IMG/VR virus record: IMGVR_UViG_3300020473_000013 | Span: 1-64,000 of that record | DNA length: 64,000 bases | Direction: 5' to 3' (one strand) | Shown: piece after piece, positions 1 through 64,000 of the stretch | Layout of the letters: each line of letters opens with the position of its first letter | Position numbering within the stretch: position 1 is the stretch's first letter | Made by a program: the position numbers and the translations under genes | The notes under the pieces: model-generated | What the model was told of the DNA's origin: nothing | Database searches by the model: none | What the model saw: only the letters and a program-made list of their open reading frames with translations

Positions 1-9
1 GAGCGCAAG

Positions 10-258
10 ATGCGGTACGACCGCGAAGCATTTGAAGCATTGGTTGCGGACGCTATGGATACCGATCAGGGTACCGCCTCTCTGACAGACATCGTAGATG
101 AAGCTATGGAACTCGGGCTGTTCCGTATGCGGTACATGTCGGTCCTCAAGGTCCCTTACTCCTACACGGTGTGCGACGTAACGATCCAGCCTTCAGTCCC
201 AGTCGAGAACATCACACTCAATATCAAAGTCGAAAAAGGCGATGTTATTCCACAGTGA
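10..258 (+). CDS. Hypothetical protein (possibly 5'-truncated)
   Basis: ORF track; the frame is open from base 1 (GAG CGC AAG ATG), so the true start may lie outside the window; overlaps the next gene. Confidence 0.55.
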   Translation: MRYDREAFEALVADAMDTDQGTASLTDIVDEAMELGLFRMRYMSVLKVPYSYTVCDVTIQPSVPVENITLNIKVEKGDVIPQ

Positions 259-610
259 GCCAGATCGGATAGAGGATCGTGTGGTCGTCGTGAACAAGTA
301 CAGGGTCCGCTACGGCTACACTGACATCATGCGCGGGAGCCCGCTCGGTAACCCTAGCACGGTACGTAAGCGCAGTAGAGCGCAAGCGTTGGAGGACTTT
401 GACGCCTACCTTAAAGCTGAGCTGAAAGACAAAGCTAGCCCTGTTCGCGCCGAGATGGAGCGTTTGCTTCAACGTATTCTGGACGGGGAGAAGGTACGGC
501 TGGGCTGTTGTTGCAAGCCCAAAGACTGCCATGGCGATGTGATCCGCGCACGCCTCATCAAGGAGGCGTATCGTCGCATAGCAAGAAAGGAGAGAAAGAA
601 TGGGAGATAG
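242..610 (+). CDS. DUF4326-like phage protein
   Basis: Motifs VVVVNK...IMRGSPLGNP and LGCCCKPKDCHGDVI match the DUF4326 pattern (I.RgS.wGNP / LgCwCkP..CHgdvl). Confidence 0.8.
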   Translation: MLFHSEPDRIEDRVVVVNKYRVRYGYTDIMRGSPLGNPSTVRKRSRAQALEDFDAYLKAELKDKASPVRAEMERLLQRILDGEKVRLGCCCKPKDCHGDVIRARLIKEAYRRIARKERKNGR

Positions 611-833
611 CATGTGTCCGTTCTGCGGTATCCATCCTTATGAGTACGTGGACATCGGCGTAGGACAACAACCCGTTGCCGTGACGTGCTGCTCGTTAGG
701 GTACGGGCTTCTTGTGGAAGGCCTCAGTGACCTGCGAGAGGCCGCTAGATTGATCGAGAGCGGTAACGCGGAAGACGTGGAGAAAGGTAAGAACATCGCT
801 CGCAAGTATGATGCGGACGTGGTAGACAGGTAA
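600..833 (+). CDS. Small Cys-containing hypothetical protein
   Basis: 77 aa, CPFC near the N-terminus, AGGAG RBS upstream, followed by a terminator. Confidence 0.6.
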   Translation: MGDSMCPFCGIHPYEYVDIGVGQQPVAVTCCSLGYGLLVEGLSDLREAARLIESGNAEDVEKGKNIARKYDADVVDR

Positions 834-875
834 AAAGAAAGGGCGCCCTCAATCAAGAGGAGCGCCCTTTTTGTT
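832..875. terminator. Bidirectional intrinsic terminator between convergent units
   Basis: AAAAAGAAAGGGCGCCCTC-AATCAA-GAGGAGCGCCCTTTTTGTT: GC stem with A-tract on the left and T-tract on the right, between the plus-strand genes and the endolysin. Confidence 0.8.
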
Positions 876-890
876 GCTTACGGCATGGCA

Positions 891-1418
891 TTAACCGATG
901 TGGAAAGCCTGCATACGGTTGTTGCCGTGACGGTCGAAGCTGACATGTACCCAACCTGAGCGCGGATCATCCGACTTGCGGAACTCACGGATCAGTTGGT
1001 CGAACACGAGGTTCTCCTTGATCCAGTAGTACAGGTCGTCGTTGGAAACGCCTGCGATCTCGATGTCCGCTGCCGCACCTTTCGGATGCTGCTTGCGCAC
1101 GAAGTAGTCGTGCCACGAGTCGTCGTTGATGGCGCGGCCGTTACGAGCGCACCAGTTTCGGTAACCGCTGTTAGCGATCACCTTCTCCAGCTCCTCGCTG
1201 CGGAACCAACTATTGGGGCTGATCGGTCCGAACTGTTCGCGCACCTTGTCCAACACATTGACCGCAAGCGCGATGGCATTGTCGCGGACATCCTGGTCGT
1301 ATACTTGGTTGTCGATGCCGCGTGCTCGGGCGGTGTTGGACGCGATCACCTCGTACTCGCGAAAGTAGTTGGAAATGCTGTGACGGTTGTTGCCGATCAT
1401 GGGTGTCGTCTGAGACAT
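891..1418 (-). CDS. Endolysin, peptidase M15 family (Zn peptidase)
   Basis: QHPKGAAADI and GWVHVSF carry the H-x6-D / HxS Zn ligands of peptidase M15; last gene of a lysis-like cassette. Confidence 0.8.
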   Translation of the reverse strand: MSQTTPMIGNNRHSISNYFREYEVIASNTARARGIDNQVYDQDVRDNAIALAVNVLDKVREQFGPISPNSWFRSEELEKVIANSGYRNWCARNGRAINDDSWHDYFVRKQHPKGAAADIEIAGVSNDDLYYWIKENLVFDQLIREFRKSDDPRSGWVHVSFDRHGNNRMQAFHIG

Positions 1419-1427
1419 GGTATTCTC

Positions 1428-1895
1428 CTAGAGTGCTACGGCTGCGCCCAGCAAGAGCAGGATAGTGGATAGAGCCCGCTCCATAGAGCGCAGGTCTTCT
1501 GCCTTGCGCTTGTCATTCTCCGCCTGTGCCCATTCTCCGCCGATGCGGTTGATCTCCTCTTCGAGTTCATAGGCTAGACGGAGAATCTGCTCTCGCTCCT
1601 CGATCAGGCTGGCGTTAGCCTTCACCATCTCCCGGAGCGCTTGCGTGTTGGTGTGTGCCACCGCCCTCATTTCGAGAAGCGCGTCCATCCCCTGTTTATC
1701 GAATGCTGCCCACGACTGTCCGTCTGCGGTAATGCGATGAGCTGTGGGCGATTCCGGGACGTCCTGTACCTCGATCTGAGGCACCTCTAGAGGCTCGATC
1801 TGGCTAACGAAATCGGCCTCGGGTGGTTTCACGTTATACCGTCCGCAACCCGAGAGCACGAACAGCGACACGATAGCTACGATCAAGAGCCTCAT
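1428..1895 (-). CDS. Lipoprotein, spanin candidate (possible unimolecular spanin)
   Basis: Signal peptide with lipobox VLSG-C, Pro-rich linker, long helical/coiled region, hydrophobic C-terminus ALSTILLLLGAAVAL. Confidence 0.6.
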   Translation of the reverse strand: MRLLIVAIVSLFVLSGCGRYNVKPPEADFVSQIEPLEVPQIEVQDVPESPTAHRITADGQSWAAFDKQGMDALLEMRAVAHTNTQALREMVKANASLIEEREQILRLAYELEEEINRIGGEWAQAENDKRKAEDLRSMERALSTILLLLGAAVAL

Positions 1896-1905
1896 ACACT
1901 TCCTC

Positions 1906-2205
1906 CTACTTCATAGCACGGGTGGCCTTACGAATCTCCACTTCCTGCTGGGTAGGAGATCGGTTGAACACGCTATCACCTACGTAACCGATGGCGAAGT
2001 ATTCCATGGGTGAGGCATCAGGGCGCGTTGCTAGCAGTGTTGCGTAGGCGGTGACGATGGACCCTAAAGAAGCGTAGGTGCGATTAGGGTGAACCCGCAC
2101 ATACTCTACAGGGTTGATTTTCTCCGCCACGGCTTTTTTCAGAATGTGGGAAACAAGACCCAGCACTGCGAACAGCGCATTCATCAGTAGTTGTTCAGGA
2201 CTCAT
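1906..2205 (-). CDS. Putative holin
   Basis: 99 aa with two hydrophobic segments and a basic C-terminal tail, directly upstream of the lipoprotein and endolysin. Confidence 0.45.
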   Translation of the reverse strand: MSPEQLLMNALFAVLGLVSHILKKAVAEKINPVEYVRVHPNRTYASLGSIVTAYATLLATRPDASPMEYFAIGYVGDSVFNRSPTQQEVEIRKATRAMK

Positions 2206-2214
2206 TGGTTACTC

Positions 2215-2499
2215 CTATAGTTTTTCGTCGTTCCATTTCAGCACCGATTCGTCCAGAGAGTCGGTTGCTACTTGTTCCCGCCGCGCCGTTATCTCCTTAG
2301 CCTTCTTGATGTGACGCTTGGCCTCCTTGAAGGCTTCGTTGGACGCTTTGCGGTGCATCTTGATCTTGCCTTCATCTACGGCATCCCGAACTTGCTGAGC
2401 CTTGTTGCTATCGGATGCTGAGCGCATGACGAACGCACCCAAGAAGGCAGAGACTACAGCTAGGATCAGGGCCCCAAAGGCATACAGTTTACCTTTCAT
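2215..2499 (-). CDS. Membrane-anchored coiled-coil protein (i-spanin-like)
   Basis: N-terminal MKGK followed by a TM helix (LYAFGALILAVVSAFLGAFVM), then a charged helix; lysis cassette context. Confidence 0.45.
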   Translation of the reverse strand: MKGKLYAFGALILAVVSAFLGAFVMRSASDSNKAQQVRDAVDEGKIKMHRKASNEAFKEAKRHIKKAKEITARREQVATDSLDESVLKWNDEKL

Positions 2500-2514
2500 G
2501 GTGCGCTCCTCGTG

Positions 2515-3147
2515 CTAATAATCGAACTTGTTGCCGAAGTTATCCTTGCGCTTGCGTTTCACCTTCCGCAGCTTTCGGACAACCCCTTTGTCCTTGACTT
2601 GTGCTCCGAACCTGATGTCCTCATCGTTTCCATCGTCGTTTTCAGACGCCGTCACAGTTTGATGTGCGGACAGAATCTCCACTTCGATGACACCTAGCAG
2701 TACAGCCGAGGCCGACGTTGTGCGGTAAGATGATGACCTTGCCGCCACTGGTCCTGCTCCCACGTTGATGACAGACGGACTCCTGGCCTGTTTCGCGCCT
2801 CTGTCGTTTACCATGCAGATGTACCCGCGATCTCCATTCTTAGGATTGGAGCGGTGGCCGTTGATAAACAGCATTGCGGTTCTGGGCGACAGGGCGCAAA
2901 ACTCATTAGCCGGAAACGAGTCCGTCTTCAACATGTGATCTGCGATATGCTGGCGTGAGGAATTCAAGGCCGAGAAGTACGTGCGATGGCCCATACCCCG
3001 AATGATATTCGAGTGCTCGACACCTTCAGGAGCATAGGCACCCACAACGGAGTACTGGATAGCAGGGTCGAAGTCTTTGGCGAACTTCGACTCCCAGACG
3101 TTCTTCACGGCCTGTAGCTGGTTCGGCATCAGTTCCAGCTTACGCAT
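2515..3147 (-). CDS. Hypothetical protein
   Basis: 210-aa ORF, tightly packed with its neighbours; basic C-terminus. Confidence 0.65.
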   Translation of the reverse strand: MRKLELMPNQLQAVKNVWESKFAKDFDPAIQYSVVGAYAPEGVEHSNIIRGMGHRTYFSALNSSRQHIADHMLKTDSFPANEFCALSPRTAMLFINGHRSNPKNGDRGYICMVNDRGAKQARSPSVINVGAGPVAARSSSYRTTSASAVLLGVIEVEILSAHQTVTASENDDGNDEDIRFGAQVKDKGVVRKLRKVKRKRKDNFGNKFDY

Positions 3148-3150
3148 AGA

Positions 3151-3357
3151 TCAGTCCTTGGTTTCGATGCCTTGATCCTGCTTGTGCTTCTCCCAGTCCT
3201 CGGAGATTTCAGCCAGGAACTCGGCGATCTCCTCGTCGGTACCCTCGAAAGGATGCTCCTTGCCGCGCTCCTTGAGGCGACCCGCGACGAACTTGCGGTA
3301 CTCCTTCTGGGCTTTGGAGAGTTCTTGCTTCTTGGCGAGTGCGATCTGAATTTCCAT
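3151..3357 (-). CDS. Small charged hypothetical protein
   Basis: Start moved to MEIQIALAKK (ATG 3357) after AGGAG; TAATTTC motif upstream. Confidence 0.65.
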   Translation of the reverse strand: MEIQIALAKKQELSKAQKEYRKFVAGRLKERGKEHPFEGTDEEIAEFLAEISEDWEKHKQDQGIETKD

Positions 3358-3387
3358 TGTTGGTGCTCCTATGTGGGTTAGCGTAAT

Positions 3388-3394
3388 GAAATTA
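3388..3394 (-). promoter_or_regulatory. TAATTTC variant of putative late-promoter motif
   Basis: Intergenic, about 30 nt upstream of ATG 3357. Confidence 0.35.
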
Positions 3395-3403
3395 TCGTTT
3401 TCT

Positions 3404-4381
3404 CTACGGCGTAAATTCACCGGGAAGCTGAGGGGTGTACCCGGGATCATAAACGTCGATGATCTGGCCTCGGCGCCACCAGTCGTCCCCGTACAGCGTG
3501 CGCACGTCAGCCTCTAGCGATTCCTGTGCTGACCATTCGGCACGATAGCGCCAATCCCAACGGTAGGACGTGAAGTAGTGCTTGTACGCTATGGTGCGGG
3601 TGCGGCGCAAGGATACCTCGATAGACACAGGCCACGGGCCGGCGGGCTGCTGGTACGTCAGACCTGTTAGCTCGTCGATTGCCCCGACTAGCTTGGGGTC
3701 AGGCCACGAAGACTCTAGGAAACTACCATCATTCGGCCACGTCCAGTTCTTCTCCCTGTACTGGAAGCCTGTCGAGTACCGCACGTCCTGAGTCACGGAC
3801 GTTGACTGCACAAGCTCCCTGCTCTGGCGCACGTAGGTCACACCGTCGCGAATATACCGAATCGGCTTGTGAACATACCAATTGACGATAGCGCGATGGT
3901 AACTGCCGATGTCCACTAGCGGATACCACTGGGCGATGTAACGGAACGCGCGTTTGCCTTTCTCCCGTTTCGATGTGTCCTCCTCTATCAGGATGCGAGC
4001 CTCGCCGTAGTCTTCGACGTTGACGATGATCTTGCCCGGCAAGCTGTTCTGCGTGCCGTTGTTCATGATATAGGTGAAACAGTCCTTACCTACGAACCAC
4101 GGTGCGGACGTATATCGAAATCCGTTACCTGTTAGCGAGCGCGACACTCGGCCTTTGGTAGGACGAGACGTGTTGAAGAATTGGCACATCCACCCGCGCT
4201 GCGCTCCGTGCTCGTCTATCTCGTCCTGATCCTTAGCGCCGTCGATCAGGTCACGCGCTCCCTGTACCATGTACTCCGTCAGAGGTATCTCCAGAGGGAC
4301 GCCTTTCTTGGCGTCCACTTCCAGATCAGGAGCTACAGGTTTGAAGTTACGCCAATTACTCTCGGTGATAGCTCTCGACAT
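3404..4381 (-). CDS. Hypothetical (probable virion-associated) protein
   Basis: 325-aa Trp/Tyr-rich ORF coupled to the upstream 1373-aa gene. Confidence 0.65.
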   Translation of the reverse strand: MSRAITESNWRNFKPVAPDLEVDAKKGVPLEIPLTEYMVQGARDLIDGAKDQDEIDEHGAQRGWMCQFFNTSRPTKGRVSRSLTGNGFRYTSAPWFVGKDCFTYIMNNGTQNSLPGKIIVNVEDYGEARILIEEDTSKREKGKRAFRYIAQWYPLVDIGSYHRAIVNWYVHKPIRYIRDGVTYVRQSRELVQSTSVTQDVRYSTGFQYREKNWTWPNDGSFLESSWPDPKLVGAIDELTGLTYQQPAGPWPVSIEVSLRRTRTIAYKHYFTSYRWDWRYRAEWSAQESLEADVRTLYGDDWWRRGQIIDVYDPGYTPQLPGEFTP

Positions 4382-4382
4382 A

Positions 4383-7300
4383 TCATCCTCCCTTTATCCA
4401 GCCCGCATCCACGGAGGGCGGCGTAGGTTCGCAGAGATTGGGTTGATCCAGCACCTCAGCCCACACCCAGCAGTCCGGGTAAAGCTCATGTGTCTGGATT
4501 CGTTCCTCCTCAACACCGTCGTCGATAGCTGCCTGCCTTGCTGCGTCTGCGCTCGGGAAGTATCCCAACAGGTCAGGCGTGAGAATGCTGTGGTCCGGGT
4601 CCTCGTAAGTCTCGTTGGACGAGCGCTCGAACTCAGCGCTTTTCGGCACCACGGAGGACACGGTGAACGAAGATGCTGCAGGTGCTTTAGCCTCGAACAG
4701 GTGACGCTTCTCTCCTTCCGGTTCAGGTGACATGCCGTCGAACATGGCACGAACTGTTAGGTCGACATCGGGCGTGTACTCGAACAGGTACCGCACAAGG
4801 CTGATCGTTGTGGGAGACATCGGGTCCTCATACGCCGACTGCGGAGCGTGCTTCGCGCTGTACCCGATCGGAACATCACCGCTTCGAATAGGACCCGTCC
4901 TGTCGGGTTCGCGTGCGATATGCAATTCCGTAGGCTTAACGGATACCTCGCTCTCAGGGGCTGCCGTGTCGCGCACATGGTTTGTCGAACGCTTGTAGGG
5001 TACGTCCTCGCCTACTTGCTCGATATGGGCGCGAGCAAGGTCGATCTCCATGTTCATGCTGTGCAGCTTGTGGTGGTTGGACGAGTGGAACGGGTTGTAA
5101 TCCGTTATCACAACCTCCGTGTGGTTATCCACGTACAAGCCAAACGCAGGAGCGGCAGTGTAAGCATACGCCAGGTGCGGGTAATACACGGCCTCCTGCT
5201 GAACATAGCTCGGGCTGGTGGCCTTCAACTGATCGAATCCGGTTGCGCTCTCAATGAACGGACGACCGTAACGCGGATCAAAGCCGATGTCATTCCAGTA
5301 CAAGGACCCACGCCGCTGCTTACCGAATTCCGTACCATGTCGGGCGAACTGGATCGGCAGTTGCTTGTCGAACGCAGCAGATTCGCTGAGTCGCCGTCTT
5401 GTCTTCACGCGCTCCGCTTGGAACGTCTGATCGAACGTTCGGATACGTCCTGACACTGACTTCGTTCCTGGTCCTTCCTTAAACACGCGCTTGATCAAGG
5501 TTACGTCCGCAGCAGGTTGAGCTAGGCCTATCCTACGAGTCCGAACCAGATCAACCTCAGGTCGGTCAAACGTATCCATGGAATTCGAGCGGCGTTCCAC
5601 GCTAGGGCGATCAAACGTATCCATGGAGTTTGGATACCGCTCTACTCCTGGAGCGTCAAAGACATCCTTTGAATTCGGGTACCTCTCAATCCCGGGCGCA
5701 TCAAAGACATCCTTTGAATTCGGGTACCTCTCAATCCCAGGAGCATCGAACAGGTCGCGCTGGTGAGCGTAACGTTCCACTCCGGGCATGTCAAACCCTT
5801 CCGTGTGAAATACTCGTGCCTCAGCACCCGGCCTATCCAATAGCAAGGACTTCACGCTAACATGCTCGACGTTCAGCGTTTGCGCTGTTACGTGAGACGA
5901 CTTTCCTCGCGCCTCTGATCCTGTGAGGCTAACAGGCTCCGCTGCCGAACCGATACCCTGCTTGATACCTGTGATAGGTACGTCCACCAGATACAGGTTC
6001 TTCGGGTCTTCGACCGCTCCATCCACAGGGCGAGAGTATGCCGTATAGGATGCCGTCATTCGTCCTATAGATAGGTAGTGTGTGCGTCCAGTGCCGAATG
6101 GCGAGCCTGCACGACCGGCGATCTGCACGGTATCTCCGTTCTGTACCTCAAACGAAAACACCTCGTCCTCAGCGTAGTTGTCCTTGACGTTCATTTCCAC
6201 GCCGTTGACCAACACGCGGCATTCAGGCGCAATCTCGGCTGTAGCTACCACTCCCTCGCCGAGTCCGTCGATGGTGCGCACCTCAGACAGCATTTCCTCG
6301 TTGGCGTCTCCGTTACGACTCGAAGGAAACTCGATCAGGTAAGGCGTAACATCGGGCTCGGTGGTGACCTCCCATGTAAAGATGTCATCGTTCATGCGCA
6401 CAGGCACCAAATGCCGTATGCTGTATGCGCTGACCGTTGTTATCTCGATCTGGAATGTATCGCCCGGCTGTATCGAGGCTCCTAGGGGCGCTTCCTCCTC
6501 GTTGATGTACAGCTTAGCCCCGTATACGTCTGGAACGGAGATAGTGACCGACACAGGGAAGTTGGACGAATAGCGGTTTGTCCGCACAGGCTCGCCAAGA
6601 GGAGCATCCGTGACAGCATCATACGACATGGACAGAGGATCGTTGCCCGTCGGGACCAAGATGCGGAACGCAGCTTCGATAGGCCCTGCTCGCAGTACAC
6701 CTGTGCTCAGGCTACCTGCGGCGCCCGATGTCAGCACCAGAGCCACAGTGTCTCCGTTCTGCACGTCGCCCGAACTGGCGAGTTCTCCATTTATCAGCAC
6801 CATAGCATTCTCGACGTACACCGGAATCGTGGTGCCGTCCTTCATGCCGCTGATCGTTACGGTGTTGGAAGTATACTCGGTCTGGGCGTTCCCGTCCTTA
6901 ATCGGATAGAACTCGATGGAGTCGGGAATGATGTCTTGATCCAGAGTGCTAACGACGAACTGCGTGGTCGATGCGCCCAGTGACGCCGTAATGTATTCGA
7001 TGTCCCCGTAGTTGGAGCTGGTGACAAGGCTGATAGCGACAGTATCTCCGCTTTCGACCATAGCCTCCTGCCCCGCGTCGGACCCGTTAACGACCAGAGA
7101 CGCGCCTGACGGATCGACCGAGGCATACACGTAGTCGTTAACGCCTTGCACGGTATACGACTCCGACTGGACGAGCAAGTTCCGATCGCGGCCCAGTATC
7201 GGACTGAACTCGAACTCCAGAGGCGTGTAATCGACAGGAGCCAGTCGTGTATGTGCGTTCGGTACGCCGACAAACAGGTAGTTGGAATCCGCTGTTTCCA

Positions 7301-8504
7301 GAAACGCCAGAGGGCACGAAGCAGAGAACTGGGCGACCGTGTTGAAGTCCCCGTCATGTTCGATGATCTTGCGCCCTTCGATGTACGTGACAAAGAAGCC
7401 TGAGCCAGATGCGTAGATAAGAGCGGGGACCGATGCAGGAAGGTCCGCAACCTTCGATGTACCTTGTGCGTCGGTAGAGTAAACGTCGTCGCTTCCACTA
7501 CACACGCAGAACACGGAGGCTCCGTTGAGAGCGAGCCCGTAAGGCCGCTTGCCTACCTCGCGCTTCTCCGCCATGCGTGTCTCAGTGTCGAACACCGCCA
7601 CGCTATCCTCGAGGTGGAGTGAACAGAACAGCTCGGAGCCTGATAACAACAGTCGCGCAGGGCCCAAGCCTACGGCGTATTTCTCGACCGTGACGGCACC
7701 TGTGACCTGATCGACCGTGATCTCCGCGATTTCACCTGTGTCGTAGACTGACACATACAGGACGTTGTTCGCCTCGTCGGTCACCATGTCTTCCACAGTG
7801 CCGCCTACGTCAACGACGACATTCGGAGTATACTGATCGTAAGGGTCCAAATGGACGATACGCCCATCTCGAAGCGCGACATAGAAGTGGAACGCTGACG
7901 GGTCCTCAGAGGACGGCTGAATAGCTGCTTTCCCGATAGACACAGGACGATCGAGGCCGATGCGCTGCTCCAGCACCATGTCGCCCATGCTTACCCGATA
8001 CACGACACCGTGAGTCTCGTCCGCTATAAACCCGTAGTCCTTCTCCGCGAAACCTAAAGCAGGTTCCACAGTCAGGTCTAGCGCTTCTCGCCATGCGAGC
8101 CCTTCCAAGCGATGCAGTGTCGGAGAGCCTCCAGGCGTCCACGCATCGTCTCCCACGAACTGTTGGGTTCCTAGGAAGTTGAGAACGGTATTCTTATTGG
8201 TTTTATCGAATACCTTGCTGTTGCCTATGTCCGATGTGACAGTGAAGACAGCGCTCTCGTCTCCTACTGTCAGGATGGAGTACACGGTACGACCATAAGC
8301 AGACGCGCTTCGCAGCTTGACCGCAACGGAGGAGCCTGCCGAGATTGTGGACGATTGCTCTCCCGTGTCTTCGCCTCCGATCACCAGACTACCGGCGGAC
8401 ACGGACACTTCTACAAAATCACGGCTGCTTATGGCCGCAACCGATTCCGATACGTAGTCAGTGTTGGTGTCACCTATCACTTTGCTGAGTGAGAATGGTA
8501 CCAT
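4383..8504 (-). CDS. Large virion structural protein: YVTN-like beta-propeller plus repeated beta-sandwich domains and a repetitive C-terminal half
   Basis: VGLGPARL / VGKRPYGLA propeller-like blades; several ~85-aa repeats of pattern F.P.......S...TI.G......V...LxING......V..GDTV; 15-aa tandem repeats. Confidence 0.7.
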   Translation of the reverse strand: MVPFSLSKVIGDTNTDYVSESVAAISSRDFVEVSVSAGSLVIGGEDTGEQSSTISAGSSVAVKLRSASAYGRTVYSILTVGDESAVFTVTSDIGNSKVFDKTNKNTVLNFLGTQQFVGDDAWTPGGSPTLHRLEGLAWREALDLTVEPALGFAEKDYGFIADETHGVVYRVSMGDMVLEQRIGLDRPVSIGKAAIQPSSEDPSAFHFYVALRDGRIVHLDPYDQYTPNVVVDVGGTVEDMVTDEANNVLYVSVYDTGEIAEITVDQVTGAVTVEKYAVGLGPARLLLSGSELFCSLHLEDSVAVFDTETRMAEKREVGKRPYGLALNGASVFCVCSGSDDVYSTDAQGTSKVADLPASVPALIYASGSGFFVTYIEGRKIIEHDGDFNTVAQFSASCPLAFLETADSNYLFVGVPNAHTRLAPVDYTPLEFEFSPILGRDRNLLVQSESYTVQGVNDYVYASVDPSGASLVVNGSDAGQEAMVESGDTVAISLVTSSNYGDIEYITASLGASTTQFVVSTLDQDIIPDSIEFYPIKDGNAQTEYTSNTVTISGMKDGTTIPVYVENAMVLINGELASSGDVQNGDTVALVLTSGAAGSLSTGVLRAGPIEAAFRILVPTGNDPLSMSYDAVTDAPLGEPVRTNRYSSNFPVSVTISVPDVYGAKLYINEEEAPLGASIQPGDTFQIEITTVSAYSIRHLVPVRMNDDIFTWEVTTEPDVTPYLIEFPSSRNGDANEEMLSEVRTIDGLGEGVVATAEIAPECRVLVNGVEMNVKDNYAEDEVFSFEVQNGDTVQIAGRAGSPFGTGRTHYLSIGRMTASYTAYSRPVDGAVEDPKNLYLVDVPITGIKQGIGSAAEPVSLTGSEARGKSSHVTAQTLNVEHVSVKSLLLDRPGAEARVFHTEGFDMPGVERYAHQRDLFDAPGIERYPNSKDVFDAPGIERYPNSKDVFDAPGVERYPNSMDTFDRPSVERRSNSMDTFDRPEVDLVRTRRIGLAQPAADVTLIKRVFKEGPGTKSVSGRIRTFDQTFQAERVKTRRRLSESAAFDKQLPIQFARHGTEFGKQRRGSLYWNDIGFDPRYGRPFIESATGFDQLKATSPSYVQQEAVYYPHLAYAYTAAPAFGLYVDNHTEVVITDYNPFHSSNHHKLHSMNMEIDLARAHIEQVGEDVPYKRSTNHVRDTAAPESEVSVKPTELHIAREPDRTGPIRSGDVPIGYSAKHAPQSAYEDPMSPTTISLVRYLFEYTPDVDLTVRAMFDGMSPEPEGEKRHLFEAKAPAASSFTVSSVVPKSAEFERSSNETYEDPDHSILTPDLLGYFPSADAARQAAIDDGVEEERIQTHELYPDCWVWAEVLDQPNLCEPTPPSVDAGWIKGG
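5526..5795 (-). repeat. In-frame 45-bp (15-aa) tandem repeat, six units
   Basis: FDMPGVERYAHQRDL / FDAPGIERYPNSKDV x2 / FDAPGVERYPNSMDT / FDRPSVERRSNSMDT / FDRPEVDLV; TCAAAGACATCCTTTGAATTCGGGTACCTCTCAATCCC occurs at 5656 and 5701. Confidence 0.9.
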
Positions 8505-8517
8505 AGGTCTGCACCTT

Positions 8518-8548
8518 AAAAGAAAAGGGGGTGATAGACACCCCCTTG
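8518..8548 (-). terminator. Intrinsic terminator
   Basis: Minus strand AAGGGGGTG-TCTAT-CACCCCCTT followed by TTCTTTT, just after the 8576 stop. Confidence 0.7.
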
Positions 8549-8575
8549 TGGATCGTACGGCTTATCGGATGCTGC

Positions 8576-9652
8576 TTACGGAGTGGGAGCGGGGATGCCA
8601 GCGCCCTGGGTCAGCAGCAGGATGCGCATACCGGTGTTGTACTCACCGTTGGCCTGCATGGCCTTGTAGGTGCGCGGGGTGTCCTCGCCGAACACGGTCA
8701 CGTTCACGTCGGAGTCCTGCGCGATGACGTCCGCGCTAGTGTAGGCGATCATGTCCAGTTCGTGCTTGTACGCACGGCGCTGGGTGTTCAGACCGCTCGG
8801 GAACGTGATCATGTACTTGTTGTCGACCGAGATGGACACCTGCTTGGTCGGGTTGATGATCGGGTTGGAGTCCTCAACCGCCACGGAAGCAGGCACGCTC
8901 GGGGTCGGCGCGAACACGTCGGATTCACGGGCCACGAACTTCTTGATACCGTCCGGCTGGGCGATCTCGTAGTAGGTACCGCCAATGCGAAGGCGTTCCG
9001 TCACACCTCCGCCTCCGGTGGAGTACACGACGAACACGGGGCTGTAGTGATCGGCCAGGACGCTGCCATCGGCAGGATCGACAGGACGCTGCGCCACGAA
9101 CCACGCGAACATGTTACCCGCGAAGTCGTAGGCGTTGCGCCAGCAGCAGAACGCCACACCATGATCGCTGACACTCAGACGATAGGACATGGGTGACGCG
9201 CCGATGTCGGCGTAGTTGTCGCTGTAGAAGAAGTCCTGGGAAATGAACGGAGGTTGCGTGCTGTCGCCTGCGCCGAAACGATCCGTGTAACGACCGCTCA
9301 GGTGACCGGAAGTCTCGTTCTCTCCGCTCTTGGTGACAGCGGAACCATCGCTCGGAATCTGGAACTCGGTACCGATGTTGATGCGGATGTACTTTGTGGT
9401 CGAGGCTGCGCCGGCTTCGATACGCAGACGCCACTTCTGACCCTGGTCCGCCAGCGGGTCCATCTCCGGTGTGGATTCGAGTACGGCCACGGCAGTGGAT
9501 GAGCTGATGGTGCCGTTCGACGGGTAGACGAGCTTCATACCGCCGGTCTGGATGAGGTCGTTCATCAGGGTCTGCGCCATGCCCATATCGCTGGTCACGG
9601 AGCCTTCGCTGGAGAACGAGACGAATTGGTGTTTCTCTACTGTGTAACCCAT
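8576..9652 (-). CDS. Probable abundant virion structural protein
   Basis: Start moved to MGYTVEK (ATG 9652) after AGGAG; visibly strong C/G third-position codon bias; followed by a terminator. Confidence 0.7.
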   Translation of the reverse strand: MGYTVEKHQFVSFSSEGSVTSDMGMAQTLMNDLIQTGGMKLVYPSNGTISSSTAVAVLESTPEMDPLADQGQKWRLRIEAGAASTTKYIRINIGTEFQIPSDGSAVTKSGENETSGHLSGRYTDRFGAGDSTQPPFISQDFFYSDNYADIGASPMSYRLSVSDHGVAFCCWRNAYDFAGNMFAWFVAQRPVDPADGSVLADHYSPVFVVYSTGGGGVTERLRIGGTYYEIAQPDGIKKFVARESDVFAPTPSVPASVAVEDSNPIINPTKQVSISVDNKYMITFPSGLNTQRRAYKHELDMIAYTSADVIAQDSDVNVTVFGEDTPRTYKAMQANGEYNTGMRILLLTQGAGIPAPTP

Positions 9653-9662
9653 TGTGATGCTC

Positions 9663-10457
9663 CTATTCAATGGCAGTGTACGTGATGGTCACGGTTGGAG
9701 TTACCGGAAGATTGCCGAAGTTGGTGATCCTCCAGTAGATGGTTTCGCTAACGGGGTCTTCCGTGTTCGCAGCAAACCCGTAGCGGCGGGTGAACTGGAT
9801 CGAGCCGTCCGACAGCAGCCGTGAGCCGTCATCAAACAACTGACCAGGTCTGGACTTGAAGGTATACGGGTTCGACTCTCCGTACGAGGGGTCGCCGTAA
9901 GCCTCTACCTGAACCTGCGGTACGTCAATCTCCACGTTCAATAGGATGTTGGTACGCCCCATCATCATGGAAAAATCGAAGCTCTCGGAGGGGCCAAGAG
10001 CTTCCGGCACCGTTTTAGATACCGTAGATCGAATACCCTGTCCCGGGTTGGCGGACATCGGGTCCCAGATTGGCATTTTGTCTGCATTCAATCTGAGAAC
10101 ATCACCCGTGTTGCCTTCCTGAGGAAGCGTGCGCCCTTCCTCAACTGTGAGGTTGCCGTCGGCGTCGATTACCAGAGGAGCACTGATATTCTTGATCTGA
10201 CTGCTAGCACCAAGAACGCCCATGTCCTCGAATACACCGTCCGACTGTAGCTGGTGCAGGTGATTGTCGCTCTGCGTAACGACGATCATGCCTGTCACTC
10301 GGGCACCCATCGGAATTGCTGACGGGTTTTCGCTGAGAGGTTGCAGGTAGGATTGGTCGGGAACCACTCGGAGGCCGCCGCGTAAATCCGTGTCTCGCAT
10401 GAGAAACGGAATTGCCGGGTTAGCTTTCACGAAGAAGCTAGTTACCGTAACAGGCAT
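9663..10457 (-). CDS. Probable virion fibre-associated protein
   Basis: DLRGGLRVV...IPMGARVTGMIVVTQSDNHLHQL resembles a recurring phage fibre motif; AGGAGG RBS. Confidence 0.65.
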   Translation of the reverse strand: MPVTVTSFFVKANPAIPFLMRDTDLRGGLRVVPDQSYLQPLSENPSAIPMGARVTGMIVVTQSDNHLHQLQSDGVFEDMGVLGASSQIKNISAPLVIDADGNLTVEEGRTLPQEGNTGDVLRLNADKMPIWDPMSANPGQGIRSTVSKTVPEALGPSESFDFSMMMGRTNILLNVEIDVPQVQVEAYGDPSYGESNPYTFKSRPGQLFDDGSRLLSDGSIQFTRRYGFAANTEDPVSETIYWRITNFGNLPVTPTVTITYTAIE

Positions 10458-10494
10458 GTTTCCTCCTAACGTGAGGGTGAGTTCCTCACTCGCT

Positions 10495-11586
10495 CTAAAT
10501 TAGTCTAAACTGCGACGCTACGGGAGCTGGTCGGTTCGTCGTGGAGTCGTCCCCAAGCTGACCGTAGTCGTTCTTACCTGTTGCGTAAACGCCATCCTTC
10601 TGCAGGATGAGCAGGTGATTTGTTCCGTATGTCGCTCGAACCACATCGGATAGCGGAATCTGGAACGGCGTGGAGCGATCATCCTGCGTACCGTCTCCGA
10701 TCTGGCCATACTGATTGCGGCCGACCGTCAACAAGACACCGCTCGACGTTAGGAACCCTGTGTTGTTGCCGAAGCACGTTAGGCCCGCGATGTTCGACAG
10801 TCCCGAGTCAGTAGGCTGCACGACGGAGAGGTCAGTATGGCCTAAGCCGAGCTGGCCGAAGTAGTTGTAGCCGCACACAGTAACAGTCCCGTCAGTGTGG
10901 CGGAACACGGAGTGCGAAGCACCTGCAGCAATCTCGGCTACATCGGTTACGACAGTCGGAATGATGGCGGTGGAGTTGTCGGTGAACCCAGTGGCTAGCT
11001 GGCCGAAGTAGTTGTAACCGACAGCTCTTACAGTGCTGTCATCCATCAGGAATAACGTGTGAGAACCACCTGCGGCAATATCGACCACACCGTTGATAGA
11101 GACATCGACAAGAGAAGGTCGGTTAGATACGGTGCCGTCGCCGAGTTGCCCGAAGTAGTTGTAGCCGCAAGATCGGACACGCCCGTCGGCATGGAGGAGT
11201 AGAGTATGGTTGCTTCCACAAGCAATCTTCTTTACACCTGTGGCGATCTGGACTGGTAGCGAACGGTTGTCTGTGGAGTCGTCTCCAAGCTGCCCGTAGT
11301 TGTTACGTCCGACAGACTTCACGGTACCGTCTTCGTACAGCGCGACTACATGCTCCGCGCCGCTGACGAGTTGAACCACGCCTTGCCCGAATCCGGATAC
11401 CGAATCAGGACTGAGTACGTTTGTCTGATTGCCGGTAGCTAGTTGGCCGTATTGGTTGAAGCCCGCTGCGCGAACAAGAGGAGTGGATTCACGATCCTGA
11501 TAGAACACACTGTGGTTGTTACCTGCCGCAAAGTGGCTCAGGTCAGGAGGGTTAGCGAGGAAGGATGAAACGAGAATCAGAGGCAT
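10495..11586 (-). CDS. RCC1/BLIP-II-like seven-bladed beta-propeller protein
   Basis: About seven ~50-aa repeats of IAAG..H.L.L..DG.V...G.N.YGQLG.G. Confidence 0.92.
   Translation of the reverse strand: MPLILVSSFLANPPDLSHFAAGNNHSVFYQDRESTPLVRAAGFNQYGQLATGNQTNVLSPDSVSGFGQGVVQLVSGAEHVVALYEDGTVKSVGRNNYGQLGDDSTDNRSLPVQIATGVKKIACGSNHTLLLHADGRVRSCGYNYFGQLGDGTVSNRPSLVDVSINGVVDIAAGGSHTLFLMDDSTVRAVGYNYFGQLATGFTDNSTAIIPTVVTDVAEIAAGASHSVFRHTDGTVTVCGYNYFGQLGLGHTDLSVVQPTDSGLSNIAGLTCFGNNTGFLTSSGVLLTVGRNQYGQIGDGTQDDRSTPFQIPLSDVVRATYGTNHLLILQKDGVYATGKNDYGQLGDDSTTNRPAPVASQFRLI
10496..10502 (-). promoter_or_regulatory. TAATTTA putative late-promoter motif
   Basis: Overlaps the end of the RCC1 gene, about 40 nt upstream of ATG 10457. 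Confidence 0.45.
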
Positions 11587-11609
11587 GATGGGTCTCCTTT
11601 ATGTTACGG

Positions 11610-11616
11610 TAAATTA
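11610..11616 (-). promoter_or_regulatory. TAATTTA putative late-promoter motif
   Basis: Intergenic, 24 nt upstream of ATG 11586, before the AAGGAG RBS. Confidence 0.5.
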
Positions 11617-11666
11617 GCTGGATACCAACTGAGGGCTGTCATACAGGAGCGGCCCAGCCGCTATCT

Positions 11667-12476
11667 TCACATGTCTTCGACGTTTTCTGTGGGGTAGTGT
11701 CTGTTAGCCCCCCATATTAAACGGACGGCTCCCGAGCGACCGGGACTGCCAGGTTCAACCCAATTGCTGCTTCCAGAATAGCCTCCGCCTCCGCGGCCAT
11801 ACCCTCCTGCATCGTATCGTCCGTAGACTCCTATCCCTGTGCCGTAAGAGTTGTTAGAACCTACGTAGTTACCCGCGCCTCCGCCGTAACCTGCTCTCGA
11901 ACTTACGTGGCTGCCATCGTTATACGTTCTTTGACCGTCCTGCCCATCTCCTCCACCAATGAGATCGACGATAAGCGGCGTACCTCCGCCTCCGCTGCCT
12001 CCGTTTCCGCCTCTGCTTGCACCTCGCTGGCCTCCGTGCGCTTCTATAATTACGAGTCCGTTATGTTCTATGCTGCTAGTGCCTCCGTCTCGCCCTACGA
12101 CAATCTTCAAACTGTCTCCTTCCGAGACCGGAAACTCCCAAATCCAACGTAGAGCACCGCCTCCTCCTCCTGCACCCTTGTACGCACTGTATCCGCTACC
12201 TCCATCACCTCCCCCTCCTATAACGACACCAGACATGAACGGAACGTCTTTCGGGACGTCCATATAATACGTCCCGGGTGCTGTGTACTTTGCCTGCCCT
12301 ATAGGAATAGGCTTAACGGGAACGTCGCTCCAGTCTCCTCGGCTCGACAGCTTGAAGATGGTGTTATTAACAACAAGCTGGTTAGGAGAAGGAGAATTTG
12401 GTAGCTCTTCCGTAGTTGGAATCCTAAATTCCTTTAGGGTCCCTCCTATTAGCTTTGTGTCTCCGTCGTGTATCAT
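11667..12476 (-). CDS. Array member: shared N-module plus Gly-rich domain (subfamily A)
   Basis: MIHDGDTKLIGGTLKEFRIP N-motif; poly-Gly body; C-terminal GAVRLIWGANRHYPTENVEDM. Confidence 0.8.
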   Translation of the reverse strand: MIHDGDTKLIGGTLKEFRIPTTEELPNSPSPNQLVVNNTIFKLSSRGDWSDVPVKPIPIGQAKYTAPGTYYMDVPKDVPFMSGVVIGGGGDGGSGYSAYKGAGGGGGALRWIWEFPVSEGDSLKIVVGRDGGTSSIEHNGLVIIEAHGGQRGASRGGNGGSGGGGTPLIVDLIGGGDGQDGQRTYNDGSHVSSRAGYGGGAGNYVGSNNSYGTGIGVYGRYDAGGYGRGGGGYSGSSNWVEPGSPGRSGAVRLIWGANRHYPTENVEDM

Positions 12477-13456
12477 ATATCACCTGTGTTCGTCGTAGGA
12501 AACGCCCTGTCATCACCCCAGATTAAGCGAAGCCCTCCGTGTCCATATCCGCCTCCGCCGAAGTGTTGGTTTCCTACATAGGAGCTATCAGAGGGATCGG
12601 AACCTCTATACCCTTGTCTGTTGGCGCCTGCTCCACTAGGACCCTCGCCGTTCAAACCAACACCTCCACCTGTTTGACTGTATGCTCCTGAACTGCCCGA
12701 ACCTCCTCCACCTGAACCAGCACGCCCGTCGGAGTAATCGGTTCCACCGGCACCGCCATTACCTGAGTAACCTCCTGCGCCGCCTGAACCTCCGCGTCCT
12801 TTACCTCAACGGCCATTAGCTCCGCTACCTCCATCACCTCCTCCATCATTAGCCTGGAGAGCGTTCTTACCTCCCAGCCCTCCTGCGCCACTTTGTCCCG
12901 AAGAGCTGCTGTTTTTGGGAGCGCCTTTGCCTCCGCCTCCTAGTACGAGTATTTCATCCGTAGACGGACGGCGTAGAAAAGTGTCACCTCCATCCTCACT
13001 GTCTCTATTATACGTGCCAGATGCACCGTAGTCTCCGACGACAACTTCAAGTTCTTCGCCTGGCTCCACGTCTATGTAGTTACGATAACCTAGGCCACCA
13101 CCACCTGCGCCGCCTCCGTACCAGTAAAGACCGCTCCCATAAGGATTGGGACCTCCCTGCCTGTTAGGTCCTCCGCCTGCACCAACCGCTACACCGTTTA
13201 TACGTGGAACGCCATTCGGTACGATAAACGTGTATGTACCGGGCGAGGTGAACTCAATTTGACCTGGGGGTATTGGACGCGTCGGAATAATTGACCACCC
13301 TCCTTCCTCTGCATTGGACGGGTCGGCTCGGCGCAAAGCTCCGTTATACACCTTTAGCAGGTTCGGTGGAGCATCTGCAGGAAGATCGGTTGTTTCTCGA
13401 ACAGATAAGTCTTTTATTGACCCGCCTATAAGACGAGTCTCTCCTTCATTTATCAT
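12473..13456 (-). pseudogene. Array member (subfamily A) interrupted by a single in-frame TGA at 12806-12808
   Basis: Track ORFs 12806..13456 and 12473..12655 are in the same frame; ...GANGR-TGA-GKGRGGSGGAGGYSG... stays open to the family C-terminal motif GGLRLIWGDDRAFPTTNTGDI. Confidence 0.8.
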
Positions 13457-14337
13457 ACATCACCCGTGTTAGTATTGGGAAAGTGCCTGTCCTCTCCCCA
13501 AATTATACGGACGCCGCCTTTGCCTCCGTCATTAGTGTAGTCACCCGCACCACCTCCGAAGTTGCCTGGCCTCGTGTGGCTACCTCTAGTGCCTCCGGAA
13601 CCGCCGTGGCCTCCAGCGTATGCTCCTGAGGAAGTTCCACCCGAAGCACCGCTAGTTCCCTCTCCCATTAAGCCAACACCTCCACCTCCGCCGCCCCATG
13701 TGCGGTTGTAATAGTAGGAGCCGCCGCCTCCTGCACCACCTCCCGTTCCCGGTAATCGTCCTCGGCCGCCGTCGCCGGAGTAGCCACCTGCCCCTCCGCC
13801 TGAGCCTCGATAGTACATCCCACCGTTACCTCCTCCTATATACGGGGAGAAAGTGGAGCTTCCTAAGCGACCTCCGCCCGATGCGACCAGTAGGTCGGTC
13901 GACCCTCTACGTATGAGGCTGTTGTGTCCGCTACGGCCCCCGTTGCTGCCACTCTCTTTTCCTCCTGCACCAGCAATGATTGTCAATGTTTCACCGGGCG
14001 TGACTTGAAGGAAGTTGCCGTACCTGAGATCGCCTCCTTTGCCTCCTCTCGATTCTCTTATGCCGGCAGCGCCTGCACCTACGCAGACAGCGCAGATAGA
14101 ATAAACGCCGTCTGGAACTGTCCATGAGTATACTCCAGGATCGTCCCACATCACCTGACCGGGAGGAGCTAGATAGGGCGGCAAGTCCTCAAACACGCCC
14201 TCCGACTTTGCACGACGCAACACCCCGTTTAATGCTCCGAGTTGGTTGGGTACTCCTACTTCATTTTCTGCTAAGTCTGGAAGTTTCAAGTCTGCGAGAG
14301 ACCCTCCTACGAGCTGTATCCTTCCGTCATGTATCAT
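13453..14337 (-). CDS. Array member: N-module plus Gly-rich domain (subfamily A)
   Basis: MIHDGRIQLVGGSLADLKLP; ends GGVRIIWGEDRHFPNTNTGDV; ATGA overlap with the next gene. Confidence 0.8.
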   Translation of the reverse strand: MIHDGRIQLVGGSLADLKLPDLAENEVGVPNQLGALNGVLRRAKSEGVFEDLPPYLAPPGQVMWDDPGVYSWTVPDGVYSICAVCVGAGAAGIRESRGGKGGDLRYGNFLQVTPGETLTIIAGAGGKESGSNGGRSGHNSLIRRGSTDLLVASGGGRLGSSTFSPYIGGGNGGMYYRGSGGGAGGYSGDGGRGRLPGTGGGAGGGGSYYYNRTWGGGGGGVGLMGEGTSGASGGTSSGAYAGGHGGSGGTRGSHTRPGNFGGGAGDYTNDGGKGGVRIIWGEDRHFPNTNTGDV

Positions 14338-15104
14338 TCTTCAACCTCCAGAATGGGTCTCCAGTCACTGCTGGCCCACGAAGTTAGGTACAGTGAGCTA
14401 TCCGTAAACGAGTTGCGTCCAAGAGCATACGGAGGATACACACCGTGCTGCCGGCCTCCCGAGAGAGTGCGCGTTATCGTGGGGCGGTGGCCGACCGCTA
14501 CTCGTGTCGTGGACGTGTCGAACGAGTCAAACTCTCCAGTATGACACCACACAATTAGGTCCCATTCATCCTTATCAATGAGCCTGACCTTGTAATCAAA
14601 ACCTTTTATGGTGATGCGCGTATCCTGGATAACTCTGGCTTCAGGCCACTGGTCTAACCCGCTGAGGGACAGATAAGAGTCGTTTCCGTATGTTAATCCA
14701 GCTTCGTATAAATCTTCCCAGGCCACTTGAGTGGATACGGGTCCTGTGGGTATGAACAGCATCTTTCCTTCGTGTTCAATTTTCCACCAGAGGTTTACTG
14801 GGGAGACGAGATTACCGAAAGGGAAGACTGCGTGGAAGTCGGAGTATGTTATTAAGTCAGACCCGCTAACGGTTCCAAAATACTTTGAACCGTTATGCCG
14901 TGTAACAGGCGATAGTGCGCCCGGCAAGTTCTTCACTAAATCTCGGATTGCGCTCCAGCCGGACTGCTCGTTAGATCGCTTGAGCTTGTTGCCATGTATC
15001 AAGAGCTGGTTTCTTGGAGGAGAATCAGGTAAGGTGTTTTGTTCCGGCACACGCAGCCGGGCAATTTCCCCTCCTAATAAGTGTGTTTTTCCGTCATGAA
15101 TCAT
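14334..15104 (-). CDS. Array member: N-module plus subfamily C domain (ends WRPILE)
   Basis: Start moved to MIHDGKTHLLGGEIARLRVP (ATG 15104). Confidence 0.75.
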   Translation of the reverse strand: MIHDGKTHLLGGEIARLRVPEQNTLPDSPPRNQLLIHGNKLKRSNEQSGWSAIRDLVKNLPGALSPVTRHNGSKYFGTVSGSDLITYSDFHAVFPFGNLVSPVNLWWKIEHEGKMLFIPTGPVSTQVAWEDLYEAGLTYGNDSYLSLSGLDQWPEARVIQDTRITIKGFDYKVRLIDKDEWDLIVWCHTGEFDSFDTSTTRVAVGHRPTITRTLSGGRQHGVYPPYALGRNSFTDSSLYLTSWASSDWRPILEVEE

Positions 15105-15108
15105 TCCA

Positions 15109-15768
15109 TCACCTGTTGTTTGTTGCAGGGTCAGCACCGAGAATCCAGTCCCCCGCGCGCAACTCTACCCTAGCACTGCCAGGATTGTTCGCGTTTCCTA
15201 AGCAGTGCTGGAGCGTATCGCCGATAGTAACATAGGGGTTGTTGGTGGCTTGCCGACGCACCCACGTTCCGCCTCCGTACTTGCCGTACTCCTCGTCGTG
15301 TGTGCGCTGCAGGAACACGGGCATCTGGTCCAAGTCGCGCGGTTTCTTGATGAGGACGTAACTGGCGCTGTCCGTGCCCCAGCTCAGGCCTCCGATGTCT
15401 AGCTCAGGCACCTCGTCGGGGCCCCAGTCCTGATCGTTGTTGCGCCAAGACTCAACGGCCGTGTAGTACGCCTCCAGTCCGATCTCCTGCACAGCGGCAC
15501 GGTAGTCCTCCTCATAGCGGATGGAGTGTGCGTTCTCCAACTGGCCTACAACGATGTCAGCCCAACCTTCCGTCTCGTGGTTGATGTGACGAAAGACGAA
15601 CATGGCGCTGGATACAGGAAGTGATACCCAATCGTTATCAGTACGGTGCTGGAGCATATCTCCATTCATCGCAATGGCGTTCTTGACATCTTCAGGAAGC
15701 TGCCCCTTACTAGGAACGGACAGCTCGTCAACGTCTCCTCCTATCAACCGCATCTGATCTATATTCAT
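15109..15768 (-). CDS. Array member: N-module plus unique acidic domain
   Basis: MNIDQMRLIGGDVDELSVP; C-domain unrelated to the other members. Confidence 0.75.
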   Translation of the reverse strand: MNIDQMRLIGGDVDELSVPSKGQLPEDVKNAIAMNGDMLQHRTDNDWVSLPVSSAMFVFRHINHETEGWADIVVGQLENAHSIRYEEDYRAAVQEIGLEAYYTAVESWRNNDQDWGPDEVPELDIGGLSWGTDSASYVLIKKPRDLDQMPVFLQRTHDEEYGKYGGGTWVRRQATNNPYVTIGDTLQHCLGNANNPGSARVELRAGDWILGADPATNNR

Positions 15769-15776
15769 GGGTTCAC

Positions 15777-16433
15777 CTAATACGCCAAAACTATTATGCC
15801 GCGGTCACCGTCGGTGTCTTCGGCCCCGCCGTTCCCTGCTTTGACAAGTCCTATTACGGGGACGTTTCCTTCTGCTCCCGCGCCGGGGGAGAATCTCGAA
15901 GGAGGAGGATTGCCGTTAGCTACATTGCCTTCACCGCCAGAAGCTACAGAGGTTGAGTTTCTGCCAGCCTGACCGCCGCCGGCTAAAGCGTGCTGTTGAC
16001 CGTTGTGCGTGACATAGGAAGAGCCTCCGCCTGAGCCCAAGTAGCTGTTCCTCCAATTTACTTCACCGCCTTTACCTACAGTCAAACTGATCTGGTCGCC
16101 AGGCTCAACGTCTAACTGTGCGTAAGACAAACCTCCGCCGGCACCTGCTACCCAGTTAGCACTACCGCTTGAGTTATAGTTGACGCCTGCACCGCCGCCT
16201 CCACCACAAGCAACGAACAGAGCGTACACGTTATCCGGCACCGTAAAGGTTGTTGAGGAAAAGAAGGATGCTTTAGCCGCAACAAAATCCCAGTCGTCGT
16301 TGCGTCCGACCATGAGCATTCCGTTGCTGCGACCTATAAACCCTAGAACTGGAGTCTCAGGCATGGAAGCTACATCCGGAATTCGGATGTAACCCATCGA
16401 GCCTCCTATCAGATTGGCATTCTCAATATTCAT
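15777..16433 (-). CDS. Array member: N-module plus short Gly-rich domain (subfamily A-like)
   Basis: Probable start MNIENANLIGGSMGYIRIP (ATG 16433); TFTVPDNV..LFV.C.GGGG motif. Confidence 0.75.
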   Translation of the reverse strand: MNIENANLIGGSMGYIRIPDVASMPETPVLGFIGRSNGMLMVGRNDDWDFVAAKASFFSSTTFTVPDNVYALFVACGGGGGAGVNYNSSGSANWVAGAGGGLSYAQLDVEPGDQISLTVGKGGEVNWRNSYLGSGGGSSYVTHNGQQHALAGGGQAGRNSTSVASGGEGNVANGNPPPSRFSPGAGAEGNVPVIGLVKAGNGGAEDTDGDRGIIVLAY

Positions 16434-16440
16434 AATTATA

Positions 16441-17460
16441 TCACTCCGCAATTTTGGTCACAGAAACCGTTCCGTGACTCGTGCCAACGCGGTTCTGTCT
16501 GATAACATTCGTTGCGCTCTCGCCAATAAAAGAAGTGCTGTACGATGTTCTTCCTCTGTACTGAGCTGCACCCGTAGACTCGGAACCTCCAGAGAAGCCT
16601 CCTCCGCCGGAACAGTACTGGTTGTGTACGTTGGAGCCGCGACCTCCGCCTCCTCCAAAGCCTCCGTCTCGTGTTCCAGTTCCACCCCATGCTAATTCCG
16701 ACAGACTGAGCCCTCCATTGTCCTGCGGCGCATTAGAGAACCAGCTACCTCCTGGTCCTCCTATATCGACCCTACCGCCGGCCACATAGTAAGGGTCTCC
16801 GGCGGTAAAGGCGGTAGCGTCCACGATGTTTGGCGCTCCACCGTCGCTGTAGTTGCCTCCTCCTGCACCCCCTCCTGCTAGGATCAACGGGAACGTCTGA
16901 CCTTGTATCTGTGCAAAGGAGGCGCCTCCTCCTGCACCTCCTCCTCCTTGACTGCCTGTTCCGATTCCTCCGTTGTCTGCACCTGCTTGACCTACGACGA
17001 TACGCAATTTGTCACCTTTACTGAGCAGGAACACTCCTTCCAGCATGGCTCCGTGCCCGAAATGATTGTACGCTGCAGGTCGCCCTCCTCTAGCTCCGAC
17101 TGCACGGATTCGATATGCACCGTCTGCAGGGATGGTCCAAATTTGGGAGCCGTTCTGAACGTCGAAAAAGAGAGAGTCGTTAGCCCAGACAGATGCTTCA
17201 TCACTGGTATAGCTTGTCACGCACTGAGTCAGTGTTGGTCCGTATCTTCCGGTCGATCCTGCCGTTGTAAATGTGTGTGATGAGAACTCGAACAGTCCTG
17301 CTGTTGTAGGTAGAAGAACTACCTCTCCGCTTTGTCCGTTCTTAAAGCCTATTGAACCTTGCGATGCGACGATTGCTCCCGGCAATTCGTCTCCCTTATA
17401 CGCTGGGATGGAGATACGTCCTATGTCTCCTCCAACCAGTTTAACATCATCAAAATACAT
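16441..17460 (-). CDS. Array member: N-module plus ALK/LTK-like Gly-rich domain (subfamily B)
   Basis: Start moved to MYFDDVKLVGGDIGRISIP (ATG 17460); WTIP..G.Y.I.A.GARGG...GA.L.G.F.L..G..L.I.VGQ.G motif. Confidence 0.78.
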   Translation of the reverse strand: MYFDDVKLVGGDIGRISIPAYKGDELPGAIVASQGSIGFKNGQSGEVVLLPTTAGLFEFSSHTFTTAGSTGRYGPTLTQCVTSYTSDEASVWANDSLFFDVQNGSQIWTIPADGAYRIRAVGARGGRPAAYNHFGHGAMLEGVFLLSKGDKLRIVVGQAGADNGGIGTGSQGGGGAGGGASFAQIQGQTFPLILAGGGAGGGNYSDGGAPNIVDATAFTAGDPYYVAGGRVDIGGPGGSWFSNAPQDNGGLSLSELAWGGTGTRDGGFGGGGGRGSNVHNQYCSGGGGFSGGSESTGAAQYRGRTSYSTSFIGESATNVIRQNRVGTSHGTVSVTKIAE

Positions 17461-17461
17461 A

Positions 17462-18244
17462 TCACACGTCCTGTACGTTAGTGGTTGGAAAGGAACGACC
17501 CTCGCCCCAGATAATGCGGATACCGCCGTCATCCCCTGGACTGCCTCCGGATTGAGGCCAACCGCCGTTGCCTCCGCCTCCTGCGATTATGCCGACTTGT
17601 GAGCCTCCACCGGAGCTACCGCCGTAGGATAGGCCGTTGTGATGGCTAGATTCACCTCTATCTCCCGCGTCCCCTGTTTTGTACGTACCCGTACCTCCAG
17701 GACCTCCATCGCCTATCGCGAACATGCCTAAGGAGTCTTCGCCTGCGGTTCCCCCTGAGGCTTGAGTGACGACAGTGTTGTCGGCGTCGCGACGGAAAAT
17801 CGTGTTTCCTCCGTCTGCGTCGGATGAACCGCCGTGACCAACAATAGCAGTGAACGTCTCCCCAGGTTCTACGACAAGGAAGTTCTCGTAGGATTCGCCT
17901 CCGGCTCCGCCGGCTCCGCCTACCTGATCGTAGTAACTGCTCCCTCTATTCGATCCTCCACGGCCGCCTCCGCCGCCTGCTCCTATAACGAACACGCTAA
18001 TCTGCGTGACGCCGTCAGGAACCGTAAATGTAAACGAACCTCCGTTTGCGTAATTGATTTGGCCTGGAGGAATAGGCTTCGTAGGAACGACATCCCACAC
18101 GTTGTCAGGTTTGGCTCTACGTATGGAGCCGTTTTTTACCATAAGCAGATTCTCCTGCGCCACAGAAGGAAGCTCTGGTGTGTTTGGTATAGAGAAGGAA
18201 CGTATTGATCCTCCGGACAGTTTGATACCGCCATCCATATTCAT
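17462..18244 (-). CDS. Array member: N-module plus Gly-rich domain (subfamily A)
   Basis: MNMDGGIKLSGGSIRSFSIP; ends GGIRIIWGEGRSFPTTNVQDV. Confidence 0.8.
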   Translation of the reverse strand: MNMDGGIKLSGGSIRSFSIPNTPELPSVAQENLLMVKNGSIRRAKPDNVWDVVPTKPIPPGQINYANGGSFTFTVPDGVTQISVFVIGAGGGGGRGGSNRGSSYYDQVGGAGGAGGESYENFLVVEPGETFTAIVGHGGSSDADGGNTIFRRDADNTVVTQASGGTAGEDSLGMFAIGDGGPGGTGTYKTGDAGDRGESSHHNGLSYGGSSGGGSQVGIIAGGGGNGGWPQSGGSPGDDGGIRIIWGEGRSFPTTNVQDV

Positions 18245-18255
18245 GAGTTCACCTT

Positions 18256-18837
18256 CTAAGTTTCGTAGACCGCTCCGTCCACAGCGCTTATCTGCATGTG
18301 ATCTAAATTAGGTCCGCTACTTCCGGTGGCCTGTAAGCGAATCGTGTTGGTTCCTATCTCCAGATTGACCCTATGTGTTTCGGTCGTCCACTGTAGCGCC
18401 GAACTGCTATAGTTGCTCAGCGGAACCCGTTTCACTTTCACGCCGTTGATATACAGGTCCTGAGCACGATTGTCGATGGCGTAGCGGAACGTCAAGTCAA
18501 ACGGACCCGCGGCCAGCGACGGAACCTGCCATTCTACGTAGGCATCACGAGTTGCGGTGTAGTCGAAGAAGCCGCTGCCTGTGTACCCCGAATGGTTGTT
18601 CGTTACGTTTCCGCCTTCCAGTCTGTGCGCGTCCTCTGCCTCGTACACTCCGACCGGAGCATCGCTTTCTGGATCGAACCCCAAAACGACAGGAATAGGT
18701 TCCCACCCCTGGGAATCTCGAAACGCTTGAATGTTTCCGTACTCGACCCTCAGCGCGCCAGGGTCTGTCGGGCTCGTGGAAGGCAATGCTAGTGCTTCGA
18801 TGTCTCCTCCGCTGAGCGTCAACTTGTCCAGTTTCAT
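18256..18837 (-). CDS. Array member: N-module plus CBM35/CBM6-like carbohydrate-binding module
   Basis: YEAEDA...HSGYTGSGFFDY...LTFRYA...L.IGTNTIRL...GPNLD matches the CBM35/CBM6 pattern. Confidence 0.8.
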   Translation of the reverse strand: MKLDKLTLSGGDIEALALPSTSPTDPGALRVEYGNIQAFRDSQGWEPIPVVLGFDPESDAPVGVYEAEDAHRLEGGNVTNNHSGYTGSGFFDYTATRDAYVEWQVPSLAAGPFDLTFRYAIDNRAQDLYINGVKVKRVPLSNYSSSALQWTTETHRVNLEIGTNTIRLQATGSSGPNLDHMQISAVDGAVYET

Positions 18838-19688
18838 GACATCAACTCCAGGACTGGTCTCCAGCCGTTGTAGGTAGTTCGACCAGAGCCGGTGAATCCG
18901 CTACCTGTAGCCCACGCCGAAGTGATTCCGTATCCTCCGCGCTTCAACCAAGCGTTGTCGCGCATCCTATACGACTCCATGCAGTAAGCCCACTGGCCGA
19001 CTAATCCGGCGTTATCGGCGACGCCTAGATCGACTTGGGAGTAATCTGCTAGGTTGCCCAAAGACTGGGAGGCTGGAACTGAGGCACACAGCCGGTATAG
19101 CAGTCGATTCCATTCAGACCCAAGAGACTCGTCGGTATCGTACCCTGTACTAGCGTTAAAGGAGTCGGAACTCGATCCCCTTAGGAGGCGCACCCTGTAG
19201 AGATCACCGTTTATCTCAACGGTAGCATCCTGTAGCACAGGAGAAGAAGGTGGGTAAGGTCCGTAAGTGTTGTCTCCGTGGACAGCTCCAACATTGTATA
19301 TGTCAAGCCACGACACATCGTTGCGTAGAGCACGCTGAGGAAGGAACACCACCTTACCATCTAATGCACATTTGAGCCAAGGGTAGCTGTCATAAATGGA
19401 ATTACCCTGAGTAAGACCTATGGACTGGGCCAAAGAGCTGCCTGAGATAAATTCTGTTGGAGCAACCTCGCCAAAGAAACCGGCGGCCATGTCTCCAGCG
19501 ATCAGTTCGGCAGGACCTACACCTAGGGACGCGGACGGAAGCGAGGACCATGCCTGGTTACGCTTTACCTTAACATTGCCCCCGTTAATGCAGATTCGAC
19601 CCAATGAAGGACTCTCGGGCAGCGCAGGTTCTTCGGGCACGGAAACGTTCATATCGCCTCCCACCAGTTTTGTTCTGTCTATGATCAT
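18834..19688 (-). CDS. Array member: N-module plus subfamily C domain
   Basis: Start moved to MIIDRTKLVGGDM (ATG 19688); ends GWRPVLELMS. Confidence 0.78.
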   Translation of the reverse strand: MIIDRTKLVGGDMNVSVPEEPALPESPSLGRICINGGNVKVKRNQAWSSLPSASLGVGPAELIAGDMAAGFFGEVAPTEFISGSSLAQSIGLTQGNSIYDSYPWLKCALDGKVVFLPQRALRNDVSWLDIYNVGAVHGDNTYGPYPPSSPVLQDATVEINGDLYRVRLLRGSSSDSFNASTGYDTDESLGSEWNRLLYRLCASVPASQSLGNLADYSQVDLGVADNAGLVGQWAYCMESYRMRDNAWLKRGGYGITSAWATGSGFTGSGRTTYNGWRPVLELMS

Positions 19689-20389
19689 TCTACTAGCTCC
19701 AAGACGGGTCTCCAACGTAGGTATTGGTACCCGTTGGAACTTGCGACATTCGGATTACCGCGGTTGGCGTAGTTGTTATCTCCTAGCAAACAGGTGCTAT
19801 ACAGGTTGTCTCCAACGTCAATCTCGGCAGGGTCGTAGGACGCCCAGCGCTGGTCAACAGATACCGGGCTGTCGCTGCTGATCATATACATTAGGTCGTC
19901 CCATTCCTGGTCAGTTAGGAGGCGTACCTTGTATGTATCCGAACCTATAGCCAGTGTGGTGTTACCGTACACCAAATCCTTGTTCTTGAGAGTGCTCCAC
20001 CCTATATTGTTTCCTGCGTGACTAGCTCGAATAATCATCTTCGAGTAGAACAGGACCTTATCGCTGTGTGCGAACTTCAACCAATCTGTGTCTCCTCCGA
20101 ATAACTTGCCGGCATACATGCCTAGCTCGCCGCAAAGCGTAGAACCGTCGATCAAGTCCAAGTTACTCACTACACCGAAGAAGCCTGCAGACATGGTACC
20201 GCCTATCAGCTCCGAAGCTCCGGGACCTACGAAACCTAGATTAGTCGGCAGGGAGACCCAGGCTTGACCGTGGGCAACTGCTATACGGCCATTGGTAACT
20301 CCTAGTTTATAAGGTTCAGCCTCGCTTACATCGGGAAGCGACATCCTTCCTATATCACCTCCAACCAACCTTGTCTTGTCGAGTATCAT
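19685..20389 (-). CDS. Array member: N-module plus subfamily C domain
   Basis: Start moved to MILDKTRLVGGDIG (ATG 20389); ends WRPVLELVE. Confidence 0.78.
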   Translation of the reverse strand: MILDKTRLVGGDIGRMSLPDVSEAEPYKLGVTNGRIAVAHGQAWVSLPTNLGFVGPGASELIGGTMSAGFFGVVSNLDLIDGSTLCGELGMYAGKLFGGDTDWLKFAHSDKVLFYSKMIIRASHAGNNIGWSTLKNKDLVYGNTTLAIGSDTYKVRLLTDQEWDDLMYMISSDSPVSVDQRWASYDPAEIDVGDNLYSTCLLGDNNYANRGNPNVASSNGYQYLRWRPVLELVE

Positions 20390-21195
20390 TCCTCCACCTC
20401 CAGTACAGGGCGCCACCCTCTATAGCTGCTTGCATCATCGGCACTTCGGAAGTAAGTATCATACGCAGAATTGACACCATGAAGTAGTCTGTCAGGACCT
20501 TTGGACTCCTGGCACCATGTTTGGCCACTGTTGATAAATCCCATGTCTCTATCTGAGAATGAGGCCCATGTGCCGTCTGTCGTAGGAACGATCAGCTTTG
20601 TCCATTCAGAATCGCTCAAGGATGAATGCCGCGTATCCGTCTCGTCTTGAGCATTTGAAGGATCATCGGACGAACCCGTCAGCAAACGTACCTTATACGT
20701 TATGTTCCCGATTGTCACGCGCCCGCTCTGCCTTCTCTGCGTTCCCGAGGGAAAGCGACCGTACGTGTCGTCGCCGTACACTAGACCTAGCAGGTAAAGC
20801 TGTTCCCAAGATACTCCGGTCTTGATGCCCCGCTGAGCCACGAATAAGGTGCGCCCGTTGTGAGCGTACTTGAACCACATTCCTACTGTATGGTCTTCTA
20901 CGAAGGCACCAGGCACACCCAGCTGGGAAGACAAATCTGAGTAGCTAATTAGATCGCTTTGCGGTATGTGTCCGAAATACCCAACGTCGCTATCACCGAA
21001 CGCTATCTTGGACGGGCCAGGACCTGCACCTAAGAGGGAAGCGGACGGTATGTTGCTCCAATTCAAGTCTTCTGTCGCTACGCCTAGGCTTCCTCCCGCC
21101 ACACCCAATTCGTTGGTACTGGGGTTAGTCGATCTTTCTGGCAAGGATAAAAAATCAACGTCTCCGCCGACCAGTTTCATACGTTCGAGTTTCAT
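20386..21195 (-). CDS. Array member: N-module plus subfamily C domain
   Basis: Start moved to MKLERMKLVGGDVD (ATG 21195); ends GWRPVLEVEE. Confidence 0.78.
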   Translation of the reverse strand: MKLERMKLVGGDVDFLSLPERSTNPSTNELGVAGGSLGVATEDLNWSNIPSASLLGAGPGPSKIAFGDSDVGYFGHIPQSDLISYSDLSSQLGVPGAFVEDHTVGMWFKYAHNGRTLFVAQRGIKTGVSWEQLYLLGLVYGDDTYGRFPSGTQRRQSGRVTIGNITYKVRLLTGSSDDPSNAQDETDTRHSSLSDSEWTKLIVPTTDGTWASFSDRDMGFINSGQTWCQESKGPDRLLHGVNSAYDTYFRSADDASSYRGWRPVLEVEE

Positions 21196-22022
21196 TGTAC
21201 CAACTCCAGAACGGGTCTCCATCCGCAAATATCTGTGTGTGTAGTTGATGACCTGCGCGTCATATCCGACACTCCGTTACATCCTCTGGATATGTAGGCT
21301 CCAGTCCCAGCGCCTTGTTCCTCTTGGCACCAACTATACGTGCCGTGTCCTAATGAAGTGTGGACGTGTAAGTCTCTATCTGAGTATCGTGCCCAATCAC
21401 CGTCAGTAATTCCTTCGGACTCTAAAGTATCGCTTGAACTGATAGATACTCCACTGGCGATATGGTACATCAGACTATTCCATTCCGACCCGTGTGTCGT
21501 GGGCAGATCGTACCCCCAAGGAGGAGATGTTAGGGCAGGATTATAGCGCGATCCACTAGGCAAGCGAACTTTGAACGTTACCCCGTCGATAACCACTTCG
21601 GCCTCTCCGAATACGGCACCTACCGCATCTATGCTGTCCCAACTAAGACCGTAACGCAAAGGTTTTTTAGCGTAGTAAAGGACTTTATTTTTGTAGGAAA
21701 ACTTTAACCACCCTGCATTTGAAAACTGCGAGGTTCCTGAATATAGTCCTATAGCGTCAGACAGGGAGTTTCCGCTAATCAATTCGTCCGCGGCCACCTC
21801 TCCGAAGAACCCAGCCGACGCATCTCCTCCTATGAGTTGTTGGGGACCAACACCGTTACGCTTAGTGTGGATTGTGGTCCAATTGTCGTTCTTGCCCAAT
21901 CTAAGGCCACCTTGGTGTCCGAGTAGTTCGTTCTCTGACACATCGACAGGAAGCGTACTCACATTAGGTACAGATATGTCGGCAATGTCTCCTCCAACCA
22001 ACTTCATTCTATCTAGTTTCAT
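21192..22022 (-). CDS. Array member: N-module plus subfamily C domain
   Basis: MKLDRMKLVGGDIADISVP; ends GWRPVLELVQ. Confidence 0.8.
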   Translation of the reverse strand: MKLDRMKLVGGDIADISVPNVSTLPVDVSENELLGHQGGLRLGKNDNWTTIHTKRNGVGPQQLIGGDASAGFFGEVAADELISGNSLSDAIGLYSGTSQFSNAGWLKFSYKNKVLYYAKKPLRYGLSWDSIDAVGAVFGEAEVVIDGVTFKVRLPSGSRYNPALTSPPWGYDLPTTHGSEWNSLMYHIASGVSISSSDTLESEGITDGDWARYSDRDLHVHTSLGHGTYSWCQEEQGAGTGAYISRGCNGVSDMTRRSSTTHTDICGWRPVLELVQ

Positions 22023-22033
22023 ATCTCACCTTT

Positions 22034-23068
22034 TCAATCCAAACGGGTAACTGATACCCAACCGTTACCGCTATTAGAATTGGCTACGTTATGTTGGTTG
22101 GAGCCAGAATTGTAGGAGCCTCCACCGCCTCCTCCGTTACGTCCGTCGGGATTCCCACCAAAATTAGAGTCGTAGTCGCCTCCGCCTCCTCCGGAATAAC
22201 CTCCACCTCCTCCGGCGCCGTGAGAGTCCACGCCTAAGCCTCCTCCTCCGAATCCTGCTTGTTGCTTATAACCGGAGTTGGTAAATCTTCCTGTGAAAGA
22301 TAGCGACTGGCGCATGGACGTCCAGCCTAGAGCACCGTCCGCGTATAAGGCATTTCCGCCGTTTCGTCCTCGGTTGAACAACGACGTAGCCCGAGAAGTG
22401 GTTCCGTCTACAGACGTTGTGCCTCCAACACCTATCAGATTTGCCGTAGAGTAACTGGTGTTGATTATAGCGGAGCCGCCTCCACCGCCTGCTACGATCA
22501 AAGGATTCGAGGCACCTTGCAACCATACGAACGAACCTCCGCCGCCAGGACCGCCTCCATTCGCACGATTACCCTCAATGTTTTCGAGCCCTTCTTGGCC
22601 CACTACAATGCGTAGTTGTTGCCCCTTGACCAGGTCGAAGGTGCCTTCCATGATAGCGCCTTTACCTCGATACGAGTCCGGGACGACTCCGCTAGAGGAG
22701 TTAGGTTTGCCTCCTCTAGCGCCTGCGACTTCTAACTTATACGATCCTGTAGCTGGAACTGTCCACGTCTGAATCCCAGAAGTTACCTCAAAAAGAGTAG
22801 GGTCGTCAGACCAGTCAGAGCTATATGCCGTTCGCAAAGCCTGAGCGCTGGGAGGAAGAGGTCCTGATCTACCTGCTGAGGTGAACACATGGGATGAAAA
22901 AGCGAACAGAGTAGCACCAGGAATGATTGATACTTCGCCTGAATCGTTCACGAACCCTGGGGTCCCTTCTCGAAGGGCGATTTGGTTTTTCTCATTGGAG
23001 TTCGTCTCACGCAATGACAAACCTCTAATAGAGCTGCCTACTAAATTGACCCCGCCTTCAAACTTCAT
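22034..23068 (-). CDS. Array member: N-module plus ALK/LTK-like Gly-rich domain (subfamily B)
   Basis: Start moved to MKFEGGVNLVGSSIRGLSLR (ATG 23068) after GGAGG. Confidence 0.78.
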   Translation of the reverse strand: MKFEGGVNLVGSSIRGLSLRETNSNEKNQIALREGTPGFVNDSGEVSIIPGATLFAFSSHVFTSAGRSGPLPPSAQALRTAYSSDWSDDPTLFEVTSGIQTWTVPATGSYKLEVAGARGGKPNSSSGVVPDSYRGKGAIMEGTFDLVKGQQLRIVVGQEGLENIEGNRANGGGPGGGGSFVWLQGASNPLIVAGGGGGSAIINTSYSTANLIGVGGTTSVDGTTSRATSLFNRGRNGGNALYADGALGWTSMRQSLSFTGRFTNSGYKQQAGFGGGGLGVDSHGAGGGGGYSGGGGGDYDSNFGGNPDGRNGGGGGGSYNSGSNQHNVANSNSGNGWVSVTRLD

Positions 23069-23081
23069 ACGGCCTCCAAAC

Positions 23082-23116
23082 GAAAAAGGGCGCAGATCAC
23101 GAAGACCCACGCCCTA
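23082..23116 (-). terminator. Intrinsic terminator after mini-protein pair
   Basis: Minus strand AGGGCGTGGGTC-TTCG(T)-GATCTGCGCCCT then TTTT. Confidence 0.7.
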
Positions 23117-23121
23117 GACTA

Positions 23122-23313
23122 TTAGACCACAGGGTCGCTGTCGGTCAACCACTTCCATGTAGACTCGCTGTACATGTACAGGCCAGGAGCGTTGTCGCCA
23201 TCCTGTTGCAACAGGTACACCAGAGCGTTCGCGTCAGGATCAGACGGGAGCTTATCTACGTTATCAGCCACCAGCGTGCTGGGGCCGTCGAACAGTGCGT
23301 TATCTACCAGCAT
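23122..23313 (-). CDS. Mini-protein B1 (63 aa), paralogue of 26658..26855
   Basis: Start moved to MLVDNALF (ATG 23313) after AAGGAG; pattern shared with B2: MLVD...NV..LP....(A/S).VY.....G..PG.Y......W. Confidence 0.75.
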   Translation of the reverse strand: MLVDNALFDGPSTLVADNVDKLPSDPDANALVYLLQQDGDNAPGLYMYSESTWKWLTDSDPVV

Positions 23314-23326
23314 GTCTTGGTCTCCT

Positions 23327-23503
23327 TTACGCAGGCATTTGAAGTAAGCGCCATGCAGAATCATGGCAATAGACACACAGACCGTGCTCGTCATGAACAA
23401 ACAACTGGCCCACGAGTGCGCTTTCAGGGAAGGTGGGACCTCCTTCCGAAATCAGTTTAGAATACCGATTGTCCCCTAGATCGGTTACACCGTCGAAGTT
23501 CAT
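23327..23503 (-). CDS. Mini-protein A1 (58 aa; not in ORF track), paralogue of 26865..27011
   Basis: Hand translation MNFDGVTDLGDNRYSKLISEGGPTFPESALVGQLFVHDEHGLCVYCHDSAWRLLQMPA*; AGGAGG RBS. Confidence 0.8.
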   Translation of the reverse strand: MNFDGVTDLGDNRYSKLISEGGPTFPESALVGQLFVHDEHGLCVYCHDSAWRLLQMPA

Positions 23504-23531
23504 GGTTGTGACCTCCTATGTTGAGTCGAGT

Positions 23532-23538
23532 TAAATTA
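23532..23538 (-). promoter_or_regulatory. TAATTTA putative late-promoter motif
   Basis: Intergenic, 29 nt upstream of ATG 23503. Confidence 0.5.
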
Positions 23539-23548
23539 TCCTGAATTG

Positions 23549-24595
23549 CTAGAGACGGACCACGGATATATAGCCTTCTCCACTGTTTGCTCCGGCTGAG
23601 TTCGATTGGACTTCACCGGCGTTGAAGCTGCCCCCTCCGGTAGGAACAACACCGTTGAGGCGGCCCGACTGTCCGAGCGTTCCGCCTATTCCTCCGCTGT
23701 ATCCTCCTCCGCCTCCTGCACCTGAGTTATCCGTGAAGGCCGCACCTCCTCCGAAACCTCCGTAACCTCTGCCGTAGTTAGGATGGTGTTCAACGCCTCC
23801 GGCAGCTCCGTTCCTCGGAGCGGAGCCCGGGTCACCAGGAGGGTTTCTAATGTGATGCCCTCGCTTTCCGTCCGTTAACCACCCTCCTCCTCCAGAACCA
23901 GTAGAGTATCTACCTATATTAGCTCCGCTGTTCCCTCCGTGTCCAGCAGTTGCCTTAGGTCCTGAACCACCACCGATGCTATTTGTAGGCTCCTCTGTAG
24001 CTGATCCTGGGCCTCCCGCTGATCTTTCGGCATGTCCACCTCCTCCGCCTGCGACAATCAGAGGTTGGACATCTGAGGCGTCAAAGAATACGTATGACCC
24101 GCCTCCGCCTCCTGCACCAAAGTCGGAATTCTGAGACGTTACGGCGCCTCTCTTGCCTACCAAGATTCGTACAGTATCGCCCTTTGACAGCCAAAAGTCT
24201 CCTCGAATGATAGCTCCAGCACCACCTCGATCTCCGCCTCCTTTCGCGCCCGCTGTTTCGATTCTGTACATTCCGGTTTTAGGAACTGTCCATATTTGAA
24301 CACCGTTCTCTACGCGGAACAGCGAAATGTCGGTCGTCCAAATCAAATTCGAGTAAAGCGCCTCGAATACCGAAGGCAAGCTAGCAGTTCTACCTTCACT
24401 GTGCCCTGCGGCAAACACATGAGAGGAAAATTCGTATATGATGGCCGGAGGTAAAGGCAGGTTTTCATTGCCGCGGCGAACAGCAAATTTACCTTGGCTA
24501 AACCCAAGCTCTCCGTTTAAAGCGGGCTCTGTGACAGGTACAGACAGTTTTTGTATGGAGCCTCCACTCAGTCTAATCCCTCCTTCCAGTTCCAT
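23549..24595 (-). CDS. Array member: N-module plus ALK/LTK-like Gly-rich domain (subfamily B)
   Basis: MELEGGIRLSGGSIQKLSVP; QIWTVPKTGMYRIETAGAKGG. Confidence 0.8.
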   Translation of the reverse strand: MELEGGIRLSGGSIQKLSVPVTEPALNGELGFSQGKFAVRRGNENLPLPPAIIYEFSSHVFAAGHSEGRTASLPSVFEALYSNLIWTTDISLFRVENGVQIWTVPKTGMYRIETAGAKGGGDRGGAGAIIRGDFWLSKGDTVRILVGKRGAVTSQNSDFGAGGGGGSYVFFDASDVQPLIVAGGGGGHAERSAGGPGSATEEPTNSIGGGSGPKATAGHGGNSGANIGRYSTGSGGGGWLTDGKRGHHIRNPPGDPGSAPRNGAAGGVEHHPNYGRGYGGFGGGAAFTDNSGAGGGGGYSGGIGGTLGQSGRLNGVVPTGGGSFNAGEVQSNSAGANSGEGYISVVRL

Positions 24596-24604
24596 ATTAT
24601 ACCT

Positions 24605-25669
24605 CTATAGTCGCGTGATTATCACCTTACCGTGGCCAGGGTTGGCTCCCGTCTGGTTCGTTTGATTACTGCCGGAGTTATAACTACCACCACCTCCACC
24701 TAACTGGTGGTTCGCTCCTGCACCTCCAGAGTACCCGCCACCTCCTGCTCCGCCTCCGGAACTACCGTGCGTAGCTCCGCCTCCTCCAAAGCCTCCATCC
24801 GCAGGACCTTGATAGCTGAGGCCGTAACTCCTATAGATTGTCTGTCCTCCTAGTCCGCCATATCGGAAGGCTCTGGGGCCAGGAGATTTTGTATAGTTGC
24901 TGTGAGAGGAATTTCCGTAAAATCCAGCCCCTGGCTCACCACCCTTGGTATCGTTTAGCGATCCTGCAGCGCCTCCAGACCCTCCTCGACCAAAACCCGA
25001 CGGGCTAGAGTCCCCACCCTTGGTTGAGTTCAATCCGTGCTGTCCGTTTCTAGCTGACCGGCTGGAGTTATCCATACCTCCGCCCCCTCCAGCTATAATC
25101 AAAGGCGAAGAATTGCCGGGGCTTGACCCTATCGCAACGAACGTGCCTCCTCCGCCCGCTGCGGAGTTGTGGTCAGACCGTTCGTAGTCTCCGTCCCCTC
25201 CTCTTTGTCCTACGAGAAGAAGCAATGTGTCTCCTTCCTCTAGCTGAAAATCGCCGGCCATCTTGGCGCCAAGTCCCCCTGTTCGGAGTCCGGACCCTGT
25301 CATCCCTGCTCCACCTTGAGCTCCGCAAACTTCTATCCTATACATGCCTGTGATAGGCACTGTCCAGTATTGGATGCCTCCTTCTACCTTAAAAAGCGAA
25401 GTGTCGTCTACCCAATCCACGCCCGCGTAAGCATTCCTACATTGAGTAAGAGAGGGTCCTGTGCGACCTGAGGCCCCAGCAGCAGTGAACATGTGGTAAT
25501 CGAAGTTGTACAGACCGCGTAAAGGAAGCGGTACCCACGCGTCACCGCGCCCCACACCCAGACCATTCTGCCCGACGCCGAGTTGGTTGTTTTTCACACT
25601 GACCGTCTTACTCGGAATGGTTAAACTTCTCAGGCTCCCTCCTACCAACTTTACCCTATCGTGTTCCAT
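24605..25669 (-). CDS. Array member: N-module plus ALK/LTK-like Gly-rich domain (subfamily B)
   Basis: Start moved to MEHDRVKLVGGSLRSLTIP (ATG 25669). Confidence 0.78.
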   Translation of the reverse strand: MEHDRVKLVGGSLRSLTIPSKTVSVKNNQLGVGQNGLGVGRGDAWVPLPLRGLYNFDYHMFTAAGASGRTGPSLTQCRNAYAGVDWVDDTSLFKVEGGIQYWTVPITGMYRIEVCGAQGGAGMTGSGLRTGGLGAKMAGDFQLEEGDTLLLLVGQRGGDGDYERSDHNSAAGGGGTFVAIGSSPGNSSPLIIAGGGGGMDNSSRSARNGQHGLNSTKGGDSSPSGFGRGGSGGAAGSLNDTKGGEPGAGFYGNSSHSNYTKSPGPRAFRYGGLGGQTIYRSYGLSYQGPADGGFGGGGATHGSSGGGAGGGGYSGGAGANHQLGGGGGSYNSGSNQTNQTGANPGHGKVIITRL

Positions 25670-25680
25670 AGTAACGATCT

Positions 25681-26661
25681 CTACATATTTTCGTGAACGA
25701 AAAACACCTTTCCTGTCAAGGGGTTGCGTACTAACGCGGGCCATCCTATGCGTTCACTCAGTTTATCAGAGGATTCGCCCCATTGTCCGTTGGCTCCACT
25801 AACCAGCCTGTTACTCTCCATACTAAAGAGGCGCTGGGCCGAGTCAGGTTGTTGTACATTCAAGTAGGTCGATCCGCTCTGACTGTACGTATAAAATCCG
25901 TAGCGAGCCTTTCCTGCGAACATAGATAGCTCGGGATGCTCGCCCAAATCCAATGTCAGAGGACCTAATTCAGCACTCGTATTGTACTGAGTGGCGGTCA
26001 CGGTGAAAAGGTTGCCTTGTCGAACAATACGAACGTCAGACCACCTTCCAGACCATCTGGAATATGTGGAAGCATTGATGCCTGCAAGCTCAGTACGCCC
26101 GCTGCTCACCGCCGGATTATAATACGATAGAGCGAACGAACTTCCAGGGATACCTCCTTGGTGCCGAGTAACTAGCAGCATGTGCGGGTTACCGTCAACG
26201 ATGACGGCAGCCATTACCAGGCCTATCATGTCGTCGTCGCTGTTATTCGACGTGAGGCGCGCGGAGAACTCATAGGCTTCGTACTGGTACAGGCTTAGGA
26301 TGGCGTTCGGGGTACCTACGTTTGTCGGCATGACAAAAGACCCGATTCCTTCATCGTAATACCAATCGTCCGCGTACCCTCCGTAGTTCGATCCCGCCTC
26401 ATAGAAGGTAGAACCGTGAGTACGCGGCCATGTATCAAACACGGTTTTCAGACCCGGCGCCGGATTATCCGCCATATACTGGTCTAGTTCGGCATCTGAC
26501 TCAAAAACAAACTCATCGAATTGAGGAAGTTCTTGCAAGGGAAAGGAAGCCAAGCGACCGTTGCTAAACGCCAACTTGTTGCCCGCTTGTACGTCGGGAG
26601 GGCTTTGAACAGTGGGCACTTCCATGTTCTCCATTTTTGTACGCGCCTGCTCGATTATCAT
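25681..26661 (-). CDS. Array member: divergent N-module plus lectin-like domain shared with the 1096-aa protein
   Basis: Start moved to MIIEQ (ATG 26661, ATGA overlap); NSDDDMIGLV motif. Confidence 0.72.
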   Translation of the reverse strand: MIIEQARTKMENMEVPTVQSPPDVQAGNKLAFSNGRLASFPLQELPQFDEFVFESDAELDQYMADNPAPGLKTVFDTWPRTHGSTFYEAGSNYGGYADDWYYDEGIGSFVMPTNVGTPNAILSLYQYEAYEFSARLTSNNSDDDMIGLVMAAVIVDGNPHMLLVTRHQGGIPGSSFALSYYNPAVSSGRTELAGINASTYSRWSGRWSDVRIVRQGNLFTVTATQYNTSAELGPLTLDLGEHPELSMFAGKARYGFYTYSQSGSTYLNVQQPDSAQRLFSMESNRLVSGANGQWGESSDKLSERIGWPALVRNPLTGKVFFVHENM

Positions 26662-26855
26662 GTTCCCTCCGGAAGCGGATTGGAGTACATGGACAGTAAC
26701 CACTGCTGGCCGTCATGGACATAGAATCCAGGAGGGTTACCATTCCACTCAACGATCATATAGACCGAGTCGCCCTCCTGTGAACTCTGCGGCAGCGATA
26801 TAACGTTCTTCGCTATCACAGGTCGCGACTGAACTTCTGGAGTATCCACCAACAT
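26658..26855 (-). CDS. Mini-protein B2 (65 aa)
   Basis: GAGGAGG RBS; paralogous to 23122..23313. Confidence 0.75.
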   Translation of the reverse strand: MLVDTPEVQSRPVIAKNVISLPQSSQEGDSVYMIVEWNGNPPGFYVHDGQQWLLSMYSNPLPEGT

Positions 26856-26864
26856 ACGGCCTCC

Positions 26865-27011
26865 TCATTGTTCGATGACTTTACGCCACGCGCTATCGTG
26901 ACAGTAGATGCACAGTCCGTAAGAAGCGTGCCGGAATAGTTGACCTATCTCAGGCACGTTAGGGAATAAGTTGCCTTCTTCCACGTCCTCGCGCGGCGCG
27001 TCCGGATTCAC
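26865..27011 (-). CDS. Mini-protein A2 (48 aa; not in ORF track)
   Basis: Hand translation from GTG: MNPDAPREDVEEGNLFPNVPEIGQLFRHASYGLCIYCHDSAWRKVIEQ*; GLC(I/V)YCHDSAWR is shared with A1. Confidence 0.75.
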   Translation of the reverse strand: MNPDAPREDVEEGNLFPNVPEIGQLFRHASYGLCIYCHDSAWRKVIEQ

Positions 27012-27016
27012 GTTAT

Positions 27017-27193
27017 CTAGTCCGTCAAATTGCATGCCTCAATCCTCTTACGCTTATACTTGATGCCTGCCCACCTATTACAGCCGCGTCCGCGGTCAGT
27101 TCCTGTTCTGCAATCCAAGGCTGCACACAGCCCGCCCGAAATCATATCGTTCCGCAGCTTAATGAAGTGTCGGCACGAACCGCAATCTTTCAT
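27017..27193 (-). CDS. Small Cys-rich protein
   Basis: Probable start MKDCGSCRHF (ATG 27193); CxxC..C..C..C spacing, basic tail. Confidence 0.55.
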   Translation of the reverse strand: MKDCGSCRHFIKLRNDMISGGLCAALDCRTGTDRGRGCNRWAGIKYKRKRIEACNLTD

Positions 27194-27211
27194 GCTAGGC
27201 TCCCAGAAACT

Positions 27212-27244
27212 AAAAAGGGCACGAGGAGCAAGGCCCCCGCGCCC
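27212..27244 (-). terminator. Intrinsic terminator
   Basis: Minus strand GGGCGCGGGGG-CCTTG-CTCCTCGTGCCC then TTTTT, after the 27277 stop. Confidence 0.65.
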
Positions 27245-27276
27245 ATAGTCACAGGTTTGGGCCCTGTGCAATCGTC

Positions 27277-27498
27277 TTAGCGCACGGCAGCGACGCCTGT
27301 ACGCGGGGACGAGAAAACGACCTTTACCTGCGTGTTGCTCATCACGATCACGTCCTGAGGAATGATCTTGCGAACCGCACCCTCATAGTCGATATATACA
27401 TCGACAGCAGGAGCATTGGTCCCCAGGTTGTGATTGATGATCCACTCCGCTGCCGCGATGGCCTGCGTGTGGTTGTGGGTGTATACTCCGATAGGCAT
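27277..27498 (-). CDS. Single small beta-domain protein (W.I.HNLG family)
   Basis: HTQAIAAAEWIINHNLG..P.V.V pattern also present in 27511, 28185 and 32543. Confidence 0.75.
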   Translation of the reverse strand: MPIGVYTHNHTQAIAAAEWIINHNLGTNAPAVDVYIDYEGAVRKIIPQDVIVMSNTQVKVVFSSPRTGVAAVR

Positions 27499-27510
27499 AT
27501 CAGGCCCTCC

Positions 27511-28110
27511 TTATACGGCGCGGACGTAGCCGGTGCGGGCGGCGCTGAACGTGACCTCGGCAGTGTTGGCGTCCAGATGAGTGATGGACTGCGGCTGGAC
27601 TTCCTGGTTGCCGATGAACACGCGGAGCAACGGCTCGTAACCCAGCATGTGACTCACGGTCCAGGTAGTAGACGCTTCGGTGAACTCCTGCTCGAAAGCA
27701 TAGTCTGCACGCGGCGAGCCATCCTGGTTACCGATCATCAGAACGGCGCGGCCGGCCTGCTGCTCGGAGAACGTGATGATGGTCTGGTTGTGCAGGTACT
27801 CCACATCATCCGGGATGACGTGCTTGCCGTCCGCACCCACAACCTGCACGATCACAGCGGAAGCATTGAGGTTGTGGTCGATGGTCCACGTCATCTGAGC
27901 GACGGGTTGGTCGTGGATGAAAGTGTTGAGAGGTGCTGTCAGCGGGGCCCAGATGGGAAGGCCTGCGTCGAGCTCCAGACACACCATGACGCGCTGTGCC
28001 TTGAAGATCAGTTGGCCCACCTTCGGGCTCTCGGGGAATTGCTCCACCTGATCCAGCACAGGGTTGAGAAGCAGGTTGCTCCCCAAGTCGAGATTGCCTT
28101 TGAGTTTCAT
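27511..28110 (-). CDS. Fibre-associated protein: N-module plus two W.I.HNL domains
   Basis: Start moved to MKLKGNLDLG (ATG 28110); FPESPKVGQL motif. Confidence 0.78.
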   Translation of the reverse strand: MKLKGNLDLGSNLLLNPVLDQVEQFPESPKVGQLIFKAQRVMVCLELDAGLPIWAPLTAPLNTFIHDQPVAQMTWTIDHNLNASAVIVQVVGADGKHVIPDDVEYLHNQTIITFSEQQAGRAVLMIGNQDGSPRADYAFEQEFTEASTTWTVSHMLGYEPLLRVFIGNQEVQPQSITHLDANTAEVTFSAARTGYVRAV

Positions 28111-28139
28111 CGTTATCTCCGATCTGTTGGAAGTGCGCG

Positions 28140-28165
28140 AAAGCGGCCCCGTCAAGGACCGCCTT
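28140..28165 (-). terminator. Hairpin / weak terminator after 569-aa gene
   Basis: Minus strand AAGGCGGTCC-TTGAC-GGGGCCGCTTT; short U-tract. Confidence 0.4.
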
Positions 28166-28184
28166 CTGTTAGATCAGCCTGCCA

Positions 28185-29894
28185 TTACGCGGCGGCTTTC
28201 AGACCGGTGACGATGACGCGGCACAGCTCCGACTGAGTGAAGGTCACGGCCAGGCTGTTGGCGTCGGTGTAGGTGATGCTCTCAGGGATGATCACCTCAT
28301 CGTTCTCGTCCACGACCTGCACCTGCACGTACTTGTTACCCATGTTGTGAGTAACGGTGTGAGAAGCGGCCGCGGCGCCGGTACCGTCGTACACGAAGTA
28401 GCCGTCCTGCAGGCGAGTCTCCACATCGGAAACGGCCTGATCGCGAGTGGCCAGAGCACCATCGAGGTGACCCTTGGACACAGCCACGGTAGCGGCAGAT
28501 GCGGACTGGTCGCTGCTGCTCAGGCGCAGCTCGCCGGTCATAGCCTCAGCGCCGTCACGGCCCAGGAAGGTATTGCGCAGCTCTGCGAGGTCAGCGCTCA
28601 CGCCGGTGCCGTCGACCACGATGCCGCTGTTAGCCGGAGTCTGAACAGACAGCGCAGTGCCGTCACCGCCCAGTAGACCGTTACCTGCAACGCTGCCGTT
28701 CAGTTGAGCTTCGGTGATACCGGAAGCCTTGACGCGAACGCCGGACGCTGAGGTCTCGACGGTGCTGTCGTCGGCCTTGACGTGGAGCTGGGCAGCGGTG
28801 CCGGTGCTCGGAGTCACGCCGTCTTCGGACAGCATCAGGCCGCCTTCGGTACGCAGGTCGACGCCGACTTCGTTGGTCGGGAGCTGACCGATACCTGCAC
28901 CCAGCAGGACGCTGACGACGTTGGACTCAGTGTCCTTCTCCAGACCGACACCAGCAGAGAAGCCGCTCAGGCCGCCGAAGTCATCCCAGGATACACCAGT
29001 CCAGTACTGGAAGTTGGCGATTGCCACGTTCCACGCCAGCACGCCCTGACCCTGAACGGACACGTCGTAGGCGACCACGAACTCGGCACCGTCATATTCC
29101 ACGATGTCGTTGTTCTCGACACCAGCGATGGTACCGAAGTTGGCGTGCAGGGCAGCCGCGTCTTCGATGATGTAGCGATCACCTTCAGACGGGGCAGCGC
29201 CCGGGTCCAGAGAAGCATCGACCTGCTTGTCGAGTACGTCCGGCTGGAAGTCGAGACCGGCCAGAGCGTTATCCAGGTCGATCTTACGCGCGGCGTCGTT
29301 AGCATTGACCGGGCTGCCCAGACCAGTGACGACATTGCCGCCCATGGCCAGGTTGCCGCCCATGGAATCGCCGGCCTTGTTCACCGGAGTGTATCCAAGA
29401 TCGGACTGCTTGGCATCGAGCTGTTCTTGGATGTTTGAGGTTGTACCGATCAGGTACTCAGCCTCGGCAGCAGTGGCGCTGGTGGTGGCAGTGATCTTGC
29501 CGCTGGCGTCAGTCACGACGATACGCTGGGTATCGAGGTCAGAAGAAGCGACAGTAGAGGCAGCACCTGTGATGGTGTCCTGCTTGCTGCCGAGCGCCGT
29601 TTCCAGATGACCCTTGGAAATAGCGGCTGTCTGGGCGCTAGCGCTCTGATCAGTACCGCTCAGCTCCAGGTCACCAGTCATCGGAGTAGAGCCGTCGAGC
29701 TTCAAGAACTCGGACAGGTCACCGCCACCAGAAGCCACGTTCTGGATGGTGGTACCGTCGTAGTATTTCAGAGCACCTTCAGTGGTGTTGAACCACATAC
29801 GGCCGATAGTCGGGGATGCGGGGTCTTCCGCAAGCTGCTCGACCTTCAGGTTCTTGATAAGGCCGACAACATTAAGGTTACCGTTAACACGCAT
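28185..29894 (-). CDS. Probable major fibre/whisker protein
   Basis: N-module (DPASPTIGRMWFNTTEGALKYYDG), fibre-type motifs YTPVNKAGDSMGGNL and PVNANDAARK, C-terminal HTVTHNMG domain; strong GC3 bias. Confidence 0.78.
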   Translation of the reverse strand: MRVNGNLNVVGLIKNLKVEQLAEDPASPTIGRMWFNTTEGALKYYDGTTIQNVASGGGDLSEFLKLDGSTPMTGDLELSGTDQSASAQTAAISKGHLETALGSKQDTITGAASTVASSDLDTQRIVVTDASGKITATTSATAAEAEYLIGTTSNIQEQLDAKQSDLGYTPVNKAGDSMGGNLAMGGNVVTGLGSPVNANDAARKIDLDNALAGLDFQPDVLDKQVDASLDPGAAPSEGDRYIIEDAAALHANFGTIAGVENNDIVEYDGAEFVVAYDVSVQGQGVLAWNVAIANFQYWTGVSWDDFGGLSGFSAGVGLEKDTESNVVSVLLGAGIGQLPTNEVGVDLRTEGGLMLSEDGVTPSTGTAAQLHVKADDSTVETSASGVRVKASGITEAQLNGSVAGNGLLGGDGTALSVQTPANSGIVVDGTGVSADLAELRNTFLGRDGAEAMTGELRLSSSDQSASAATVAVSKGHLDGALATRDQAVSDVETRLQDGYFVYDGTGAAAASHTVTHNMGNKYVQVQVVDENDEVIIPESITYTDANSLAVTFTQSELCRVIVTGLKAAA

Positions 29895-29937
29895 AGTGTT
29901 TCTCCTACATAGTGAGGGTTACTGCGAGGGCGCAGTA

Positions 29938-29944
29938 CAAATTA
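29938..29944 (-). promoter_or_regulatory. TAATTTG variant of putative late-promoter motif
   Basis: Intergenic, 44 nt upstream of ATG 29894; followed by hairpin TACTGCG-CCCT-CGCAGTA. Confidence 0.4.
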
Positions 29945-29955
29945 CTTTCATCTTT

Positions 29956-30750
29956 CTACGAGGTGGAGTGAGGTCGGATTTTTTCCACACTTTCCACGCA
30001 TTGGAGGCCGGCCAGATACACGCTCAACTCCTCGAACGATTCGTCCCGAGCATCCTCTATCGAAGCCTTTGAGGTGTAGTCGCGCACTACGATCTGGAAC
30101 CGTTTTCGACGGTCCAGAATGTTATCCACGTAATACTCCAGACGTTCGATCTCAGGATGTGCGTCACAGGACTGGCCATACCTGATCGTCGTGTCGTCCA
30201 TGTAGAGCGTCATCTTTTCGGGCTGTGCCCGATTGGTGGACATCTGCTCGCGAGCAATGTCCGATCCTAAAAGAGTGTCCAGCTCGTACATCTCGAACAG
30301 CGACGAGTTTAGATACTCCACCAGACACTCTGTGGCGTAAGGGAACGCGATAATCTGCGACATCCCCTCAACACTTCGGAGCGCCTCCTGCACAGACAGA
30401 GCCGCCTGCCTATGAATATGATTCCAGTGTCGAACAAATCCTGGGTCGAACACGTCGGTGTGCTCCTCCAGAATTTCGTTTATGTCCAGTGACACAGAAT
30501 CCAAGAAGCTGAGCATCTGGTCCAGATCATCCCCTGATACTTCCGACTTGTTCAAAAGCAGCGGCTCCGCGAACGACAACCAGTCCGCGTGCTTGTTGAA
30601 CATTAGGAGAATGATCTCCTTAGCCGTTTCGCTGAATCCGTTAGCAGGCAGCACCAGTTCATTGAGAATGAAAGCCTTGGAGTTATAATACCCCTCCAAG
30701 GCCTTACTGGCAGCGGACCGATAACGAATGTTGTTTCTAACAAACTCCAT
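29956..30750 (-). CDS. Hypothetical acidic helical protein
   Basis: 264-aa ORF with a TAATG stop/start overlap to the upstream gene. Confidence 0.7.
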   Translation of the reverse strand: MEFVRNNIRYRSAASKALEGYYNSKAFILNELVLPANGFSETAKEIILLMFNKHADWLSFAEPLLLNKSEVSGDDLDQMLSFLDSVSLDINEILEEHTDVFDPGFVRHWNHIHRQAALSVQEALRSVEGMSQIIAFPYATECLVEYLNSSLFEMYELDTLLGSDIAREQMSTNRAQPEKMTLYMDDTTIRYGQSCDAHPEIERLEYYVDNILDRRKRFQIVVRDYTSKASIEDARDESFEELSVYLAGLQCVESVEKIRPHSTS

Positions 30751-31316
30751 TATCCAATCCCCCGATTCCTATCCTGGAGCTGCCCCATACCAAGCAGGGC
30801 TCCAAGAATTTGGCTTTGCTTCTCATTGATGTTGCTCATAGTTCGTGTGACCTCTACCAGCACTCTGTTGATAGACTCGTCACGAGCTTTGGCCCCAGCC
30901 ACAAAAGATTGAACCCCTTCGTTCAACTTCTGCAACGAAGCACTTAGGTTTTCCATCTGATGTTGGAGGTTTTCGTTGTCTTTGCCAAAGGTGACGTGAT
31001 TAGAGCGGAATTCGGAGATAAGCTCCGCGACCTCATGGATTTTACCGTTTCGGTCGGTTGCTCCCTCCAGCATGGCTTCCTTTAGTGTGTTAATAGCCTG
31101 TTCGAGGTATTCGAGTTGCTCGGAGATACCTTCCGAATCTCCTTCGTTAAGCTCCTCGATCTTCGATTCAAGCTCCTGATTACGGGCCTTTAGCTTCCTG
31201 TGTTCTTCCATGAGAGGAATCACGAAGAAGTAGTACCCTAAAATGGCAGCCACCCCGATAACTACCGCCAAAGAAGTCGGCAACGGGTTGGCGAGTAAAG
31301 CTGCTACAATGTTCAT
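30750..31316 (-). CDS. Membrane-anchored coiled-coil protein
   Basis: TM helix LAVVIGVAAILGYYFFVIPL followed by heptad-rich sequence. Confidence 0.72.
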   Translation of the reverse strand: MNIVAALLANPLPTSLAVVIGVAAILGYYFFVIPLMEEHRKLKARNQELESKIEELNEGDSEGISEQLEYLEQAINTLKEAMLEGATDRNGKIHEVAELISEFRSNHVTFGKDNENLQHQMENLSASLQKLNEGVQSFVAGAKARDESINRVLVEVTRTMSNINEKQSQILGALLGMGQLQDRNRGIG

Positions 31317-31325
31317 TTTGGGCCC

Positions 31326-31607
31326 CTATCTGCACTCTGCGTCTGTCGGTTCCACTCGGACGATCCGCTTCTGGGTATCCGCAGGATCGACAGTGATCAA
31401 CACCTTCGATACGGAGGGGTTGATGTAGGTACATTCTTCACCTACTCTATTATCATCGACGCATACAGCGCTTACGCACTGCAAAGCCTCCTGTACCACG
31501 ATCTCCTTTTCTGCCGCGTTGTATCGCAGCACGGCTGGCACCACCGCTGCACCTACCAGAATTACTAGGAGCAGGAGTAGCATACCACGAGCGATTTTAG
31601 TGTTCAT
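31326..31607 (-). CDS. Small membrane-anchored/exported protein with 4 Cys
   Basis: N-terminal hydrophobic helix, then CVSAVC...C...C. Confidence 0.7.
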   Translation of the reverse strand: MNTKIARGMLLLLLVILVGAAVVPAVLRYNAAEKEIVVQEALQCVSAVCVDDNRVGEECTYINPSVSKVLITVDPADTQKRIVRVEPTDAECR

Positions 31608-32532
31608 AGGTATTTGCTCCTACGTATGAGATTCTGGTCGGATTTTGCAGGACGAATGAGTTGAGGCCTAGTTGGGAGATTCTGTCCAAGTTGACCCCAA
31701 TCTGGTCCTGCAGTAGTAACGGAGGTGAACCGCTTTCGGGATGATCGACTTCCATGAGAATTGCTTGGGCGAGGTCCGTAGCTAGGGCTCCGACACCGAC
31801 TGATTCGTTCAGCTCCGGACGCAGAATGCCCACCTCGACATGCTTGGTATTGATGTCAGCGATGATCTCCGACAAATCGTCGTTTCTCATGGGCTGCATC
31901 GTATCATCGTCGGGGACATCGAACAGGTTGTTAAGGATAACCCCTGGCGTAACGGTTCTCGCGTTTATGTCGATCAATGCTCGCCTCAGATCGGTGACCT
32001 TTCTGACGGTGATATACTCCATATCGACCGACTTATCATTCTCCACCCTAGTCTCCAGTTGCCGTAAACGATACTGGCTCAGGCTGGATGTATCACTGAG
32101 GACGTAGTACGTTGATCCAACAAACGGAACCTGTCGTCTGACCGTTTCTCCTGCTTGAAGCTGAGAGACGAGGGACGCAGGTCCAGAGGAGTGCCCCGTG
32201 TCAACAAACAACGGAATCACTAATGGCTCGCTACGAGCTAGATGGAAGTCCAGAAGATCGTAACCGAGCAAGATTAAATTATCGAAGTTCTCGGCTCGGT
32301 CAGAGATTCGGTCGGTGGTAAGCCGTTTTGACAGGGAAAACCTGTCTGTTGTGAATCCACGAAGATGAAGTACCCGAATTCCGAGGTCCGGGCGCAGACG
32401 TTTTATTTCCCTAGCGATGGAGCCTCCGTAGACACGGCTTGCTGTCTCGGATTGCACTAGGTATATATTCTCTGCCGAAGCTGGGGCCGCGAAGGCCACC
32501 AGCATCATTAGCAGTATCCCTGCGAGTCTCAT
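31597..32532 (-). CDS. Exported protein resembling ABC-type substrate-binding/sensor domain
   Basis: Sec-type signal ending PASA-E; C-terminal IGVNLDRISQLGL resembles the INLKtA..LGL end of ABC_sub_bind proteins. Confidence 0.55.
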   Translation of the reverse strand: MRLAGILLMMLVAFAAPASAENIYLVQSETASRVYGGSIAREIKRLRPDLGIRVLHLRGFTTDRFSLSKRLTTDRISDRAENFDNLILLGYDLLDFHLARSEPLVIPLFVDTGHSSGPASLVSQLQAGETVRRQVPFVGSTYYVLSDTSSLSQYRLRQLETRVENDKSVDMEYITVRKVTDLRRALIDINARTVTPGVILNNLFDVPDDDTMQPMRNDDLSEIIADINTKHVEVGILRPELNESVGVGALATDLAQAILMEVDHPESGSPPLLLQDQIGVNLDRISQLGLNSFVLQNPTRISYVGANTYEH

Positions 32533-32542
32533 AGGTTTTCCT

Positions 32543-33388
32543 TTAGGTTATAGGAAGAACCCGGGCGTTTCCGATAACGGGAATTGCAAAATGCAGCTTC
32601 AGGTTGTCTGCATCGACAAACTCCGTTCTGCTGGGCCAGACGATCTCATCGCCCTCCGTTACCTGAATCTGAAGGTCAGTGCTGTTCAGCGAGTGAGGAA
32701 TGACCCAAATTTCCGCGGGCTCTGTCTGAGCATGGGCGTATCCTTTAGAGCTTGAGGTCTGCTCCAGTGTTGTGGTGCGTGATCGCAAGTTGGTGAGCTG
32801 AGAATTGAAGTTGTTGAACCTCTGGTTGAGCGATACGGCGAGCTGCGCGATAGGGTTGAACAGGCTGCGCACCCACGATCCTGGTACGGCCTCATCATTC
32901 CCGTAGCTTTCACCTTCTTCGAGAATCCGTGTACGCAGCGGACCTTCCATTGTGTCGCCGGATTTATCCAAAGCCCCGATGTCACCCGGCAAGGTTCCGT
33001 GTGCGTTGCCTACCAGCGTCGCGTGGTCGTACAAGTCCTGATTGTCAGGCTCGGGAAGGTCCCAATACTGCTCGTCGAATACGCGGACCAGATTGGTCTC
33101 CTCGTACCACGAATGTTGATAGATTCCTCCTGCCGACCGCGACGAGCGGCGCATCAGCTTTCCGAAGTCGGGGCTAGACGCTTTCGATACGCGCCACAGG
33201 ACATTCAGAGGGGACGTGACATCATAAGGCTCATCATCAGACACCACCACTTGTATAGGCTCGTATGATGTCTGTGATGTCTTGAAAGTGAGGATTACCG
33301 GCTTCAGGTAGGACTGACCGCGAGCTTCCGCTGCGGCATCTACCCGAGATAGGAACTGCGTGAGTGTGTCGAATATCATGGCATTCAC
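32543..33388 (-). CDS. Virion/fibre-associated protein with C-terminal W.I.HSL domain
   Basis: LDKSGDTMEGPL fibre motif, coiled segment, HAQTEPAEIWVIPHSLN domain. Confidence 0.72.
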   Translation of the reverse strand: MNAMIFDTLTQFLSRVDAAAEARGQSYLKPVILTFKTSQTSYEPIQVVVSDDEPYDVTSPLNVLWRVSKASSPDFGKLMRRSSRSAGGIYQHSWYEETNLVRVFDEQYWDLPEPDNQDLYDHATLVGNAHGTLPGDIGALDKSGDTMEGPLRTRILEEGESYGNDEAVPGSWVRSLFNPIAQLAVSLNQRFNNFNSQLTNLRSRTTTLEQTSSSKGYAHAQTEPAEIWVIPHSLNSTDLQIQVTEGDEIVWPSRTEFVDADNLKLHFAIPVIGNARVLPIT

Positions 33389-33389
33389 C

Positions 33390-33905
33390 TCAACGTTGGA
33401 CCATGGTGCGTTCGATCATCTGCGCGCTCAGGAGTTCCGACTTGGCATCAGCCCGAACCTGATTTACAGCACTAGCGACCTCTTTCAGGGTCTCGACACC
33501 GACAGAAACCATGACGATCTGACCTTCCTCCACGCACTTGACCTGGAACTCGTCCTGTACGCCCGCTAGATGTAAGGCCAAGCACTGGGTGAGGTGTGCG
33601 CTCGCCTCGTCGTCTGCACAGTAGAACGTGTCGTTTACTTGAACGCCCGAACCGATACGCTCCTCGTACTCACGCTGAGCGACGAACCCTTCGGAAGGGG
33701 CGCGGATAACGCGGGGGCGGTGTTCCAGCTCCTCGCGCTCAACGTTGACCGAGTACTCCGTAGGACGCTTGACGATCTGGGTTCGCTGCTGCTCCGTGAT
33801 AGAAACACTCGGATTCGGAATGATAGGATGCCGCCGAGAGTTGTACAGCCCGAGGATGGCGCCGGTCTCGGCATCGTAGTGGGCGAAGTGCTTTTCGTTT
33901 TTCAC
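33390..33905 (-). CDS. Putative tail-fibre assembly chaperone (DUF4376-like)
   Basis: Probable GTG start 33905 after GGAGAG; AHYDAETGAILG N-terminus and helical C-terminus; similar architecture to 41451..42041. Confidence 0.55.
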   Translation of the reverse strand: MKNEKHFAHYDAETGAILGLYNSRRHPIIPNPSVSITEQQRTQIVKRPTEYSVNVEREELEHRPRVIRAPSEGFVAQREYEERIGSGVQVNDTFYCADDEASAHLTQCLALHLAGVQDEFQVKCVEEGQIVMVSVGVETLKEVASAVNQVRADAKSELLSAQMIERTMVQR

Positions 33906-33906
33906 G

Positions 33907-34713
33907 TTACTCTCCGAGAAGGAACCAATAAAAATCCCAACCTGTAAGCGGCACAAGTTGGGTACCTCCAGCGCCGTCAGGCTCAAGCGCTATCATGTTC
34001 TTGTTAACTGCCAGAACCGCGTAACCCTGCTCGATCTTCTCCACCCGCACCTTGTACGCCACGTTGCCCGCAGGATTGACCCACTGCATGACGAATGACT
34101 TAGGCTTATCCAGAGCGGTGAGCGCTTCCGGGAACATCACCTGCTTGATCTCCGCAGGTTGGTTATCCGTGAATCGCCCCCACTGCATAATGCGCCCGTT
34201 GGATACACTCTCGGAGCTGCCGTCCTCGGTAGACGTAAGCTCTGGGGTCTCACCATCGAAGCCTGAGTTGCCTTGCTCGCCCGCTGGACCCGTGGGGCCG
34301 GTAGGCCCTGGAATGCCGCGAGGGCCGGTAGGTCCCTTGGGGCCTGGAGGACCCATAGGACCGATGTCCCCTTTAGGACCGGCACACCCGGGAACACCCG
34401 GGCGACCGTCACGACCATTACGCCCGCTGGGGCCAGCAGCTCCGCGAGGACCAGTAGCGCCTCGCGGGCCTACACCGATATTGTGAACGGTCATAAACCC
34501 GCTCACCTGCACGATGCTGTTATCTGCGCGGTAGAGGTTTAGCACCCCAACCTCGGGATCGAACTCCCCGCGCGTTACGAAGTTATCGTCCTCCCCGGCG
34601 GAACCGGGCGTCTGAGCTTCCACCTCGCGGCCGTTAAACACGACATCATCGTTGGGCCGGGCTTGATCACCCGGGTCCAACATCGAGAGTGGTACTTTCG
34701 TTAGGTTTCCCAT
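33907..34713 (-). CDS. Collagen-like fibre protein (25 Gly-X-Y) with gp53-like C-terminal domain
   Basis: Probable start [12 protein letters not shown]; [12 protein letters not shown] motif; [12 protein letters not shown]-domain. Confidence 0.82.
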
Positions 34714-34722
34714 GCTAATCAC

Positions 34723-34893
34723 CTATTGAACAGGGAGCCACTGGGAGTTATCCGCGCTCCGTATTTTCGTGTTGGCTCGCGTCATCTGAATCCAACGGGA
34801 ATTGTCAGCGGAACGAACCTTCCATCCGAAGTTCGAGAAATTTTCGATCCACTTACTTGTAGGAGTCTCACGGACTCTGAGTTTGACAGCCAT
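34723..34893 (-). CDS. 56-aa Trp-repeat mini-protein (not in ORF track), homologous to the N-terminus of the 1096-aa protein
   Basis: Hand translation MAVKLRVRETPTSKWIENFSNFGWKVRSADNSRWIQMTRANTKIRSADNSQWLPVQ*; fills the intergenic gap exactly. Confidence 0.8.
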   Translation of the reverse strand: MAVKLRVRETPTSKWIENFSNFGWKVRSADNSRWIQMTRANTKIRSADNSQWLPVQ

Positions 34894-34897
34894 CAGT

Positions 34898-37800
34898 TTA
34901 CCCCTTCCTGACTACTCTGCGGTACACCAGATAGCGCGTGTCAGTCTCTGGGTTTGTGATCCTACGAGGCCACTCAAGATACTTGCTGAACCACTCCGTA
35001 TCGCCTAAGTAAACCCAGTTACCGTTTTGCGCTTCCCAAATCTTATTGGTCTCGACACTGTACACCCGACCGTCGGCCATTGGCTGAATAATACCTTTGA
35101 AGGTAGAACTAGCCTGGCTGTGAGTGTAGTATCCGTACCGCGAACTACCTGCGAACTTGGCCGTACGGCTGTCGTCGTTGAAGTTGAAATTATTAGTCTG
35201 GAAGGACCCGCCTCCGAACCGTTCACAATCAACGATCAAGCTATCGCCGGAGCGTCGCACAGACACCCTACTCGATTTACCTTCCCATGAACCGGAGGTA
35301 TCGCCTTCTCCCCAGTCCTGAATCACAACGGGAGCGTTAACCCCATCGTAGTAGATCAGCCCGAAGCCGCTTCTCGGAACTTGGCCACCTTGGCTGCGTC
35401 CTACTACCAGCAGGTGAGGAATACCGTCAACCACTTTGGCGCCAACGACAAGACCGATAGTGTCATCGTCATTATCGCTGGACGTTAGTACGGCATTGAG
35501 GCCGTAAGACTCCAGCTCGTTAGGACTGAGGATGGAGTTAGGGCTAGCCGTGTTCGTCGGCATGACAAACGATCCAATACTGTCATCGAAGTACCAGTCG
35601 TCGCCTTCGCCTGATGCGTCTCCTGCAGTCGCGTAGTAGTTAGGACCGTCAGTACGAGGCCAGGTGTTAAAGATGCCTTTGACACTAGGCGCAGGATGGT
35701 TGCTCATGTAGTTGTTGGCATCAGCATCATTATCGAACACCAGACCTTGCGCCTGAGGCATACGAACCGCATTGCCTGCACCGAGGGCATTATCCGGCTC
35801 GAAGTAGGCGCCCCGCCAGTCGTCAGACGTGATAAGAACCACTCTACCTGTTCCCGTGTCCGTGATCTTCATATTGAGCCAAGACGGAGTGTTATCTGGG
35901 ATGTTCTCCACCAACACATAGATAAAGTAGGTACCGGGTTCAACGCTCAAGGACTCCGTAACTACGTCAGGAAGCTGGAGCGTCGCAACGTGGTTAATTG
36001 GTCCTCCTTCAGGCACAATAAAGACGGAAGCAAGGTCGTCAGCTACACCTGCAATCTCGATGTTTCCACTTGTGGTGTGAAACATGTTGACAACCATGAA
36101 AGCGCGGTTCCCTGCAACGATCTTGTCGGCCTCGATACTGATTTGATACGCACCGTCTCCAACTCCGCCCGCCCCAGGAGGACCAAAGGCTGTCATCTTG
36201 CTGAGACCTTGCGTAAATCGCTCGAAGCGCATACCTGAGGAAAGGTGCTCGATAGGACAGTGAACGGTCTGGCGCCAGTAACTGGTGGAGCCAGGACTGG
36301 ACACCTCTAACTGATCCAAGCCAGTGGCAGGAACGGGGAAGCCGCCGTAACCACCTTCTTCCCAACGTAGCGTCGGAACAACGGTGTCGTCAATCAGCAA
36401 ACCATCACCCTTCACTTGAATGCGATTAGGAGCGCCATTTGGTGGAGCCACGCCTGCTGCTGCCGTGGCGTACTCGACCAGAGCGTACTCGTTATTGCCA
36501 GCCGCTCCTCCAAAGTCACTGAACACGGAACGATCTTCCTCACCGGACCACGGCTTACCACATTCAACACTGGTGGTCGGACACTCTACCAAGAACGACC
36601 ACGATGTCTCTCCCGAGCCCTCAACGCGCACTACAACCTCACGACCCGCTGCTGGGTCGTAGGAGAACTCGATTGAGCTTTCCTCTGCAACGGGGCCTTT
36701 TGTGTACGCCACCAGGTTCTCGTTCTGGTAGACGGTGATAGTGTCGGGAATGTTGTACGTCTGGTACCGCACACGAACGTTACCTGGCTCGTCGCCCAGA
36801 TCGTAGTAGGTATCGGTTCTACCGGCACCTCCGCTCTCCGTCACACCGTGCTCATCACCACACCATTTAGGGTGATTAGGACGCCCGTTACCAGGGCTGC
36901 CCGTACCAGTCTTACCTGTAGCGTCAACGCAGAACAGGTAGTAGGTGAAGGCCCCTGTAGGCAGTTTGTGGTGTATACGGAATCGAACCTCTGTATCACC
37001 TCCGGCAGAGTCGGGATCGTAGTCGAACTCTATCGGCTGACGGTAATACATAGAGACGTAACCGTCGGTCTTGTAGATGGTATTACCACCATGGATGACC
37101 TCAAGCATAACGTCTTCGTTAGAGGAGTAGTCATAGGTGATGCCGCGCATTTCAATCACGCCGGCTTCCGTACCCATGTCATGAATGCGCTCCTCTACGA
37201 GGTGATCCCCGGTAGCGCTGCCATCGAACACGCCACGGCAAGCAAACAGTTGGTCAGCGTAGTCGTCACCGGGACAGCCCAACTTGTAGTAGAAGGCACC
37301 TTCGCGATTACCTTCGACTTCTACGCGGACAATACCATCACCTTCAACGTCAGTAGACCACGGGAATGTCACGAAACCGCGGGGTTGGGGCTCTCCCGTT
37401 TTGCGGACTAGCTTAGGCGTTTCGGCAAGTAAATCACCTTTGTAGAAAACGCGAATCTGGGTGGTGCCGATAGTACCGATGTAGCGCAGATAAACATTTC
37501 CGTCGTTCTTGGGGAGGCGATGGAAGTAGCTGCGTTTCTCCTGATAGTCTGGATCGGGCATCATGCGGAACATCATGTCGGTAACGGACGTGTTACACCC
37601 GTAGGGAGAACTTCCACTGCCTGAGCCACCGCTGCCAGCAGCGTCTCCTCCTCCAACGCCTCCGTAGTTTCCTCCGCCTCCGGAGCCGCCACCACCAGAG
37701 CCACCTGAACCTCCTGAGCCTCCCCAGTTAGTTCCTCCGCCCCAACCGCCGACGCCACCATTGCCATATCCACCACCCCAGCCACCTTGGCCCCAAGGGT

Positions 37801-38188
37801 AAGTCGAACCGTGGCCCCAGCCGGAACCCCATGATATACCGCCACCCCAAGGACCGCCTGATCCCCAGTAGCCACCACCCCAGTTTCCCCACGGGTCGCT
37901 GCCACCTCCAGGACCTCCGGCGCCACCATCGGGGCCACCTAGGGACGGTCCGGACCCGTTCTCGCCTGTACCGTCGGGCGTACCTCCGTACTCATCATCG
38001 CCGCAGGGGTCCTCCGACAAACAGTCGATATTGACCCAGTAGTTATTGGTACCGTGGCGCGCCTTCATCCCGTGAGAAGGCAGCAAACGCCGCCAACCGT
38101 CGTTAGCAGCGTTACGCACGTACCACTCAGACTGGCAGATGTCGAGCCAGTCGCTATTCAATGGATTCCGTATGCGTAAGCGACCCAT
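34898..38188 (-). CDS. Multidomain adhesin/receptor-binding-like virion protein
   Basis: N-terminal Trp-repeat module, Gly/Trp-rich linker, several Cys-terminated beta domains, C-terminal lectin-like domain. Confidence 0.75.
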   Translation of the reverse strand: MGRLRIRNPLNSDWLDICQSEWYVRNAANDGWRRLLPSHGMKARHGTNNYWVNIDCLSEDPCGDDEYGGTPDGTGENGSGPSLGGPDGGAGGPGGGSDPWGNWGGGYWGSGGPWGGGISWGSGWGHGSTYPWGQGGWGGGYGNGGVGGWGGGTNWGGSGGSGGSGGGGSGGGGNYGGVGGGDAAGSGGSGSGSSPYGCNTSVTDMMFRMMPDPDYQEKRSYFHRLPKNDGNVYLRYIGTIGTTQIRVFYKGDLLAETPKLVRKTGEPQPRGFVTFPWSTDVEGDGIVRVEVEGNREGAFYYKLGCPGDDYADQLFACRGVFDGSATGDHLVEERIHDMGTEAGVIEMRGITYDYSSNEDVMLEVIHGGNTIYKTDGYVSMYYRQPIEFDYDPDSAGGDTEVRFRIHHKLPTGAFTYYLFCVDATGKTGTGSPGNGRPNHPKWCGDEHGVTESGGAGRTDTYYDLGDEPGNVRVRYQTYNIPDTITVYQNENLVAYTKGPVAEESSIEFSYDPAAGREVVVRVEGSGETSWSFLVECPTTSVECGKPWSGEEDRSVFSDFGGAAGNNEYALVEYATAAAGVAPPNGAPNRIQVKGDGLLIDDTVVPTLRWEEGGYGGFPVPATGLDQLEVSSPGSTSYWRQTVHCPIEHLSSGMRFERFTQGLSKMTAFGPPGAGGVGDGAYQISIEADKIVAGNRAFMVVNMFHTTSGNIEIAGVADDLASVFIVPEGGPINHVATLQLPDVVTESLSVEPGTYFIYVLVENIPDNTPSWLNMKITDTGTGRVVLITSDDWRGAYFEPDNALGAGNAVRMPQAQGLVFDNDADANNYMSNHPAPSVKGIFNTWPRTDGPNYYATAGDASGEGDDWYFDDSIGSFVMPTNTASPNSILSPNELESYGLNAVLTSSDNDDDTIGLVVGAKVVDGIPHLLVVGRSQGGQVPRSGFGLIYYDGVNAPVVIQDWGEGDTSGSWEGKSSRVSVRRSGDSLIVDCERFGGGSFQTNNFNFNDDSRTAKFAGSSRYGYYTHSQASSTFKGIIQPMADGRVYSVETNKIWEAQNGNWVYLGDTEWFSKYLEWPRRITNPETDTRYLVYRRVVRKG

Positions 38189-38200
38189 AGCAGTTCCTTA

Positions 38201-38704
38201 TCACGGTCTGATCCAGAGAGCACCCGCGCCCACAGCGCCGGGGTCTTCCGTCTGAATGTAGATGTCCACCTGCCCAGTATCACCTTTGATGCCGTCTGCA
38301 CCACGGGGCCCGGGAGGCCCTTCAGGTCCTTGAGGCCCCATATCACCGCGAGGCCCTGTAGCGCCAGGGGTTCCGGGCGGGCCTTGGCAGCCAGGAGGAC
38401 CTTGAAGGCCGTCCTGCCCTAACAGACCGTCAGTACCGTCAGTACCGCCTATGCCTTGGGGACCTGCGGGACCCATACCGATGCTGCTCTGGGTCATGAA
38501 GCCGCTGATCTGTAGCTTCTGGCCGTTGACGAGAGTGATGGTGAGGATACCAGTCGTGTCGTCAAAGTGACCCGACTTCAACCCCGTGTTGTTTAGATTC
38601 TCGTCCTCTTCCGCTGTAACCTCTTCACCGTTGTACCGAATATCGGAATCAGGTCGACCGCGAGACTCCAGCATGGAAAGCGGCGTGCGTGTCAATCCAC
38701 CCAT
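38201..38704 (-). CDS. Collagen-like fibre protein (23 Gly-X-Y)
   Basis: [12 protein letters not shown]; [12 protein letters not shown]; ends [15 protein letters not shown]. Confidence 0.85.
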
Positions 38705-38877
38705 GGGTCACCCTCCAGTTTCTTATCCATCCTTTTCTTCTCCTCTCGAAGCACTCTGTCCAGCTCCGAGCGTGTTAATCGGAAGCGCTTGCATGTTAGG
38801 CAGGCTCCGTTCAGCTCGACGCAAATGGATTGTGCGGAATCGTATCGCCATTTGCGTTTGCACTCTGGGCATTGCAT
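38692..38877 (-). CDS. Small Zn-finger-like protein
   Basis: CPEC...C...CLTC; GAGGTG RBS. Confidence 0.65.
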
Positions 38878-38899
38878 GAATCACCTCACTTTGTGGCGG

Positions 38900-39586
38900 C
38901 TAGGGCCATGGGGTCCCAATCGGAGGGTCCGTAGGAGGGTTGCTACCTCCACCACTGCCGCCGCCGTCATTTGGGTTGCCGTTAGGGTTAACCCAGAGCA
39001 CTCCGCCTCCTGCAGCGCCAGGGTCAGTGGTAGACACAATAATGCGCACTGACCCGTCGGGGCCAGGAGGACCGGCGGGACCTTTAGGCCCTCCTTCTCC
39101 CCTAGGTCCTGTGGGGCCGACAGGACCGATATCACCTGTTCTACCCTTCGGTCCTACACGCCCTCTTGGGCCTGTCATACCGCGAATACCAGGAGGGCCC
39201 TGCATGCCGCGTCTCCCATCTGGGCCCTTTGGACCCTGCATGCCGCGTTCACCTTGAGGACCCTCACAGCCTTGTTCACCTGGCGCACCGTCTTTACCCG
39301 GCTTACCTGGCTTTCCATCTTGACCTCGCGGACCTTGAGGACCTGTCGGACCTCGAGGAATCTTGTCTGCGGTGGGAAAACCCGTAACACTGACCCTCTG
39401 TCCGTTTTTCATGCGAAGAACCAGAGTGCCCAATATGGGATCGAAAAATCCGTTTTCGACTTCTGATATAGGGGCCTCGTTAGGGGGCTCCAAATTCAGC
39501 CTTTCCTCTCGAACGACCAACTCTGTATCAGGGTCTGTGTCAGGAGCGCTGATCTGGTCTATCTGGGGCCGCGTTAATCCGACCAT
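38900..39586 (-). CDS. Collagen-like fibre protein (33-34 Gly-X-Y, basic)
   Basis: Start moved to MVGLTRPQ (ATG 39586) after AGGAGG. Confidence 0.85.
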   Translation of the reverse strand: MVGLTRPQIDQISAPDTDPDTELVVREERLNLEPPNEAPISEVENGFFDPILGTLVLRMKNGQRVSVTGFPTADKIPRGPTGPQGPRGQDGKPGKPGKDGAPGEQGCEGPQGERGMQGPKGPDGRRGMQGPPGIRGMTGPRGRVGPKGRTGDIGPVGPTGPRGEGGPKGPAGPPGPDGSVRIIVSTTDPGAAGGGVLWVNPNGNPNDGGGSGGGSNPPTDPPIGTPWP

Positions 39587-39624
39587 GTGAAATTCCTCCT
39601 GTAGCCAATACCGGCACATCGCCG

Positions 39625-40695
39625 CTATTTGACTAGGGTAAGAGTAGCGGCAGTACCTCCGTTGATAAACAAGGCGTTATTTATGCGCCAGCGGGGATCG
39701 CTTCTATCCAAGGTCATGTCCCGAGCTTCACCACTTGGCACTTTCACCGATTTGTACAGTGTCTTCCCAGGCCAGTCGAAGTAGAGCTTCATGGTCAAGG
39801 TATTACCGCCTGCGGAATTGTACAACCTAAGCGTGGTGATCGGATCATCACAGCAGTCCATGGGCACGTTGAAGATCATGCCGTCTCCTTCACCTTCGCT
39901 GTACTGAGAGGTGTCGTACATGGCGTGCTGCATTTCCGAACCTGCGATCAGGAACCCCTTGCAGTTGAATGCGATCCCACCAGCAGGATTTCCTGTACTT
40001 GGCTTGTAACAATGCACAGGGGCGGGCTCCGGCTCGGGACCGGGTGTCGGATCAGGCGGAGGAACGTAATCGTCCTCAGGTTCTGGTTCCGAGGAGTCTA
40101 CCCAGAGAGCACCCGCGCCTACGGCTCCAGGGTCTGTATCAGACACTATGATGTTCGGCATACTTTCCGGACCCGCTGGACCCGCCTCCCCTGCAGGACC
40201 GGGGTCGCCACGAGGACCAGTAGGACCTTCGGGACCCGTTACGCCTTGAGCGCCTTTCGGGCCAATGGGTCCTCGAGGACCAATAAGCCCTCTCAAGCCA
40301 GGAGGTCCCTGCATACCTTTTCGCCCGTCTCGACCAGGAGGCCCTTGAGGACCTCTGTCTCCCCTAGGACCCTCACAACCCTCTTCTCCAGGAGAACCAT
40401 CGCGACCTCTATTACCGGGAAGCCCGTCTGCGCCCCGTTGACCCTGAGGGCCTGTGGCACCTGTAGGAATCTTGTCCTCTGTCGGGAATCCCGTAATGCG
40501 AAGTTGCTGTCCGCTTTGAAGCTGTAGCCGAAGCACACCCATGACAGGATCAAAGTGGCCAAACTCTATCTCGGAGATAGATGATTCGTTCGGCACCTCC
40601 AGGCTTAGCTTCTTCTCACGGACAACAATATCTGTTGCCTTGTCTTGACCTTGAGCGTGGATCAAACCGACCACAGGTCTTGTTAACCCTGCCAT
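39625..40695 (-). CDS. Collagen-like fibre protein (33 Gly-X-Y) with C-terminal globular domain
   Basis: MAGLTRPVV; [12 protein letters not shown]; [13 protein letters not shown], then a Pro/Glu linker and a Cys-containing domain. Confidence 0.85.
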
Positions 40696-40704
40696 ATCTT
40701 TCTC

Positions 40705-41460
40705 CTACTGTGGTACGGCCCACATCACGGCACTGTCACCAGGGTCGGAACGTGAGATAACAGTGGTGGCATTCACTGTCTTGCCCGCTGCGCCTTGTGC
40801 GCCTTGTCCTTCGTTGATACAGTCAGGACCTTTCTGACCGCGCGCACCCTCGTGTCCGTATCGACCTTGATCACCCTGGACACCTTGGAGACCGACTTCG
40901 CCTTCCTGACCGATAGGACCTGCAATACCATGAGGACCGTCTTCTCCAGGATCACCCATCGGGCCGATTAGGCCAAGCTCGCCGGGAGCGCCGGGGCAGC
41001 CTTTCTCGCCGTCAAGCCCGTCCTCACCGTCATCACCGTCGTGCCCATCGTAACCGCGTTCCCCTTTAGGGCCTGTCGCACCGATACCAAAGTCACTCTG
41101 TACGAAGAAGTCGTGAACCTGCACAACGTCCCCGTTACGGCGAACCAGATTGAGAGTGCCAGACTCTGCGTTGAACGCGGCCTCCACTATCAGACCGTCG
41201 TTCACAACTTCTCGGGTTGTGAACTCAACATCGTCTTCCTGGGTGTCGCGTTTGGCCGACTTTCCTTCTAGTTCCCTGCCAAAGGCATCGAACTGATCCA
41301 CGTGCAGCGAGGTCAAAGGATCGCCACTCGTCAGGGGTTTGAGGCGATCCTCGACCTTCGATGCGTCGTTCACAAGGATGTTCTGACCGATTGGAACGTT
41401 GCTGTCATTCCCCTCGTATAGATCGGATAGGAGCTTGCTCTCCTTGATTCCTATGTCCAT
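40705..41460 (-). CDS. Collagen-like fibre protein (acidic)
   Basis: AAFNAESGTLNL motif, 29 triplets plus interruption plus 3 triplets; ends SDPGDSAVMWAVPQ. Confidence 0.85.
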   Translation of the reverse strand: MDIGIKESKLLSDLYEGNDSNVPIGQNILVNDASKVEDRLKPLTSGDPLTSLHVDQFDAFGRELEGKSAKRDTQEDDVEFTTREVVNDGLIVEAAFNAESGTLNLVRRNGDVVQVHDFFVQSDFGIGATGPKGERGYDGHDGDDGEDGLDGEKGCPGAPGELGLIGPMGDPGEDGPHGIAGPIGQEGEVGLQGVQGDQGRYGHEGARGQKGPDCINEGQGAQGAAGKTVNATTVISRSDPGDSAVMWAVPQ

Positions 41461-42041
41461 GATTCCTCCCTCATTTGTTGCAGGGCATGTTGTTCGATAG
41501 CCCGCACCTCCTTGGAAGTCTTAGCTTCCTCCATGCGGATAAACGCTCCGGCGCGAGCAAATCGAGCGATGTTATGGACTGTCAGGACACGCTGGGCGGC
41601 GGCAGCAACCTCGTCAGGGCTGAGGAGAAGTAACTCACCTTCAGGAGACATAAGCGCAGCCGTGTCCGCACACTGAGCCGCGATACTAAGCAACGACAAG
41701 TCCCGATCCGCCAGCTTGAGCGTGAACGTCTCTCCGTGTGTCACCGTCACACAGGTTGTTACCTCGCGGAAGGCCTCATTGAGACGGGAGCAAACGGTGC
41801 GCTTCAATACCTCAACGTTCTCACCGTCACACACCAGATCGCCATGAACAAACCTGTACTGGATGCCTTCCTCCAGTCCTGCGACCACAGTGTCGTAGAG
41901 GCTTTGCGGAACAACGATGTCGCCTTCGCTTAGGTTGGGCGAGGCATCCCCGGACAGGCGTTGAGAGTCGGTGCCAATAATGACACCGTTCTCACCCGTG
42001 TGAAGGATATGAACCAGACGAGCGTTATGCGTGCCGTCCAT
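41451..42041 (-). CDS. Putative tail-fibre assembly chaperone (DUF4376-like)
   Basis: Similar architecture to 33390..33905; directly downstream of the tail-fibre gene. Confidence 0.55.
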   Translation of the reverse strand: MDGTHNARLVHILHTGENGVIIGTDSQRLSGDASPNLSEGDIVVPQSLYDTVVAGLEEGIQYRFVHGDLVCDGENVEVLKRTVCSRLNEAFREVTTCVTVTHGETFTLKLADRDLSLLSIAAQCADTAALMSPEGELLLLSPDEVAAAAQRVLTVHNIARFARAGAFIRMEEAKTSKEVRAIEQHALQQMREESWT

Positions 42042-42051
42042 GATAATCCCC

Positions 42052-44373
42052 TTACTTGATCAACGGAGACCCGATGATGTTGAAGTTCATGCCTAGCTTG
42101 GAGCCGTACTTGGAAATATTGGCGTGACGAACACGCATACGAGCCACGATGTCGATATAGCCTGCGGGAATGTTATCCCTCACCACGTCGAACACCTGGG
42201 TCAACGAGGCGTTGCTGAAGGCTCGTTCGTTGGTGTTACCGCTCAGGCTACTGAACCCTGCTTCGCCTGTACCTTTGATGTCACGCCCATAGTCAGGCTC
42301 TCGGCTTGAGGTCGTGCGGAAGCCGATAACATACTGCATGAGCTCCATGCCATCAGGACTGATGAAGCCAGGACCAAGAACGGCTGAGAAGTCTACCGAC
42401 ACCTGAAGCATGAGGTCGCTCGTCAGGTTGACGCGGTATGTGTAGATGATCTCCTCAGAGTCCTCTTGGCGACGAAGTGTGCTGACCTTGAAGTTGGTGG
42501 TCTCATTGAACTGTTGAGCCAGCGTGCTTTCGATCTTATAGACAGGATGCTGCCCGCTCACTTTGATGCCGTTTCCAGCTACCAAATCGACAGTTGGAAT
42601 AGGCAGGACGACAGGGTGCGTGTCATGGCGCAACAACTTGAGAGACTTGGACGTGAGTACCGCGTCCGTCACAACGCCCTTCAGGTTAGACTGAGGAGTT
42701 CCATCGCTCAAGATATTGTGGAAGACCACAACCTCGATCTCCAGACCGCCGCGCGCCGCGCTACTGAGCACCACCTTGTTGTCCACCACGGTATACAGAT
42801 CGCGATGGATGTGAGTACCACTAATGGATACGAAGGTGTGGTCCTTTGACTGCGGCTCAACGGGCAGCTCTACGAACAGCGTATCGCCTACGGTGATGAC
42901 AGTCGTGCTCAGGACGGTCGTGCTGTAACCTTCCTCCTGACGTAGCACCAAAGAGGAAAACTCAATACTCAGACCTTCCGAGGGCGGACTGACGAACACG
43001 ATCTCCTGCGTAGACGGATCGTAAGTGTACGACGTGGTAGCCTGAAGCAGGCCCCGGATATACGAGAATACGTACTCCGAGCTTTCCACAGGCTCGCTGA
43101 GCTTGAAGCGCCGCTTCTCACCATCCCCGATGTACGAGTCCGTCACGATCTCGGTGTAGGTACCCGAGCCAGGCTCCTTGGTGATGAGGCGTGCGTCGAT
43201 GGATGCGTGAGGAGGAATGGAGTCAGCGAACTCCAGTTCCGATCCTGTCACGTCATACGCCGACTTGTGCTGCGTTACACCACCTAGCGCGGTGATGCAG
43301 TGGTTGACGTCCTTGAGCACCACGTTTCCTAAGGAGTAGCGATGCGACTGGCCAGTACCAACATCGTTGAGCGTGCTGATGCGCAACTTACCCGGAGATA
43401 CGTACAGGGTATTCATGTTCTGGCCAGTGTTTCTAGGCGGAGCCCAGACAGGCAGATTGCCTACGCCACGGGTTAGCACCCAGTCAGGAGGAACGCCGGC
43501 CATCTTTGGAGGGTACTCAGCGCCACCATTGGTGCTACCCTCGATGCGACGCCAGATCGCTATGACACCTCCCTCGTCTAGCCCTGCGACGGGCACCCCG
43601 TCCTTATCGACAAAGGAGTCCGTACCCATGACGTAGTAGAACTTGCGGGATGCGCCTCGTGCAGGACCCGAGATGACATGCGCGATCACCACTTCGCCAT
43701 TACGAAAGCGCATGGCAGCGGTCAATGCTTCGACGCGAAACTCCTCGCCTGTGGCACCAGCGTCGGGATTGCCCGAGAACACACGATCAAACCCGCAGAA
43801 CCCCCAAAGCAGAGAGCCCGGCCCATAGCGAATAGCATAGCCCGGACTCGTGGTTCCATCGGAGTTGTCGATCATGTTCAGGACTGCGAGCGTGTTGCAG
43901 TACCCTGTTTCAGGATCAGGAAGGCGATCCACCGACGGAGTTGAAGGCAAGCTGGCCAGCTCGCCCATGTTCACGTTGATGACGCCGGGATCGACACGGG
44001 TGGTTACCAACACCGCGTGCAGGCGGGCTCCACGCTTCTCATGCAGGAAATAAGGCTGCTCGAATACGCACCGGCCGAACATCAGGTTATCGTCCATGAA
44101 CAGGCCGACTTCGCGAATGTAGAGACCGTCTTCGGGGATAGCGTGGTCGGGCAGCTCGAAGGTGAACCGAACCGCGTGCGTATCCAGGACCTCGATAAGG
44201 TAGATGCTTCCCTTATAGAGTGTTTCGCCTCGGATGTCCTCGTCGGTGTCCCGCGTCTGTTCGCTGGAATCGCCCAGCTTGAATGTGACGACGTTGATCA
44301 GGACCCCACCTTTCTTCGCATTGTTAGCTGCGCGAAGGCCGAGGTCCGTGATGTGGATGACGTTATCTCCCAT
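42052..44373 (-). CDS. Baseplate-attached tail-fibre proximal protein
   Basis: Probable start MGDNVIHITDLGL (ATG 44373); ITDLGL...IREVGLF N-terminal fibre-attachment pattern; repeated GDG....F.L beta modules. Confidence 0.72.
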   Translation of the reverse strand: MGDNVIHITDLGLRAANNAKKGGVLINVVTFKLGDSSEQTRDTDEDIRGETLYKGSIYLIEVLDTHAVRFTFELPDHAIPEDGLYIREVGLFMDDNLMFGRCVFEQPYFLHEKRGARLHAVLVTTRVDPGVINVNMGELASLPSTPSVDRLPDPETGYCNTLAVLNMIDNSDGTTSPGYAIRYGPGSLLWGFCGFDRVFSGNPDAGATGEEFRVEALTAAMRFRNGEVVIAHVISGPARGASRKFYYVMGTDSFVDKDGVPVAGLDEGGVIAIWRRIEGSTNGGAEYPPKMAGVPPDWVLTRGVGNLPVWAPPRNTGQNMNTLYVSPGKLRISTLNDVGTGQSHRYSLGNVVLKDVNHCITALGGVTQHKSAYDVTGSELEFADSIPPHASIDARLITKEPGSGTYTEIVTDSYIGDGEKRRFKLSEPVESSEYVFSYIRGLLQATTSYTYDPSTQEIVFVSPPSEGLSIEFSSLVLRQEEGYSTTVLSTTVITVGDTLFVELPVEPQSKDHTFVSISGTHIHRDLYTVVDNKVVLSSAARGGLEIEVVVFHNILSDGTPQSNLKGVVTDAVLTSKSLKLLRHDTHPVVLPIPTVDLVAGNGIKVSGQHPVYKIESTLAQQFNETTNFKVSTLRRQEDSEEIIYTYRVNLTSDLMLQVSVDFSAVLGPGFISPDGMELMQYVIGFRTTSSREPDYGRDIKGTGEAGFSSLSGNTNERAFSNASLTQVFDVVRDNIPAGYIDIVARMRVRHANISKYGSKLGMNFNIIGSPLIK

Positions 44374-44384
44374 TTCAGGCTCCG

Positions 44385-44636
44385 TTAGTCGTTGATAGGC
44401 AGCGGAAGGGATACGCGGCACGGATCACAGTAGAAGACTTGCTCGCCGTCAGCACTAGCCAATCCCATCTGAGTGCCACACTTCGGACACTGGCCTTCAA
44501 CGTCCAAAGCCATAGCTCCGGCAGTGGCTTCCATGCTCTCATTGCTCGCTTTGCGAGTCTCGGTCTGAGAGGGCTCCGAAGAGCCCCACAGGTTGAGAAT
44601 GGTGCCGCCGGACGGAAGTTTAGATTCGTGTACCAT
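44385..44636 (-). CDS. Small zinc-ribbon protein
   Basis: Start moved to MVHESK (ATG 44636); CPKC...CDPC. Confidence 0.7.
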   Translation of the reverse strand: MVHESKLPSGGTILNLWGSSEPSQTETRKASNESMEATAGAMALDVEGQCPKCGTQMGLASADGEQVFYCDPCRVSLPLPIND

Positions 44637-44661
44637 TTTACTTCTCCTGTGTAAGTTGGTA

Positions 44662-44668
44662 TAAATTA
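44662..44668 (-). promoter_or_regulatory. TAATTTA putative late-promoter motif
   Basis: Intergenic, 26 nt upstream of ATG 44636. Confidence 0.5.
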
Positions 44669-44671
44669 TTG

Positions 44672-47600
44672 TCAATCGGAGGTCTCTGAGACTCCGTAAT
44701 CAACGCGGAACGTCACGTCACCGAGACCGGAAAAGTCTGAGCGATACAGATACCAGTCTGTCGTTACCCCGTTGACAGTACGAGTTATCGTAAGAGGGCC
44801 ATAATTAGAACCCACACCGCCGTCATCCGGCCAGGTTGCACCTTCCATACCGCCAGACAACCCTAGAACAGGGTCGGTGAATGTAGCGAGACCCATCGCA
44901 GCAGGGTGCGCGTAGTACAGGTATTCGCCCTGAGGCACCTTGGCTTCTAGCATGCCTCCGCTCTCTTTGGTATCCATCGTCTGCCCGCCATACTGCGAGA
45001 AATCCTCGAAGCTGGTCAGACCGATAGGACCTGTACCAAACATGGGCAGGCTATTATCCGTTCCGTCTTGAGACTCTCCTCCGACAGTGATCAGCTTGGA
45101 AGTGCTGATAGAGTGCAGGCCTTCCGTGAACACTGCCTTGACGACGAACTCGGTGCCTTCAGGAACGTCCCCAACGTACAGACGCCCCGAATCGCTAACG
45201 GTCACATACGGGATGGTTGTCTCGACGCTCCACTCTGCCTCAATGTTCTCCACCTCCTCGCCGGTTCCTTCAACGATAGGCTGACCCTTGCGGAACAGCT
45301 CCAGGCTCAACTGGGTGAATGTCTGAGGAAGAACTGAGGTCGAGCCGTACATGACTAGAGCTCCAAGAGTAGATTCCTCTGCCAGTAAGCGTACGGTGAT
45401 CGTCTCCTCGACGCTATGCCCTTCACATTCCCAGGAAGCAGTCACCTGCACGTCTACCGTCTCGCCGTTCTGAGAGCGCAGGAATCCATTCTGGTCGATG
45501 ATCGCGACATCCCTATCCACGTCGAGCGACCAATCATTAGACACGGCCAGCTCCTGCCCGCACCCGTTGTCAAACTCGATCAACAGGCTGTAAGACCCGA
45601 TCTGACTAACAGGTACGACAGTCGGACCGTTAATGCGGCTCGTCTTGGGAATCGCAGGACCCGGCTGGTCGAACGACCTGACCAGAATCGGATACTCAGC
45701 GATCTCACGGAAGTACCGAGCCTCGACAATCGCTATGGTATCCTGTTCGACATTACGCCCTTGGACGATACCAGGACTGACAATATCTCCTTCTGGTTCG
45801 GGCGCATTCAACGGGTCAGGACTGCGAATGCTCCACAGAGGTTCGACCGGCTCCATCGTTCCATCTTCGTATACAGCGGTAGCCTGCAGGTGTATACGCT
45901 CCCCTTCGATCACTTCCGACGGACCTGTGATAACCAAACCCGTAATCAGAGTAAGCGTCGGAATGAGGACGATAGGCTTGGTCTGCGTGAACACCTTGAC
46001 GTTGTTATCGTACTCCGCCTTGATCTCCACGATGCCGACTGGAGCCCCCGTAAATTGCATACGCCCGTCAGTGTCGATCTGCACGAACGTAGGGTTGCCT
46101 ACAACGCTCCACTTCGGAAATACCTCAACATCGCGACCATCATTGAAGTGAGCGAACGCACGATACTGGCCGATGGCCTCCTCTCGAAGGTTCTCCGGCC
46201 CAACAATGGTGATGTGTGCGATCTCCACAGGAGTATCGTATACAGACACGACCTTAGACGTTGCCATACCTTGTGTGCGTGCGACGATCTCCACAGACAC
46301 TGAGCCTCCCACGGAGCCTGCGGTGAGCACACCTTCCTCATCGATAGAGAAACGGTTGGTACTCCAGTCAGGGTGTACGCGAGTCTCAGCGCCGTTGGAC
46401 CAGCGAACGAACGCGCGGAACGAAGTATCTGACAGCTCGATAACGCGCTCAGGTCCGTCGATACGCAAGGACTCAGGCGTGATGTAATTGCGCACCACCT
46501 CAACGTCTTTGGACGCGATGTACTTCTGGCCGCGGAACTGGAGGGTAGCCTTGAGCGTCGCGGTGAAGTTATCCATCGGATTCCCTGCTGTAGCGTAACC
46601 CGATTGATCGACGTACAGACCAGGAGAGGATGACTCCCACAGCACCAGCACGTCTTTCTGTGTGCCGTCGTTGAAGAAGGCGTGAGCCCTGTAACTAACG
46701 TTTGTTCCTTCGGCTACCTCTTCGGGGCCAAGAATGTAGAGTTCATCCACCTTCTTATCGAGCACCACGCTTTTGAGGATCAGGTCCCGCACGGACGAGT
46801 GATGATTACCTCCGTAGTCCACATAGCGCGCCTCGACCCGGAGCATCTGATCCTGTGCAGGGTTGCCCGTATCAACAACGTACCCTTCTTGGCGTATCAC
46901 GTATTGCGACAGGATGCGAATCTCAGCCCTCTCGATAGGACGAGTGTGTCCGTCCTCGTAGAAGCCGTCCACTTCAACAGTAAAGCGATCCCCGCCGTCG
47001 ACCATACTAGGACATCTAAGCTGGATGTACTCCAGCGGAGACCCAGTCGCTCGAACCAGAACGGCTTTGGTATGACTCATGCCGTTGAACGAGCTGGTGA
47101 TGTGGACAGTGGTGTCGCGATACACAGGAGCGAACAGAGCGCGCCCACTCTTGGTGAACGAAACGATGTCGGGCCTGTCTGTCGTCAACACAGGAGGAAT
47201 AACGCGAACCCGGCGACTACCGAGCTGACCCTCCTGAGTCGCAGCCTTGTAGGTCACGCGGAACTTGTTATACCCAAGTCCGTCAAAGTCGGTACGATAG
47301 AGCAACCATATCTCCATCTGACCGTTGATACGGCGGTATACGGGTACAGCACCCACACCTGTACCACGTGAACCGTCTGCGGCCCAGCTTGCCCCATTCC
47401 ACTGAACGTCGCGCTTCTCCGCTTCGATAACAGCGTCACCTAGATAAGCAGGGTGGGCGAAGTAGCCGTACTCACCAGGACCGATGTCCAACTCGAACAC
47501 CTCGGTAGCAAGATCGGGCATTGCACCGGTGAGCTTGTTGTTCACCTCAGCACCTGTGTTGAGTCCTGCCACGTAGGAGCCGAATACAGGCATGTTCTGG

Positions 47601-50600
47601 GCAGGCCCGACTGCACCTCCAGCAACAGGGCGAGGCACGTAGGACGTAGTGCAGTCGATACGGTCGCCGATGTCCAGACCGTTATTCTCGAACTGAACGT
47701 CGAACGTCACTTCTCCTAGGCCTGCGAAATCGGTACGGTAGAGTAACCACTCCACATCCTCAGTACCGTTGTTGACCGTAACGCGAACCGGCCCAGTAGA
47801 AAACTCGACAGAGCCTTCGGGCCAAGTAGCACCGTCCCAACCGCCTTCAATGCTAACGTCGGCATCCACGAAGCGCGCCTCACCCAGAGCCGCAGGGTAA
47901 GCAAACCAACCGTACTCGCCTTCCGGGATAGTAAGAGAGAACGTTTGGTTACGCACCGTTGGAGAGCTGTGCGCAAGCGCTTTCACGTCTGCCTCGCCAC
48001 CTACTTTGTTACCCGATCCGTACACGGGATAGTCACTAACCAAACAGGTCCCCGCACTCGCAACAGATAAGGACATGACAGATAAGGACCTGGTTGAAGG
48101 AGACGCAGATGCAAGAGACATCAGGGGACTAACTGTACCACAGTCCTCTGCCTCGTACCCAATATCGACACCTGGGTTACTGAATGTTACGTCAAACACA
48201 AGGTCACCCAGACCCTTGAAGTCGGTCCGATACAGGAACCAGTCTGCCCGAATGTTGTTGCGTGTAACAGGCACAACAATAGGCCCGGTACCAGCCCCGA
48301 TAGAACCATCTTCAGGCCAAGATGCTCCGTCCCAACCCCCTTCAAAACCACTATTCGGATCAAAGAATCGCGCTTCACCTAAAGCAGCAGGATACGCGAA
48401 CCAGCCATACTCACCCGCGGCTACTGAAAGGGAGAACGTCTGATTGTCTGTACTACCAAGATGATTCGAAAATGCGTCCAAATTTCCGTCGAGAGAGGCC
48501 ATAGATGCGAAACGGGGAAAGTCGTTCACGTAACAAGGACGGTCCTCTACAGGACTATCTACTGGGTCCTCTTCTGGATCATCTACAGGATTCGCGGTAG
48601 GTGGGTAGGCGATATTGGTGTTCACGCACACGCCAGCACTCGGGAACGTTATCTCAAAGTCAGATGCGCCTGTACCTGATGCGCTAGTACGATGCAGGTA
48701 CCAATCGTACAGCTTGCCTGCGATCTCCCGCTGGATGACGATAGGACCATTCGTTTCGCCTTGTTCGCCCTCAGGCCAGCTAGCTCCATCCCAATCGTTG
48801 GTGGAGCTGTTGCCCATATTGCGCAACACAGCCACACCTAGCTCTACCGGGTACGCGAAGTAGGCGAACTCGTTGGGATCGAGGTCCACAGAGATGGTGG
48901 TATCGTCAGTGTCCGGCATCACCAGAGCGGAATCGCTTATCAGCGCTGCCTGAACATCCTCAGTCTCGGAACCGAGAACGAATGTCGGATAGCCGCTAAC
49001 ACACTCGTCCGTATCTGTATCACCTCCATCTACAGGAGGCTTCTCACCAGGATTGTCGAATACCACATCGAACGACCGCTCTCCGATATTAGGCATCTCG
49101 GTACGATAGACATACCACTCGGTGGCAACTCCGCACATGCTGCGAACGACCACGATCGGTCCTGTGGTGTTGCCTGGCGTGCTTCCGGCCCAGCTAGCTC
49201 CTCCCCAGCCTCCTTCGAGTCCTGTCTCCACGTCTATAAAGCGTGCTTCGCCGAGTTCGATAGGATAGGAGAAATACCCGTACTGACTTTCACCGACGCT
49301 CAGGCTGATGCGCTGGTTCTCGTCCGTGTTGGATGCGTACGGTAGGAACTCGATCTCTGCGTTGCTATTGACGCCTGCACCGTGAGAACCGTACACAGGG
49401 TTCATGTCCGCTACACAGGGCGGATCGACCTCGTTGCCGTCGTCAGGGCCATCCAGCTCAGGACCAGCAACAGGGTTGTTAGTCTCCACAGGATCACAGG
49501 AGTTCTTGCGTCCCGCGTTGGAGAAGTACACGTCGTAAAGCACAGAACCAGTTACGGCCTCATCGGTGCGATACAGGTAGTAGTCCCGCAACTTACCTTC
49601 GAGTTCTACCTGCACGACGATAGGTCCTACTGAATCGCCTTTGGCTCCGCTCGCAGGCCATCCCGCTCCATCCCATCCGCCTAACTTTCCAGTAGCGACA
49701 TGTACAAACGCCGCCCGTCCAAGAGCAACAGGATACGCAATGTAGGCGTACTTGCCTGAGGTGGATGCCACTTCCAAGCGCTGATTATCGCGGCTAGGAA
49801 GTGAGTCGGTGAGCACGCTAGCAAGCAGGCTGCCGTTCGCGAGACCGGAACTGGCGAAGCCCATCATAGGGAGCGGAATGTCGTAACACAGGTCGGAGTC
49901 GTACCGTACGTCCGTGGTGACTTGAGAACCTTCGCCGCCCACGACCTGATCAGGAAGCTTGGTGATAATCTCTTTCATCACCTCGTCGCCGCGTCCGATC
50001 GTGATGAGGTCTTTGTGTTCGATCACTACCTTCCCGGCTACGCCAATGGTGGACTGTAGCTGGATCGTGTAGTAGAACGTACGGACAACGTGGTTGATGG
50101 GAGCGAACTCGAAGTAGGCGTCCATCAACCGATCGGATAAGGTCTTACCGACGGGAAGCACCATGTTGGCGTCCGACGGCAGAATCTCCATGTTCAGGTT
50201 GATGTGGGTTGTTTTGTACCAGTCACCGCCGTCTGCGATCAGCGGACCCCACGGCTCCTCGTAGAAGTTCACGTAGTCGTTGGTGTACAGGTTGGACACG
50301 TTGACATCGCGTCCGAGCACGAAACGAATACCTTTCACGAAGTCGCTGGTGCCAGAGCGCTCGTGGAAAAGCGACAGCATGTACACGGACTTCGCTAAGC
50401 GATCGGCGTTGTGCGCCACCAGATCGGCCGGAATGTCGAAGCCGAGCTGCTTGATCGTATTAGCAACGATCTGCGGATCGGTGCCATCGACGATGTGGCG
50501 GATGTCCTCGATCTCCTTGATAGGATCGCGAATCTGCTCCTGAATGGTGTCCGCCAGTGCTTCCATAAACTCCATCCAAGTCTGATTATTGGAGTAGAGT

Positions 50601-50635
50601 TCGGGTACCAGCGATTCAAAGTCGATCTTGCTCAT
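44672..50635 (-). CDS. Baseplate wedge protein (gp7/P2-gpI-like N-terminus) with seven repeated domains and Ig-like repeats
   Basis: Follows the gp6-like gene; N-terminal LFHERSGT..F...IRFVLG and YFEFAPINHV; repeats of YFAYP..LG...GWDGA.WP...WYLYRTDF; about six I.GP..V.E Ig-like repeats. Confidence 0.75.
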   Translation of the reverse strand: MSKIDFESLVPELYSNNQTWMEFMEALADTIQEQIRDPIKEIEDIRHIVDGTDPQIVANTIKQLGFDIPADLVAHNADRLAKSVYMLSLFHERSGTSDFVKGIRFVLGRDVNVSNLYTNDYVNFYEEPWGPLIADGGDWYKTTHINLNMEILPSDANMVLPVGKTLSDRLMDAYFEFAPINHVVRTFYYTIQLQSTIGVAGKVVIEHKDLITIGRGDEVMKEIITKLPDQVVGGEGSQVTTDVRYDSDLCYDIPLPMMGFASSGLANGSLLASVLTDSLPSRDNQRLEVASTSGKYAYIAYPVALGRAAFVHVATGKLGGWDGAGWPASGAKGDSVGPIVVQVELEGKLRDYYLYRTDEAVTGSVLYDVYFSNAGRKNSCDPVETNNPVAGPELDGPDDGNEVDPPCVADMNPVYGSHGAGVNSNAEIEFLPYASNTDENQRISLSVGESQYGYFSYPIELGEARFIDVETGLEGGWGGASWAGSTPGNTTGPIVVVRSMCGVATEWYVYRTEMPNIGERSFDVVFDNPGEKPPVDGGDTDTDECVSGYPTFVLGSETEDVQAALISDSALVMPDTDDTTISVDLDPNEFAYFAYPVELGVAVLRNMGNSSTNDWDGASWPEGEQGETNGPIVIQREIAGKLYDWYLHRTSASGTGASDFEITFPSAGVCVNTNIAYPPTANPVDDPEEDPVDSPVEDRPCYVNDFPRFASMASLDGNLDAFSNHLGSTDNQTFSLSVAAGEYGWFAYPAALGEARFFDPNSGFEGGWDGASWPEDGSIGAGTGPIVVPVTRNNIRADWFLYRTDFKGLGDLVFDVTFSNPGVDIGYEAEDCGTVSPLMSLASASPSTRSLSVMSLSVASAGTCLVSDYPVYGSGNKVGGEADVKALAHSSPTVRNQTFSLTIPEGEYGWFAYPAALGEARFVDADVSIEGGWDGATWPEGSVEFSTGPVRVTVNNGTEDVEWLLYRTDFAGLGEVTFDVQFENNGLDIGDRIDCTTSYVPRPVAGGAVGPAQNMPVFGSYVAGLNTGAEVNNKLTGAMPDLATEVFELDIGPGEYGYFAHPAYLGDAVIEAEKRDVQWNGASWAADGSRGTGVGAVPVYRRINGQMEIWLLYRTDFDGLGYNKFRVTYKAATQEGQLGSRRVRVIPPVLTTDRPDIVSFTKSGRALFAPVYRDTTVHITSSFNGMSHTKAVLVRATGSPLEYIQLRCPSMVDGGDRFTVEVDGFYEDGHTRPIERAEIRILSQYVIRQEGYVVDTGNPAQDQMLRVEARYVDYGGNHHSSVRDLILKSVVLDKKVDELYILGPEEVAEGTNVSYRAHAFFNDGTQKDVLVLWESSSPGLYVDQSGYATAGNPMDNFTATLKATLQFRGQKYIASKDVEVVRNYITPESLRIDGPERVIELSDTSFRAFVRWSNGAETRVHPDWSTNRFSIDEEGVLTAGSVGGSVSVEIVARTQGMATSKVVSVYDTPVEIAHITIVGPENLREEAIGQYRAFAHFNDGRDVEVFPKWSVVGNPTFVQIDTDGRMQFTGAPVGIVEIKAEYDNNVKVFTQTKPIVLIPTLTLITGLVITGPSEVIEGERIHLQATAVYEDGTMEPVEPLWSIRSPDPLNAPEPEGDIVSPGIVQGRNVEQDTIAIVEARYFREIAEYPILVRSFDQPGPAIPKTSRINGPTVVPVSQIGSYSLLIEFDNGCGQELAVSNDWSLDVDRDVAIIDQNGFLRSQNGETVDVQVTASWECEGHSVEETITVRLLAEESTLGALVMYGSTSVLPQTFTQLSLELFRKGQPIVEGTGEEVENIEAEWSVETTIPYVTVSDSGRLYVGDVPEGTEFVVKAVFTEGLHSISTSKLITVGGESQDGTDNSLPMFGTGPIGLTSFEDFSQYGGQTMDTKESGGMLEAKVPQGEYLYYAHPAAMGLATFTDPVLGLSGGMEGATWPDDGGVGSNYGPLTITRTVNGVTTDWYLYRSDFSGLGDVTFRVDYGVSETSD

Positions 50636-52104
50636 CAGTAAGCACCTCTAACGCCCAAGGCGCGCTCGGAGTATACAACGTCGATGACAGGCTGTCCGTC
50701 CAGCACAGCGTAATGCGTGCGATCAGGCATCAGAATGTCCTCGGCAGGGCTCTCTATCTCCACATAGTCTACGCCTTCGATCTTACGAATTGCCTCGGTG
50801 ATGTCGGACTGAGACAGGCGGCGGCCAAGAATACCAGGTTTCTTCTGGAACAGCTTGAGCACGTTCTCCATAGCGACAATACGAATCTCACCATCCTTAG
50901 CACTAGGCAGGATAGCGACTTTCACGCGAACCTTGACAAAGACCTTGGTCGGGTTCCACGTCTGAACATCGTAGGCATCGTGAAGGAAAGGCATCAGCCA
51001 TTCCCGGAACTGGGCCCACTGGCTAGACTTGGGGTTAGGGTTGGCGCCACCCATCTTATCGCGCTCCTCAGGAAGCACGCAGATGCGGACGGTATTCATC
51101 CACCGTGCATCACTCGGAGCAATGTCCCGCTGACCGAGAGCCGCACAGTCCGCGACGCCAGGATAGCTCATGATGGTCGCCCGAATGTCCGCGCTGCTGA
51201 TCGCACGGCGCTTGGTACGGAACATGTTAGGTGCAAACATCTTGTAGTACAGAGCACTCTTTTCGTCCGCACCGCCCGCAATGGAAGTAATCGACTCGCC
51301 TTTGAGTTCGGAGTCGTTGAGGACACGAACCTGGATGCCGGGCAGACCTGTGTTCCCTCCGCTTCCGTCTGTGACAACGTAGCGAATGGTCATAACGGAG
51401 CCCACGTCCAGAAGCTGACCGTATTGACCGTCGCCGAAGAAGAATGACGTATCACCGTCTCGCGAAGTGCTCTCGAAGTACACGGGGTCCGCACCGCCGT
51501 GCTCAAAGATTGCGCGATCCGTCGGGTCCCAGACTTGGACGTTACCCGTATCCTTATCCGTAGTGTAGACCAGCACGTCTTCCGCAGAGACGACAAAACC
51601 CGGCTCCTCCAGATAGAACTCACGGAGGGCCAGGTCACCGATGCCTGTCAGGTCGAAACTCTTTTCTTTGACCGTACCAGAGTACACCTGGATGTTGGAT
51701 ACAGTCTGGCCCGGTGGTACCACGTATTGCTCACGGGTGAAGAACGTTCTTCCAGACAGATCGAACATCGAGTACGGAGGAAGGAAGCGCGTGCGCGTCG
51801 AGTAGTTGGAGACCTCGACAGTACACGAGGCACACGTCTTGCGAGAAATCTGGACACCCATCATCCGAGTGCCTGCAAAGATCGAACTATCCCGCACGGC
51901 GGTGGGCAAGAAGGCTTCGCGGAACGCCATGTCGAGATAGAACTGATTGGATACACCCGCGCCTGCGAACATATCCATGACCGTCGTACCTACCGAAGTA
52001 GGCAGAATGTCCACCCAAGTCCTCTTCTTCTCCAGCTTGCGTTGTAACGCATCGAACAGGAGCTGAAAGTCTGGGGTTACCTTACTGATGGGCGTGGAAG
52101 CCAT
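50635..52104 (-). CDS. Baseplate wedge subunit (T4 gp6 / baseplate J-like)
   Basis: AFREAFLPTAVRDSSI, IRYVVTDGSGGN, IAGGADEKS, RRAIS..D motifs; between the gp25-like and gp7-like genes. Confidence 0.85.
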   Translation of the reverse strand: MASTPISKVTPDFQLLFDALQRKLEKKRTWVDILPTSVGTTVMDMFAGAGVSNQFYLDMAFREAFLPTAVRDSSIFAGTRMMGVQISRKTCASCTVEVSNYSTRTRFLPPYSMFDLSGRTFFTREQYVVPPGQTVSNIQVYSGTVKEKSFDLTGIGDLALREFYLEEPGFVVSAEDVLVYTTDKDTGNVQVWDPTDRAIFEHGGADPVYFESTSRDGDTSFFFGDGQYGQLLDVGSVMTIRYVVTDGSGGNTGLPGIQVRVLNDSELKGESITSIAGGADEKSALYYKMFAPNMFRTKRRAISSADIRATIMSYPGVADCAALGQRDIAPSDARWMNTVRICVLPEERDKMGGANPNPKSSQWAQFREWLMPFLHDAYDVQTWNPTKVFVKVRVKVAILPSAKDGEIRIVAMENVLKLFQKKPGILGRRLSQSDITEAIRKIEGVDYVEIESPAEDILMPDRTHYAVLDGQPVIDVVYSERALGVRGAY

Positions 52105-52493
52105 TAGCCGAATCCTCTGGAAAGATTGAATTGGAACGTAAACTGCCGCGCCTCCAGCTCGGGTGCTCGATAGGCAATGCTGACAAAATACTGTTCATTC
52201 TGCGGGTCGGGAATCACCACTACCTGCTCGAACACCAGCCGTTGTTCACCATTCTCAGCCAGGGCTTTCTCCATGTCTGTCTGGATACGCCCAGCAGTAA
52301 CAGAGTCTATAGGATCGAACAGGTAGCGCCCAACATCACTGCCGATGCGGGGTCTGAACCAGCGAGACTTCTTAGGAGTGTCGAAGATGTTAGCGATGTT
52401 TTGGTTCAGGCTATCCTGATTCCGCACCAACTCCTCGTGTGTGAGGCCCGCGTTGATGTTGATGTCGGAATATAAAACTTCGATGTTGGCCAT
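52104..52493 (-). CDS. Baseplate wedge subunit (T4 gp25-like)
   Basis: SLNQNIANIFDTPKKSRWFRPRIGSDV..YLFDP matches the gp25 pattern. Confidence 0.88.
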   Translation of the reverse strand: MANIEVLYSDININAGLTHEELVRNQDSLNQNIANIFDTPKKSRWFRPRIGSDVGRYLFDPIDSVTAGRIQTDMEKALAENGEQRLVFEQVVVIPDPQNEQYFVSIAYRAPELEARQFTFQFNLSRGFG

Positions 52494-52495
52494 GT

Positions 52496-52813
52496 TTACC
52501 CCGCGTAGGTATCGAGAGAGCCTGTAGCCGCAGCATCACCGCAGCCCATCGCGTCCCCTATTCGCTGCTTGGGAAGCATGTCAGCGAAGGTGTTGGTGCT
52601 GCCTTGCACGGTCACCGGAGCGTGGCAACTACCCATACAGCAGTGCGTTACCCACGTGTCGGAAACTCGCACTTGTGCGAACTGATCGGTGAATGTGGTG
52701 ATCGACCCGCTGCTTGGCCGCGTAGGCGGAAAGCAAGGCGAGTGACCCGTCGAAGAATCTATAGGCATACGGACGCATGGAATGCCCAGCGGACCGCCCA
52801 TTTGAACTGGCAT
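52496..52813 (-). CDS. PAAR-like spike tip protein (T4 gp5.4-like)
   Basis: Start moved to MPVQMGG (ATG 52813) after GGAGG; STGH.CFPP..., HCC..CH, RIGD..GCG metal-binding pattern. Confidence 0.82.
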   Translation of the reverse strand: MPVQMGGPLGIPCVRMPIDSSTGHSPCFPPTRPSSGSITTFTDQFAQVRVSDTWVTHCCMGSCHAPVTVQGSTNTFADMLPKQRIGDAMGCGDAAATGSLDTYAG

Positions 52814-52837
52814 AGAGGACCTCCATTCGGTTTGAAT

Positions 52838-52844
52838 CAAATTA
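52838..52844 (-). promoter_or_regulatory. TAATTTG variant of putative late-promoter motif
   Basis: 25 nt upstream of the PAAR start, heading the baseplate operon. Confidence 0.45.
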
Positions 52845-52907
52845 TAACTGTAAAGACTGGTTACTGATGGTGGTTTACACAATCGGTATGTCAACCAAGG
52901 AGAAAGC

Positions 52908-54044
52908 ATGTTTCAGTACCAACGTGACCTCGCATCCCTCATCAATATCCCTGTCGTCAAGGATCGCACTGGCGTAGGCACACGAGGAACGACGTTCGGA
53001 CACGCCGCTTACAATCTGCGCATGGGAGCAGCGTTTCCTGCGGTAACAACCAAGAAGCTCGCTTTCGTTCCTGTCGTAGGTGAGCTACTGGGTTTCATTC
53101 GCGGTGCAACCTCAGCCGCAGAGTTTCGAGAGCTGGGCTGTAATGTCTGGAATGCCAACGCCAATGAGCAGACAGAGGAAGGGCTGCCGGACAACGCATG
53201 GCTCGCCAACGAGTGGCGCAAGGGCGAAGACGATCTAGGTCGTATCTACGGGGCGCAGTGGCGTGCGTGGGAAGACATCAAGATCGAGCCTTCTATTAAG
53301 GCGTCTTTCATGGAAGAGGCCGGATACTGGTGCGTCACCACGTTCGAGCAGAACGGTGCTCGGATGGGTGTATGGCGCAGGGAAATCGACCAGCTCGCTA
53401 ACGCCATATCCGCTCTGAAGGCGGATCCCAGTTCAAGGCGCGCCGTCGTCAGTACGTGGAATCCAGGCGACATGGAGCGCATGGCCCTGCCTCCGTGTCA
53501 TGTTCTGTTCCAGCTCCTGTGCAAACCGCTCGACAAGATGCAGCGCCTCGAAGCGATGATTCTGGACGCGGAAAACGGAGCTATCTGGAATAAGACTAGC
53601 CGTGATGCAGAGCGCGATGACATCATGAAGCGGGCTTCCGAGAAATTCGGCAATGACGGTCCGTCCGAAGAATGGCTCGATCAGTACGGGGCTCCTCGTT
53701 TCCGTATCGACCTCAACATCTACCAGCGTTCTTGCGACATGGTACTGGGTGCGCCCTTCAACATCGCCAGCTACGCAGCGCTGACCTGCATCGTGGCCCG
53801 TATTCTGGGTGCGGCACCTGGCACTTTGAATCACATCACAGGCGATACTCACGTCTACGCCAACCACACGAATGCAGCCCGTGAGCAGCTCCGCCGCGAA
53901 CCTACCGGCGAGACTCCGCGCCTGATCATCAACCCGGAACTCAAGACGCTGACCGACTTCGAGCAAGCCACGCCGGACGACTTCCGCCTGTTCAACTATC
54001 ACCATCGAGGCAAGCTGCGCACTCCGACACCGATGGCCATCTAA
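52908..54044 (+). CDS. thyA: Thymidylate synthase with two insertions
   Basis: DRTGVGT, LGRIYGAQWR, ALPPCH (catalytic Cys), YQRSCD, PFNIASY and GDTHVY motifs. Confidence 0.95.
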   Translation: MFQYQRDLASLINIPVVKDRTGVGTRGTTFGHAAYNLRMGAAFPAVTTKKLAFVPVVGELLGFIRGATSAAEFRELGCNVWNANANEQTEEGLPDNAWLANEWRKGEDDLGRIYGAQWRAWEDIKIEPSIKASFMEEAGYWCVTTFEQNGARMGVWRREIDQLANAISALKADPSSRRAVVSTWNPGDMERMALPPCHVLFQLLCKPLDKMQRLEAMILDAENGAIWNKTSRDAERDDIMKRASEKFGNDGPSEEWLDQYGAPRFRIDLNIYQRSCDMVLGAPFNIASYAALTCIVARILGAAPGTLNHITGDTHVYANHTNAAREQLRREPTGETPRLIINPELKTLTDFEQATPDDFRLFNYHHRGKLRTPTPMAI

Positions 54045-54060
54045 TCCAGATCAATCAACA

Positions 54061-54090
54061 GAGGCGGGTGCAGGAGCCCGCCTCATTTTA
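54061..54090 (+). terminator. Intrinsic terminator after thyA
   Basis: GAGGCGGG-TGCAGGAG-CCCGCCTC followed by ATTTT. Confidence 0.65.
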
Positions 54091-54118
54091 CTATTGTATA
54101 CGCAGAGGAAAAAGAAAA

Positions 54119-54538
54119 ATGGAAGTTGAAGTAATCGACAAATTCCGCGTCCACATTAGCACATACGAAACCGATATATCGGCCTACCTGGGAGCGAACG
54201 GCGAGATTTACCTGTCGGCATGCGGGCTGTTGAAGATGGTTGCAGGATTACCCATTCCCAGAGCCCAGCAGGTGTGCCGCAACTACAAGATAGCCGAACT
54301 GTTCGACCAGATTTATATTCAAGACACGGAGATCGACGTACTCAACATTCGGAATACCAAACATCACATTCGCGTGTTCGATGTCATCGAGGAGTACCTT
54401 AAGAGTCAGAAAGGAAACAAGTGGGTGCGCCTCAATGCAGTAGAGATCGACAGAGCCAAAGCTCTATTAGGTATCGAGCAGGCGGAAAGGACTGCGGAGA
54501 AGGAAGCGGTGAAAATCTTGGAGGGAGAGGATGGTTAG
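54119..54538 (+). CDS. Hypothetical protein (weakly KilA-N-like)
   Basis: Start moved to MEVEV (ATG 54119) after GAGGA; NGEIYLSACGLLKM only loosely recalls KilA-N. Confidence 0.6.
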   Translation: MEVEVIDKFRVHISTYETDISAYLGANGEIYLSACGLLKMVAGLPIPRAQQVCRNYKIAELFDQIYIQDTEIDVLNIRNTKHHIRVFDVIEEYLKSQKGNKWVRLNAVEIDRAKALLGIEQAERTAEKEAVKILEGEDG

Positions 54539-55037
54539 CCCGACCAGCAGAGATAGCTTTCAGGACAATAAGTGGTGCCTCGAAGAGGACGTCCTTAGGG
54601 ACCACGTACTCGATACGCTTGATTTAGAGGAGCGCGAGGGTCAGAACCTGCTGTTCCGCAGTTCGTACAGCTCCGACGTGTACTACGAGGTATTCGTGAG
54701 AGAGTTTAGGAATGAGGACAGGGTGGGAATTAACATCTGGTATACAGGGGGAGGGAATCGCAGGTACAACTGCGTGTACTGGAGAGGAAGGATCGTTCGG
54801 TGGGGAGTGTGGGTCGTCGAGCTAATGGATACCCTGCCTCACTTGATAAGCAAGACAGGGATCGCAATAGCCGAAAGAGAAGCCGTTAAAGTCGTACGGG
54901 AGAATCATGGCGCGATGCCGAATGGGAGCTTTCCTGCAGCCGAGCATGTCCTTGCGGAAGACATGGGCATGGATGAAAACAGTGCGGAATCTTTCAGGTC
55001 ATGGAACCGAAGCGGGGTTCCTGTACGACATCTGTAA
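54531..55037 (+). CDS. Hypothetical protein
   Basis: 168-aa ORF overlapping the previous stop; GGAGAGG RBS. Confidence 0.6.
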   Translation: MVSPTSRDSFQDNKWCLEEDVLRDHVLDTLDLEEREGQNLLFRSSYSSDVYYEVFVREFRNEDRVGINIWYTGGGNRRYNCVYWRGRIVRWGVWVVELMDTLPHLISKTGIAIAEREAVKVVRENHGAMPNGSFPAAEHVLAEDMGMDENSAESFRSWNRSGVPVRHL

Positions 55038-55532
55038 TGTATCCAGATCAGGCCAGTCCGGAGCACGCATAGTAATCAACGCCACTTCGGACTGGGCTTC
55101 CCTATACTCAGCAATTTTGGTGTTCTTGACGCAGTTGATGTTCAAGAACATGTACTCCAGCCGCGCCCAGCTCTCAAGGTGCTCCGCTCGCAAACGACGA
55201 GCCACCCCTCCGATACTATCCCCTTGTGTATCCTTCCAAACCGCGCACATAACGGACGGGTATGATGCAATAAGCCTGTCCTCCTCTTCCTGCGCTAGTT
55301 CTTCGACAACCTTATCTCGGATGGACCCTTCGATGCTTCCGTCACTCAGAAAGGCGGAGGCTTCATGAAGACTGCGCTCCAGTTCAAATACACCACGCAC
55401 GCCGGAGTCCAACACAAGCTCTACAGCCTGCTCAATCAATCTGTCGCTATCCGTTTCCACCAAGTGAATGTACTTGGCTTTGAGGATGTCCAGCGCGGTC
55501 GAAAGAGCAGGGACCTGTACTTCCTCATCCAT
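54999..55532 (-). CDS. Hypothetical acidic protein
   Basis: 177-aa ORF at the end of the minus-strand operon. Confidence 0.65.
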   Translation of the reverse strand: MDEEVQVPALSTALDILKAKYIHLVETDSDRLIEQAVELVLDSGVRGVFELERSLHEASAFLSDGSIEGSIRDKVVEELAQEEEDRLIASYPSVMCAVWKDTQGDSIGGVARRLRAEHLESWARLEYMFLNINCVKNTKIAEYREAQSEVALITMRAPDWPDLDTLQMSYRNPASVP

Positions 55533-55536
55533 GGCG

Positions 55537-55878
55537 TCACCTTCTATCCGGGTTTCCCGGTATCATACGACGACGTTTGGGCGCACCGTCACGTTCATGC
55601 CGCCCTAGCCAGATGTTCTTCTTCACGGTAACCGCGCGAGGCGAGCCAGAATGCTCGTCCAGAGTTCCAGGGTAAGGAATGGCCATACCCTTTTTGCTCT
55701 TGAGCTTTCCCTTTCGCTTCTTGGCTTTGTGCTTGTATTCTTCACGGGTCTCCTTCTTCAGGTCACCATCGTAGTTCTGAATGGGGAGGCGAGCCCCTTC
55801 ATGAGGCTTGCCCGACGAGGTCTTGTCCGTGATCGTGGCTTCATCGCCCACGCTTACGCTCAGGCTGATCTCCAACAT
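55537..55878 (-). CDS. Small basic protein
   Basis: Lys/Arg-rich; N-terminus MLEISLSVS. Confidence 0.65.
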   Translation of the reverse strand: MLEISLSVSVGDEATITDKTSSGKPHEGARLPIQNYDGDLKKETREEYKHKAKKRKGKLKSKKGMAIPYPGTLDEHSGSPRAVTVKKNIWLGRHERDGAPKRRRMIPGNPDRR

Positions 55879-55885
55879 GGTTCAC

Positions 55886-57571
55886 CTATGCCTTCGTGCT
55901 GTCGATGGCTTTCTGAATCTTGGCGGGAGGACGAATACCGAGCTTGGTGTAGAAGTCAGCCAGCACCTCAGGCGCGATGTAGTTCTGGATCGCGGTGTTG
56001 GACGTGTACTTCTCACCGCTCATGTGGCCGAGCTCCTTACCTATTTCAAGCATACGTGCTTCCACCCACTGATTCACGTCGCGCTCGGTCCAATCTCCGT
56101 CTTTCTTGAACGGAGACTGCTTGAGGACTTTAGTTGCCATCAGCGTGCCGCGCGCAGTACGCAGCTTGTGGATGGTGAAGCCTTTGGGGAATCCGATGGA
56201 AGCCATATAGCGGCTCACGGTCGTACTGGTGAAGCCTTTTCCATTGAACTCAAACACCGTGTCTGTACCTTTCTTGCCTTTCAACAGCGCCTTCAGGTTC
56301 TTGGCTAGCAGCTTGAGAGCGTTGGACTTGGTGTACTGAATAACGTGCTTCTGCTTCCCACCTGACTTGCCTTGATAGGTCACGGTGATCTTATGATCGT
56401 CCACGTGGAAGTGCTTGGCCTGGAGCTGGGTAGCGCCGAACGTGCGCTGGCCCTTCGACTCGGCATTCGGGTTGCCGGCTCGCGCACTGGTGTCATAGAT
56501 GAACTCCACGAGAGTGGCCAGAACGCCGCTGCGCTTGGACGTATCCCGCATATCCTGACGCCACTTCTTGGCCAGCGTGTTCATCTTCGGCATGGTGTCA
56601 CCCACCACGCTAAACTTCTTGGTCTTGGACTGCGACCGGAAGTTCTCGGTGTAGGCCCGTGCAGGCTTCTGACCTCCAGGAGGGGTGAACTCGCAGACGT
56701 AAGCGTTATCCTTCTTGGCATCATAGGCGGGATTCATCCGCACCTCGCCAGCAGGGGCTTGAACCAGCTTGCGGCCTTCAGTCGTGTAGAACTTACCCGC
56801 GTCGTCGATCATACCCACAAAGCCAGTAGGCAAGGTGTGCGGGATGCCTTCGTCCTTGAGCTTCTCAGCGACCTCGCGAACAGGAAGGTAAGGCTTACCG
56901 CTACTCCGCACAAGCGATTGGAGGCGTGTCTTGAAGGACTGGTTGAGTGCGCGACGAAGCTCCAGATAGCGCTTGTGGTCTTTCAGCTTCTCACCTCGCT
57001 TCTTGGCCACCTCTTGCCACTGCTGGAGAACAGGAATCGGGAGCTGCAGGCCCGACGAGCCTGTATACTTCTCCACGAGCGTCTCCAGCTCCGACTGCTC
57101 CTCGTTGGTATCCTCATGATCCTCGACGAACAGAGTATTGATGTCAGGGTCGCCGAAGCGGCTGACGACCTTGGATAAGCGACGGTACGCAGCGGCACTC
57201 TCCTTGGTCTGAATGAGGCGCAGGTCGTTCAGGAGCGTGATGTCCTCGCGACGAAGGTCCAGCTCCTTCTTCATGACATCCTTCTTCTCTTGGATGCCTG
57301 ACACCACAGCGTCGATATTCTCGTGGAGCCTGTCGTCCTCGTTCGGGTCCACCTCCTGCATAATCGCCTTATAAGCAGCGTCGATCGGACGCTTGGCAAG
57401 ACGAAAGCGCTTGATGAACTCCTGAGCATCGCGGTGCCAAGCAGTCAGCTTGCGGCGGTACGACGGCTTGTAGTCGAACTCGTAGGCCATAACGAAAGTC
57501 ATGACCATCTTCATGTAAGACTCGGCACTGTGTCGGTCCACGGCCGAGAGGGATTGGAAACCTAAAAGCAT
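55886..57571 (-). CDS. DNA topoisomerase IB with long N-terminal extension
   Basis: Catalytic pentad in order: R (SARAGN), K (YQGKSG), R (HKLRTA), H (ELGH), Y (IQNYI). Confidence 0.85.
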   Translation of the reverse strand: MLLGFQSLSAVDRHSAESYMKMVMTFVMAYEFDYKPSYRRKLTAWHRDAQEFIKRFRLAKRPIDAAYKAIMQEVDPNEDDRLHENIDAVVSGIQEKKDVMKKELDLRREDITLLNDLRLIQTKESAAAYRRLSKVVSRFGDPDINTLFVEDHEDTNEEQSELETLVEKYTGSSGLQLPIPVLQQWQEVAKKRGEKLKDHKRYLELRRALNQSFKTRLQSLVRSSGKPYLPVREVAEKLKDEGIPHTLPTGFVGMIDDAGKFYTTEGRKLVQAPAGEVRMNPAYDAKKDNAYVCEFTPPGGQKPARAYTENFRSQSKTKKFSVVGDTMPKMNTLAKKWRQDMRDTSKRSGVLATLVEFIYDTSARAGNPNAESKGQRTFGATQLQAKHFHVDDHKITVTYQGKSGGKQKHVIQYTKSNALKLLAKNLKALLKGKKGTDTVFEFNGKGFTSTTVSRYMASIGFPKGFTIHKLRTARGTLMATKVLKQSPFKKDGDWTERDVNQWVEARMLEIGKELGHMSGEKYTSNTAIQNYIAPEVLADFYTKLGIRPPAKIQKAIDSTKA

Positions 57572-57585
57572 TACAATGACTCTCC

Positions 57586-58011
57586 CTATAGGAAAAGGCG
57601 GTTAAAATCGTTCAGGTACTTGAGATTCTTGATGTCCTTCTGGTCCACCTTACGTCCGACATAGCGGACGCTAGGCTTCCACTCGATGGACTGGGTAGGC
57701 TCGATGACCTCGTTGTTGGAGACGCAAAAGGAATGCGTCACTAGGTCAAAGCCAAAGTCACCATCAGGAAGAATCAGGTACCCGACGTACAAATCCACAC
57801 CTTGCGCCTGTGAGTAGTCAACGGCGTTCTGGTGCGGAGTGTTCTCGTTATAGAGTGCAAGGTTGCGCCCTCGCTTGATAACAGGCAATGCCCGGAGGCG
57901 TACCTCGATGTCCGGCATGTAGCTGTACTTTCGCGTCAGCTTTTCCAGCACCGTTGGAGGCAAAGGTTGCGTATTGAACTCCGGTGCCGCCTTAGCTACG
58001 GCTATTCGCAT
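57586..58011 (-). CDS. Hypothetical protein
   Basis: Start moved to MRIAVAKA (ATG 58011) after GGAGGA. Confidence 0.65.
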   Translation of the reverse strand: MRIAVAKAAPEFNTQPLPPTVLEKLTRKYSYMPDIEVRLRALPVIKRGRNLALYNENTPHQNAVDYSQAQGVDLYVGYLILPDGDFGFDLVTHSFCVSNNEVIEPTQSIEWKPSVRYVGRKVDQKDIKNLKYLNDFNRLFL

Positions 58012-58591
58012 TGTATCCTCCCTGCAGCTTGTGTAGTCCGAGGAGTTGGGCAGCCTCATCCGCACGGGCCTCAAGCGGAATCTTGCTCGACAGCACGGGA
58101 TGACCGCGCAGTGATGCCATTGTGGTCATCGTAGTGTCCAGCAGGCGCATGTGCTGAGCCTCCTTGCGGCCTTTATACGGCTCGTCCGCGAACTCCAGAT
58201 CAGGATGCGGCTGAACCACCAGGATAGAGGTGAAACGGTCGGTAAGCTCGCGTGCTCGTGCAATATATGCGTTCGAGTCCTCGTGCTCAAAGCCTCCTTC
58301 CTCTACCATCGTTGTCAACAGATAGCTAACGAGGTCGATAGGCGTACGGTCGAACACAACAGGACAACTGAGGCCTTCCCATGTCGTGATAGCGGCGTCC
58401 AAGTTGTCAAGCGCTGTGTTCTGAACGGCAAAGCGTTGCTCCCAAGTGAGTATCTGGTCGGGAAGCAAACCGTGCTGCTCAAAGCTCATACGGATGACGG
58501 AAGGTTGGAACTCCAGATCGTACTGTGCGGCTAAGGTCTCCGCCAGGTAGGTTTTACCGCAGCGGTGCACACCAGTCAGGCCGTAGATCAT
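57992..58591 (-). CDS. P-loop kinase/ATPase (AAA_28-like; possible dNMP kinase)
   Basis: GLTGVHRCGKT Walker A and FDRTPID. Confidence 0.75.
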   Translation of the reverse strand: MIYGLTGVHRCGKTYLAETLAAQYDLEFQPSVIRMSFEQHGLLPDQILTWEQRFAVQNTALDNLDAAITTWEGLSCPVVFDRTPIDLVSYLLTTMVEEGGFEHEDSNAYIARARELTDRFTSILVVQPHPDLEFADEPYKGRKEAQHMRLLDTTMTTMASLRGHPVLSSKIPLEARADEAAQLLGLHKLQGGYNANSRS

Positions 58592-58603
58592 CTTCTTTCC
58601 TTA

Positions 58604-59095
58604 TCAGTCCAAATTGTTCAGGTAGAGGCGCTTCCGACGCTTGATAGTGCGGCGAGACTCACCACCTCTCCAAGCCATACGCAGGACTAGCTCCTGCAGC
58701 ACGGTTGGGTCCACCTGCCGTTTCTTGGCATTTAGCTTGACCTGCACATAGCCGGTCTTCTCGCTCAGCATCATGATGCCTACGCCGTGCTCTTTCAGCT
58801 CGGGTCGCACCTTCTTCATAAACTTTTCGTTCTGGCAGAGTTTCTGGCTAAAAACCATGTAGAGGCGGTTTGTATATGGTAGGTAGGTCTTCCATTTCTT
58901 GTCGGTTCTGTAGTCGGCAGGGCAAGACTTCACCTCGCATCCTATCAGGTCACCTTTCGTGTTGAGCGCCAGCACGTCCAGCCGCTTCTTGCCCCAAGCC
59001 TCAACGCCGATTTCTATATGGCAGGAATAGCGCTTGTGGGACAGGTAGTGGACAGCGGCCTGCGTCAGCGTCGCGGTCGTGTGTTTTCGTGACAT
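58604..59095 (-). CDS. MmcB/DUF1052-like PD-(D/E)XK nuclease
   Basis: E.....RLDVLAL...G.LIGCEVKSCPADYRTDKKW..YL.Y..RLY pattern. Confidence 0.75.
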   Translation of the reverse strand: MSRKHTTATLTQAAVHYLSHKRYSCHIEIGVEAWGKKRLDVLALNTKGDLIGCEVKSCPADYRTDKKWKTYLPYTNRLYMVFSQKLCQNEKFMKKVRPELKEHGVGIMMLSEKTGYVQVKLNAKKRQVDPTVLQELVLRMAWRGGESRRTIKRRKRLYLNNLD

Positions 59096-59126
59096 GGCAA
59101 AGTTTGTGTCCTGACCTGTGATGCTC

Positions 59127-59133
59127 TAAATTA
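59127..59133 (-). promoter_or_regulatory. TAATTTA putative late-promoter motif
   Basis: Immediately after a terminator, 32 nt upstream of ATG 59095. Confidence 0.5.
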
Positions 59134-59143
59134 GTTGGCCTAA

Positions 59144-59180
59144 GACACAAAAAAGGGCCGAGATCGTGTGATCCCAGCCC
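59144..59180 (-). terminator. Intrinsic terminator T1
   Basis: Minus strand GGGCTGGGATC-ACAC-GATCTCGGCCC then TTTTTT. Confidence 0.8.
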
Positions 59181-59268
59181 GATTTACACTATGCCGATTG
59201 TCAGTTGCAGTAGAGCTTGAAACTCATGACGTGCAAGGCCTTGCACGCCGATCCTGGCCTTGATTTTT

Positions 59269-59637
59269 TTAAGGAGCGGCCCAGATAGTGAAGGCGTCAT
59301 CCCAAGTTTCAGCACGGAACACAGGCATATCCGAAATATCCGCGCGCCTGGGGAACTCTGGATGCGGGAACTGCAGGATGATAAAAGGCGCGTCGCCAAA
59401 CAGATCGGCGAAATCAGGAGCGCGGTCTGTCTCCATCAGTAGGCGCAGGCCTCCATCTTTGTGGTAGTAGAAACCTTCGTTCCTCGAGTCACCACCCACC
59501 ATCGCACCGTCGGTAGGTTGGCTCAAGTACGGCGAAAGTACCGCAGCGTTCAATGCCATGTCGTCCCGAACGTTGCCGTCCGCATCAACGCCTAACATTT
59601 CATACAGGCCATATTTAGTGATCGGTGCAATATTCAT
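59269..59637 (-). CDS. Hypothetical protein in its own sigma70 transcription unit
   Basis: AAGGAG RBS, consensus promoter upstream, terminators on both sides. Confidence 0.7.
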   Translation of the reverse strand: MNIAPITKYGLYEMLGVDADGNVRDDMALNAAVLSPYLSQPTDGAMVGGDSRNEGFYYHKDGGLRLLMETDRAPDFADLFGDAPFIILQFPHPEFPRRADISDMPVFRAETWDDAFTIWAAP

Positions 59638-59727
59638 GTTGCGTCTCCTTGCTTATATGAGGTGCCTTAACTAAAGCCGTAACCGCATGACTTTGCCTAT
59701 CGTTTCGGCCACTGCTCCAGTAACTTC

Positions 59728-59756
59728 ATTATATCAAAAATCATGGCCAAGTACAA
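59728..59756 (-). promoter_or_regulatory. Sigma70-type (early) promoter
   Basis: Minus strand TTGTAC-17 nt-TATAAT with an extended TGn element. Confidence 0.75.
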
Positions 59757-59790
59757 CTCACAAGCAGACGCAAAGTTTGCGTGGTGTGGA

Positions 59791-59825
59791 GACACAAAAA
59801 AGCCGAGACCTTTCGATCCCGGCTT
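59791..59825 (-). terminator. Intrinsic terminator T2 (sequence-related to T1)
   Basis: Minus strand AAGCCGGGATC-GAAA-GGTCTCGGCTT then TTTT. Confidence 0.8.
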
Positions 59826-59829
59826 ACGA

Positions 59830-60345
59830 TCAAGTCTGGAATAGCCCAACTCGTTCCTCCACAGGGTTGAGTTCAGGCATGACCTCCAGTAGTTGTTCCT
59901 TCTTCATATACGGCCAATTCTTCGGCATGCGTAGCCTTCGACCTTTCTTATCCAACAGAAGGAGCATGAACTTGTAACCCTTCTCGTGGCAAGCAATGGC
60001 CTTAGCCTTAGTCATGCTGAATCCGCGCTGCTTGTTGTGGTTCAAGCCTAAGGTGTGGACAGACTTCACCTCGACGATCAAGCGTTTGGAAATAACGTAG
60101 ATGTCGGGAAAGTAGGTCCGCATCTTGCCTCGGTACTTGTACCGTATGTCGAGCCCGTTGCCGAACTCCTCCTCGCACCGAATATCGTCAGGGCTAATAC
60201 CAAGCTCAGTAGTCAGATACTCGATTGCCTGCGGTTCGTACCCTTGAACCTTTACTTGGCGATCTCCTACTTTGGCGGCGTACTGACGATACTTGGTGTA
60301 CCGCTTTCCCTTGCGCCGTTTCTTTTTCACCGTTCCTGAAAGCAT
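59830..60345 (-). CDS. PD-(D/E)XK endonuclease (TnsA-N / head-completion-nuclease-like fold)
   Basis: YKYRGKMRTYFPDIY...LIVEVKS. Confidence 0.7.
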   Translation of the reverse strand: MLSGTVKKKRRKGKRYTKYRQYAAKVGDRQVKVQGYEPQAIEYLTTELGISPDDIRCEEEFGNGLDIRYKYRGKMRTYFPDIYVISKRLIVEVKSVHTLGLNHNKQRGFSMTKAKAIACHEKGYKFMLLLLDKKGRRLRMPKNWPYMKKEQLLEVMPELNPVEERVGLFQT

Positions 60346-60372
60346 GGTGCCTCCCTAATGTGAAGGGAAAGC

Positions 60373-60711
60373 TCAGAAAGAAAGCGCAAGCTGTGTAGGC
60401 TTCTCATGAACAACAGGAGCACTCGGTCGCACAAGGCTAGGCTTTCGCGGCGCCTGCGGGACAGTTGCTACCTTAGCCTTAACGGCCTGCTTCTTCATGA
60501 AGGCCTTATACCCAGACATGCGCTTCCATACGCCCGCTACGTAGGCGTGAAAGTTGCTGTCCTCGCGATCAAACTTCCCAGAGTTAACGGCAGTACGATA
60601 GGCTTTAGCCCACAAGGCGTCCAGCTTCTCCGCGGCCTCCTGAGGGGAGAGACGTTTGATCTTGGCGTAGTCCTTCGCAAATTCACGTACCAGGCTTTCT
60701 TGAGTTCCCAT
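60373..60711 (-). CDS. Small basic hypothetical protein
   Basis: AGGAGG RBS and TAATTTA upstream. Confidence 0.7.
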   Translation of the reverse strand: MGTQESLVREFAKDYAKIKRLSPQEAAEKLDALWAKAYRTAVNSGKFDREDSNFHAYVAGVWKRMSGYKAFMKKQAVKAKVATVPQAPRKPSLVRPSAPVVHEKPTQLALSF

Positions 60712-60743
60712 AACGTCGAACCTCCTATAAAGGTCATCGACGC

Positions 60744-60750
60744 TAAATTA
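60744..60750 (-). promoter_or_regulatory. TAATTTA putative late-promoter motif
   Basis: Intergenic, 33 nt upstream of ATG 60711. Confidence 0.5.
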
Positions 60751-60758
60751 GAGAGGCG

Positions 60759-61232
60759 TCAAGATAAGGCGATCACCTGCACCTTGTCCAACATAGGACC
60801 GAAATGGCGAGGCAGCTTTTTCTTGGCCTGCTTGAGCGTGAACCACTTACGCTCGCGTCGATGTGATTCCATCCAATCATTAAGCTCGCGCTTTACGCGC
60901 ATGGCGTACACTACAACGTGCTGGGGTCGTCCGGTGGCACCTTTGACGTAGGTAAACTCTCCGAGCCGTTTCTTCGCTTTTCCTTTCAGGCCAGCTTCCT
61001 CGAAAGCCTCAGTTGAGGCAGACTCTCGTTTGGTCAGGTCAGGCTCTACCCCGCCTTTCGGGATACCCCACTTACCTGAGTGGGAGCTGGATACCAGAAG
61101 AATCTCCACGTAACCATTGCGAACACGGTACGGGATAACGCCAGATTGCTTGCGAGGCTTGCGCTCCGCATTGCGCTTGCGTTTCTTCTTCGACAGCTTT
61201 TTGGTTGGCTCGGAGGCCACTGCGATTTCCAT
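60759..61232 (-). CDS. Nudix hydrolase
   Basis: ILLVSS...WGIPKGGVE...TEAFEEAGL Nudix-box variant; Lys-rich N-terminus. Confidence 0.85.
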   Translation of the reverse strand: MEIAVASEPTKKLSKKKRKRNAERKPRKQSGVIPYRVRNGYVEILLVSSSHSGKWGIPKGGVEPDLTKRESASTEAFEEAGLKGKAKKRLGEFTYVKGATGRPQHVVVYAMRVKRELNDWMESHRRERKWFTLKQAKKKLPRHFGPMLDKVQVIALS

Positions 61233-61265
61233 TTTGGTTACCTATGAATTGTGCCGGACTCTAGC

Positions 61266-62006
61266 CTACGCAGGAGATACGGCGAATGCCTTATTCTGCT
61301 CCTGCAACTCGGGGTGCTTCTCCAGCATGGAGTTGATGAACCGCTTGATGTTATCGCGGGCTGGTTGCTCCCAGTTTTCCCGCGCGTACTGCGTGCTGTA
61401 GATATGCGAGCGGCTCAGCAGATTGGTAAGGAATTTCACCTGTCCGAACTCGAAGCGCCGCGGAGAGACAGCAAACTCGTCGAACAGCAGGTTGTTGTTC
61501 CGCTCGAACAGAAAGGGATCGTGAAAGCCCAGCAAATCGAGGTCACAGATCGGCATGTGCTTCGGATTGCCCGGGGAATGATGTACGGTGGTCAGGATAG
61601 TACGCTTGGCGTCGTCAAGAACCTTTTGCGGAAGATTCTCGCACAGGTCCTGAGACAGCATACCTCCATACGGGCGGAAGATGAGGTCGAGCATGGCCGC
61701 AGAGGCGTACTCATTCTGACCATTCGCCGCCCCAGGAATGTACACGATGTCATGGAAGAGCCACGCCAGTTGCTGAGCGATGTTCAACACGAACTCATCG
61801 GATTTCTCAGCTAGGAGAAGCGCAAACTTTGCGCCTTCCTTGATATGGTTCCAACCGTGATAGGCGCGGTGGGGTTCGTTGTAGTAATGTTCAACGATCC
61901 GCACAAGCGTTCCAAAACGATGACCCTGGCTAGAATCGTTAGCCAAGGTTTCCATAAGCTCCATGTTAGCAGCTACCATTTCAAACTCCGTAGTTAAATG
62001 AATCAC
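61266..62006 (-). CDS. HD-superfamily metal-dependent phosphohydrolase
   Basis: Y.EPHRAYH...H, WLFHDIVY, NE..SA and DLDL motifs. Confidence 0.8.
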   Translation of the reverse strand: MIHLTTEFEMVAANMELMETLANDSSQGHRFGTLVRIVEHYYNEPHRAYHGWNHIKEGAKFALLLAEKSDEFVLNIAQQLAWLFHDIVYIPGAANGQNEYASAAMLDLIFRPYGGMLSQDLCENLPQKVLDDAKRTILTTVHHSPGNPKHMPICDLDLLGFHDPFLFERNNNLLFDEFAVSPRRFEFGQVKFLTNLLSRSHIYSTQYARENWEQPARDNIKRFINSMLEKHPELQEQNKAFAVSPA

Positions 62007-62500
62007 CGGTTGTAGGCGATTGTGGCTAGGCTCCGAGAAACGTCAGGACCTTTAAGGAATACGTGATTGTCGATGCGACCGACAACATCGTATGCGTAGT
62101 ACCAATTCGGAAGCGTGTTTAGCTTGTCCGGATTCAGGTAATGGGTAGAACCGGCGACGGGAGTCGAAGGCAGACCGTTGTACAAATAGGAATACACAAC
62201 CTGCGCAGCTTCGAGGATTTCCTGTTCGGTGGGAGGGTCAATGAAGTCCATAGCACCGGGGTTTGTCCAAGAGAACTGCGCGGGGTCATGCACCACACCG
62301 CACACCGTATCAGGGTAATCGGAGCGCGATACTCGCTCCATAGTGACCTCTATGACAGCCAGCTTTCCTTCAGGAGATTCGCCGCGAGCCTCGTACACCA
62401 CGTTGTCGATAAGACAGTCGTGGGCTCGATACTGCATCGGTGATTCGTACAGGTCTACTACAACGGCCATCGGGATCAAAAGGCTAGCAATCGCGCTCAT
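62003..62500 (-). CDS. Cell-wall hydrolase, SleB/Hydrolase_2 family
   Basis: CL..NVVYEARGE...AV..V...R....YP.TVCGVV..P.QFSW, and STHYLNP...IDNHVF. Confidence 0.9.
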   Translation of the reverse strand: MSAIASLLIPMAVVVDLYESPMQYRAHDCLIDNVVYEARGESPEGKLAVIEVTMERVSRSDYPDTVCGVVHDPAQFSWTNPGAMDFIDPPTEQEILEAAQVVYSYLYNGLPSTPVAGSTHYLNPDKLNTLPNWYYAYDVVGRIDNHVFLKGPDVSRSLATIAYNR

Positions 62501-62592
62501 ACAATGTACTCCAGTTAAACATCATCTATGACCGTTACCAACTTTAGTAACGGTCGCTCTGCTCTTACGACCAGTATATCACATCTTGGCGC

Positions 62593-64000
62593 CTAGTGCA
62601 TGTCGCTTAGGGCTTCGATGAGGCTGCGCTTGAACTCGTCGTCTGGCACTGTGATGATGTCACCGAAGGAGGCGACAACAATGTTGGCGTATCGGTCGAA
62701 GTCGATTCGACCTTGAAAGGACTCCTTGTCATACCCGTGAGCAATGTATCGGACAGCACGTTCTCCGTCCAACCTCTCCTTCAACATCACCTTACGCATA
62801 CGTTTGAAGGTAGGGCTAGTTATCAGGTGTCGGTCTTGAATGTCGGACCAATAGTCGTGTGCGAACTTGCGCTCATCCGCAGTCAGCAAGGTCTCCGACT
62901 GCCTTACGGAATCCCGAATCGCGGCATGGTCCTTGTCGGATAGTAGGCCAGCAAGCACCAGTATTGCGCCCATAAACCTATCGTAAGGTTGGTCAATGAT
63001 AGTTGTGCTAGTGTGGACAGCGGATTCCACCGAGCTGCGCACATCACCGTGAACTTGGCGCAGGTCCTCCTGCTTTGCGATCTTGATGTCTGACAGTATA
63101 GAATTTACAACTTTGTCATTCTTCGGGAACGCAAACAGGCGTTTGGATTTAGGTAGGGACTTTTTGGCCGTCAACCGATTGCCACGATATGCGTAAGAGC
63201 TGGTCGTCTTTCCGTAGGTATACCCCTGAACGGAAATGCGGTACCTGACTCGTATACTCTCCAGAAGCTCAGGGACCTGAGGCTTGAACGGGTGCGCCGA
63301 ATGAAGTATCACGTACCGATCCTGCGGCATTTCGACAAGGAGGACATACTCAGGTTGAGCGAGTGTCGCCTCCTTAATGTCGTTCTCCGTTACGTCAATG
63401 TTGTATCCAAACTTGTTAAGGCGGTGCATGTCTTCCAAGAACAGAGGACCGTGATCCGCGTTCGCGTACCTGCGGTCCTGATCCTCAAAGAGACGCTTGT
63501 GGTGCTTAATGTGGATCATTTCGTGGAGCACGATGGAACAGATGCGCGGTATATCCGTCAATGCTCGCTTGCTAATCCGCAGCTTGTATTCCACATTGAC
63601 GGGCGAATGAGCGCGAGTGACGGCTTGTCCAGAAAGACGAGTAGATTCCGACAACTGGACGGTGAGTTTTGACGGAAGCTCATTATCGAAATGGAGCTTG
63701 TTGAAGTAGTGATACAGGCGAAGGATGTCAGCCTTCTTAGGAGGCATCGGTATGCTTGGAAAGTATTTGGAAGGCTTAGCCTGAGGCTGTCCTTCGGGTA
63801 CGTGCGTGCGTGTCTTGCGCGCAGGCTTTTTCTTGTCCAAACCACCGACCCCAGGAGTCAGCTTCACACCACGAATGGTTGCCTTGTAGCCCGTCGAGCG
63901 ACGAACGACTTTAGCGACTTCCTTCTCCGTGAGGGTGAAGTTGACCTTGGGGTTGGTAATGTCGATCAGTTTGTACTGACCTCGATACTTCCGAATGCCG
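62593..64000 (-). CDS. SprT-like metalloprotease-domain protein (5' end outside window)
   Basis: YHYFNKLHF...L, IVLHEMIH (HExxH), HG..F motifs; the frame stays open upstream of the track's GTG to base 64000. Confidence 0.8.
   Translation of the reverse strand, partial: GIRKYRGQYKLIDITNPKVNFTLTEKEVAKVVRRSTGYKATIRGVKLTPGVGGLDKKKPARKTRTHVPEGQPQAKPSKYFPSIPMPPKKADILRLYHYFNKLHFDNELPSKLTVQLSESTRLSGQAVTRAHSPVNVEYKLRISKRALTDIPRICSIVLHEMIHIKHHKRLFEDQDRRYANADHGPLFLEDMHRLNKFGYNIDVTENDIKEATLAQPEYVLLVEMPQDRYVILHSAHPFKPQVPELLESIRVRYRISVQGYTYGKTTSSYAYRGNRLTAKKSLPKSKRLFAFPKNDKVVNSILSDIKIAKQEDLRQVHGDVRSSVESAVHTSTTIIDQPYDRFMGAILVLAGLLSDKDHAAIRDSVRQSETLLTADERKFAHDYWSDIQDRHLITSPTFKRMRKVMLKERLDGERAVRYIAHGYDKESFQGRIDFDRYANIVVASFGDIITVPDDEFKRSLIEALSDMH

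What the first reader, a model, noticed from the sequence alone, without database searches (positions are those of the whole stretch)
11667..26661. Tandem array of 17 modular paralogues: one shared N-terminal module, many interchangeable tip domains
Every gene opens with about 50 aa of pattern M-x-(D/E)-x1-3-L-(V/I/S)-GG-(D/S)-(I/L)-x2-(L/I)-x-(V/I/L)-P ... W-x2-(L/I)-P (most divergent in 25681), then switches to one of at least six passengers. These are Gly-rich subfamily A (5 copies including a short variant), ALK/LTK-like Gly-rich subfamily B (4), WRPxLE subfamily C (5), CBM35-like (1), lectin-like (1) and unique (1). A related N-terminus heads the probable major fibre proteins at 27511 and 28185. 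Genes are mostly translationally coupled. Inference: a plug-and-play repertoire of adhesins that dock on one fibre/whisker or capsid site, giving heterogeneous virion surfaces. Whiskered 'hairy' myoviruses are known morphologically, but I cannot place this phage taxonomically from the window alone.
Basis: partly seen in the sequence, partly recalled or inferred. Interest (0 to 1): 0.88.

Follow-up and report, generated by a model that had tools for sequence, protein, structure and literature searches.

The report
Seventeen modular fibre-tip genes in tandem
A marine giant phage carries 17 back-to-back genes that all start with the same ~55-residue module and then switch to one of six kinds of binding domain. 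This is most likely a kit of interchangeable host-binding heads anchored on the virus tail: a known design principle, here in an unusually large, undescribed form.

Summary
Seventeen minus-strand genes (11667-26661) are packed with ATGA overlaps or gaps of 1-11 nt. All open with a ~55-aa N-module: a leave-one-out HMM gives E<=4e-7 for 16, and E=0.016 for 25681..26661.

The window is the start of a ~225-kb Tara Oceans jumbo-phage genome. It is distantly related (32-53% aa) to the PaBG/Lu11/Y3 'hairy myovirus' clade.

The N-module matches no Pfam or PHROG family and is very rare: 31 hits among 1.84 billion representative proteins, about half of them from this phage. It is probably homologous to the N-terminus of the conserved fibre protein 27511..28110 (hhalign 85%).

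The passengers are fibre-tip-type domains:
- Gly_rich_2, with a fold like the Bxb1 tail tip and Pam3 fibre
- ALK-type TNF-like/Gly-rich
- CBM6/35-like
- a domain shared with chimallivirus virion proteins
- a copy of the tip of the phage's own 1096-aa fibre

Related strains differ by a swapped and expanded gene cassette that starts at a gene start and ends at the end of an N-module.

Best reading (confidence 0.55): virion-displayed adhesins on a shared anchor. Docking itself is untested. Novelty: new variant of a known kind.

The parts
25681..26661 (-). Array gene 1 (326 aa). It has the most divergent N-module. Its passenger is a copy of the C-terminal tip of the 1096-aa fibre-like protein 34898..38188.
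   Evidence: Leave-one-out HMM E 0.016. BLASTP 38% identity over 286 aa, E 6e-65, to residues 809-1092 of 34898..38188. Matches phrog_21285 and phrog_33406.
24605..25669 (-). Array gene 2 (354 aa), class B: N-module plus an ALK/LTK-type TNF-like/glycine-rich domain.
   Evidence: PF12810 at 34.9 bits against a cut-off of 24.5. Leave-one-out HMM E 6e-13.
23549..24595 (-). Array gene 3 (348 aa), class B.
   Evidence: phrog_22713 E 5e-34. 42-46% identical to the other class B members. Leave-one-out HMM E 2e-10.
23327..23503 (-). Mini-protein X2 (58 aa): a stand-alone module resembling the fibre-2 N-terminus.
   Evidence: ORF. Conserved in L009, L015 and L029. hhalign to the fibre-2 N-termini gives 88% probability.
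23122..23313 (-). Mini-protein Y2 (63 aa): corresponds to the N-terminal ~60 aa of the PaBG gp226 / Y3 gp094 family.
   Evidence: Conserved in L009, L015 and L029.
23087..23115 (-). Terminator-like hairpin (12 pairs plus a T-run) directly upstream of gene 23068.
22034..23068 (-). Array gene 4 (344 aa), class B.
   Evidence: PF12810 at 44.5 bits. ALK TG-domain chains in the PDB at E 6e-12. Leave-one-out HMM E 4e-7.
21192..22022 (-). Array gene 5 (276 aa), class C (GPGP...GFxGEV...WRPxLE domain). It marks the upstream edge of the strain-variable cassette.
   Evidence: AF2 pLDDT 91.6. BFVD fold hits to chimallivirus virion structural proteins, E down to 1e-23. In L008 and L009 the N-module is 76-89% identical but the passenger only 43%.
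20386..21195 (-). Array gene 6 (269 aa), class C. It lies inside the variable cassette.
19685..20389 (-). Array gene 7 (234 aa), class C. In strain L009 the passenger is 97% identical but the N-module only 65%.
18834..19688 (-). Array gene 8 (284 aa), class C.
   Evidence: phrog_1062 E 5e-46. Leave-one-out HMM E 2e-14.
18256..18837 (-). Array gene 9 (193 aa): N-module plus a CBM6/CBM35-like domain.
   Evidence: CBM_6 at 28.2 bits against a cut-off of 28.9; CBM_35 at 23.7 against 28.
17462..18244 (-). Array gene 10 (260 aa), class A (Gly_rich_2).
   Evidence: PF21722 at 43.5 bits.
16441..17460 (-). Array gene 11 (339 aa), class B.
   Evidence: PF12810 at 25.9 bits.
15777..16433 (-). Array gene 12 (218 aa), class A, naturally short (profile positions 5-140 of 226).
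   Evidence: PF21722 at 37.6 bits.
15109..15768 (-). Array gene 13 (219 aa): N-module plus a passenger with no detectable relatives.
   Evidence: Leave-one-out HMM E 7e-15. No Pfam, PHROG or PDB match.
14334..15104 (-). Array gene 14 (256 aa): class C passenger carrying a class-A-like N-module.
   Evidence: Its N-module is closest to that of gene 12476 (44%). Its passenger is 25-33% identical to class C members.
13453..14337 (-). Array gene 15 (294 aa), class A.
   Evidence: PF21722 at 36.3 bits. AF2 pLDDT 90.5. Fold hits to the Bxb1 tail tip and the Pam3 fibre.
12473..13456 (-). Array gene 16, class A, interrupted by an in-frame TGA at 12806-12808. The 216-aa product ends there. The frame stays open to 12473 and would then ATGA-overlap gene 12476.
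   Evidence: The identical stop is present in at least four other Tara assemblies.
11667..12476 (-). Array gene 17 (269 aa), class A. Last member of the array.
   Evidence: PF21722 at 25.9 bits. Leave-one-out HMM E 1e-14.
26865..27035 (-). Mini-protein X1 (56 aa), a paralogue of X2.
26658..26855 (-). Mini-protein Y1 (65 aa). Its stop ATGA-overlaps the start of gene 26661.
27217..27244 (-). Terminator-like hairpin (11 pairs, 8 of them G-C, plus a T-run) between the fibre genes and the X1-Y1 pair that heads the array.
27511..28110 (-). Conserved ~200-aa fibre protein ('fibre-2'; PaBG gp228, Y3 gp097, phrog_21918). Its N-terminus is the probable ancestor or partner of the N-module.
   Evidence: phrog_21918 E 2e-62. 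hhalign of the N-module against its N-terminus: probability 84.7%, 53 columns aligned from residue 1.
28185..29894 (-). Conserved 569-aa virion fibre protein ('fibre-1'; PaBG gp229, Y3 gp098).
   Evidence: phrog_16122 E 1e-135. tblastn gives 37-53% identity to proteins annotated as virion structural.

Best explanation
The array encodes 17 small two-part proteins that are displayed on the virion as alternative host-surface binders.

The anchor. The first ~55 residues comprise a conserved opening strand (M-K-x-[DE]-x3-L-x-GG-x-[IM]-x2-L-x-[LIV]-P) and a three-stranded beta-meander ending in W-x2-[LIV]-P. This module is a diverged copy of the N-terminus of the conserved fibre protein 27511..28110. 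It places each protein on the same tail structure. The most likely route is co-assembly with fibre-2 N-termini and the stand-alone X mini-modules into a mixed oligomeric stem, as the phiKZ gp131-135 N-termini do.

The head. The remainder of each protein is a binding domain of one of six folds.

Expression. Tight translational coupling should give roughly equal amounts of all members, so one particle would carry a mixed coat.

Evolution. The repertoire turns over by gene duplication, module shuffling and exchange of multi-gene cassettes between strains.

Shown: the shared module, its rarity, the passenger identities, the synteny and the strain mosaics. Inferred: virion location, the docking partner and mixed display.
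For: - The module is significant in 16 of 17 genes and absent elsewhere in the window.
- It is kept across six unrelated passenger folds. It occurs in 41 distinct copies from several metagenomic lineages, always at residue 1.
- hhalign to the fibre-2 N-terminus: 85% probability, colinear from Met1. The X minis match fibre-2 at 88%.
- The array sits directly downstream of the fibre genes, inside the tail/baseplate module.
- Class A folds like the Bxb1 tail tip and the Pam3 fibre.
- Class B is homologous to the ALK ligand-binding TG domain.
- Class C folds like chimallivirus proteins annotated as virion structural.
- Gene 26661 duplicates the tip of the phage's own large fibre, and one member is CBM6/35-like.
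- In other phages the class C domain follows fibre shafts, for example PF03406.
- In AF2 monomer models residues 1-20 have low confidence while residues 33-51 form a confident meander. This fits a strand that folds on docking.
- Strain L009 is ~100% identical on both flanks. It is replaced between the start of gene 22022 and the end of the N-module of gene 20389, and it carries one extra gene. L008 has three genes fewer.
- A second lineage, L028, has 7 of 7 consecutive genes with the module.
Against: - There is no direct evidence that any member is in the virion: no proteomics and no cultured host.
- No multimer prediction could be run, so the docking partner is a guess.
- The module is not detectable in PaBG, Y3, NCTB or three IMG/VR relatives. 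The conserved fibre proteins therefore function without it.
- The similarity to fibre-1 is not significant.
- The hhalign support for fibre-2 is moderate and rests on short, shallow alignments.
- One member is interrupted by a stop that is fixed in the sampled population, so not every gene is needed.
- N-module DNA identity between paralogues is only 60-80%. Where the cassette boundaries fall may reflect selection rather than mechanism.
Confidence: 0.55

Rival explanations
1. Each paralogue forms its own independent short fibre. The N-module is only a self-oligomerisation (for example trimerisation) or baseplate-insertion element that each protein uses separately. There is no shared or competitive docking and no mixed stems.
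For: Phage fibre N-termini commonly serve this role. L029 carries a 628-aa Peptidase_S74 fibre whose N-terminus resembles the module by eye. Within the window, N-modules are somewhat more similar within a passenger class than between classes (34% against 27%), as expected for whole-gene duplication.
Against: Seventeen separate attachment sites would be needed. The stand-alone X mini-modules have no head to display. The module is swapped independently of the passenger, both in gene 15104 and in the L009 homologue of gene 20389.
Confidence: 0.2
2. The products are monomeric tip adhesins in the manner of T2/S16 gp38. The N-module clips one adhesin onto the distal end of a trimeric fibre (28185 or 34898..38188). 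The 17 variants compete for that tip and set host range.
For: gp38 has an N-terminal attachment domain followed by a glycine-rich polyglycine-II domain, and it sits at the long-tail-fibre tip (PMC12892980; my own knowledge of Dunne et al. 2018). Classes A and B are glycine-rich.
Against: There is no sequence or fold match to gp38: phmmer and profile searches of the PDB are empty, and the fold hits are to Bxb1, Pam3 and ALK instead. The module resembles a fibre N-terminus, not a tip-binding domain.
Confidence: 0.12
3. The products are not surface proteins. The N-module is a targeting or propeptide signal that loads diverse cargo into the head, or marks it for ejection, like the conserved capsid-targeting sequence heading the polymorphic internal-protein genes of T4-type phages. 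Alternatively, the products act at the infected cell surface, for example in superinfection exclusion or as decoys.
For: Tandem, fast-evolving genes with a conserved N-terminal tag and variable bodies also describe the T4 internal-protein loci (my own knowledge). Residues 1-20 are poorly ordered in the models.
Against: The passengers are carbohydrate- or ligand-binding and fibre-tip folds, and one duplicates a fibre tip. The locus lies in the tail-fibre module, not the head module. The module is 55 aa with a folded meander and resembles a fibre N-terminus.
Confidence: 0.06

Closest known systems
phiKZ gp131-gp135 paralogous tail-fibre proteins (PMC13250141)
   Same: Neighbouring paralogues share an N-terminal segment and differ in their C-terminal domains. 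In phiKZ the shared N-termini co-assemble into a hetero-hexameric fibre base on the baseplate, and the C-terminal domains face the host.
   Different: No sequence relationship was detected. phiKZ has 4-5 large proteins (~770 aa for gp131), not 17 small ones (193-354 aa). In phiKZ the docking is seen by cryo-EM; here it is only inferred.
Chimallivirus DUF7941 'fibre cloud' proteins of phage Goslar (PMC13742148)
   Same: It is a multi-paralogue family (10 in Goslar) with a common assembly module. Some members are followed by carbohydrate-binding, hydrolase or LRR domains. The family is proposed to form heterogeneous host-recognition filaments through intermolecular beta-sheet docking.
   Different: DUF7941 is a larger globular module with a linker and is reported only from chimalliviruses. 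No Pfam family hit the N-module here. The Goslar genes are scattered, not in one coupled array.
T2/S16/PP01 gp38 adhesin at the long-tail-fibre tip (PMC12892980)
   Same: It is a small protein with an N-terminal attachment part followed by a glycine-rich receptor-binding domain. The variable regions determine host range.
   Different: There is one gene per phage, and no sequence or fold match was found. gp38 binds a fibre tip, whereas the module here resembles a fibre N-terminus.
Gly_rich_2 / ALK-LTK TG-type domains in solved phage tails: Bxb1 tail tip 9d93 chain Q and cyanophage Pam3 fibre 7ypx
   Same: The class A passenger model matches these chains (Foldseek E 4e-6 and 9e-6, probability 1.0). 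Class B matches ALK by sequence.
   Different: TM-scores are low (0.32-0.40). Those proteins are single tail components and do not carry this N-module.
'Hairy Myoviridae' of the PaBG/Lu11/Y3/Dickeya JA-AD1 clade (PMC6143709)
   Same: The window shares their baseplate and fibre genes and gene order at 32-53% aa identity. At the same position Y3 has a long run of small paralogous genes. The proteins that make the hairs are still unknown.
   Different: The N-module is not detectable in PaBG, Y3 or NCTB. The Y3 run is unrelated in sequence. The morphology of this uncultured marine phage is unknown.

Membership tests
Pfam PF21722 Gly_rich_2 (class A passengers) | Score at or above the Pfam gathering threshold (24.3 bits). 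| tested here: met
   Scores are 25.9, 36.6, 36.3, 37.6 and 43.5 bits for genes 12476, 13456, 14337, 16433 and 18244. Genes 13456 and 16433 cover only profile positions 1-140 of 226.
Pfam PF12810 ALK_LTK_GRD (class B passengers) | Score at or above the gathering threshold (24.5 bits), and homology to the solved ALK/LTK TG domain. | tested here: met
   Scores are 25.9, 44.5 and 34.9 bits for genes 17460, 23068 and 25669. ALK chains in the PDB match at E 6e-12. Gene 24595 misses the Pfam listing but is 42-46% identical to the other three.
CBM6 / CBM35 carbohydrate-binding modules (gene 18837) | Score at or above the gathering threshold. Sugar- and metal-binding residues. | tested here: inconclusive
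   CBM_6 scores 28.2 bits against a cut-off of 28.9, and CBM_35 scores 23.7 against 28. Both are just below threshold. The binding residues were not examined.
Chimallivirus 'virion structural protein' family (phiKZ gp083, PhiPA3 gp080-083, 201phi2-1 gp452/456; phrog_1062 and phrog_16120), for the class C passengers | Sequence and fold homology of the ~220-aa domain. | tested here: met
   phrog_1062 E 1e-46. tblastn gives 31-42% identity. Foldseek against BFVD gives E 1e-23 with TM 0.70. 'Virion structural' is the depositors' annotation. The domain's position in the particle is unknown.
C-type-lectin / FGE-like fold (class C passengers) | Significant structural match to solved CLec/FGE domains. 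| tested here: inconclusive
   The best PDB hits are TvpA, PorK, FGE and EgtB, but at E 0.13-0.8 and TM 0.25-0.30. A profile search of PDB sequences was empty.
phiKZ gp131-like fibre paralogues | A gp131-type N-terminal segment that builds the hetero-hexameric fibre base. | tested here: not met
   The N-module matches no Pfam or PHROG family, and tblastn of whole members finds no N-terminal match in cultured phages. The resemblance is one of design only.
DUF7941 fibre-cloud proteins | An N-terminal DUF7941 module. | tested here: inconclusive
   No Pfam hit for any member. I could not verify that the DUF7941 model is in the Pfam copy used.
gp38-type tail-fibre-tip adhesins | A gp38 N-terminal attachment domain plus a polyglycine-II sandwich. 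| tested here: not met
   No PDB sequence match for class A by phmmer or by profile. gp38 is absent from the significant fold hits.
PaBG/Lu11/Y3 'hairy myovirus' clade (membership of the phage itself) | Shared tail and baseplate genes and their order. Hairs along the sheath seen in EM. | tested here: inconclusive
   Gene content and order are shared at 32-53% aa identity. Morphology cannot be tested for a metagenomic genome.
Diversity-generating retroelement targets (often of C-lectin fold) | A template/variable repeat pair and a reverse transcriptase nearby. | tested here: not met
   The array has no long near-identical direct repeat; repeats are at most 61 nt at 60-80% identity. The rest of the window was not searched for a reverse transcriptase.

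The most novel reading that the evidence does not exclude
The N-modules of the 17 proteins, the N-terminus of fibre protein 27511 and the head-less X mini-modules co-assemble into mixed stems. A single virion would then carry a combinatorial coat, or 'hairs', of up to 17 different ligand-binding heads. The repertoire is re-dealt between strains by cassette exchange at module boundaries. This would name the hair-forming proteins of a marine branch of the hairy jumbo phages. It would also define a new, portable 55-residue docking module.
Probability: 0.3. Interest if true: 0.75.

Novelty: new variant of a known kind. Interest (0 to 1): 0.55.

Why it matters
Phage host range is set by receptor-binding proteins, and a conserved anchor with a swappable head is the principle used to re-target phages. 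This locus is an extreme natural case, with four notable features:
- Seventeen heads of six folds sit on one very small anchor.
- The anchor is absent from Pfam and PHROGs.
- Natural strains show gain, loss and replacement of multi-gene cassettes within almost identical flanks.
- Some passenger types (class C, and the unique passenger of gene 15768) have no solved structure.

If the anchor's partner is found, it would give a compact display tag for jumbo-phage tails. It would also give a testable candidate for the unexplained 'hairs' of a widespread jumbo-phage clade. In addition, the locus links the ALK-type glycine-rich domain and Gly_rich_2 to a repeated role as phage adhesin heads.

Tried and rejected
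- Megablast of the array against 50,697 phage records found nothing.
- A word-indexed search with the N-module of gene 20389 returned only the phage's own protein.
- The HMM found no N-module in the PaBG, Y3 or NCTB loci, nor in three IMG/VR relatives of fibre-2. The idea that the module is common to the hairy clade was dropped.
- The Y3 run of small genes at the same position is unrelated. It consists of whole-gene paralogue pairs.
- The Y mini-proteins are not significantly related to the N-module or to either fibre N-terminus.
- The N-module against fibre-1 is not significant.
- Class C and class A profiles find no PDB sequence relatives. The C-lectin/FGE fold for class C remains only a weak lead.
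- Adjacent genes do not have more similar N-modules than distant ones, so there is no sign of recent local homogenisation.
- A sequencing or assembly error as the cause of the stop in gene 13456 was rejected. The same TGA is in five other Tara assemblies.
- Literature searches found no description of this family.

Full report

Seventeen genes lie on the minus strand between 11667 and 26661.
- With the ATG just upstream of the motif taken as the start, neighbours overlap by ATGA six times and are 1-11 nt apart eight times.
- There are two larger gaps. One is 480 nt (23549 to 23068) and holds two small conserved genes. The other is 329 nt and follows an in-frame TGA in gene 13456.

I built an HMM from the first 58 residues of 16 members and scored the seventeenth, for each member in turn.
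- E-values ran from 4e-7 to 5e-17, taking the 615 six-frame segments of the window as the database.
- The exception was 25681..26661, at E = 0.016 and 10.7 bits.
- No segment outside the family exceeded 6.5 bits.

**2. Where does the window come from?**

The window is positions 1-64000 of IMGVR_UViG_3300020473_000013, a contig of 224,853 bp.
- Contigs of 224,770 and 224,903 bp from other Tara Oceans assemblies, where they overlap the window, are 100% identical to it. This is probably a complete marine jumbo-phage genome.
- The flanking genes are baseplate wedge, tail proteins and fibres.
- Their closest cultured relatives, at 32-53% aa identity, are Pseudomonas phages PaBG and Lu11, phage NCTB, Erwinia phage Y3 and the Dickeya solani jumbo phages.
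- This is the clade called 'hairy Myoviridae'. The proteins that form its hairs are reported as unknown (PMC6143709).
- The gene order fibre-1 (28185), fibre-2 (27511), 73-aa protein is shared with PaBG, Y3 and NCTB. What follows differs in each phage.

**3. What are the passengers?**

*Class B.* It passes the Pfam threshold for the ALK/LTK glycine-rich domain. It also matches the solved ALK ligand-binding TG domain at E 6e-12.

*Class A.* It passes the threshold for Gly_rich_2.
- An AlphaFold2 model of gene 14337 (pLDDT 90.5) matches the mycobacteriophage Bxb1 tail tip (9d93 chain Q, E 4e-6) and the cyanophage Pam3 fibre (7ypx, E 9e-6). ALK/LTK follow.
- TM-scores are only 0.3-0.4, so this is a domain-level resemblance.

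*Class C.* The model is good (pLDDT 91.6).
- It has no significant PDB match. The weak top hits are all of the FGE/C-lectin type.
- It matches predicted structures of many chimallivirus proteins annotated as virion structural, from PhiPA3, Noxifer, EL, RSL2 and 201phi2-1, at E down to 1e-23.
- In metagenomes the same domain also follows unrelated fibre shafts, for example Phage_fiber_2.

*The other three.*
- The passenger of gene 26661 is a paralogue of the last 285 residues of the phage's own 1096-aa fibre-like protein 34898..38188 (38% identity, E 6e-65).
- Gene 18837 is CBM6/35-like, just under threshold.
- Gene 15768 has no relatives.

The passengers are thus, as far as they can be identified, distal binding domains of phage tails.

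**4. What is the N-module?**
- No Pfam or PHROG family matches it.
- A profile search of 1.84 billion representative proteins found 31 proteins at E<=1e-3. About half of them are this phage's own.
- In every other hit but one (P0031, the weakest, E 9.7e-4, matched at residues 203-232) the match lies at the N-terminus. Those hits are fused to class A, B or C, to an RCC1 propeller or to other domains.
- With copies from related contigs there are 41 distinct modules. The consensus is M-K-x-[DE]-x3-L-x-GG-x-[IM]-x2-L-x-[LIV]-P ... P ... N-x-L ... G ... W-x2-[LIV]-P.
- Profile-profile comparison with the N-termini of the fibre-2 family gives 84.7% probability (P 6.6e-6), with 53 columns aligned from Met1. 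With fibre-1 the probability is only 12%.
- In both AlphaFold models residues 1-20, the best conserved part, have low confidence (pLDDT 45-78). Residues ~33-51 form a confident three-stranded meander. I read this as a strand that needs a partner, but that is inference.

**5. The mini-proteins and the transcription units**

Two pairs of small genes belong to the locus: X1 and Y1 (26865..27035, 26658..26855) and X2 and Y2 (23327..23503, 23122..23313).
- X resembles the fibre-2 N-terminus (hhalign 88%) and has no head.
- Y corresponds to the first 60 residues of the ~190-aa PaBG gp226 / Y3 gp094 family. It is not significantly related to the other modules.
- The order class B, X, Y, next gene recurs in L009, L015 and L029.
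- Strong terminator-like hairpins lie at 27244-27217 and 23115-23087. They suggest units of fibres | X1-Y1 plus three genes plus X2-Y2 | fourteen genes. These are pattern matches only.

**6. Variation between strains and lineages**

*L009* (8.2 kb, a different sample):
- It is ~100% identical to the window from 23554 to about 22000, and again from about 20160 to 16804.
- Between those points it is 60-85% identical or unalignable, and it carries one extra class C gene.
- The divergent block runs from the start codon of gene 22022 to the end of the N-module of gene 20389.
- Accordingly, the L009 homologue of 22022 keeps 76% identity in the module but only 43% in the passenger.
- The homologue of 20389 keeps 97% in the passenger but only 65% in the module. 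That module's first codons match the module of the neighbouring gene 19688.

*L008* (another Tara sample):
- It has a 22022-type module (89%) on a 43%-identical passenger.
- This gene is followed directly by an 18837-type module. That makes one class C gene where the window has four and L009 has five.

*Within the window:*
- Modules are more alike within a passenger class than between classes (34% against 27%; none of 5000 permutations reached the observed difference). This fits mostly whole-gene duplication.
- Gene 15104 is an exception: it joins a class-A-type module to a class C passenger.

*Other lineages:*
- L028, continued by L014, has seven of seven consecutive genes with the module. 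It ends in the same downstream genes as the window.
- L004 has only one such gene.

DNA identity between paralogous modules is only 60-80%. I therefore do not claim that the modules themselves are the recombination substrates.

**7. Mechanism and rivals**

I commit to virion-displayed adhesins that share an anchor (0.55). The more specific picture is that the modules co-assemble with fibre-2 N-termini and the X minis into mixed stems.
- Rivals that keep the adhesin idea are independent homomeric fibres (0.20) and gp38-like tip adhesins (0.12).
- A rival outside the virion surface is a targeting tag for packaged or cell-surface proteins (0.06). It fits neither the passenger folds nor the location of the array.

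None of this can be settled without multimer prediction, proteomics or imaging, and none of these were available.

**8. Comparison with what is known, and novelty**

A conserved N-terminal anchor with variable distal domains is a familiar design.
- The nearest parallels are the phiKZ gp131-135 hetero-hexameric fibre base (PMC13250141) and the Goslar DUF7941 'fibre cloud' (PMC13742148).
- The family here is not a member of either, and it is not gp38-like.

What is new:
- the module itself;
- the size and compactness of the array;
- the mix of six passenger folds;
- the documented cassette turnover between natural strains.

I rate it a new variant of a known kind, with interest 0.55.

**9. Limits**
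- The fibre-2 homology rests on short profiles.
- 'Virion structural' labels are depositors' annotations.
- Strain comparisons rest on two short contigs.

Noticed in passing
window 12806-12808 (gene 12473..13456, minus strand): An in-frame TGA cuts a full-length Gly_rich_2 gene to 216 aa. The frame stays open for another 111 codons and would end in an ATGA overlap with the next gene. The same stop is present in five other Tara assemblies, so it is not an assembly error. The truncated product is about as long as the naturally short paralogue 15777..16433. Whether this is a pseudogene, a usable short form or leaky read-through is open.
   Followed up: partly
window 26658-27035 and 23122-23503: A duplicated pair of mini-genes (X of 56/58 aa, Y of 65/63 aa) heads the array and recurs inside it. 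X resembles a fibre-2 N-terminus without a head. Y is the N-terminal part of a ~190-aa protein conserved in PaBG, Y3 and NCTB. The pair is conserved in three other contigs.
   Followed up: partly
window 34898-38188 and 25681-26661: The C-terminal ~285 residues of the 1096-aa fibre-like protein are duplicated as the passenger of the first array gene (38% identity).
   Followed up: yes
window 10495-11586; P0018 on L016:864-1883: The gene just downstream of the array is a seven-blade-type RCC1 propeller (WD40_RLD, 277 bits) without the N-module. In another metagenomic phage an RCC1 propeller does carry the module.
   Followed up: partly
proteins P0033-P0125 and P0128-P0148: In many other phages, including Erwinia phage Deimos-Minion gp135, both class A and class C domains are headed by a different short N-terminus of the form M-[LF]-E-[LM]-L-L. 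This may be a second, independent shared tag for the same passenger types.
   Followed up: no
L002:22304-36560 (Erwinia phage Y3 gp096-gp079): At the position matching the array, Y3 has about 17 small genes made of whole-gene paralogue pairs. They have no sequence relation to the window's family.
   Followed up: partly
window 27217-27244 and 23087-23115 (minus strand): Two strong terminator-like hairpins with T-runs. The first lies inside the mechanical ORF 27017..27271, which is therefore probably not a gene.
   Followed up: no
L020 and L023, against window 19628 and 20023: Two independent Tara assemblies of the same phage break their contigs inside the array, close to the strain-variable cassette. 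This would fit population heterogeneity at that point.
   Followed up: no
L029:2808-4694: A 628-aa fibre with a Peptidase_S74 C-terminal chaperone domain follows the module-bearing genes. By eye, its N-terminus resembles the module/Y pattern, but the HMM does not detect it.
   Followed up: no

What the first reader, a model, noticed from the sequence alone, without database searches (positions are those of the whole stretch)
23082..27011. Two duplicated pairs of mini-proteins that resemble the shared module alone, heading sub-blocks of the array
Pair 2 (26865..27011 + 26658..26855) precedes three passenger genes. Pair 1 (23327..23503 + 23122..23313) precedes fourteen and has its own TAATTTA motif, RBSs and terminator. 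The A-type minis share FP....(I/V)GQLF.H...GLC(I/V)YCHDSAWR; both were missed by the ORF track. Their P..P..G.L...W pattern matches the N-module of the array and fibre genes. Inference: passenger-less filler or adaptor subunits that co-assemble (e.g. A:B:cargo heterotrimers) so that one bulky tip domain is shown per site. The separate transcription unit would supply them in excess.
Basis: partly seen in the sequence, partly recalled or inferred. Interest (0 to 1): 0.78.

Follow-up and report, generated by a model that had tools for sequence, protein, structure and literature searches.

The report
Anchor-module-only mini-proteins in a fibre array
Two pairs of conserved 56-65-residue genes in a marine jumbo phage encode only the small N-terminal module that phage fibre proteins carry, and they probably act as shared partner or adaptor subunits for about 17 accessory fibre-like proteins.

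Summary
All four small ORFs are real genes on the minus strand. A2 starts at 27035, not 27011. A1/A2 are 46% identical (E=2e-17) and B1/B2 29% (E=4e-7). Each has a Shine-Dalgarno site.

The same A-then-B arrangement recurs in at least 10 other uncultured jumbo-phage contigs, with dN/dS of 0-0.3. It nearly always sits at the head of, or inside, an array of N-module genes.

The A profile also matches N-termini of larger fibre-like proteins and internal DUF2793-type repeats. It matches the array N-module colinearly (hhalign E=9e-6, 83%). Predicted strand order is the same in A1 and an array N-module.

A1-B1 has a TAATTTA promoter-like motif, which I show is positionally enriched genome-wide. A -20.5 kcal/mol terminator follows B1. 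This stretch is the best-represented part of the region in marine metatranscriptome contigs.

The pairs are ancient paralogues, not recent copies. Each is closer to pairs in other phages than to the other. The Cys residues of CxYCH are not conserved.

The function is inferred: module-only partner or adaptor subunits of the accessory-fibre apparatus. The A:B:cargo heterotrimer idea is untested. No Pfam, PHROG or solved structure covers these proteins.

The parts
27217..27244 (-). Intrinsic-terminator-like hairpin plus U-run. It ends the upstream 569/214/73-aa operon and lies just before the pair-2 region.
   Evidence: 11 pairs, 8 GC; -22.6 kcal/mol, z=-3.7.
27017..27193 (-). Possible 58-aa Cys-rich ORF (MKDCGSCRHF...) with an SD. 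It overlaps the A2 start by 19 nt. Its status is uncertain.
   Evidence: no PHROG hit.
26865..27035 (-). miniA2, 56 aa, an A-type module-only protein. The start is corrected to the ATG at 27035. Its nearest relative is the A of L014 (54% identity).
26658..26855 (-). miniB2, 65 aa, a B-type module-only protein. It starts 9 nt after the A2 stop. Its own stop overlaps the next start (ATGA).
25681..26661 (-). 326-aa 'domain X' fibre-like protein (MIIE...) with a degenerate N-module. It follows the A-B pair in L013 and L014 as well. It is homologous to the middle of the collagen-like fibre that precedes A-B in the L004-L012 group.
   Evidence: E=0.08 to the array N-module; E=2e-12; 40% to L013/L014.
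23549..25669 (-). Two array genes between the pairs: 24605..25669 (354 aa) and 23549..24595 (348 aa). Each is an N-module plus a glycine-rich (ALK/LTK-GRD-like) domain.
23532..23538 (-). TAATTTA promoter-like motif, 28 nt upstream of the A1 ATG.
   Evidence: L008 has the same motif at the same spacing upstream of its miniA.
23327..23503 (-). miniA1, 58 aa, A-type. The AF2 model has residues 20-55 at pLDDT about 90 and four short strands. RNA-library contigs cover the whole gene.
23122..23313 (-). miniB1, 63 aa, B-type. It matches the N-terminus of phrog_22757 (E=8e-7). Its nearest relative is the B of L004 (57% identity).
23087..23115 (-). Intrinsic-terminator-like hairpin plus U-run, 7 nt after the B1 stop.
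   Evidence: 12 pairs; -20.5 kcal/mol, z=-5.2.
11667..23068 (-). Fourteen array genes downstream of pair 1. Each is the shared ~50-aa N-module plus a varied cargo domain (glycine-rich short and long types, and others).
   Evidence: (E from 1e-20 to 5e-14).

Best explanation
The four ORFs are genuine genes. They form two ancient paralogous pairs of 56-65-residue proteins.

Each protein is only the small N-terminal beta-module that phage fibre-like proteins carry ahead of a variable cargo domain. The module is a leader segment followed by a P..P..G..-hairpin-..W unit, related to DUF2793-type repeats.

The A-then-B pair is a conserved feature of a group of marine jumbo phages distantly related to PaBG and NCTB. 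It sits at the head of, or inside, arrays of N-module-bearing accessory fibre genes.

Most likely mechanism (inferred): A and B are small structural or assembly subunits of that accessory-fibre apparatus. They would use the same module-to-module contacts as the cargo-bearing N-modules. They could either join them in a mixed N-terminal stalk or form the adaptor onto which they dock. Either way they would be needed in larger amounts than any single array member.

The promoter-like motif and terminator around A1-B1, and the strong RNA-library representation of A1, fit that need.

Shown: the genes are real, conserved and under selection; the module is homologous to fibre N-termini; the link to arrays is conserved; the expression signals exist. 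Inferred: presence in the virion, the binding partners and the stoichiometry.
For: Genes are real:
- Strong SD sites.
- A family: 7 clusters of 56-58 aa among 5.8e9 proteins, plus further minis of 57-78 aa found by HMMER.
- B family: 32 clusters, mostly 62-67 aa.
- dN/dS among relatives is 0-0.27 for A and 0.08-0.30 for B.

Module identity:
- The A profile hits the N-termini (positions 1-55) of 109-480-aa proteins with other C-domains, for example P0048 with F5/8-type C.
- It also hits 5-9 internal repeats in 600-1600-aa proteins. One of these, P0044, matches DUF2793 at 1.2e-11.
- hhalign: A vs array N-module E=9e-6; A vs 214-aa-family N-terminus E=7.6e-6; A vs phrog_22757-type N-termini E=1.6e-6; B vs the same E=1e-12.
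- Strand order is the same in the A1 model (20-22, 34-37, 41-45, 51-53) and in an array N-module (13-15, 33-36, 39-44, 47-50).
- Structural neighbours of the A1 model are viral collagen-, Gly-rich-, fibrinogen-C- and PTL_trimer-carrying proteins.

Context:
- A then B precedes N-module genes in L005, L006/L009/L010, L008, L012, L015, L016 and L017.
- In L018 the two minis are interleaved with array genes.
- A and B share the same nearest relatives, so they are inherited as a unit.

Expression: the TAATTTA motif is positionally enriched, a terminator follows B1, and RNA-library contigs over A1 have the highest depth in the stretch in both samples.
Against: - There is no direct evidence that A or B is in the virion or binds anything.
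- Similarity to the array N-module is seen only at profile-profile level. HMMER gives E>1.
- L004/L011 keep the pair with no adjacent array.
- Pair 2 lacks the promoter motif and shows no RNA contig.
- The RNA runs are assembled contigs without strand information. DNA carry-over was not excluded.
- No significant match to any solved structure: Foldseek E>=0.6, VIA Z<=4.
Confidence: 0.5

Rival explanations
1. A strict A:B:cargo heterotrimer. One A, one B and one cargo-bearing N-module form a three-chain stalk, so each site shows a single bulky, monomeric cargo domain.
For: - A, B and the array N-module are three diverged versions of one module.
- A and B nearly always occur as one gene of each type and diverge together.
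- A2, B2 and the 326-aa gene are packed with 9-nt and overlapping (ATGA) junctions. The same three-gene order is found in L013 and L014.
- Many cargo domains look monomeric: Gly-rich, LamG-like, RCC1/WD40.
- Higher expression of A1 than of individual array genes would fit a shared partner.
Against: - Untested. No multimer model could be run.
- In the L004-L016 group the pair follows a collagen-repeat fibre. By general knowledge of collagen helices that fibre should already be a trimer.
- L004/L011 have the pair but no adjacent cargo array.
- To my knowledge no heterotrimeric phage fibre stalk is known.
Confidence: 0.2
2. Fibre-assembly helpers that are not part of the virion. A and B transiently bind nascent fibre N-modules or fibre ends, to prevent mis-pairing among about 17 paralogues or to aid folding, and are then released.
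For: - In the minimal arrangement (L004/L011) the pair lies directly after the main collagen-like fibre gene and before the lysis genes. That is the usual place for tail-fibre assembly genes.
- The proteins are small.
- A helper serving many clients would need high expression.
Against: - No similarity to any known fibre chaperone family in Pfam or PHROGs.
- The proteins are homologous to a structural N-terminal module.
- In the window, L013, L014, L015 and L017 the pair precedes its neighbouring fibre-like genes rather than following them.
Confidence: 0.15
3. Occupancy regulators or caps. The cargo-less modules compete with array proteins for a limited number of docking sites, or cap unused sites, and so tune how many accessory fibres are mounted.
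For: - They carry the same kind of module as the cargo proteins.
- They have a separate promoter-terminator unit that could be regulated on its own.
Against: - It does not explain why two distinct types, A and B, are kept together in nearly every lineage.
- A and B are much more diverged from the array N-module than array members are from each other. That is odd for direct competitors.
Confidence: 0.1
4. Non-functional leftovers: N-terminal stumps left by recombination or deletion among module-sharing genes.
For: Such a stump exists in relatives. A 55-aa array-type N-module-only ORF in L007/L009 sits where L005 has a 328-aa gene.
Against: - Length, start, motif and A-then-B order are conserved across more than 10 lineages, with dN/dS of 0-0.3.
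- All four have strong SD sites.
- L015 carries a full phrog_22757-like gene next to the pair, so the pair is not a decayed copy of it.
- No family of array-type stumps was found among 5.8e9 proteins.
Confidence: 0.03

Closest known systems
DUF2793 (Pfam PF10983) N-terminal domains of phage and GTA fibre proteins, e.g. DMS3 gp49, JBD26 gp59, RcGTA Rcc00171
   Same: They share the sequence logic: P..P..G, a hairpin, an aromatic residue, then W. The domain is a conserved N-terminus followed by highly variable C-terminal domains. It is proposed to attach the protein to the particle (bioRxiv 10.1101/150227; PMC5026251). The A profile hits repeats in P0044, which matches DUF2793 at 1.2e-11. The window's own 569-aa protein has a weak DUF2793 hit.
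   Different: The minis do not reach the Pfam model (no hit at E<=1). They have an extra ~20-residue leader. They have no C-terminal domain at all.
phrog_22757, a ~190-aa protein of PaBG (PaBG_00260), NCTB (BN7874_118) and Erwinia phage Y3 (Y3_094)
   Same: It occupies the syntenic slot after the 569/200/70-aa genes, where the window has pair 2. Its N-terminal ~65 residues are homologous to B (E=8e-7 by HMM; hhalign E=1e-12) and to A (E=1.6e-6).
   Different: It carries a ~120-aa C-terminal domain that is absent from this genome. It is one gene, not a pair. L015 has both it and the A-B pair. Its function is unknown.
Anchor-only adaptor proteins of branched receptor-binding systems (SP6/K1-5 gp37 type; Klebsiella phage 'anchor-branch' systems, PMC6872550)
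   Same: The concept matches: a protein consisting only of the particle-binding N-terminal module of a fibre, which lets several different receptor-binding proteins be mounted. This comparison rests on my own knowledge and PMC6872550.
   Different: No sequence relation was found (no Pfam or PHROG hit). Those adaptors are several-fold larger. Here there are two tiny types, A and B, and about 17 potential clients. Adaptor function is inferred, not shown.
PTL_trimer (Pfam PF26696, 'phage tail like trimerisation region')
   Same: ESM-Atlas clusters nearest to A1 and B1, by features and by shape, include proteins carrying this family.
   Different: The family is not in the Pfam copy at hand, so membership could not be tested.
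Tail-fibre assembly proteins encoded after fibre genes (T4 gp38/gp57A, lambda Tfa, Mu U)
   Same: They are small genes placed directly downstream of a main fibre gene, as the pair is in the L004-L016 group.
   Different: There is no homology. The minis resemble a structural N-terminal module. In the window's lineage they lie upstream of their neighbouring fibre-like genes.

Membership tests
DUF2793 (PF10983) | Sequence reaches the Pfam model's gathering score. | tested here: not met
   No Pfam family at E<=1 for A1, A2, B1 or B2.
DUF2793 (PF10983) | Homology to bona fide DUF2793 repeats through a profile. | tested here: met
   The A profile hits 9 stretches of P0044 (E=6e-14). P0044 matches DUF2793 at 1.2e-11; P0042 and P0047 match it weakly.
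DUF2793 (PF10983) | N-terminal module followed by a variable C-terminal (receptor-binding or enzymatic) domain. | tested here: not met
   The minis end 5-10 residues after the module. Longer relatives (P0048, P0054, P0058, P0064, P0067) do have C-domains.
phrog_22757 | Full-length match (~190 aa) including the C-terminal domain. | tested here: not met
   B1 matches profile positions 28-65 of 193 only. tblastn with the NCTB, PaBG and Y3 proteins finds no C-domain in the genome.
PTL_trimer (PF26696) | Match to the family model. | not testable with these tools
   The model is absent from the library. Only Atlas neighbours carry it.
Shared N-module of this phage's fibre array | Detectable with the array N-module HMM. 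| tested here: not met
   The A5 HMM hits 16 array genes plus 2 elsewhere (E from 1e-20 to 2e-3), but A1 only at E=1.6 and B1 at E=8.
Shared N-module of this phage's fibre array | Colinear profile-profile similarity and the same secondary-structure order. | tested here: met
   hhalign A8 vs A5: Prob 83%, E=9e-6, positions 1-56 vs 1-52. Strand order is the same in both AF2 models. The array model has low confidence (pLDDT 61).
Tail-fibre assembly chaperones | Homology to a known chaperone family. | tested here: not met
   No Pfam or PHROG chaperone family was hit.
Anchor-only adaptors (SP6/K1-5 gp37 type) | Binds the particle and provides docking sites for several receptor-binding proteins. | not testable with these tools
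   This needs interaction or structural data. Only the 'anchor module without cargo' architecture is shown here.
Cys/His metal-binding or disulfide mini-protein (CxYCH) | Conserved ligand residues across the family. | tested here: not met
   The second Cys is T, G or S in P0006, P0007, P0040, L012 and L017. The first Cys is V in L015 and R in P0057.

The most novel reading that the evidence does not exclude
A and B are obligate partners that build a mixed three-chain N-terminal stalk with any one of about 17 cargo-bearing paralogues. That would be a heterotrimeric 'plug-and-play' mount displaying a single, otherwise monomeric, binding domain per site. Such an assembly principle has not been described for phage fibres. 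It would explain how jumbo phages carry large arrays of lectin-, Gly-rich- and propeller-type accessory proteins.
Probability: 0.2. Interest if true: 0.8.

Novelty: new variant of a known kind. Interest (0 to 1): 0.55.

Why it matters
Large arrays of module-sharing fibre-like genes are common in jumbo phages and cyanophages. How so many different proteins are mounted on one virion is unknown.

A conserved pair of module-only mini-proteins at the head of such arrays is a concrete, testable candidate for the shared mounting or assembly component. They are 56-65 residues long, so they are easy to express and model.

The finding also adds two uncharacterised small-protein families that gene callers miss. 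The A gene was uncalled in L011. It yields a candidate promoter motif (TAATTTA) for an uncultured marine jumbo phage.

Tried and rejected
1. Decayed copy of the syntenic ~190-aa gene (phrog_22757). Rejected: L015 has that gene and the pair side by side.

2. One gene split by a frameshift or stop read-through. Rejected: A and B are in the same frame in pair 2 and L012, but in different frames in pair 1 and L016.

3. Recent tandem duplication of a pair. Rejected: nucleotide identity is 45%, dS is saturated, and each pair is nearer to pairs in other phages.

4. Recent transfer of pair 1 together with its Gly-rich neighbours from an L005-like phage. No support: the window's Gly-rich proteins are closest to one another.

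5. Each pair serves its own sub-block. No support from N-module similarity.

6. Solved-structure homologue. None is significant: phmmer/hmmsearch of the PDB, Foldseek, VIA-align. The only converging lead is the N-terminus of 7chu (Geobacillus virus E2 tailspike).

7. Megablast of the region against the phage collection found no match.

8. Searching the full records of L009, L011 and L012 for array genes failed because those records are not held.

9. A search for stand-alone array-type N-modules among 5.8e9 proteins found nothing.

10. The PaBG paper gave no data on the relevant gene products.

11. The sigma-70 promoter scan showed only a modest excess (17 sites vs 11.0 +/- 2.9 in shuffles) and no site upstream of either pair.
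Full report
WHAT THE WINDOW IS

The window is the first 64 kb of a single-contig, 224,853-bp virus record from a marine metagenome. Nearly all genes here lie on the minus strand.

The 569-aa protein (28185..29894) is 53% identical to a protein of Phage NCTB. It is 43% identical to the 'structural tail protein' of Pseudomonas jumbo phage PaBG and 37-38% identical to proteins of Erwinia 'hairy' jumbo phages such as Y3. Baseplate genes lie at 42-52 kb. This is the tail and fibre region of an uncultured jumbo myovirus.

From 25669 down to 11667 there are 16 consecutive genes that share a ~50-residue N-terminal module: M..D...L.GG.I..L..P, then G.L, then W. The cargo domains differ. Many are glycine-rich ALK/LTK-GRD-like domains.

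One further gene (25681..26661, 326 aa) has a degenerate version of the module. Two more array-type genes lie at 187-188 kb, outside the window.

THE OBSERVATION

All four ORFs are present. A2 should start at the ATG at 27035. That start aligns with Met1 of A1 and of every homologue.

- A1/A2: 46% identity, E=2e-17.
- B1/B2: 29% identity, E=4e-7.
- Each of the four has a good SD sequence.
- The A-B spacers are 13 and 9 nt. The B2 stop overlaps the next start (ATGA).
- The counts of three and fourteen downstream genes are right.

ARE THEY GENES?

Yes. A profile of A finds seven clusters of 56-58 aa among 5.8 billion proteins. An exhaustive HMMER search adds further 57-78-aa minis. A profile of B finds 32 clusters, almost all 62-67 aa.

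I fetched 14 contexts (L004-L018). The A gene is followed directly by the B gene in every one except L018, where a 347-aa array gene lies between them. In L011 the A gene exists but had not been called.

For pairs of relatives with unsaturated synonymous sites, dN/dS is 0-0.27 for A and 0.08-0.30 for B.

WHAT THEY ARE

The A profile matches three kinds of protein in 1.84 billion representatives:
- other minis;
- the first ~55 residues of 109-480-aa proteins with unrelated C-terminal domains, for example an F5/8-type-C lectin domain in P0048;
- five to nine tandem internal repeats in 600-1600-aa tail proteins. One of these, P0044, matches Pfam DUF2793 at 1.2e-11.

B matches the N-terminus of phrog_22757 (E=8e-7). 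That is a ~190-aa protein occupying the slot after the 569/200/70-aa genes in NCTB, PaBG and Y3.

Profile-profile comparisons tie everything together:
- B vs phrog_22757-type N-termini: E=1e-12.
- A vs the same: E=1.6e-6.
- A vs the N-terminus of the 214-aa family: E=7.6e-6.
- A vs the array N-module: E=9e-6, Prob 83%, colinear from residue 1.

The narrow seven-sequence A profile gave only P=0.004 against the array module. Plain HMMER does not connect the minis to the array. The relation to the array module is therefore distant.

The AF2 model of A1 has mean pLDDT 76, and about 90 for residues 20-55. Its leader is disordered. It has strands at 20-22, 34-37, 41-45 and 51-53.

A lower-confidence model of array member 15777..16433 shows the same order in its N-module: strands at 13-15, 33-36, 39-44 and 47-50, followed by a linker and the Gly-rich domain.

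Shape neighbours of the A1 model in the ESM Atlas and BFVD are viral proteins carrying collagen repeats, Gly-rich, fibrinogen-C, Peptidase_G2 or PTL_trimer domains, plus other small viral proteins. TM by query is 0.58-0.71 in the Atlas; Foldseek probability in BFVD is 0.9-1.0 but E>=0.05 because the model is so short.

No solved structure matches significantly. The N-terminus of the Geobacillus virus E2 tailspike (7chu) is the only lead found by both sequence profile and shape.

The literature on DUF2793 proteins proposes that the conserved N-terminus attaches the protein to the particle while the variable C-terminus binds the host (bioRxiv 10.1101/150227; PMC5026251).

TWO PAIR LINEAGES, NOT A RECENT DUPLICATION

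- A1 and B1 are closest to the pairs of the L004-L012 group (54% and 57% identity to L004).
- A2 and B2 are closest to those of L014 (54% and 44%).
- The two window pairs are only 43-44% (A) and 29% (B) identical, with saturated dS.

The pair-2 type sits after the conserved 569/200/73-aa genes and before the 'MIIE' domain-X protein in the window and L013. L014, a 2.3-kb contig, shows the same A, B, MIIE order after a different 407-aa gene.

The pair-1 type follows a collagen-like fibre that contains the same domain X. It precedes Gly-rich N-module genes in L005, L006/L009, L008 and L016.

L015 and L017 have the pair after the 73-aa gene and before N-module array genes. L015 also keeps a full phrog_22757-like gene, so the pair is not a decayed copy of it.

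In L004/L011 the pair is followed by a holin and by the lipoprotein-like gene that ends this block in L012 and L009. There is no array at that place.

EXPRESSION SIGNALS

The two best terminator-like hairpins on the minus strand between 10.5 and 30 kb lie just before the pair-2 region (27244..27217, -22.6 kcal/mol) and directly after B1 (23115..23087, -20.5 kcal/mol, z=-5.2).

TAATTTA occurs 28 nt before the A1 start. The 11-mer around it is not enriched, but the 7-mer is. It occurs 19 times against about 6 expected. Eleven of the 19 copies lie 23-59 nt upstream of an SD+ATG, compared with a mean of 1.0 for random positions. L008 has the same motif at the same spacing before its A gene. Several relatives have a hairpin between the fibre gene and A.

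There is no room for a promoter between the B1 terminator and the next start. The 14 downstream genes must therefore depend on read-through or on internal promoters.

In four metatranscriptome runs from two samples, assembled contigs at 99% identity or more cover 23259-23716. That includes all of A1, and these contigs have the highest depth of the 4.4-kb stretch. Most array sequence and pair 2 have no contig.

This fits a higher RNA level for A1. However, the contigs carry no strand information, holes prove nothing, and DNA carry-over was not excluded.

MECHANISM

The data shown are: module-only proteins, two types kept together, a conserved link with N-module arrays, and separate, seemingly strong expression.

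They are best explained by A and B being shared partner subunits of the accessory-fibre apparatus, working through module-module contacts. They would either co-assemble with cargo-bearing N-modules or act as the adaptor they dock onto (confidence 0.5).

The tight A2-B2-326 cassette and the monomer-like cargo domains favour it. It could not be tested.

A non-virion assembly helper (0.15), an occupancy regulator (0.1) and non-functional stumps (0.03) are the rivals.

The CxYCH metal or disulfide idea is not supported. Neither Cys is conserved across the family.

NOVELTY

Neither mini family has a Pfam or PHROG assignment or a named member. The concept of an anchor-module-only adaptor is known from SP6/K1-5-type and Klebsiella branched systems (my own knowledge; PMC6872550).

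A conserved pair of ~60-residue module-only proteins tied to a large paralogue array appears to be undescribed. I rate it a new variant of a known kind, with interest 0.55.

Noticed in passing
window 27277..27498 (-): This 73-aa gene is a stand-alone copy of the Ig-like module that ends the 569-aa protein and occurs twice in the 214-aa protein (PHROG hits). It is conserved as a 70-78-aa gene in NCTB, PaBG, Y3, L013, L015 and L017. It is a second kind of 'module-alone' mini in the same operon.
   Followed up: partly
window 27017..27193 (-): Possible 58-aa Cys-rich ORF (MKDCGSCRHF...) with an SD site. It lies right after the terminator at 27244..27217 and overlaps the A2 start by 19 nt. It has no PHROG hit.
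   Followed up: partly
whole genome; in the window at 10502, 11616, 18310, 23538, 32281, 44668, 59133 and 60750 (-): TAATTTA is over-represented about three-fold. Eleven of 19 copies lie 23-59 nt upstream of an SD+ATG. It is probably the core of a phage promoter.
   Followed up: yes
genome 187056..187577 (+) and 187580..188233 (+), outside the window: Two more genes with the array-type N-module plus a Gly-rich domain lie far from the main array.
   Followed up: no
L007 4169..4336; L009 4798..4965: A 55-aa ORF consisting of an array-type N-module alone sits where L005 has a 328-aa array gene. It looks like a deletion stump, which shows how module-only ORFs can arise. No such family was found among 5.8e9 proteins.
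   Followed up: partly
L006 15952..16143; L005/L006 145-aa gene (L005 14930..15367): A lone B-like 63-aa gene heads a 576+203-aa cassette. That cassette is paralogous to a 612+208-aa cassette headed by a 145-aa protein with a B-like N-terminus. The large proteins have no N-module of their own.
   Followed up: no
L018 2731..4195: Here miniA and miniB are separated by a 347-aa array gene, and array genes also lie upstream of A.
   Followed up: no
window 10495..11586 (-): A 363-aa protein with RCC1-like repeats follows the array. Relatives L013, L015 and L017 also carry RCC1/WD40-type genes next to the minis.
   Followed up: no

Follow-up and report, generated by a model that had tools for sequence, protein, structure and literature searches.

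Two of the five collagen-like chains of a jumbo myovirus, here called C and E, have helices of equal span, and their charges co-vary from genome to genome at positions that face each other between the chains of one triple helix. From these sequence patterns we infer, as a reading somewhat better than even, a fibre set with a C/E heterotrimer, probably of two C chains and one E chain, alongside homotrimers of A, B and probably D. The stricter version, in which E and C would form an obligate mixed helix (again probably 2 C:1 E) with chain choice and register written in charge pairs that repeatedly shifted position or polarity in both genes at once, seems to us evenly balanced.

A conserved tail-fibre module

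The window (the whole stretch of DNA analysed, 64,000 nucleotides) comes from a PaBG/Lu11/Y3-like jumbo myovirus, and its five collagen-like genes, A to E, are the conserved tail-fibre set of that phage. Megablast of the region against phage genomes gave zero matches, PaBG included, and relatives surfaced at the protein level. The fibre region is syntenic with PaBG gp243-gp236 and Lu11 gp236-gp243, and orthologues of the chains are the tail fiber proteins gp241, gp240, gp239 and gp236 of PaBG, gp238, gp240, gp241 and gp243 of Lu11, and those of the Erwinia and Dickeya phages Y3, JA29 and NCTB (phrog_8745 / phrog_38766). The features of the region, with chains delimited by open reading frame and triplet parse, are as follows.

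33390..33986, minus strand: ORF of at most 198 aa lying downstream of A, with a true start probably further in; syntenic with PaBG gp235
33907-34722, minus strand: A chain, 25 triplets (nt 34246-34470)
34723..34893, minus strand: 56-aa protein directly upstream of A; PaBG gp237 orthologue
34898..38188, minus strand: distal fibre or virion protein of 1096 aa, immediately downstream of B; PaBG gp238 orthologue
38201..38704, minus strand: B chain, 167 aa, 23 triplets (nt 38267-38473)
38900-39619, minus strand: C chain, 34 triplets (nt 39047-39352)
39625-40695, minus strand: D chain, 356 aa, 33 triplets (nt 40165-40461)
40705-41460, minus strand: E chain, 251 aa, 29 triplets (nt 40822-41082)
41451..42041, minus strand: product of 196 aa, encoded between E and the gene of the 789-aa protein; syntenic with PaBG gp242
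42052..44421, minus strand: tail-collar fiber protein, 789 aa, conserved (phrog_21488, DUF4183)

The module begins at the 789-aa protein, which is ~45% identical to its PaBG counterpart, shows 30-47% identity between the ~25 lineages surveyed, and served as the synteny anchor for collecting related loci, to which a metagenome scan contributed five more. Downstream of this DUF4183 protein come E, C, B, the large protein, the 56-aa protein and A, an arrangement that recurs in PaBG, Lu11, Y3, NCTB, JA29 and ~20 metagenomic contigs. The large 1096-aa protein has three N-terminal W-hairpin repeats followed by a Gly-rich low-complexity stretch; the 56-aa protein consists of three such repeats, and a structural search with it gave no significant match. 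The product of 33390..33986 may be a fibre assembly chaperone. Pfam returned nothing for most genes adjoining the collagen set, and PDB sequence searches found generic collagen only for the helix part and no match for the N-terminal domain or the 789-aa protein. The papers searched on PaBG and the Dickeya jumbo phages (PMC7412058, PMC6143709) mention neither collagen nor heterotrimers nor the shared Cys, and up to band 13 the PaBG virion band table has entries for long tail fibre, wedge and sheath but none for a collagen-like fibre.

Anatomy of the chains

All five chains consist of an N-terminal domain followed by a run of 23-34 consecutive Gly-X-Y triplets. Their scores against PF01391 (Pfam Collagen) of 50-60 bits, with a gathering cut-off of 27.2, identify them as predicted collagen triple-helix repeat proteins; the AF2 monomer model leaves the repeat unstructured. 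The N-domain (~78 aa) is joined directly to the helix and can be detected by profile: phrog_8745 and phrog_38766 match N-domain plus helix at 1e-25 to 1e-34, and an HMM of the N-domain only matches 74 of the 150 best representatives. Alignment of the paralogues places the likely starts of A at M4 (MGNLTK; 33907..34713, 268 aa) and of C at M12 (MVGLTRP; 38900..39586, 228 aa); in E a 45-aa extension precedes the shared domain.

Much of what an earlier note on this DNA had described was recovered here. Its N-domain motif, (G/A)xF(D/N)xxxGxLx(L/I)...(G/D)F, occurs in every chain, as do G-x-D in triplet 7 (GRD, GQD, GKD, GRD and GED in A to E) and G-C-x in triplet 10 (GCA, GCQ, GCE, GCE and GCP). 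The triplet parse reproduced its triplet numbers and the register-keeping interruption of E, in which triplet 29 is followed by two in-frame triplets without Gly (CIN-EGQ), the first with Cys in the Gly position of triplet 30, and then by three further triplets, for a span of 34. A DPG...(L/M)W motif, said to end four chains, is indeed found after the helix of B, C, D and E, yet it closes the chain in B and E alone (in E as DPGDSAVMW); C continues for 30 residues through a Gly-rich linker to a conserved C-terminal ...PPIGTPWP, and D for 158 more, including a ~150-aa C-terminal beta-rich domain with which an Atlas search gave weak leads only.

A recount of charges (K/R vs D/E) returned the same figures as before: 15 vs 9 in C, 12 vs 11 in D and 6 vs 18 in the 29 triplets of E, so that C is basic overall and E acidic. 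In the clade of the window an ancestral G(K/R)D run in triplets 4-7 has been divided between these two chains, Lys being kept at X in C (GKP GKP GKD) and Asp at Y in E (GYD GHD GDD GED GLD). This divergence into acidic and basic partners is unlike the PaBG/Lu11-type chains. The N-domains of E and C are ~30% identical.

Stalk lengths and paralogue history

Helix length falls into discrete classes conserved across ~25 lineages, with four old types: 34 triplets in both E (29+5) and C, 25 in A and 23 in B. PaBG, Lu11, Y3, JA29, NCTB and the window share these classes together with gene order, N-domain, the Cys of triplet 10 (Cys-10) and the post-helix motif. E and C span 34 triplets each in every lineage examined (E always as 29 + Cys at the Gly position + 1 + 3) and are thus, as in heterotrimeric collagens, distinct co-encoded chains of equal span. 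D, the extra paralogue that sets the window apart from its PaBG/Lu11 relatives, is a lineage-specific paralogue of C found only in the window and in two other lineages, L004 (two copies) and L054, and in most relatives E and C are the only chains of 33-34 triplets. PaBG gp241 has a large C-terminal domain of ~250 aa that E of the window lacks.

The earlier note had grouped all five chains under one candidate heterotrimeric collagen. The lengths of A and B are type-specific and clade-wide and the self-contacts of both are favourable, and a literal five-chain assembly is ruled out by the conserved, unequal stalks. G-x-D and Cys-10 are invariant in 13 paralogues of three phages (~30-59% identity); since the paralogues share descent, their presence in five chains does not amount to five independent coincidences, and it is their conservation, not their co-occurrence, that needs explaining. 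The beta-rich N-domain together with the ten conserved triplets may dock the fibre at the baseplate and set the register, followed by stalks that would measure about 20 nm in B, about 21 nm in A and about 29 nm in C, D and E.

Charges of E and C co-vary as within one triple helix

We scored E-C complementarity as a crude count of charge pairs at inter-chain contacts, which ignores Pro content, Arg-specific effects and polarity (in many E-C pairs Asp sits at Y opposite Lys/Arg at X, which is the weaker orientation), and compared own-genome pairings with pairings permuted across genomes. Over 10 lineages the own-genome score was 104.5 compared to 57.4±8.5 for permuted pairs, a value reached in 0/20000 permutations. 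Six lineages fetched after the hypothesis had been formed gave 56.0 vs 28.2±8.4 (exact p 0.0014), and nine clades represented by one lineage each gave 95.5 vs 52.8±7.9 (exact p 2.8e-6), the clades being drawn by the analyst and the lineages related by a tree. The remaining paralogue pairs, treated in the same way, showed z of -0.2 to 2.1; complementarity beyond that of homotrimers was found, statistically, for E-C and not for D or other pairs. X/Y residue identity between E and C is 0.23 in own pairs and 0.21 in cross pairs, a likeness too similar for concerted evolution to account for the signal. Net charges of E and C correlate weakly (r -0.35), which makes the signal positional rather than compositional. 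By offset, across 16 lineages, it is confined to the two contacts, lateral and axial, that chains make within one triple helix (PMC7824840, PMC10797479, PMC11923368), with z 5.7 at Y(n)->X(n) and z 7.0 at Y(n)->X(n+1); no comparable signal appeared at n-1 (z 0.3) or for X-X and Y-Y (z <= 2).

These data bear on two explanations that keep every chain a homotrimer. That the homotrimers do not interact, the co-variation having arisen spuriously from paralogy, composition or lineage sampling, is among the least probable readings. It could draw on a second test, shuffling of triplets within a genome, in which the window alone shows no position-specific excess (p 0.14 and 0.37); we dropped that test as evidence because the ancestral G(K/R)D run is common to E and C and any shuffle therefore lowers the score. 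The cross-genome permutation is independent of this shared motif, and its replication in newly fetched lineages, the fact that own pairs are no more alike than cross pairs and the little signal in other paralogue pairs all speak against an artefact. A better but still improbable account has E3 standing beside C3, both anchored at equal height by their N-domains, with charges and cysteines serving lateral helix-to-helix pairing, as in the stalk bundles of C1q or collectins. Every phage fibre with a solved structure is a homotrimer, the collagen-like ones included (e.g. gp68, 6v8i); in PaBG- and Lu11-like phages the homotrimer scores of E and of C are good and mixing gains little; and the C-terminal parts of E and C are unlike. 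X-position cysteines moreover face outward, and the 30 residues from Cys-10 to a Cys at triplet 20 correspond to one 10/3 collagen pitch, which would put both on the same side. Lateral packing, however, predicts an offset-symmetric signal indifferent to X and Y, in place of the two directional contacts observed, and a stable E3 is hard to reconcile with strongly repulsive E self-contacts in 10/21 lineages. For C the proportion of lineages with net-repulsive self-contacts is 1/21, and B (0/19) and A (0/12) show none; peptides with five or more like charges form no homotrimers and do form heterotrimers with opposite partners (PMC7824840). Given the good homotrimer scores in the PaBG- and Lu11-like clades, heterotrimerisation may be facultative or lineage-specific.

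The earlier note had raised an A:B:C heterotrimer aligned by interchain cystines; taken as an obligate trimer of C, D and E (38900, 39625 and 40705), held in register by cystines at triplet 10, we consider it quite unlikely. Its idea of a heterotrimer built on complementary charge survives for E and C, with their common span, co-evolving charges and self-repulsive E; D as the obligatory third chain does not. In the window C-D-E does rank first of 27 combinations (9.5, followed by C-C-E at 8.0, with DDD at 4.0, CCC at 1.5 and EEE worst at -11.5), and C, D and E are alike in span, Cys-10 and post-helix motif. Yet D is restricted to the subclade of the window, most relatives making do with E and C at this length, and where D occurs elsewhere its contacts with E are neutral or repulsive and those with itself favourable (D-E -3.5/2.5 and D-D 5/0 for the two copies in L004; D-E -2 and D-D 5 in L054). 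D, a recent copy of C with self-compatible charges and its own distal domain, probably forms a homotrimeric fibre with a distal binding domain, and B, with its clade-conserved stalk length, is probably a homotrimer as well.

In the C/E heterotrimer that we favour, charges of opposite sign meeting at the Y(n)-X(n) and Y(n)-X(n+1) contacts would select the chains, like-charge repulsion would keep E from pairing with itself, and E would be the single odd chain with C as its partner. Two features are awkward for a shared helix: E is broken at triplets 30-31, where C is continuous, and the C-terminal parts differ. The low identity of the two N-domains (~30%) also weighs against it.

Cysteines

Cys-10 is a lone mid-helix Cys at X in each chain (codons by translation, minus strand: A 34384-6, B 38387-9, C 39266-8, D 40375-7, E 40996-8). 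Its position is conserved in homologues, as the earlier note had suggested checking, but family-wide (66/74 diverse relatives among the N-domain HMM matches) and equally in A and B. It has been lost singly (from B in L032 and from E in JA29) and clade-wide (L034). Being at a mid-helix X position and in chains unable to share a helix, presumed homotrimers included, Cys-10 is not the heterotrimer registrar it was taken for. Same-level X-position cysteines in one helix would lie ~9 A apart (a geometric estimate, no coordinates computed), and on that estimate an intra-helix disulfide is ruled out. Known cystine knots have paired cysteines at a helix end or interruption (type III GPCCG, FACIT junctions), an arrangement not seen at Cys-10, and the sole Cys at a helix break is the second Cys of E-type chains, in the Gly position of triplet 30. 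Cys-10 belongs to the anchor module from of old, and we infer that it is an exposed thiol, which may link to a neighbouring fibre or a baseplate protein after release.

Extra cysteines come and go jointly in the E and C chains. Six genomes have Cys at triplet 20 in both, 19 lack it in both and none is discordant, a pattern that needs 2-3 changes on the tree; in L048, E gained Cys at Y12, and C at Y11 and X12, which are contact positions.

Comparison with other collagens and fibres

Like E and C, the chains of C1q (A, B and C) and of other metazoan heterotrimeric collagens (type I, alpha1(2)alpha2) are products of adjacent paralogous genes with equal helix length, and C1q and metazoan heterotrimers likewise have one chain with an interruption, a conserved Cys and charge pairs that affect chain composition. 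In C1q and type I collagen, however, C-terminal globular domains or propeptides select the chains and folding runs from C to N, whereas the shared phage domain is N-terminal; the cysteines of C1q precede the helix, whereas Cys-10 lies within it; and the phage chains have no hydroxyproline, the phage evidence being comparative only. What the phage and metazoan chains have in common is the collagen repeat, not ancestry.

Designed ABC and AAB peptides of the Hartgerink type offer a closer parallel to the proposed selection (PMC7824840, PMC10797479): a like-charged chain cannot homotrimerise, as proposed for E, axial Y-to-X salt bridges select the chains, and the directionality of the pairs sets the register. 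These are synthetic 30-mers containing hydroxyproline, with Lys at Y and Asp at X; the phage pairs are often reversed (Asp at Y, Lys/Arg at X), and the phage helices occur in nature, extend over about 100 residues and have a folded domain as their anchor. The proposed novelty is that two short hydroxyproline-free chains choose each other by charge pairs. If true, this would be the first natural heterotrimeric (mixed-chain) collagen outside animals and a simple natural model of collagen chain selection and register, expressible in E. coli, and recombinant heterotrimeric collagen materials could be modelled on it. Tail-fibre architecture would gain a new principle as well, since a stalk of three chains could carry a distal domain in single copy, and mixed stalks could bear one such domain or swap partners. 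Because relatives (PaBG, Lu11, Y3, JA29) can be cultivated, the prediction is directly testable.

Among bacterial and phage collagens, Streptococcus Scl2, Bacillus BclA, E. coli prophage EPclA and the upper fibre protein gp68 of S. aureus phage 80alpha (6v8i) likewise have a hydroxyproline-free Gly-X-Y stalk that owes its stability to charge and Pro, is flanked by a trimerisation domain and serves as a spacer in fibres (PMC3368898, PMC7048315). They are one-gene homotrimers, whereas the phage set comprises 4-5 paralogues on one anchor module, two of which appear to co-assemble.

The C-terminal beta-sandwich predicted for A (aa 163-267, pLDDT 65-83 in the model) resembles the foot of R-type pyocin tail fibres in Foldseek (6cl5, E 7e-4; 6cxb, E 2e-3; probability 1.0), at low TM (0.18-0.41, the upper value by target) and 12-13% identity, so that we treat the likeness as a lead and not as membership. 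With such a candidate pyocin-fibre-like foot, A is probably a homotrimeric receptor-binding fibre. The stalk of A is collagen, whereas that of the R1-pyocin fibre is a beta-helix.

Five collagen-like genes in a PaBG-like fibre module

The five minus-strand collagen-like ORFs of the window, lettered A to E by gene order, all exceeded the Pfam Collagen threshold. Parsing them into Gly-X-Y triplets (X and Y being the second and third residues), counted from the helix start, gave the following chains:

40705-41460, minus strand: E, 251 aa, 29 uninterrupted Gly-X-Y triplets
39625-40695, minus strand: D, 356 aa, 33 uninterrupted Gly-X-Y triplets
38900-39619, minus strand: C, 239-aa ORF with probable start M12 (228 aa), 34 uninterrupted triplets
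38201-38704, minus strand: B, 167 aa, 23 uninterrupted Gly-X-Y triplets
33907-34722, minus strand: A, probable start M4 (268 aa), 25 uninterrupted triplets

In E, the 29 triplets are followed by CIN and EGQ, in frame and without Gly, and then by three regular triplets, giving a span of 34. The parse reproduced every number of the earlier note: the N-domain motif is common to all five chains, as are G-x-D at triplet 7 and G-C-x at triplet 10 (5/5 each), and K/R versus D/E counts are 15/9 in C, 12/11 in D and 6/18 in E. The post-helix DPG...(L/M)W motif, described there as ending four chains, is found in B, C, D and E, and is the chain terminus only in B and E.

Nucleotide comparison of the window, which comes from a record of 224,853 bp (IMG/VR UViG_3300020473_000013), with known phages gave no match. 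The 789-aa protein flanking the fibre genes shares 45% identity with gp243, the ‘tail-collar fiber protein’ of Pseudomonas jumbo phage PaBG, and is further matched in Lu11, NCTB and Erwinia/Dickeya jumbo phages. PaBG shares the gene order of the window: the 789-aa protein, a small protein, E-type (gp241), C-type (gp240), B-type (gp239), a ∼1200-aa protein (gp238; 1096 aa in the window), a 56-aa protein (gp237), A-type (gp236), a small protein and then a protein annotated ‘HNH endonuclease’ (‘-type’ denoting orthologues in relatives). Lu11 and Y3, ‘hairy Myoviridae’, belong to this lineage (PMC6143709). Databases annotate the collagen-like proteins as tail fiber proteins, and the family is known so far only by that annotation; collagen is unmentioned in the text of PMC6143709 and of the PaBG paper.

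Across about 25 non-redundant lineages from IMG/VR, GenBank phages and assemblies, E-type chains always have 29 triplets followed by a Cys in place of the Gly of triplet 30 (total span 33-34), C-type stalks have 34 triplets, B-type stalks 23 (with the chain terminus ..ALW(V/I)(K/R)P), and A-type stalks 24-25, or 44-53 in Lu11-like phages. To judge from their sequences, E, C, B and A are four old chain types with fixed stalk lengths. As A and B have conserved lengths of their own, the five chains are not the single register-matched set proposed earlier. A predicted model of A has a C-terminal beta-sandwich resembling the R1-pyocin fibre foot, which fits an ordinary homotrimeric receptor-binding fibre. 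In a distant, larger phage (L034; GCA_005804565.1 contig SXGT01305675.1, 364 kb), locus 1240-10618 holds six N-domain-plus-collagen paralogues with stalks of 51, 45, 29, 29, 32 and 33 triplets and a triplet-10 Cys in 0/6; two adjacent genes with equal 29-triplet helices, one of 199 aa and the other of 478 aa with a distal domain, echo the C/E arrangement.

Charge complementarity between E and C

Neighbouring chains of a triple helix touch at Y(n)-X(n), laterally, and at Y(n)-X(n+1), axially (PMC7824840, PMC10797479, PMC11923368). These contacts were scored by a bare charge count, with weights of 0.5 for lateral and 1 for axial pairs and with the trailing-to-leading chain pair offset by one triplet. 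Among the 27 combinations of C, D and E in the window, EEE was worst (-11.5) and C-D-E (9.5) and C-C-E (8.0) were best, the CCC and DDD homotrimers scoring 1.5 and 4.0.

In ten lineages the own-genome E-C score was 104.5, compared to 57.4±8.5 with C from other clades (0/20000 permutations as high). Replication in six lineages fetched after the hypothesis gave 56.0 versus 28.2±8.4, the true pairing being the best of 720 permutations, and with one lineage for each of nine clades it was the best of 362,880 (p 2.8e-6). Control pairs (E-B, E-A, C-B, C-A and B-A) treated by the same procedure gave z of -0.2 to 2.1. Gene conversion does not explain the signal, since own pairs are no more alike than cross pairs (sequence likeness 0.23 versus 0.21) and their charges at identical E-C positions are, if anything, less alike. 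Two separate helices, E and C lying side by side, would separate neither X from Y nor +1 from -1, whereas the signal in 16 lineages separates both: it is confined to the Y(n)->X(n) and Y(n)->X(n+1) contacts (z 5.7 and 7.0) and vanishes at Y(n)->X(n-1) (z 0.3), with z <= 2 for X-X and Y-Y at equal height. Read from sequence, an asymmetry of this kind marks contacts inside one helix. The E->C and C->E directions both peak at offsets 0 and +1, as would suit E in the middle position, though not decisively.

The complementary patches shift position between lineages. They lie at triplets 4-8 in the window's clade, where an ancestral G(K/R)D run has been split such that E retains Asp at Y and C Lys at X, and at triplets 12-16 and 22-25 in the related loci L028-31, while in NCTB the polarity is reversed (E basic, C acidic). 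Self-contacts are net repulsive for E-type chains in 10/21 lineages, compared to 1/21 for C, 0/19 for B and 0/12 for A; self-repulsion of E fits one E per helix, making C2E the likeliest stoichiometry. E and C also agree over a second Cys, at X of triplet 20: six genomes have it in both chains and nineteen lack it in both, with 0 discordant, a pattern requiring two to three changes on the C-type tree. The L048 lineage has gained Cys at Y12 of E and at Y11 and X12 of C, touching positions at which the Cys of E would have a partner only in C. In this locus (JGI 3300077322 contig, 6337-8014), both chains have acquired extra cysteines around triplets 10-12 (E X10 and Y12; C X10, Y11 and X12), E has three further ones at triplets 27-30, and the extra cysteines may form a genuine interchain cystine knot.

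Against mixing of C and E, both chains of PaBG- and Lu11-like phages also score well as homotrimers, the helix of E breaks where that of C runs on unbroken, and the C-terminal parts differ, with N-domain identity of only ∼30%. PDB searches found no solved structures of relatives. On balance, we give the sharing of one helix by E and C an even chance or slightly better. If true, a C/E heterotrimer would be new, as the literature searched (searchable library only) yielded no natural example of such a collagen from a bacterium or virus.

D-type chains (33 triplets plus a C-terminal domain) are confined to the window, to L054 and to L004, a 73% relative of the window that carries two copies (598 and 914 aa). 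The nearest paralogue of D is C (59% identity across the N-domain and first 12 triplets), and structure searches gave only weak jelly-roll leads for its C-terminal domain. Neither L004 nor L054 shares the good C-D-E score of the window: their D-E contacts are repulsive or neutral and their D-D contacts favourable, which makes D more likely a homotrimer, one that would combine the anchor and stalk of the C-type with a distal domain of its own. Charge complementarity, which the earlier note had extended to all five chains as candidates, holds for E and C and has no bearing on A and B; for D it is tentative, the favourable C-D-E score being limited to the window.

The cysteine of triplet 10

All 13 paralogues from the window, PaBG and Lu11 have a Cys at X of triplet 10 (Cys-10). 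When 1.8 billion cluster representatives were searched with a profile built from the five window chains (N-domain plus 12 triplets), 74 among the best 150 matches carried the N-domain; the first Cys lies exactly 28 residues into the helix in 66 of these 74 (one triplet earlier in 1 more), a count slightly biased towards Cys retention by the Cys column of the profile. The position is conserved in homologues, with losses in all six paralogues of L034, in B of L032, in E of phage JA29 and in both E and C of L037. A single outward-facing X residue in mid-helix, shared by chains of unequal length, cannot register a heterotrimer, and within one helix the X residues of a given level would be ∼9 Å apart at C-beta (our own geometric estimate, not from coordinates), too far for a disulfide. 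The underlying observation stands; of the heterotrimer proposed from it, the charge complementarity is supported for E and C, and the disulfide register is not supported. By our inference the thiol lies exposed, at a constant distance of ∼8 nm from the N-domain, where it may cross-link fibres to one another or a fibre to the baseplate.

Neighbouring proteins of the fibre module

34723-34893, minus strand: 56-aa protein, three ∼18-residue W-hairpin repeats (..LRVR......W...)
34898-38188, minus strand: 1096-aa protein, N-terminus with the same triple repeat
38692-38877, minus strand: 61-aa ORF between C and B, CxxC...CxxC, zinc-ribbon-like, overlapping the B start by 13 nt
33390-33986, minus strand: ORF immediately after A, at the PaBG gp235 position
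32543-33388, minus strand: 281-aa protein matching phrog_24148, annotated ‘HNH endonuclease’
24605-25744, minus strand: 379-aa protein with Pfam PF12810 ALK/LTK glycine-rich domain (E 2e-8, above gathering score)

The 56-aa and 1096-aa proteins are both kept in PaBG (gp237 and gp238). An AF2 model of the former consists of beta-hairpins (pLDDT 77) and found no match in the PDB. B, C, D and E each seem to carry a single hairpin of this W type in their post-helix IIVS.TDPG....LW motif, so that the trimeric cap and the single-chain pseudo-trimer may be the same structure, which could serve as a joint from collagen stalks to distal proteins. The N-terminal repeats of the 1096-aa protein are followed by a long low-complexity stretch rich in Gly, Trp and Ser (aa ∼60-200, GGxWG-like) that is not collagen-like, because its Gly residues have no fixed triplet frame. 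The 61-aa ORF had no Pfam match, and PaBG has merely a 14-nt gap at its site. The ORF after A may encode a fibre assembly chaperone; in L034, the gene behind the last collagen-like fibre matches PF16778 Phage_tail_APC. The PaBG orthologue of the 281-aa protein is likewise annotated ‘HNH endonuclease’, an annotation that may be wrong given the lack of a Pfam HNH match for the 281-aa protein and its location inside the fibre module. The PF12810 domain of the 379-aa protein is unusual for a phage protein.
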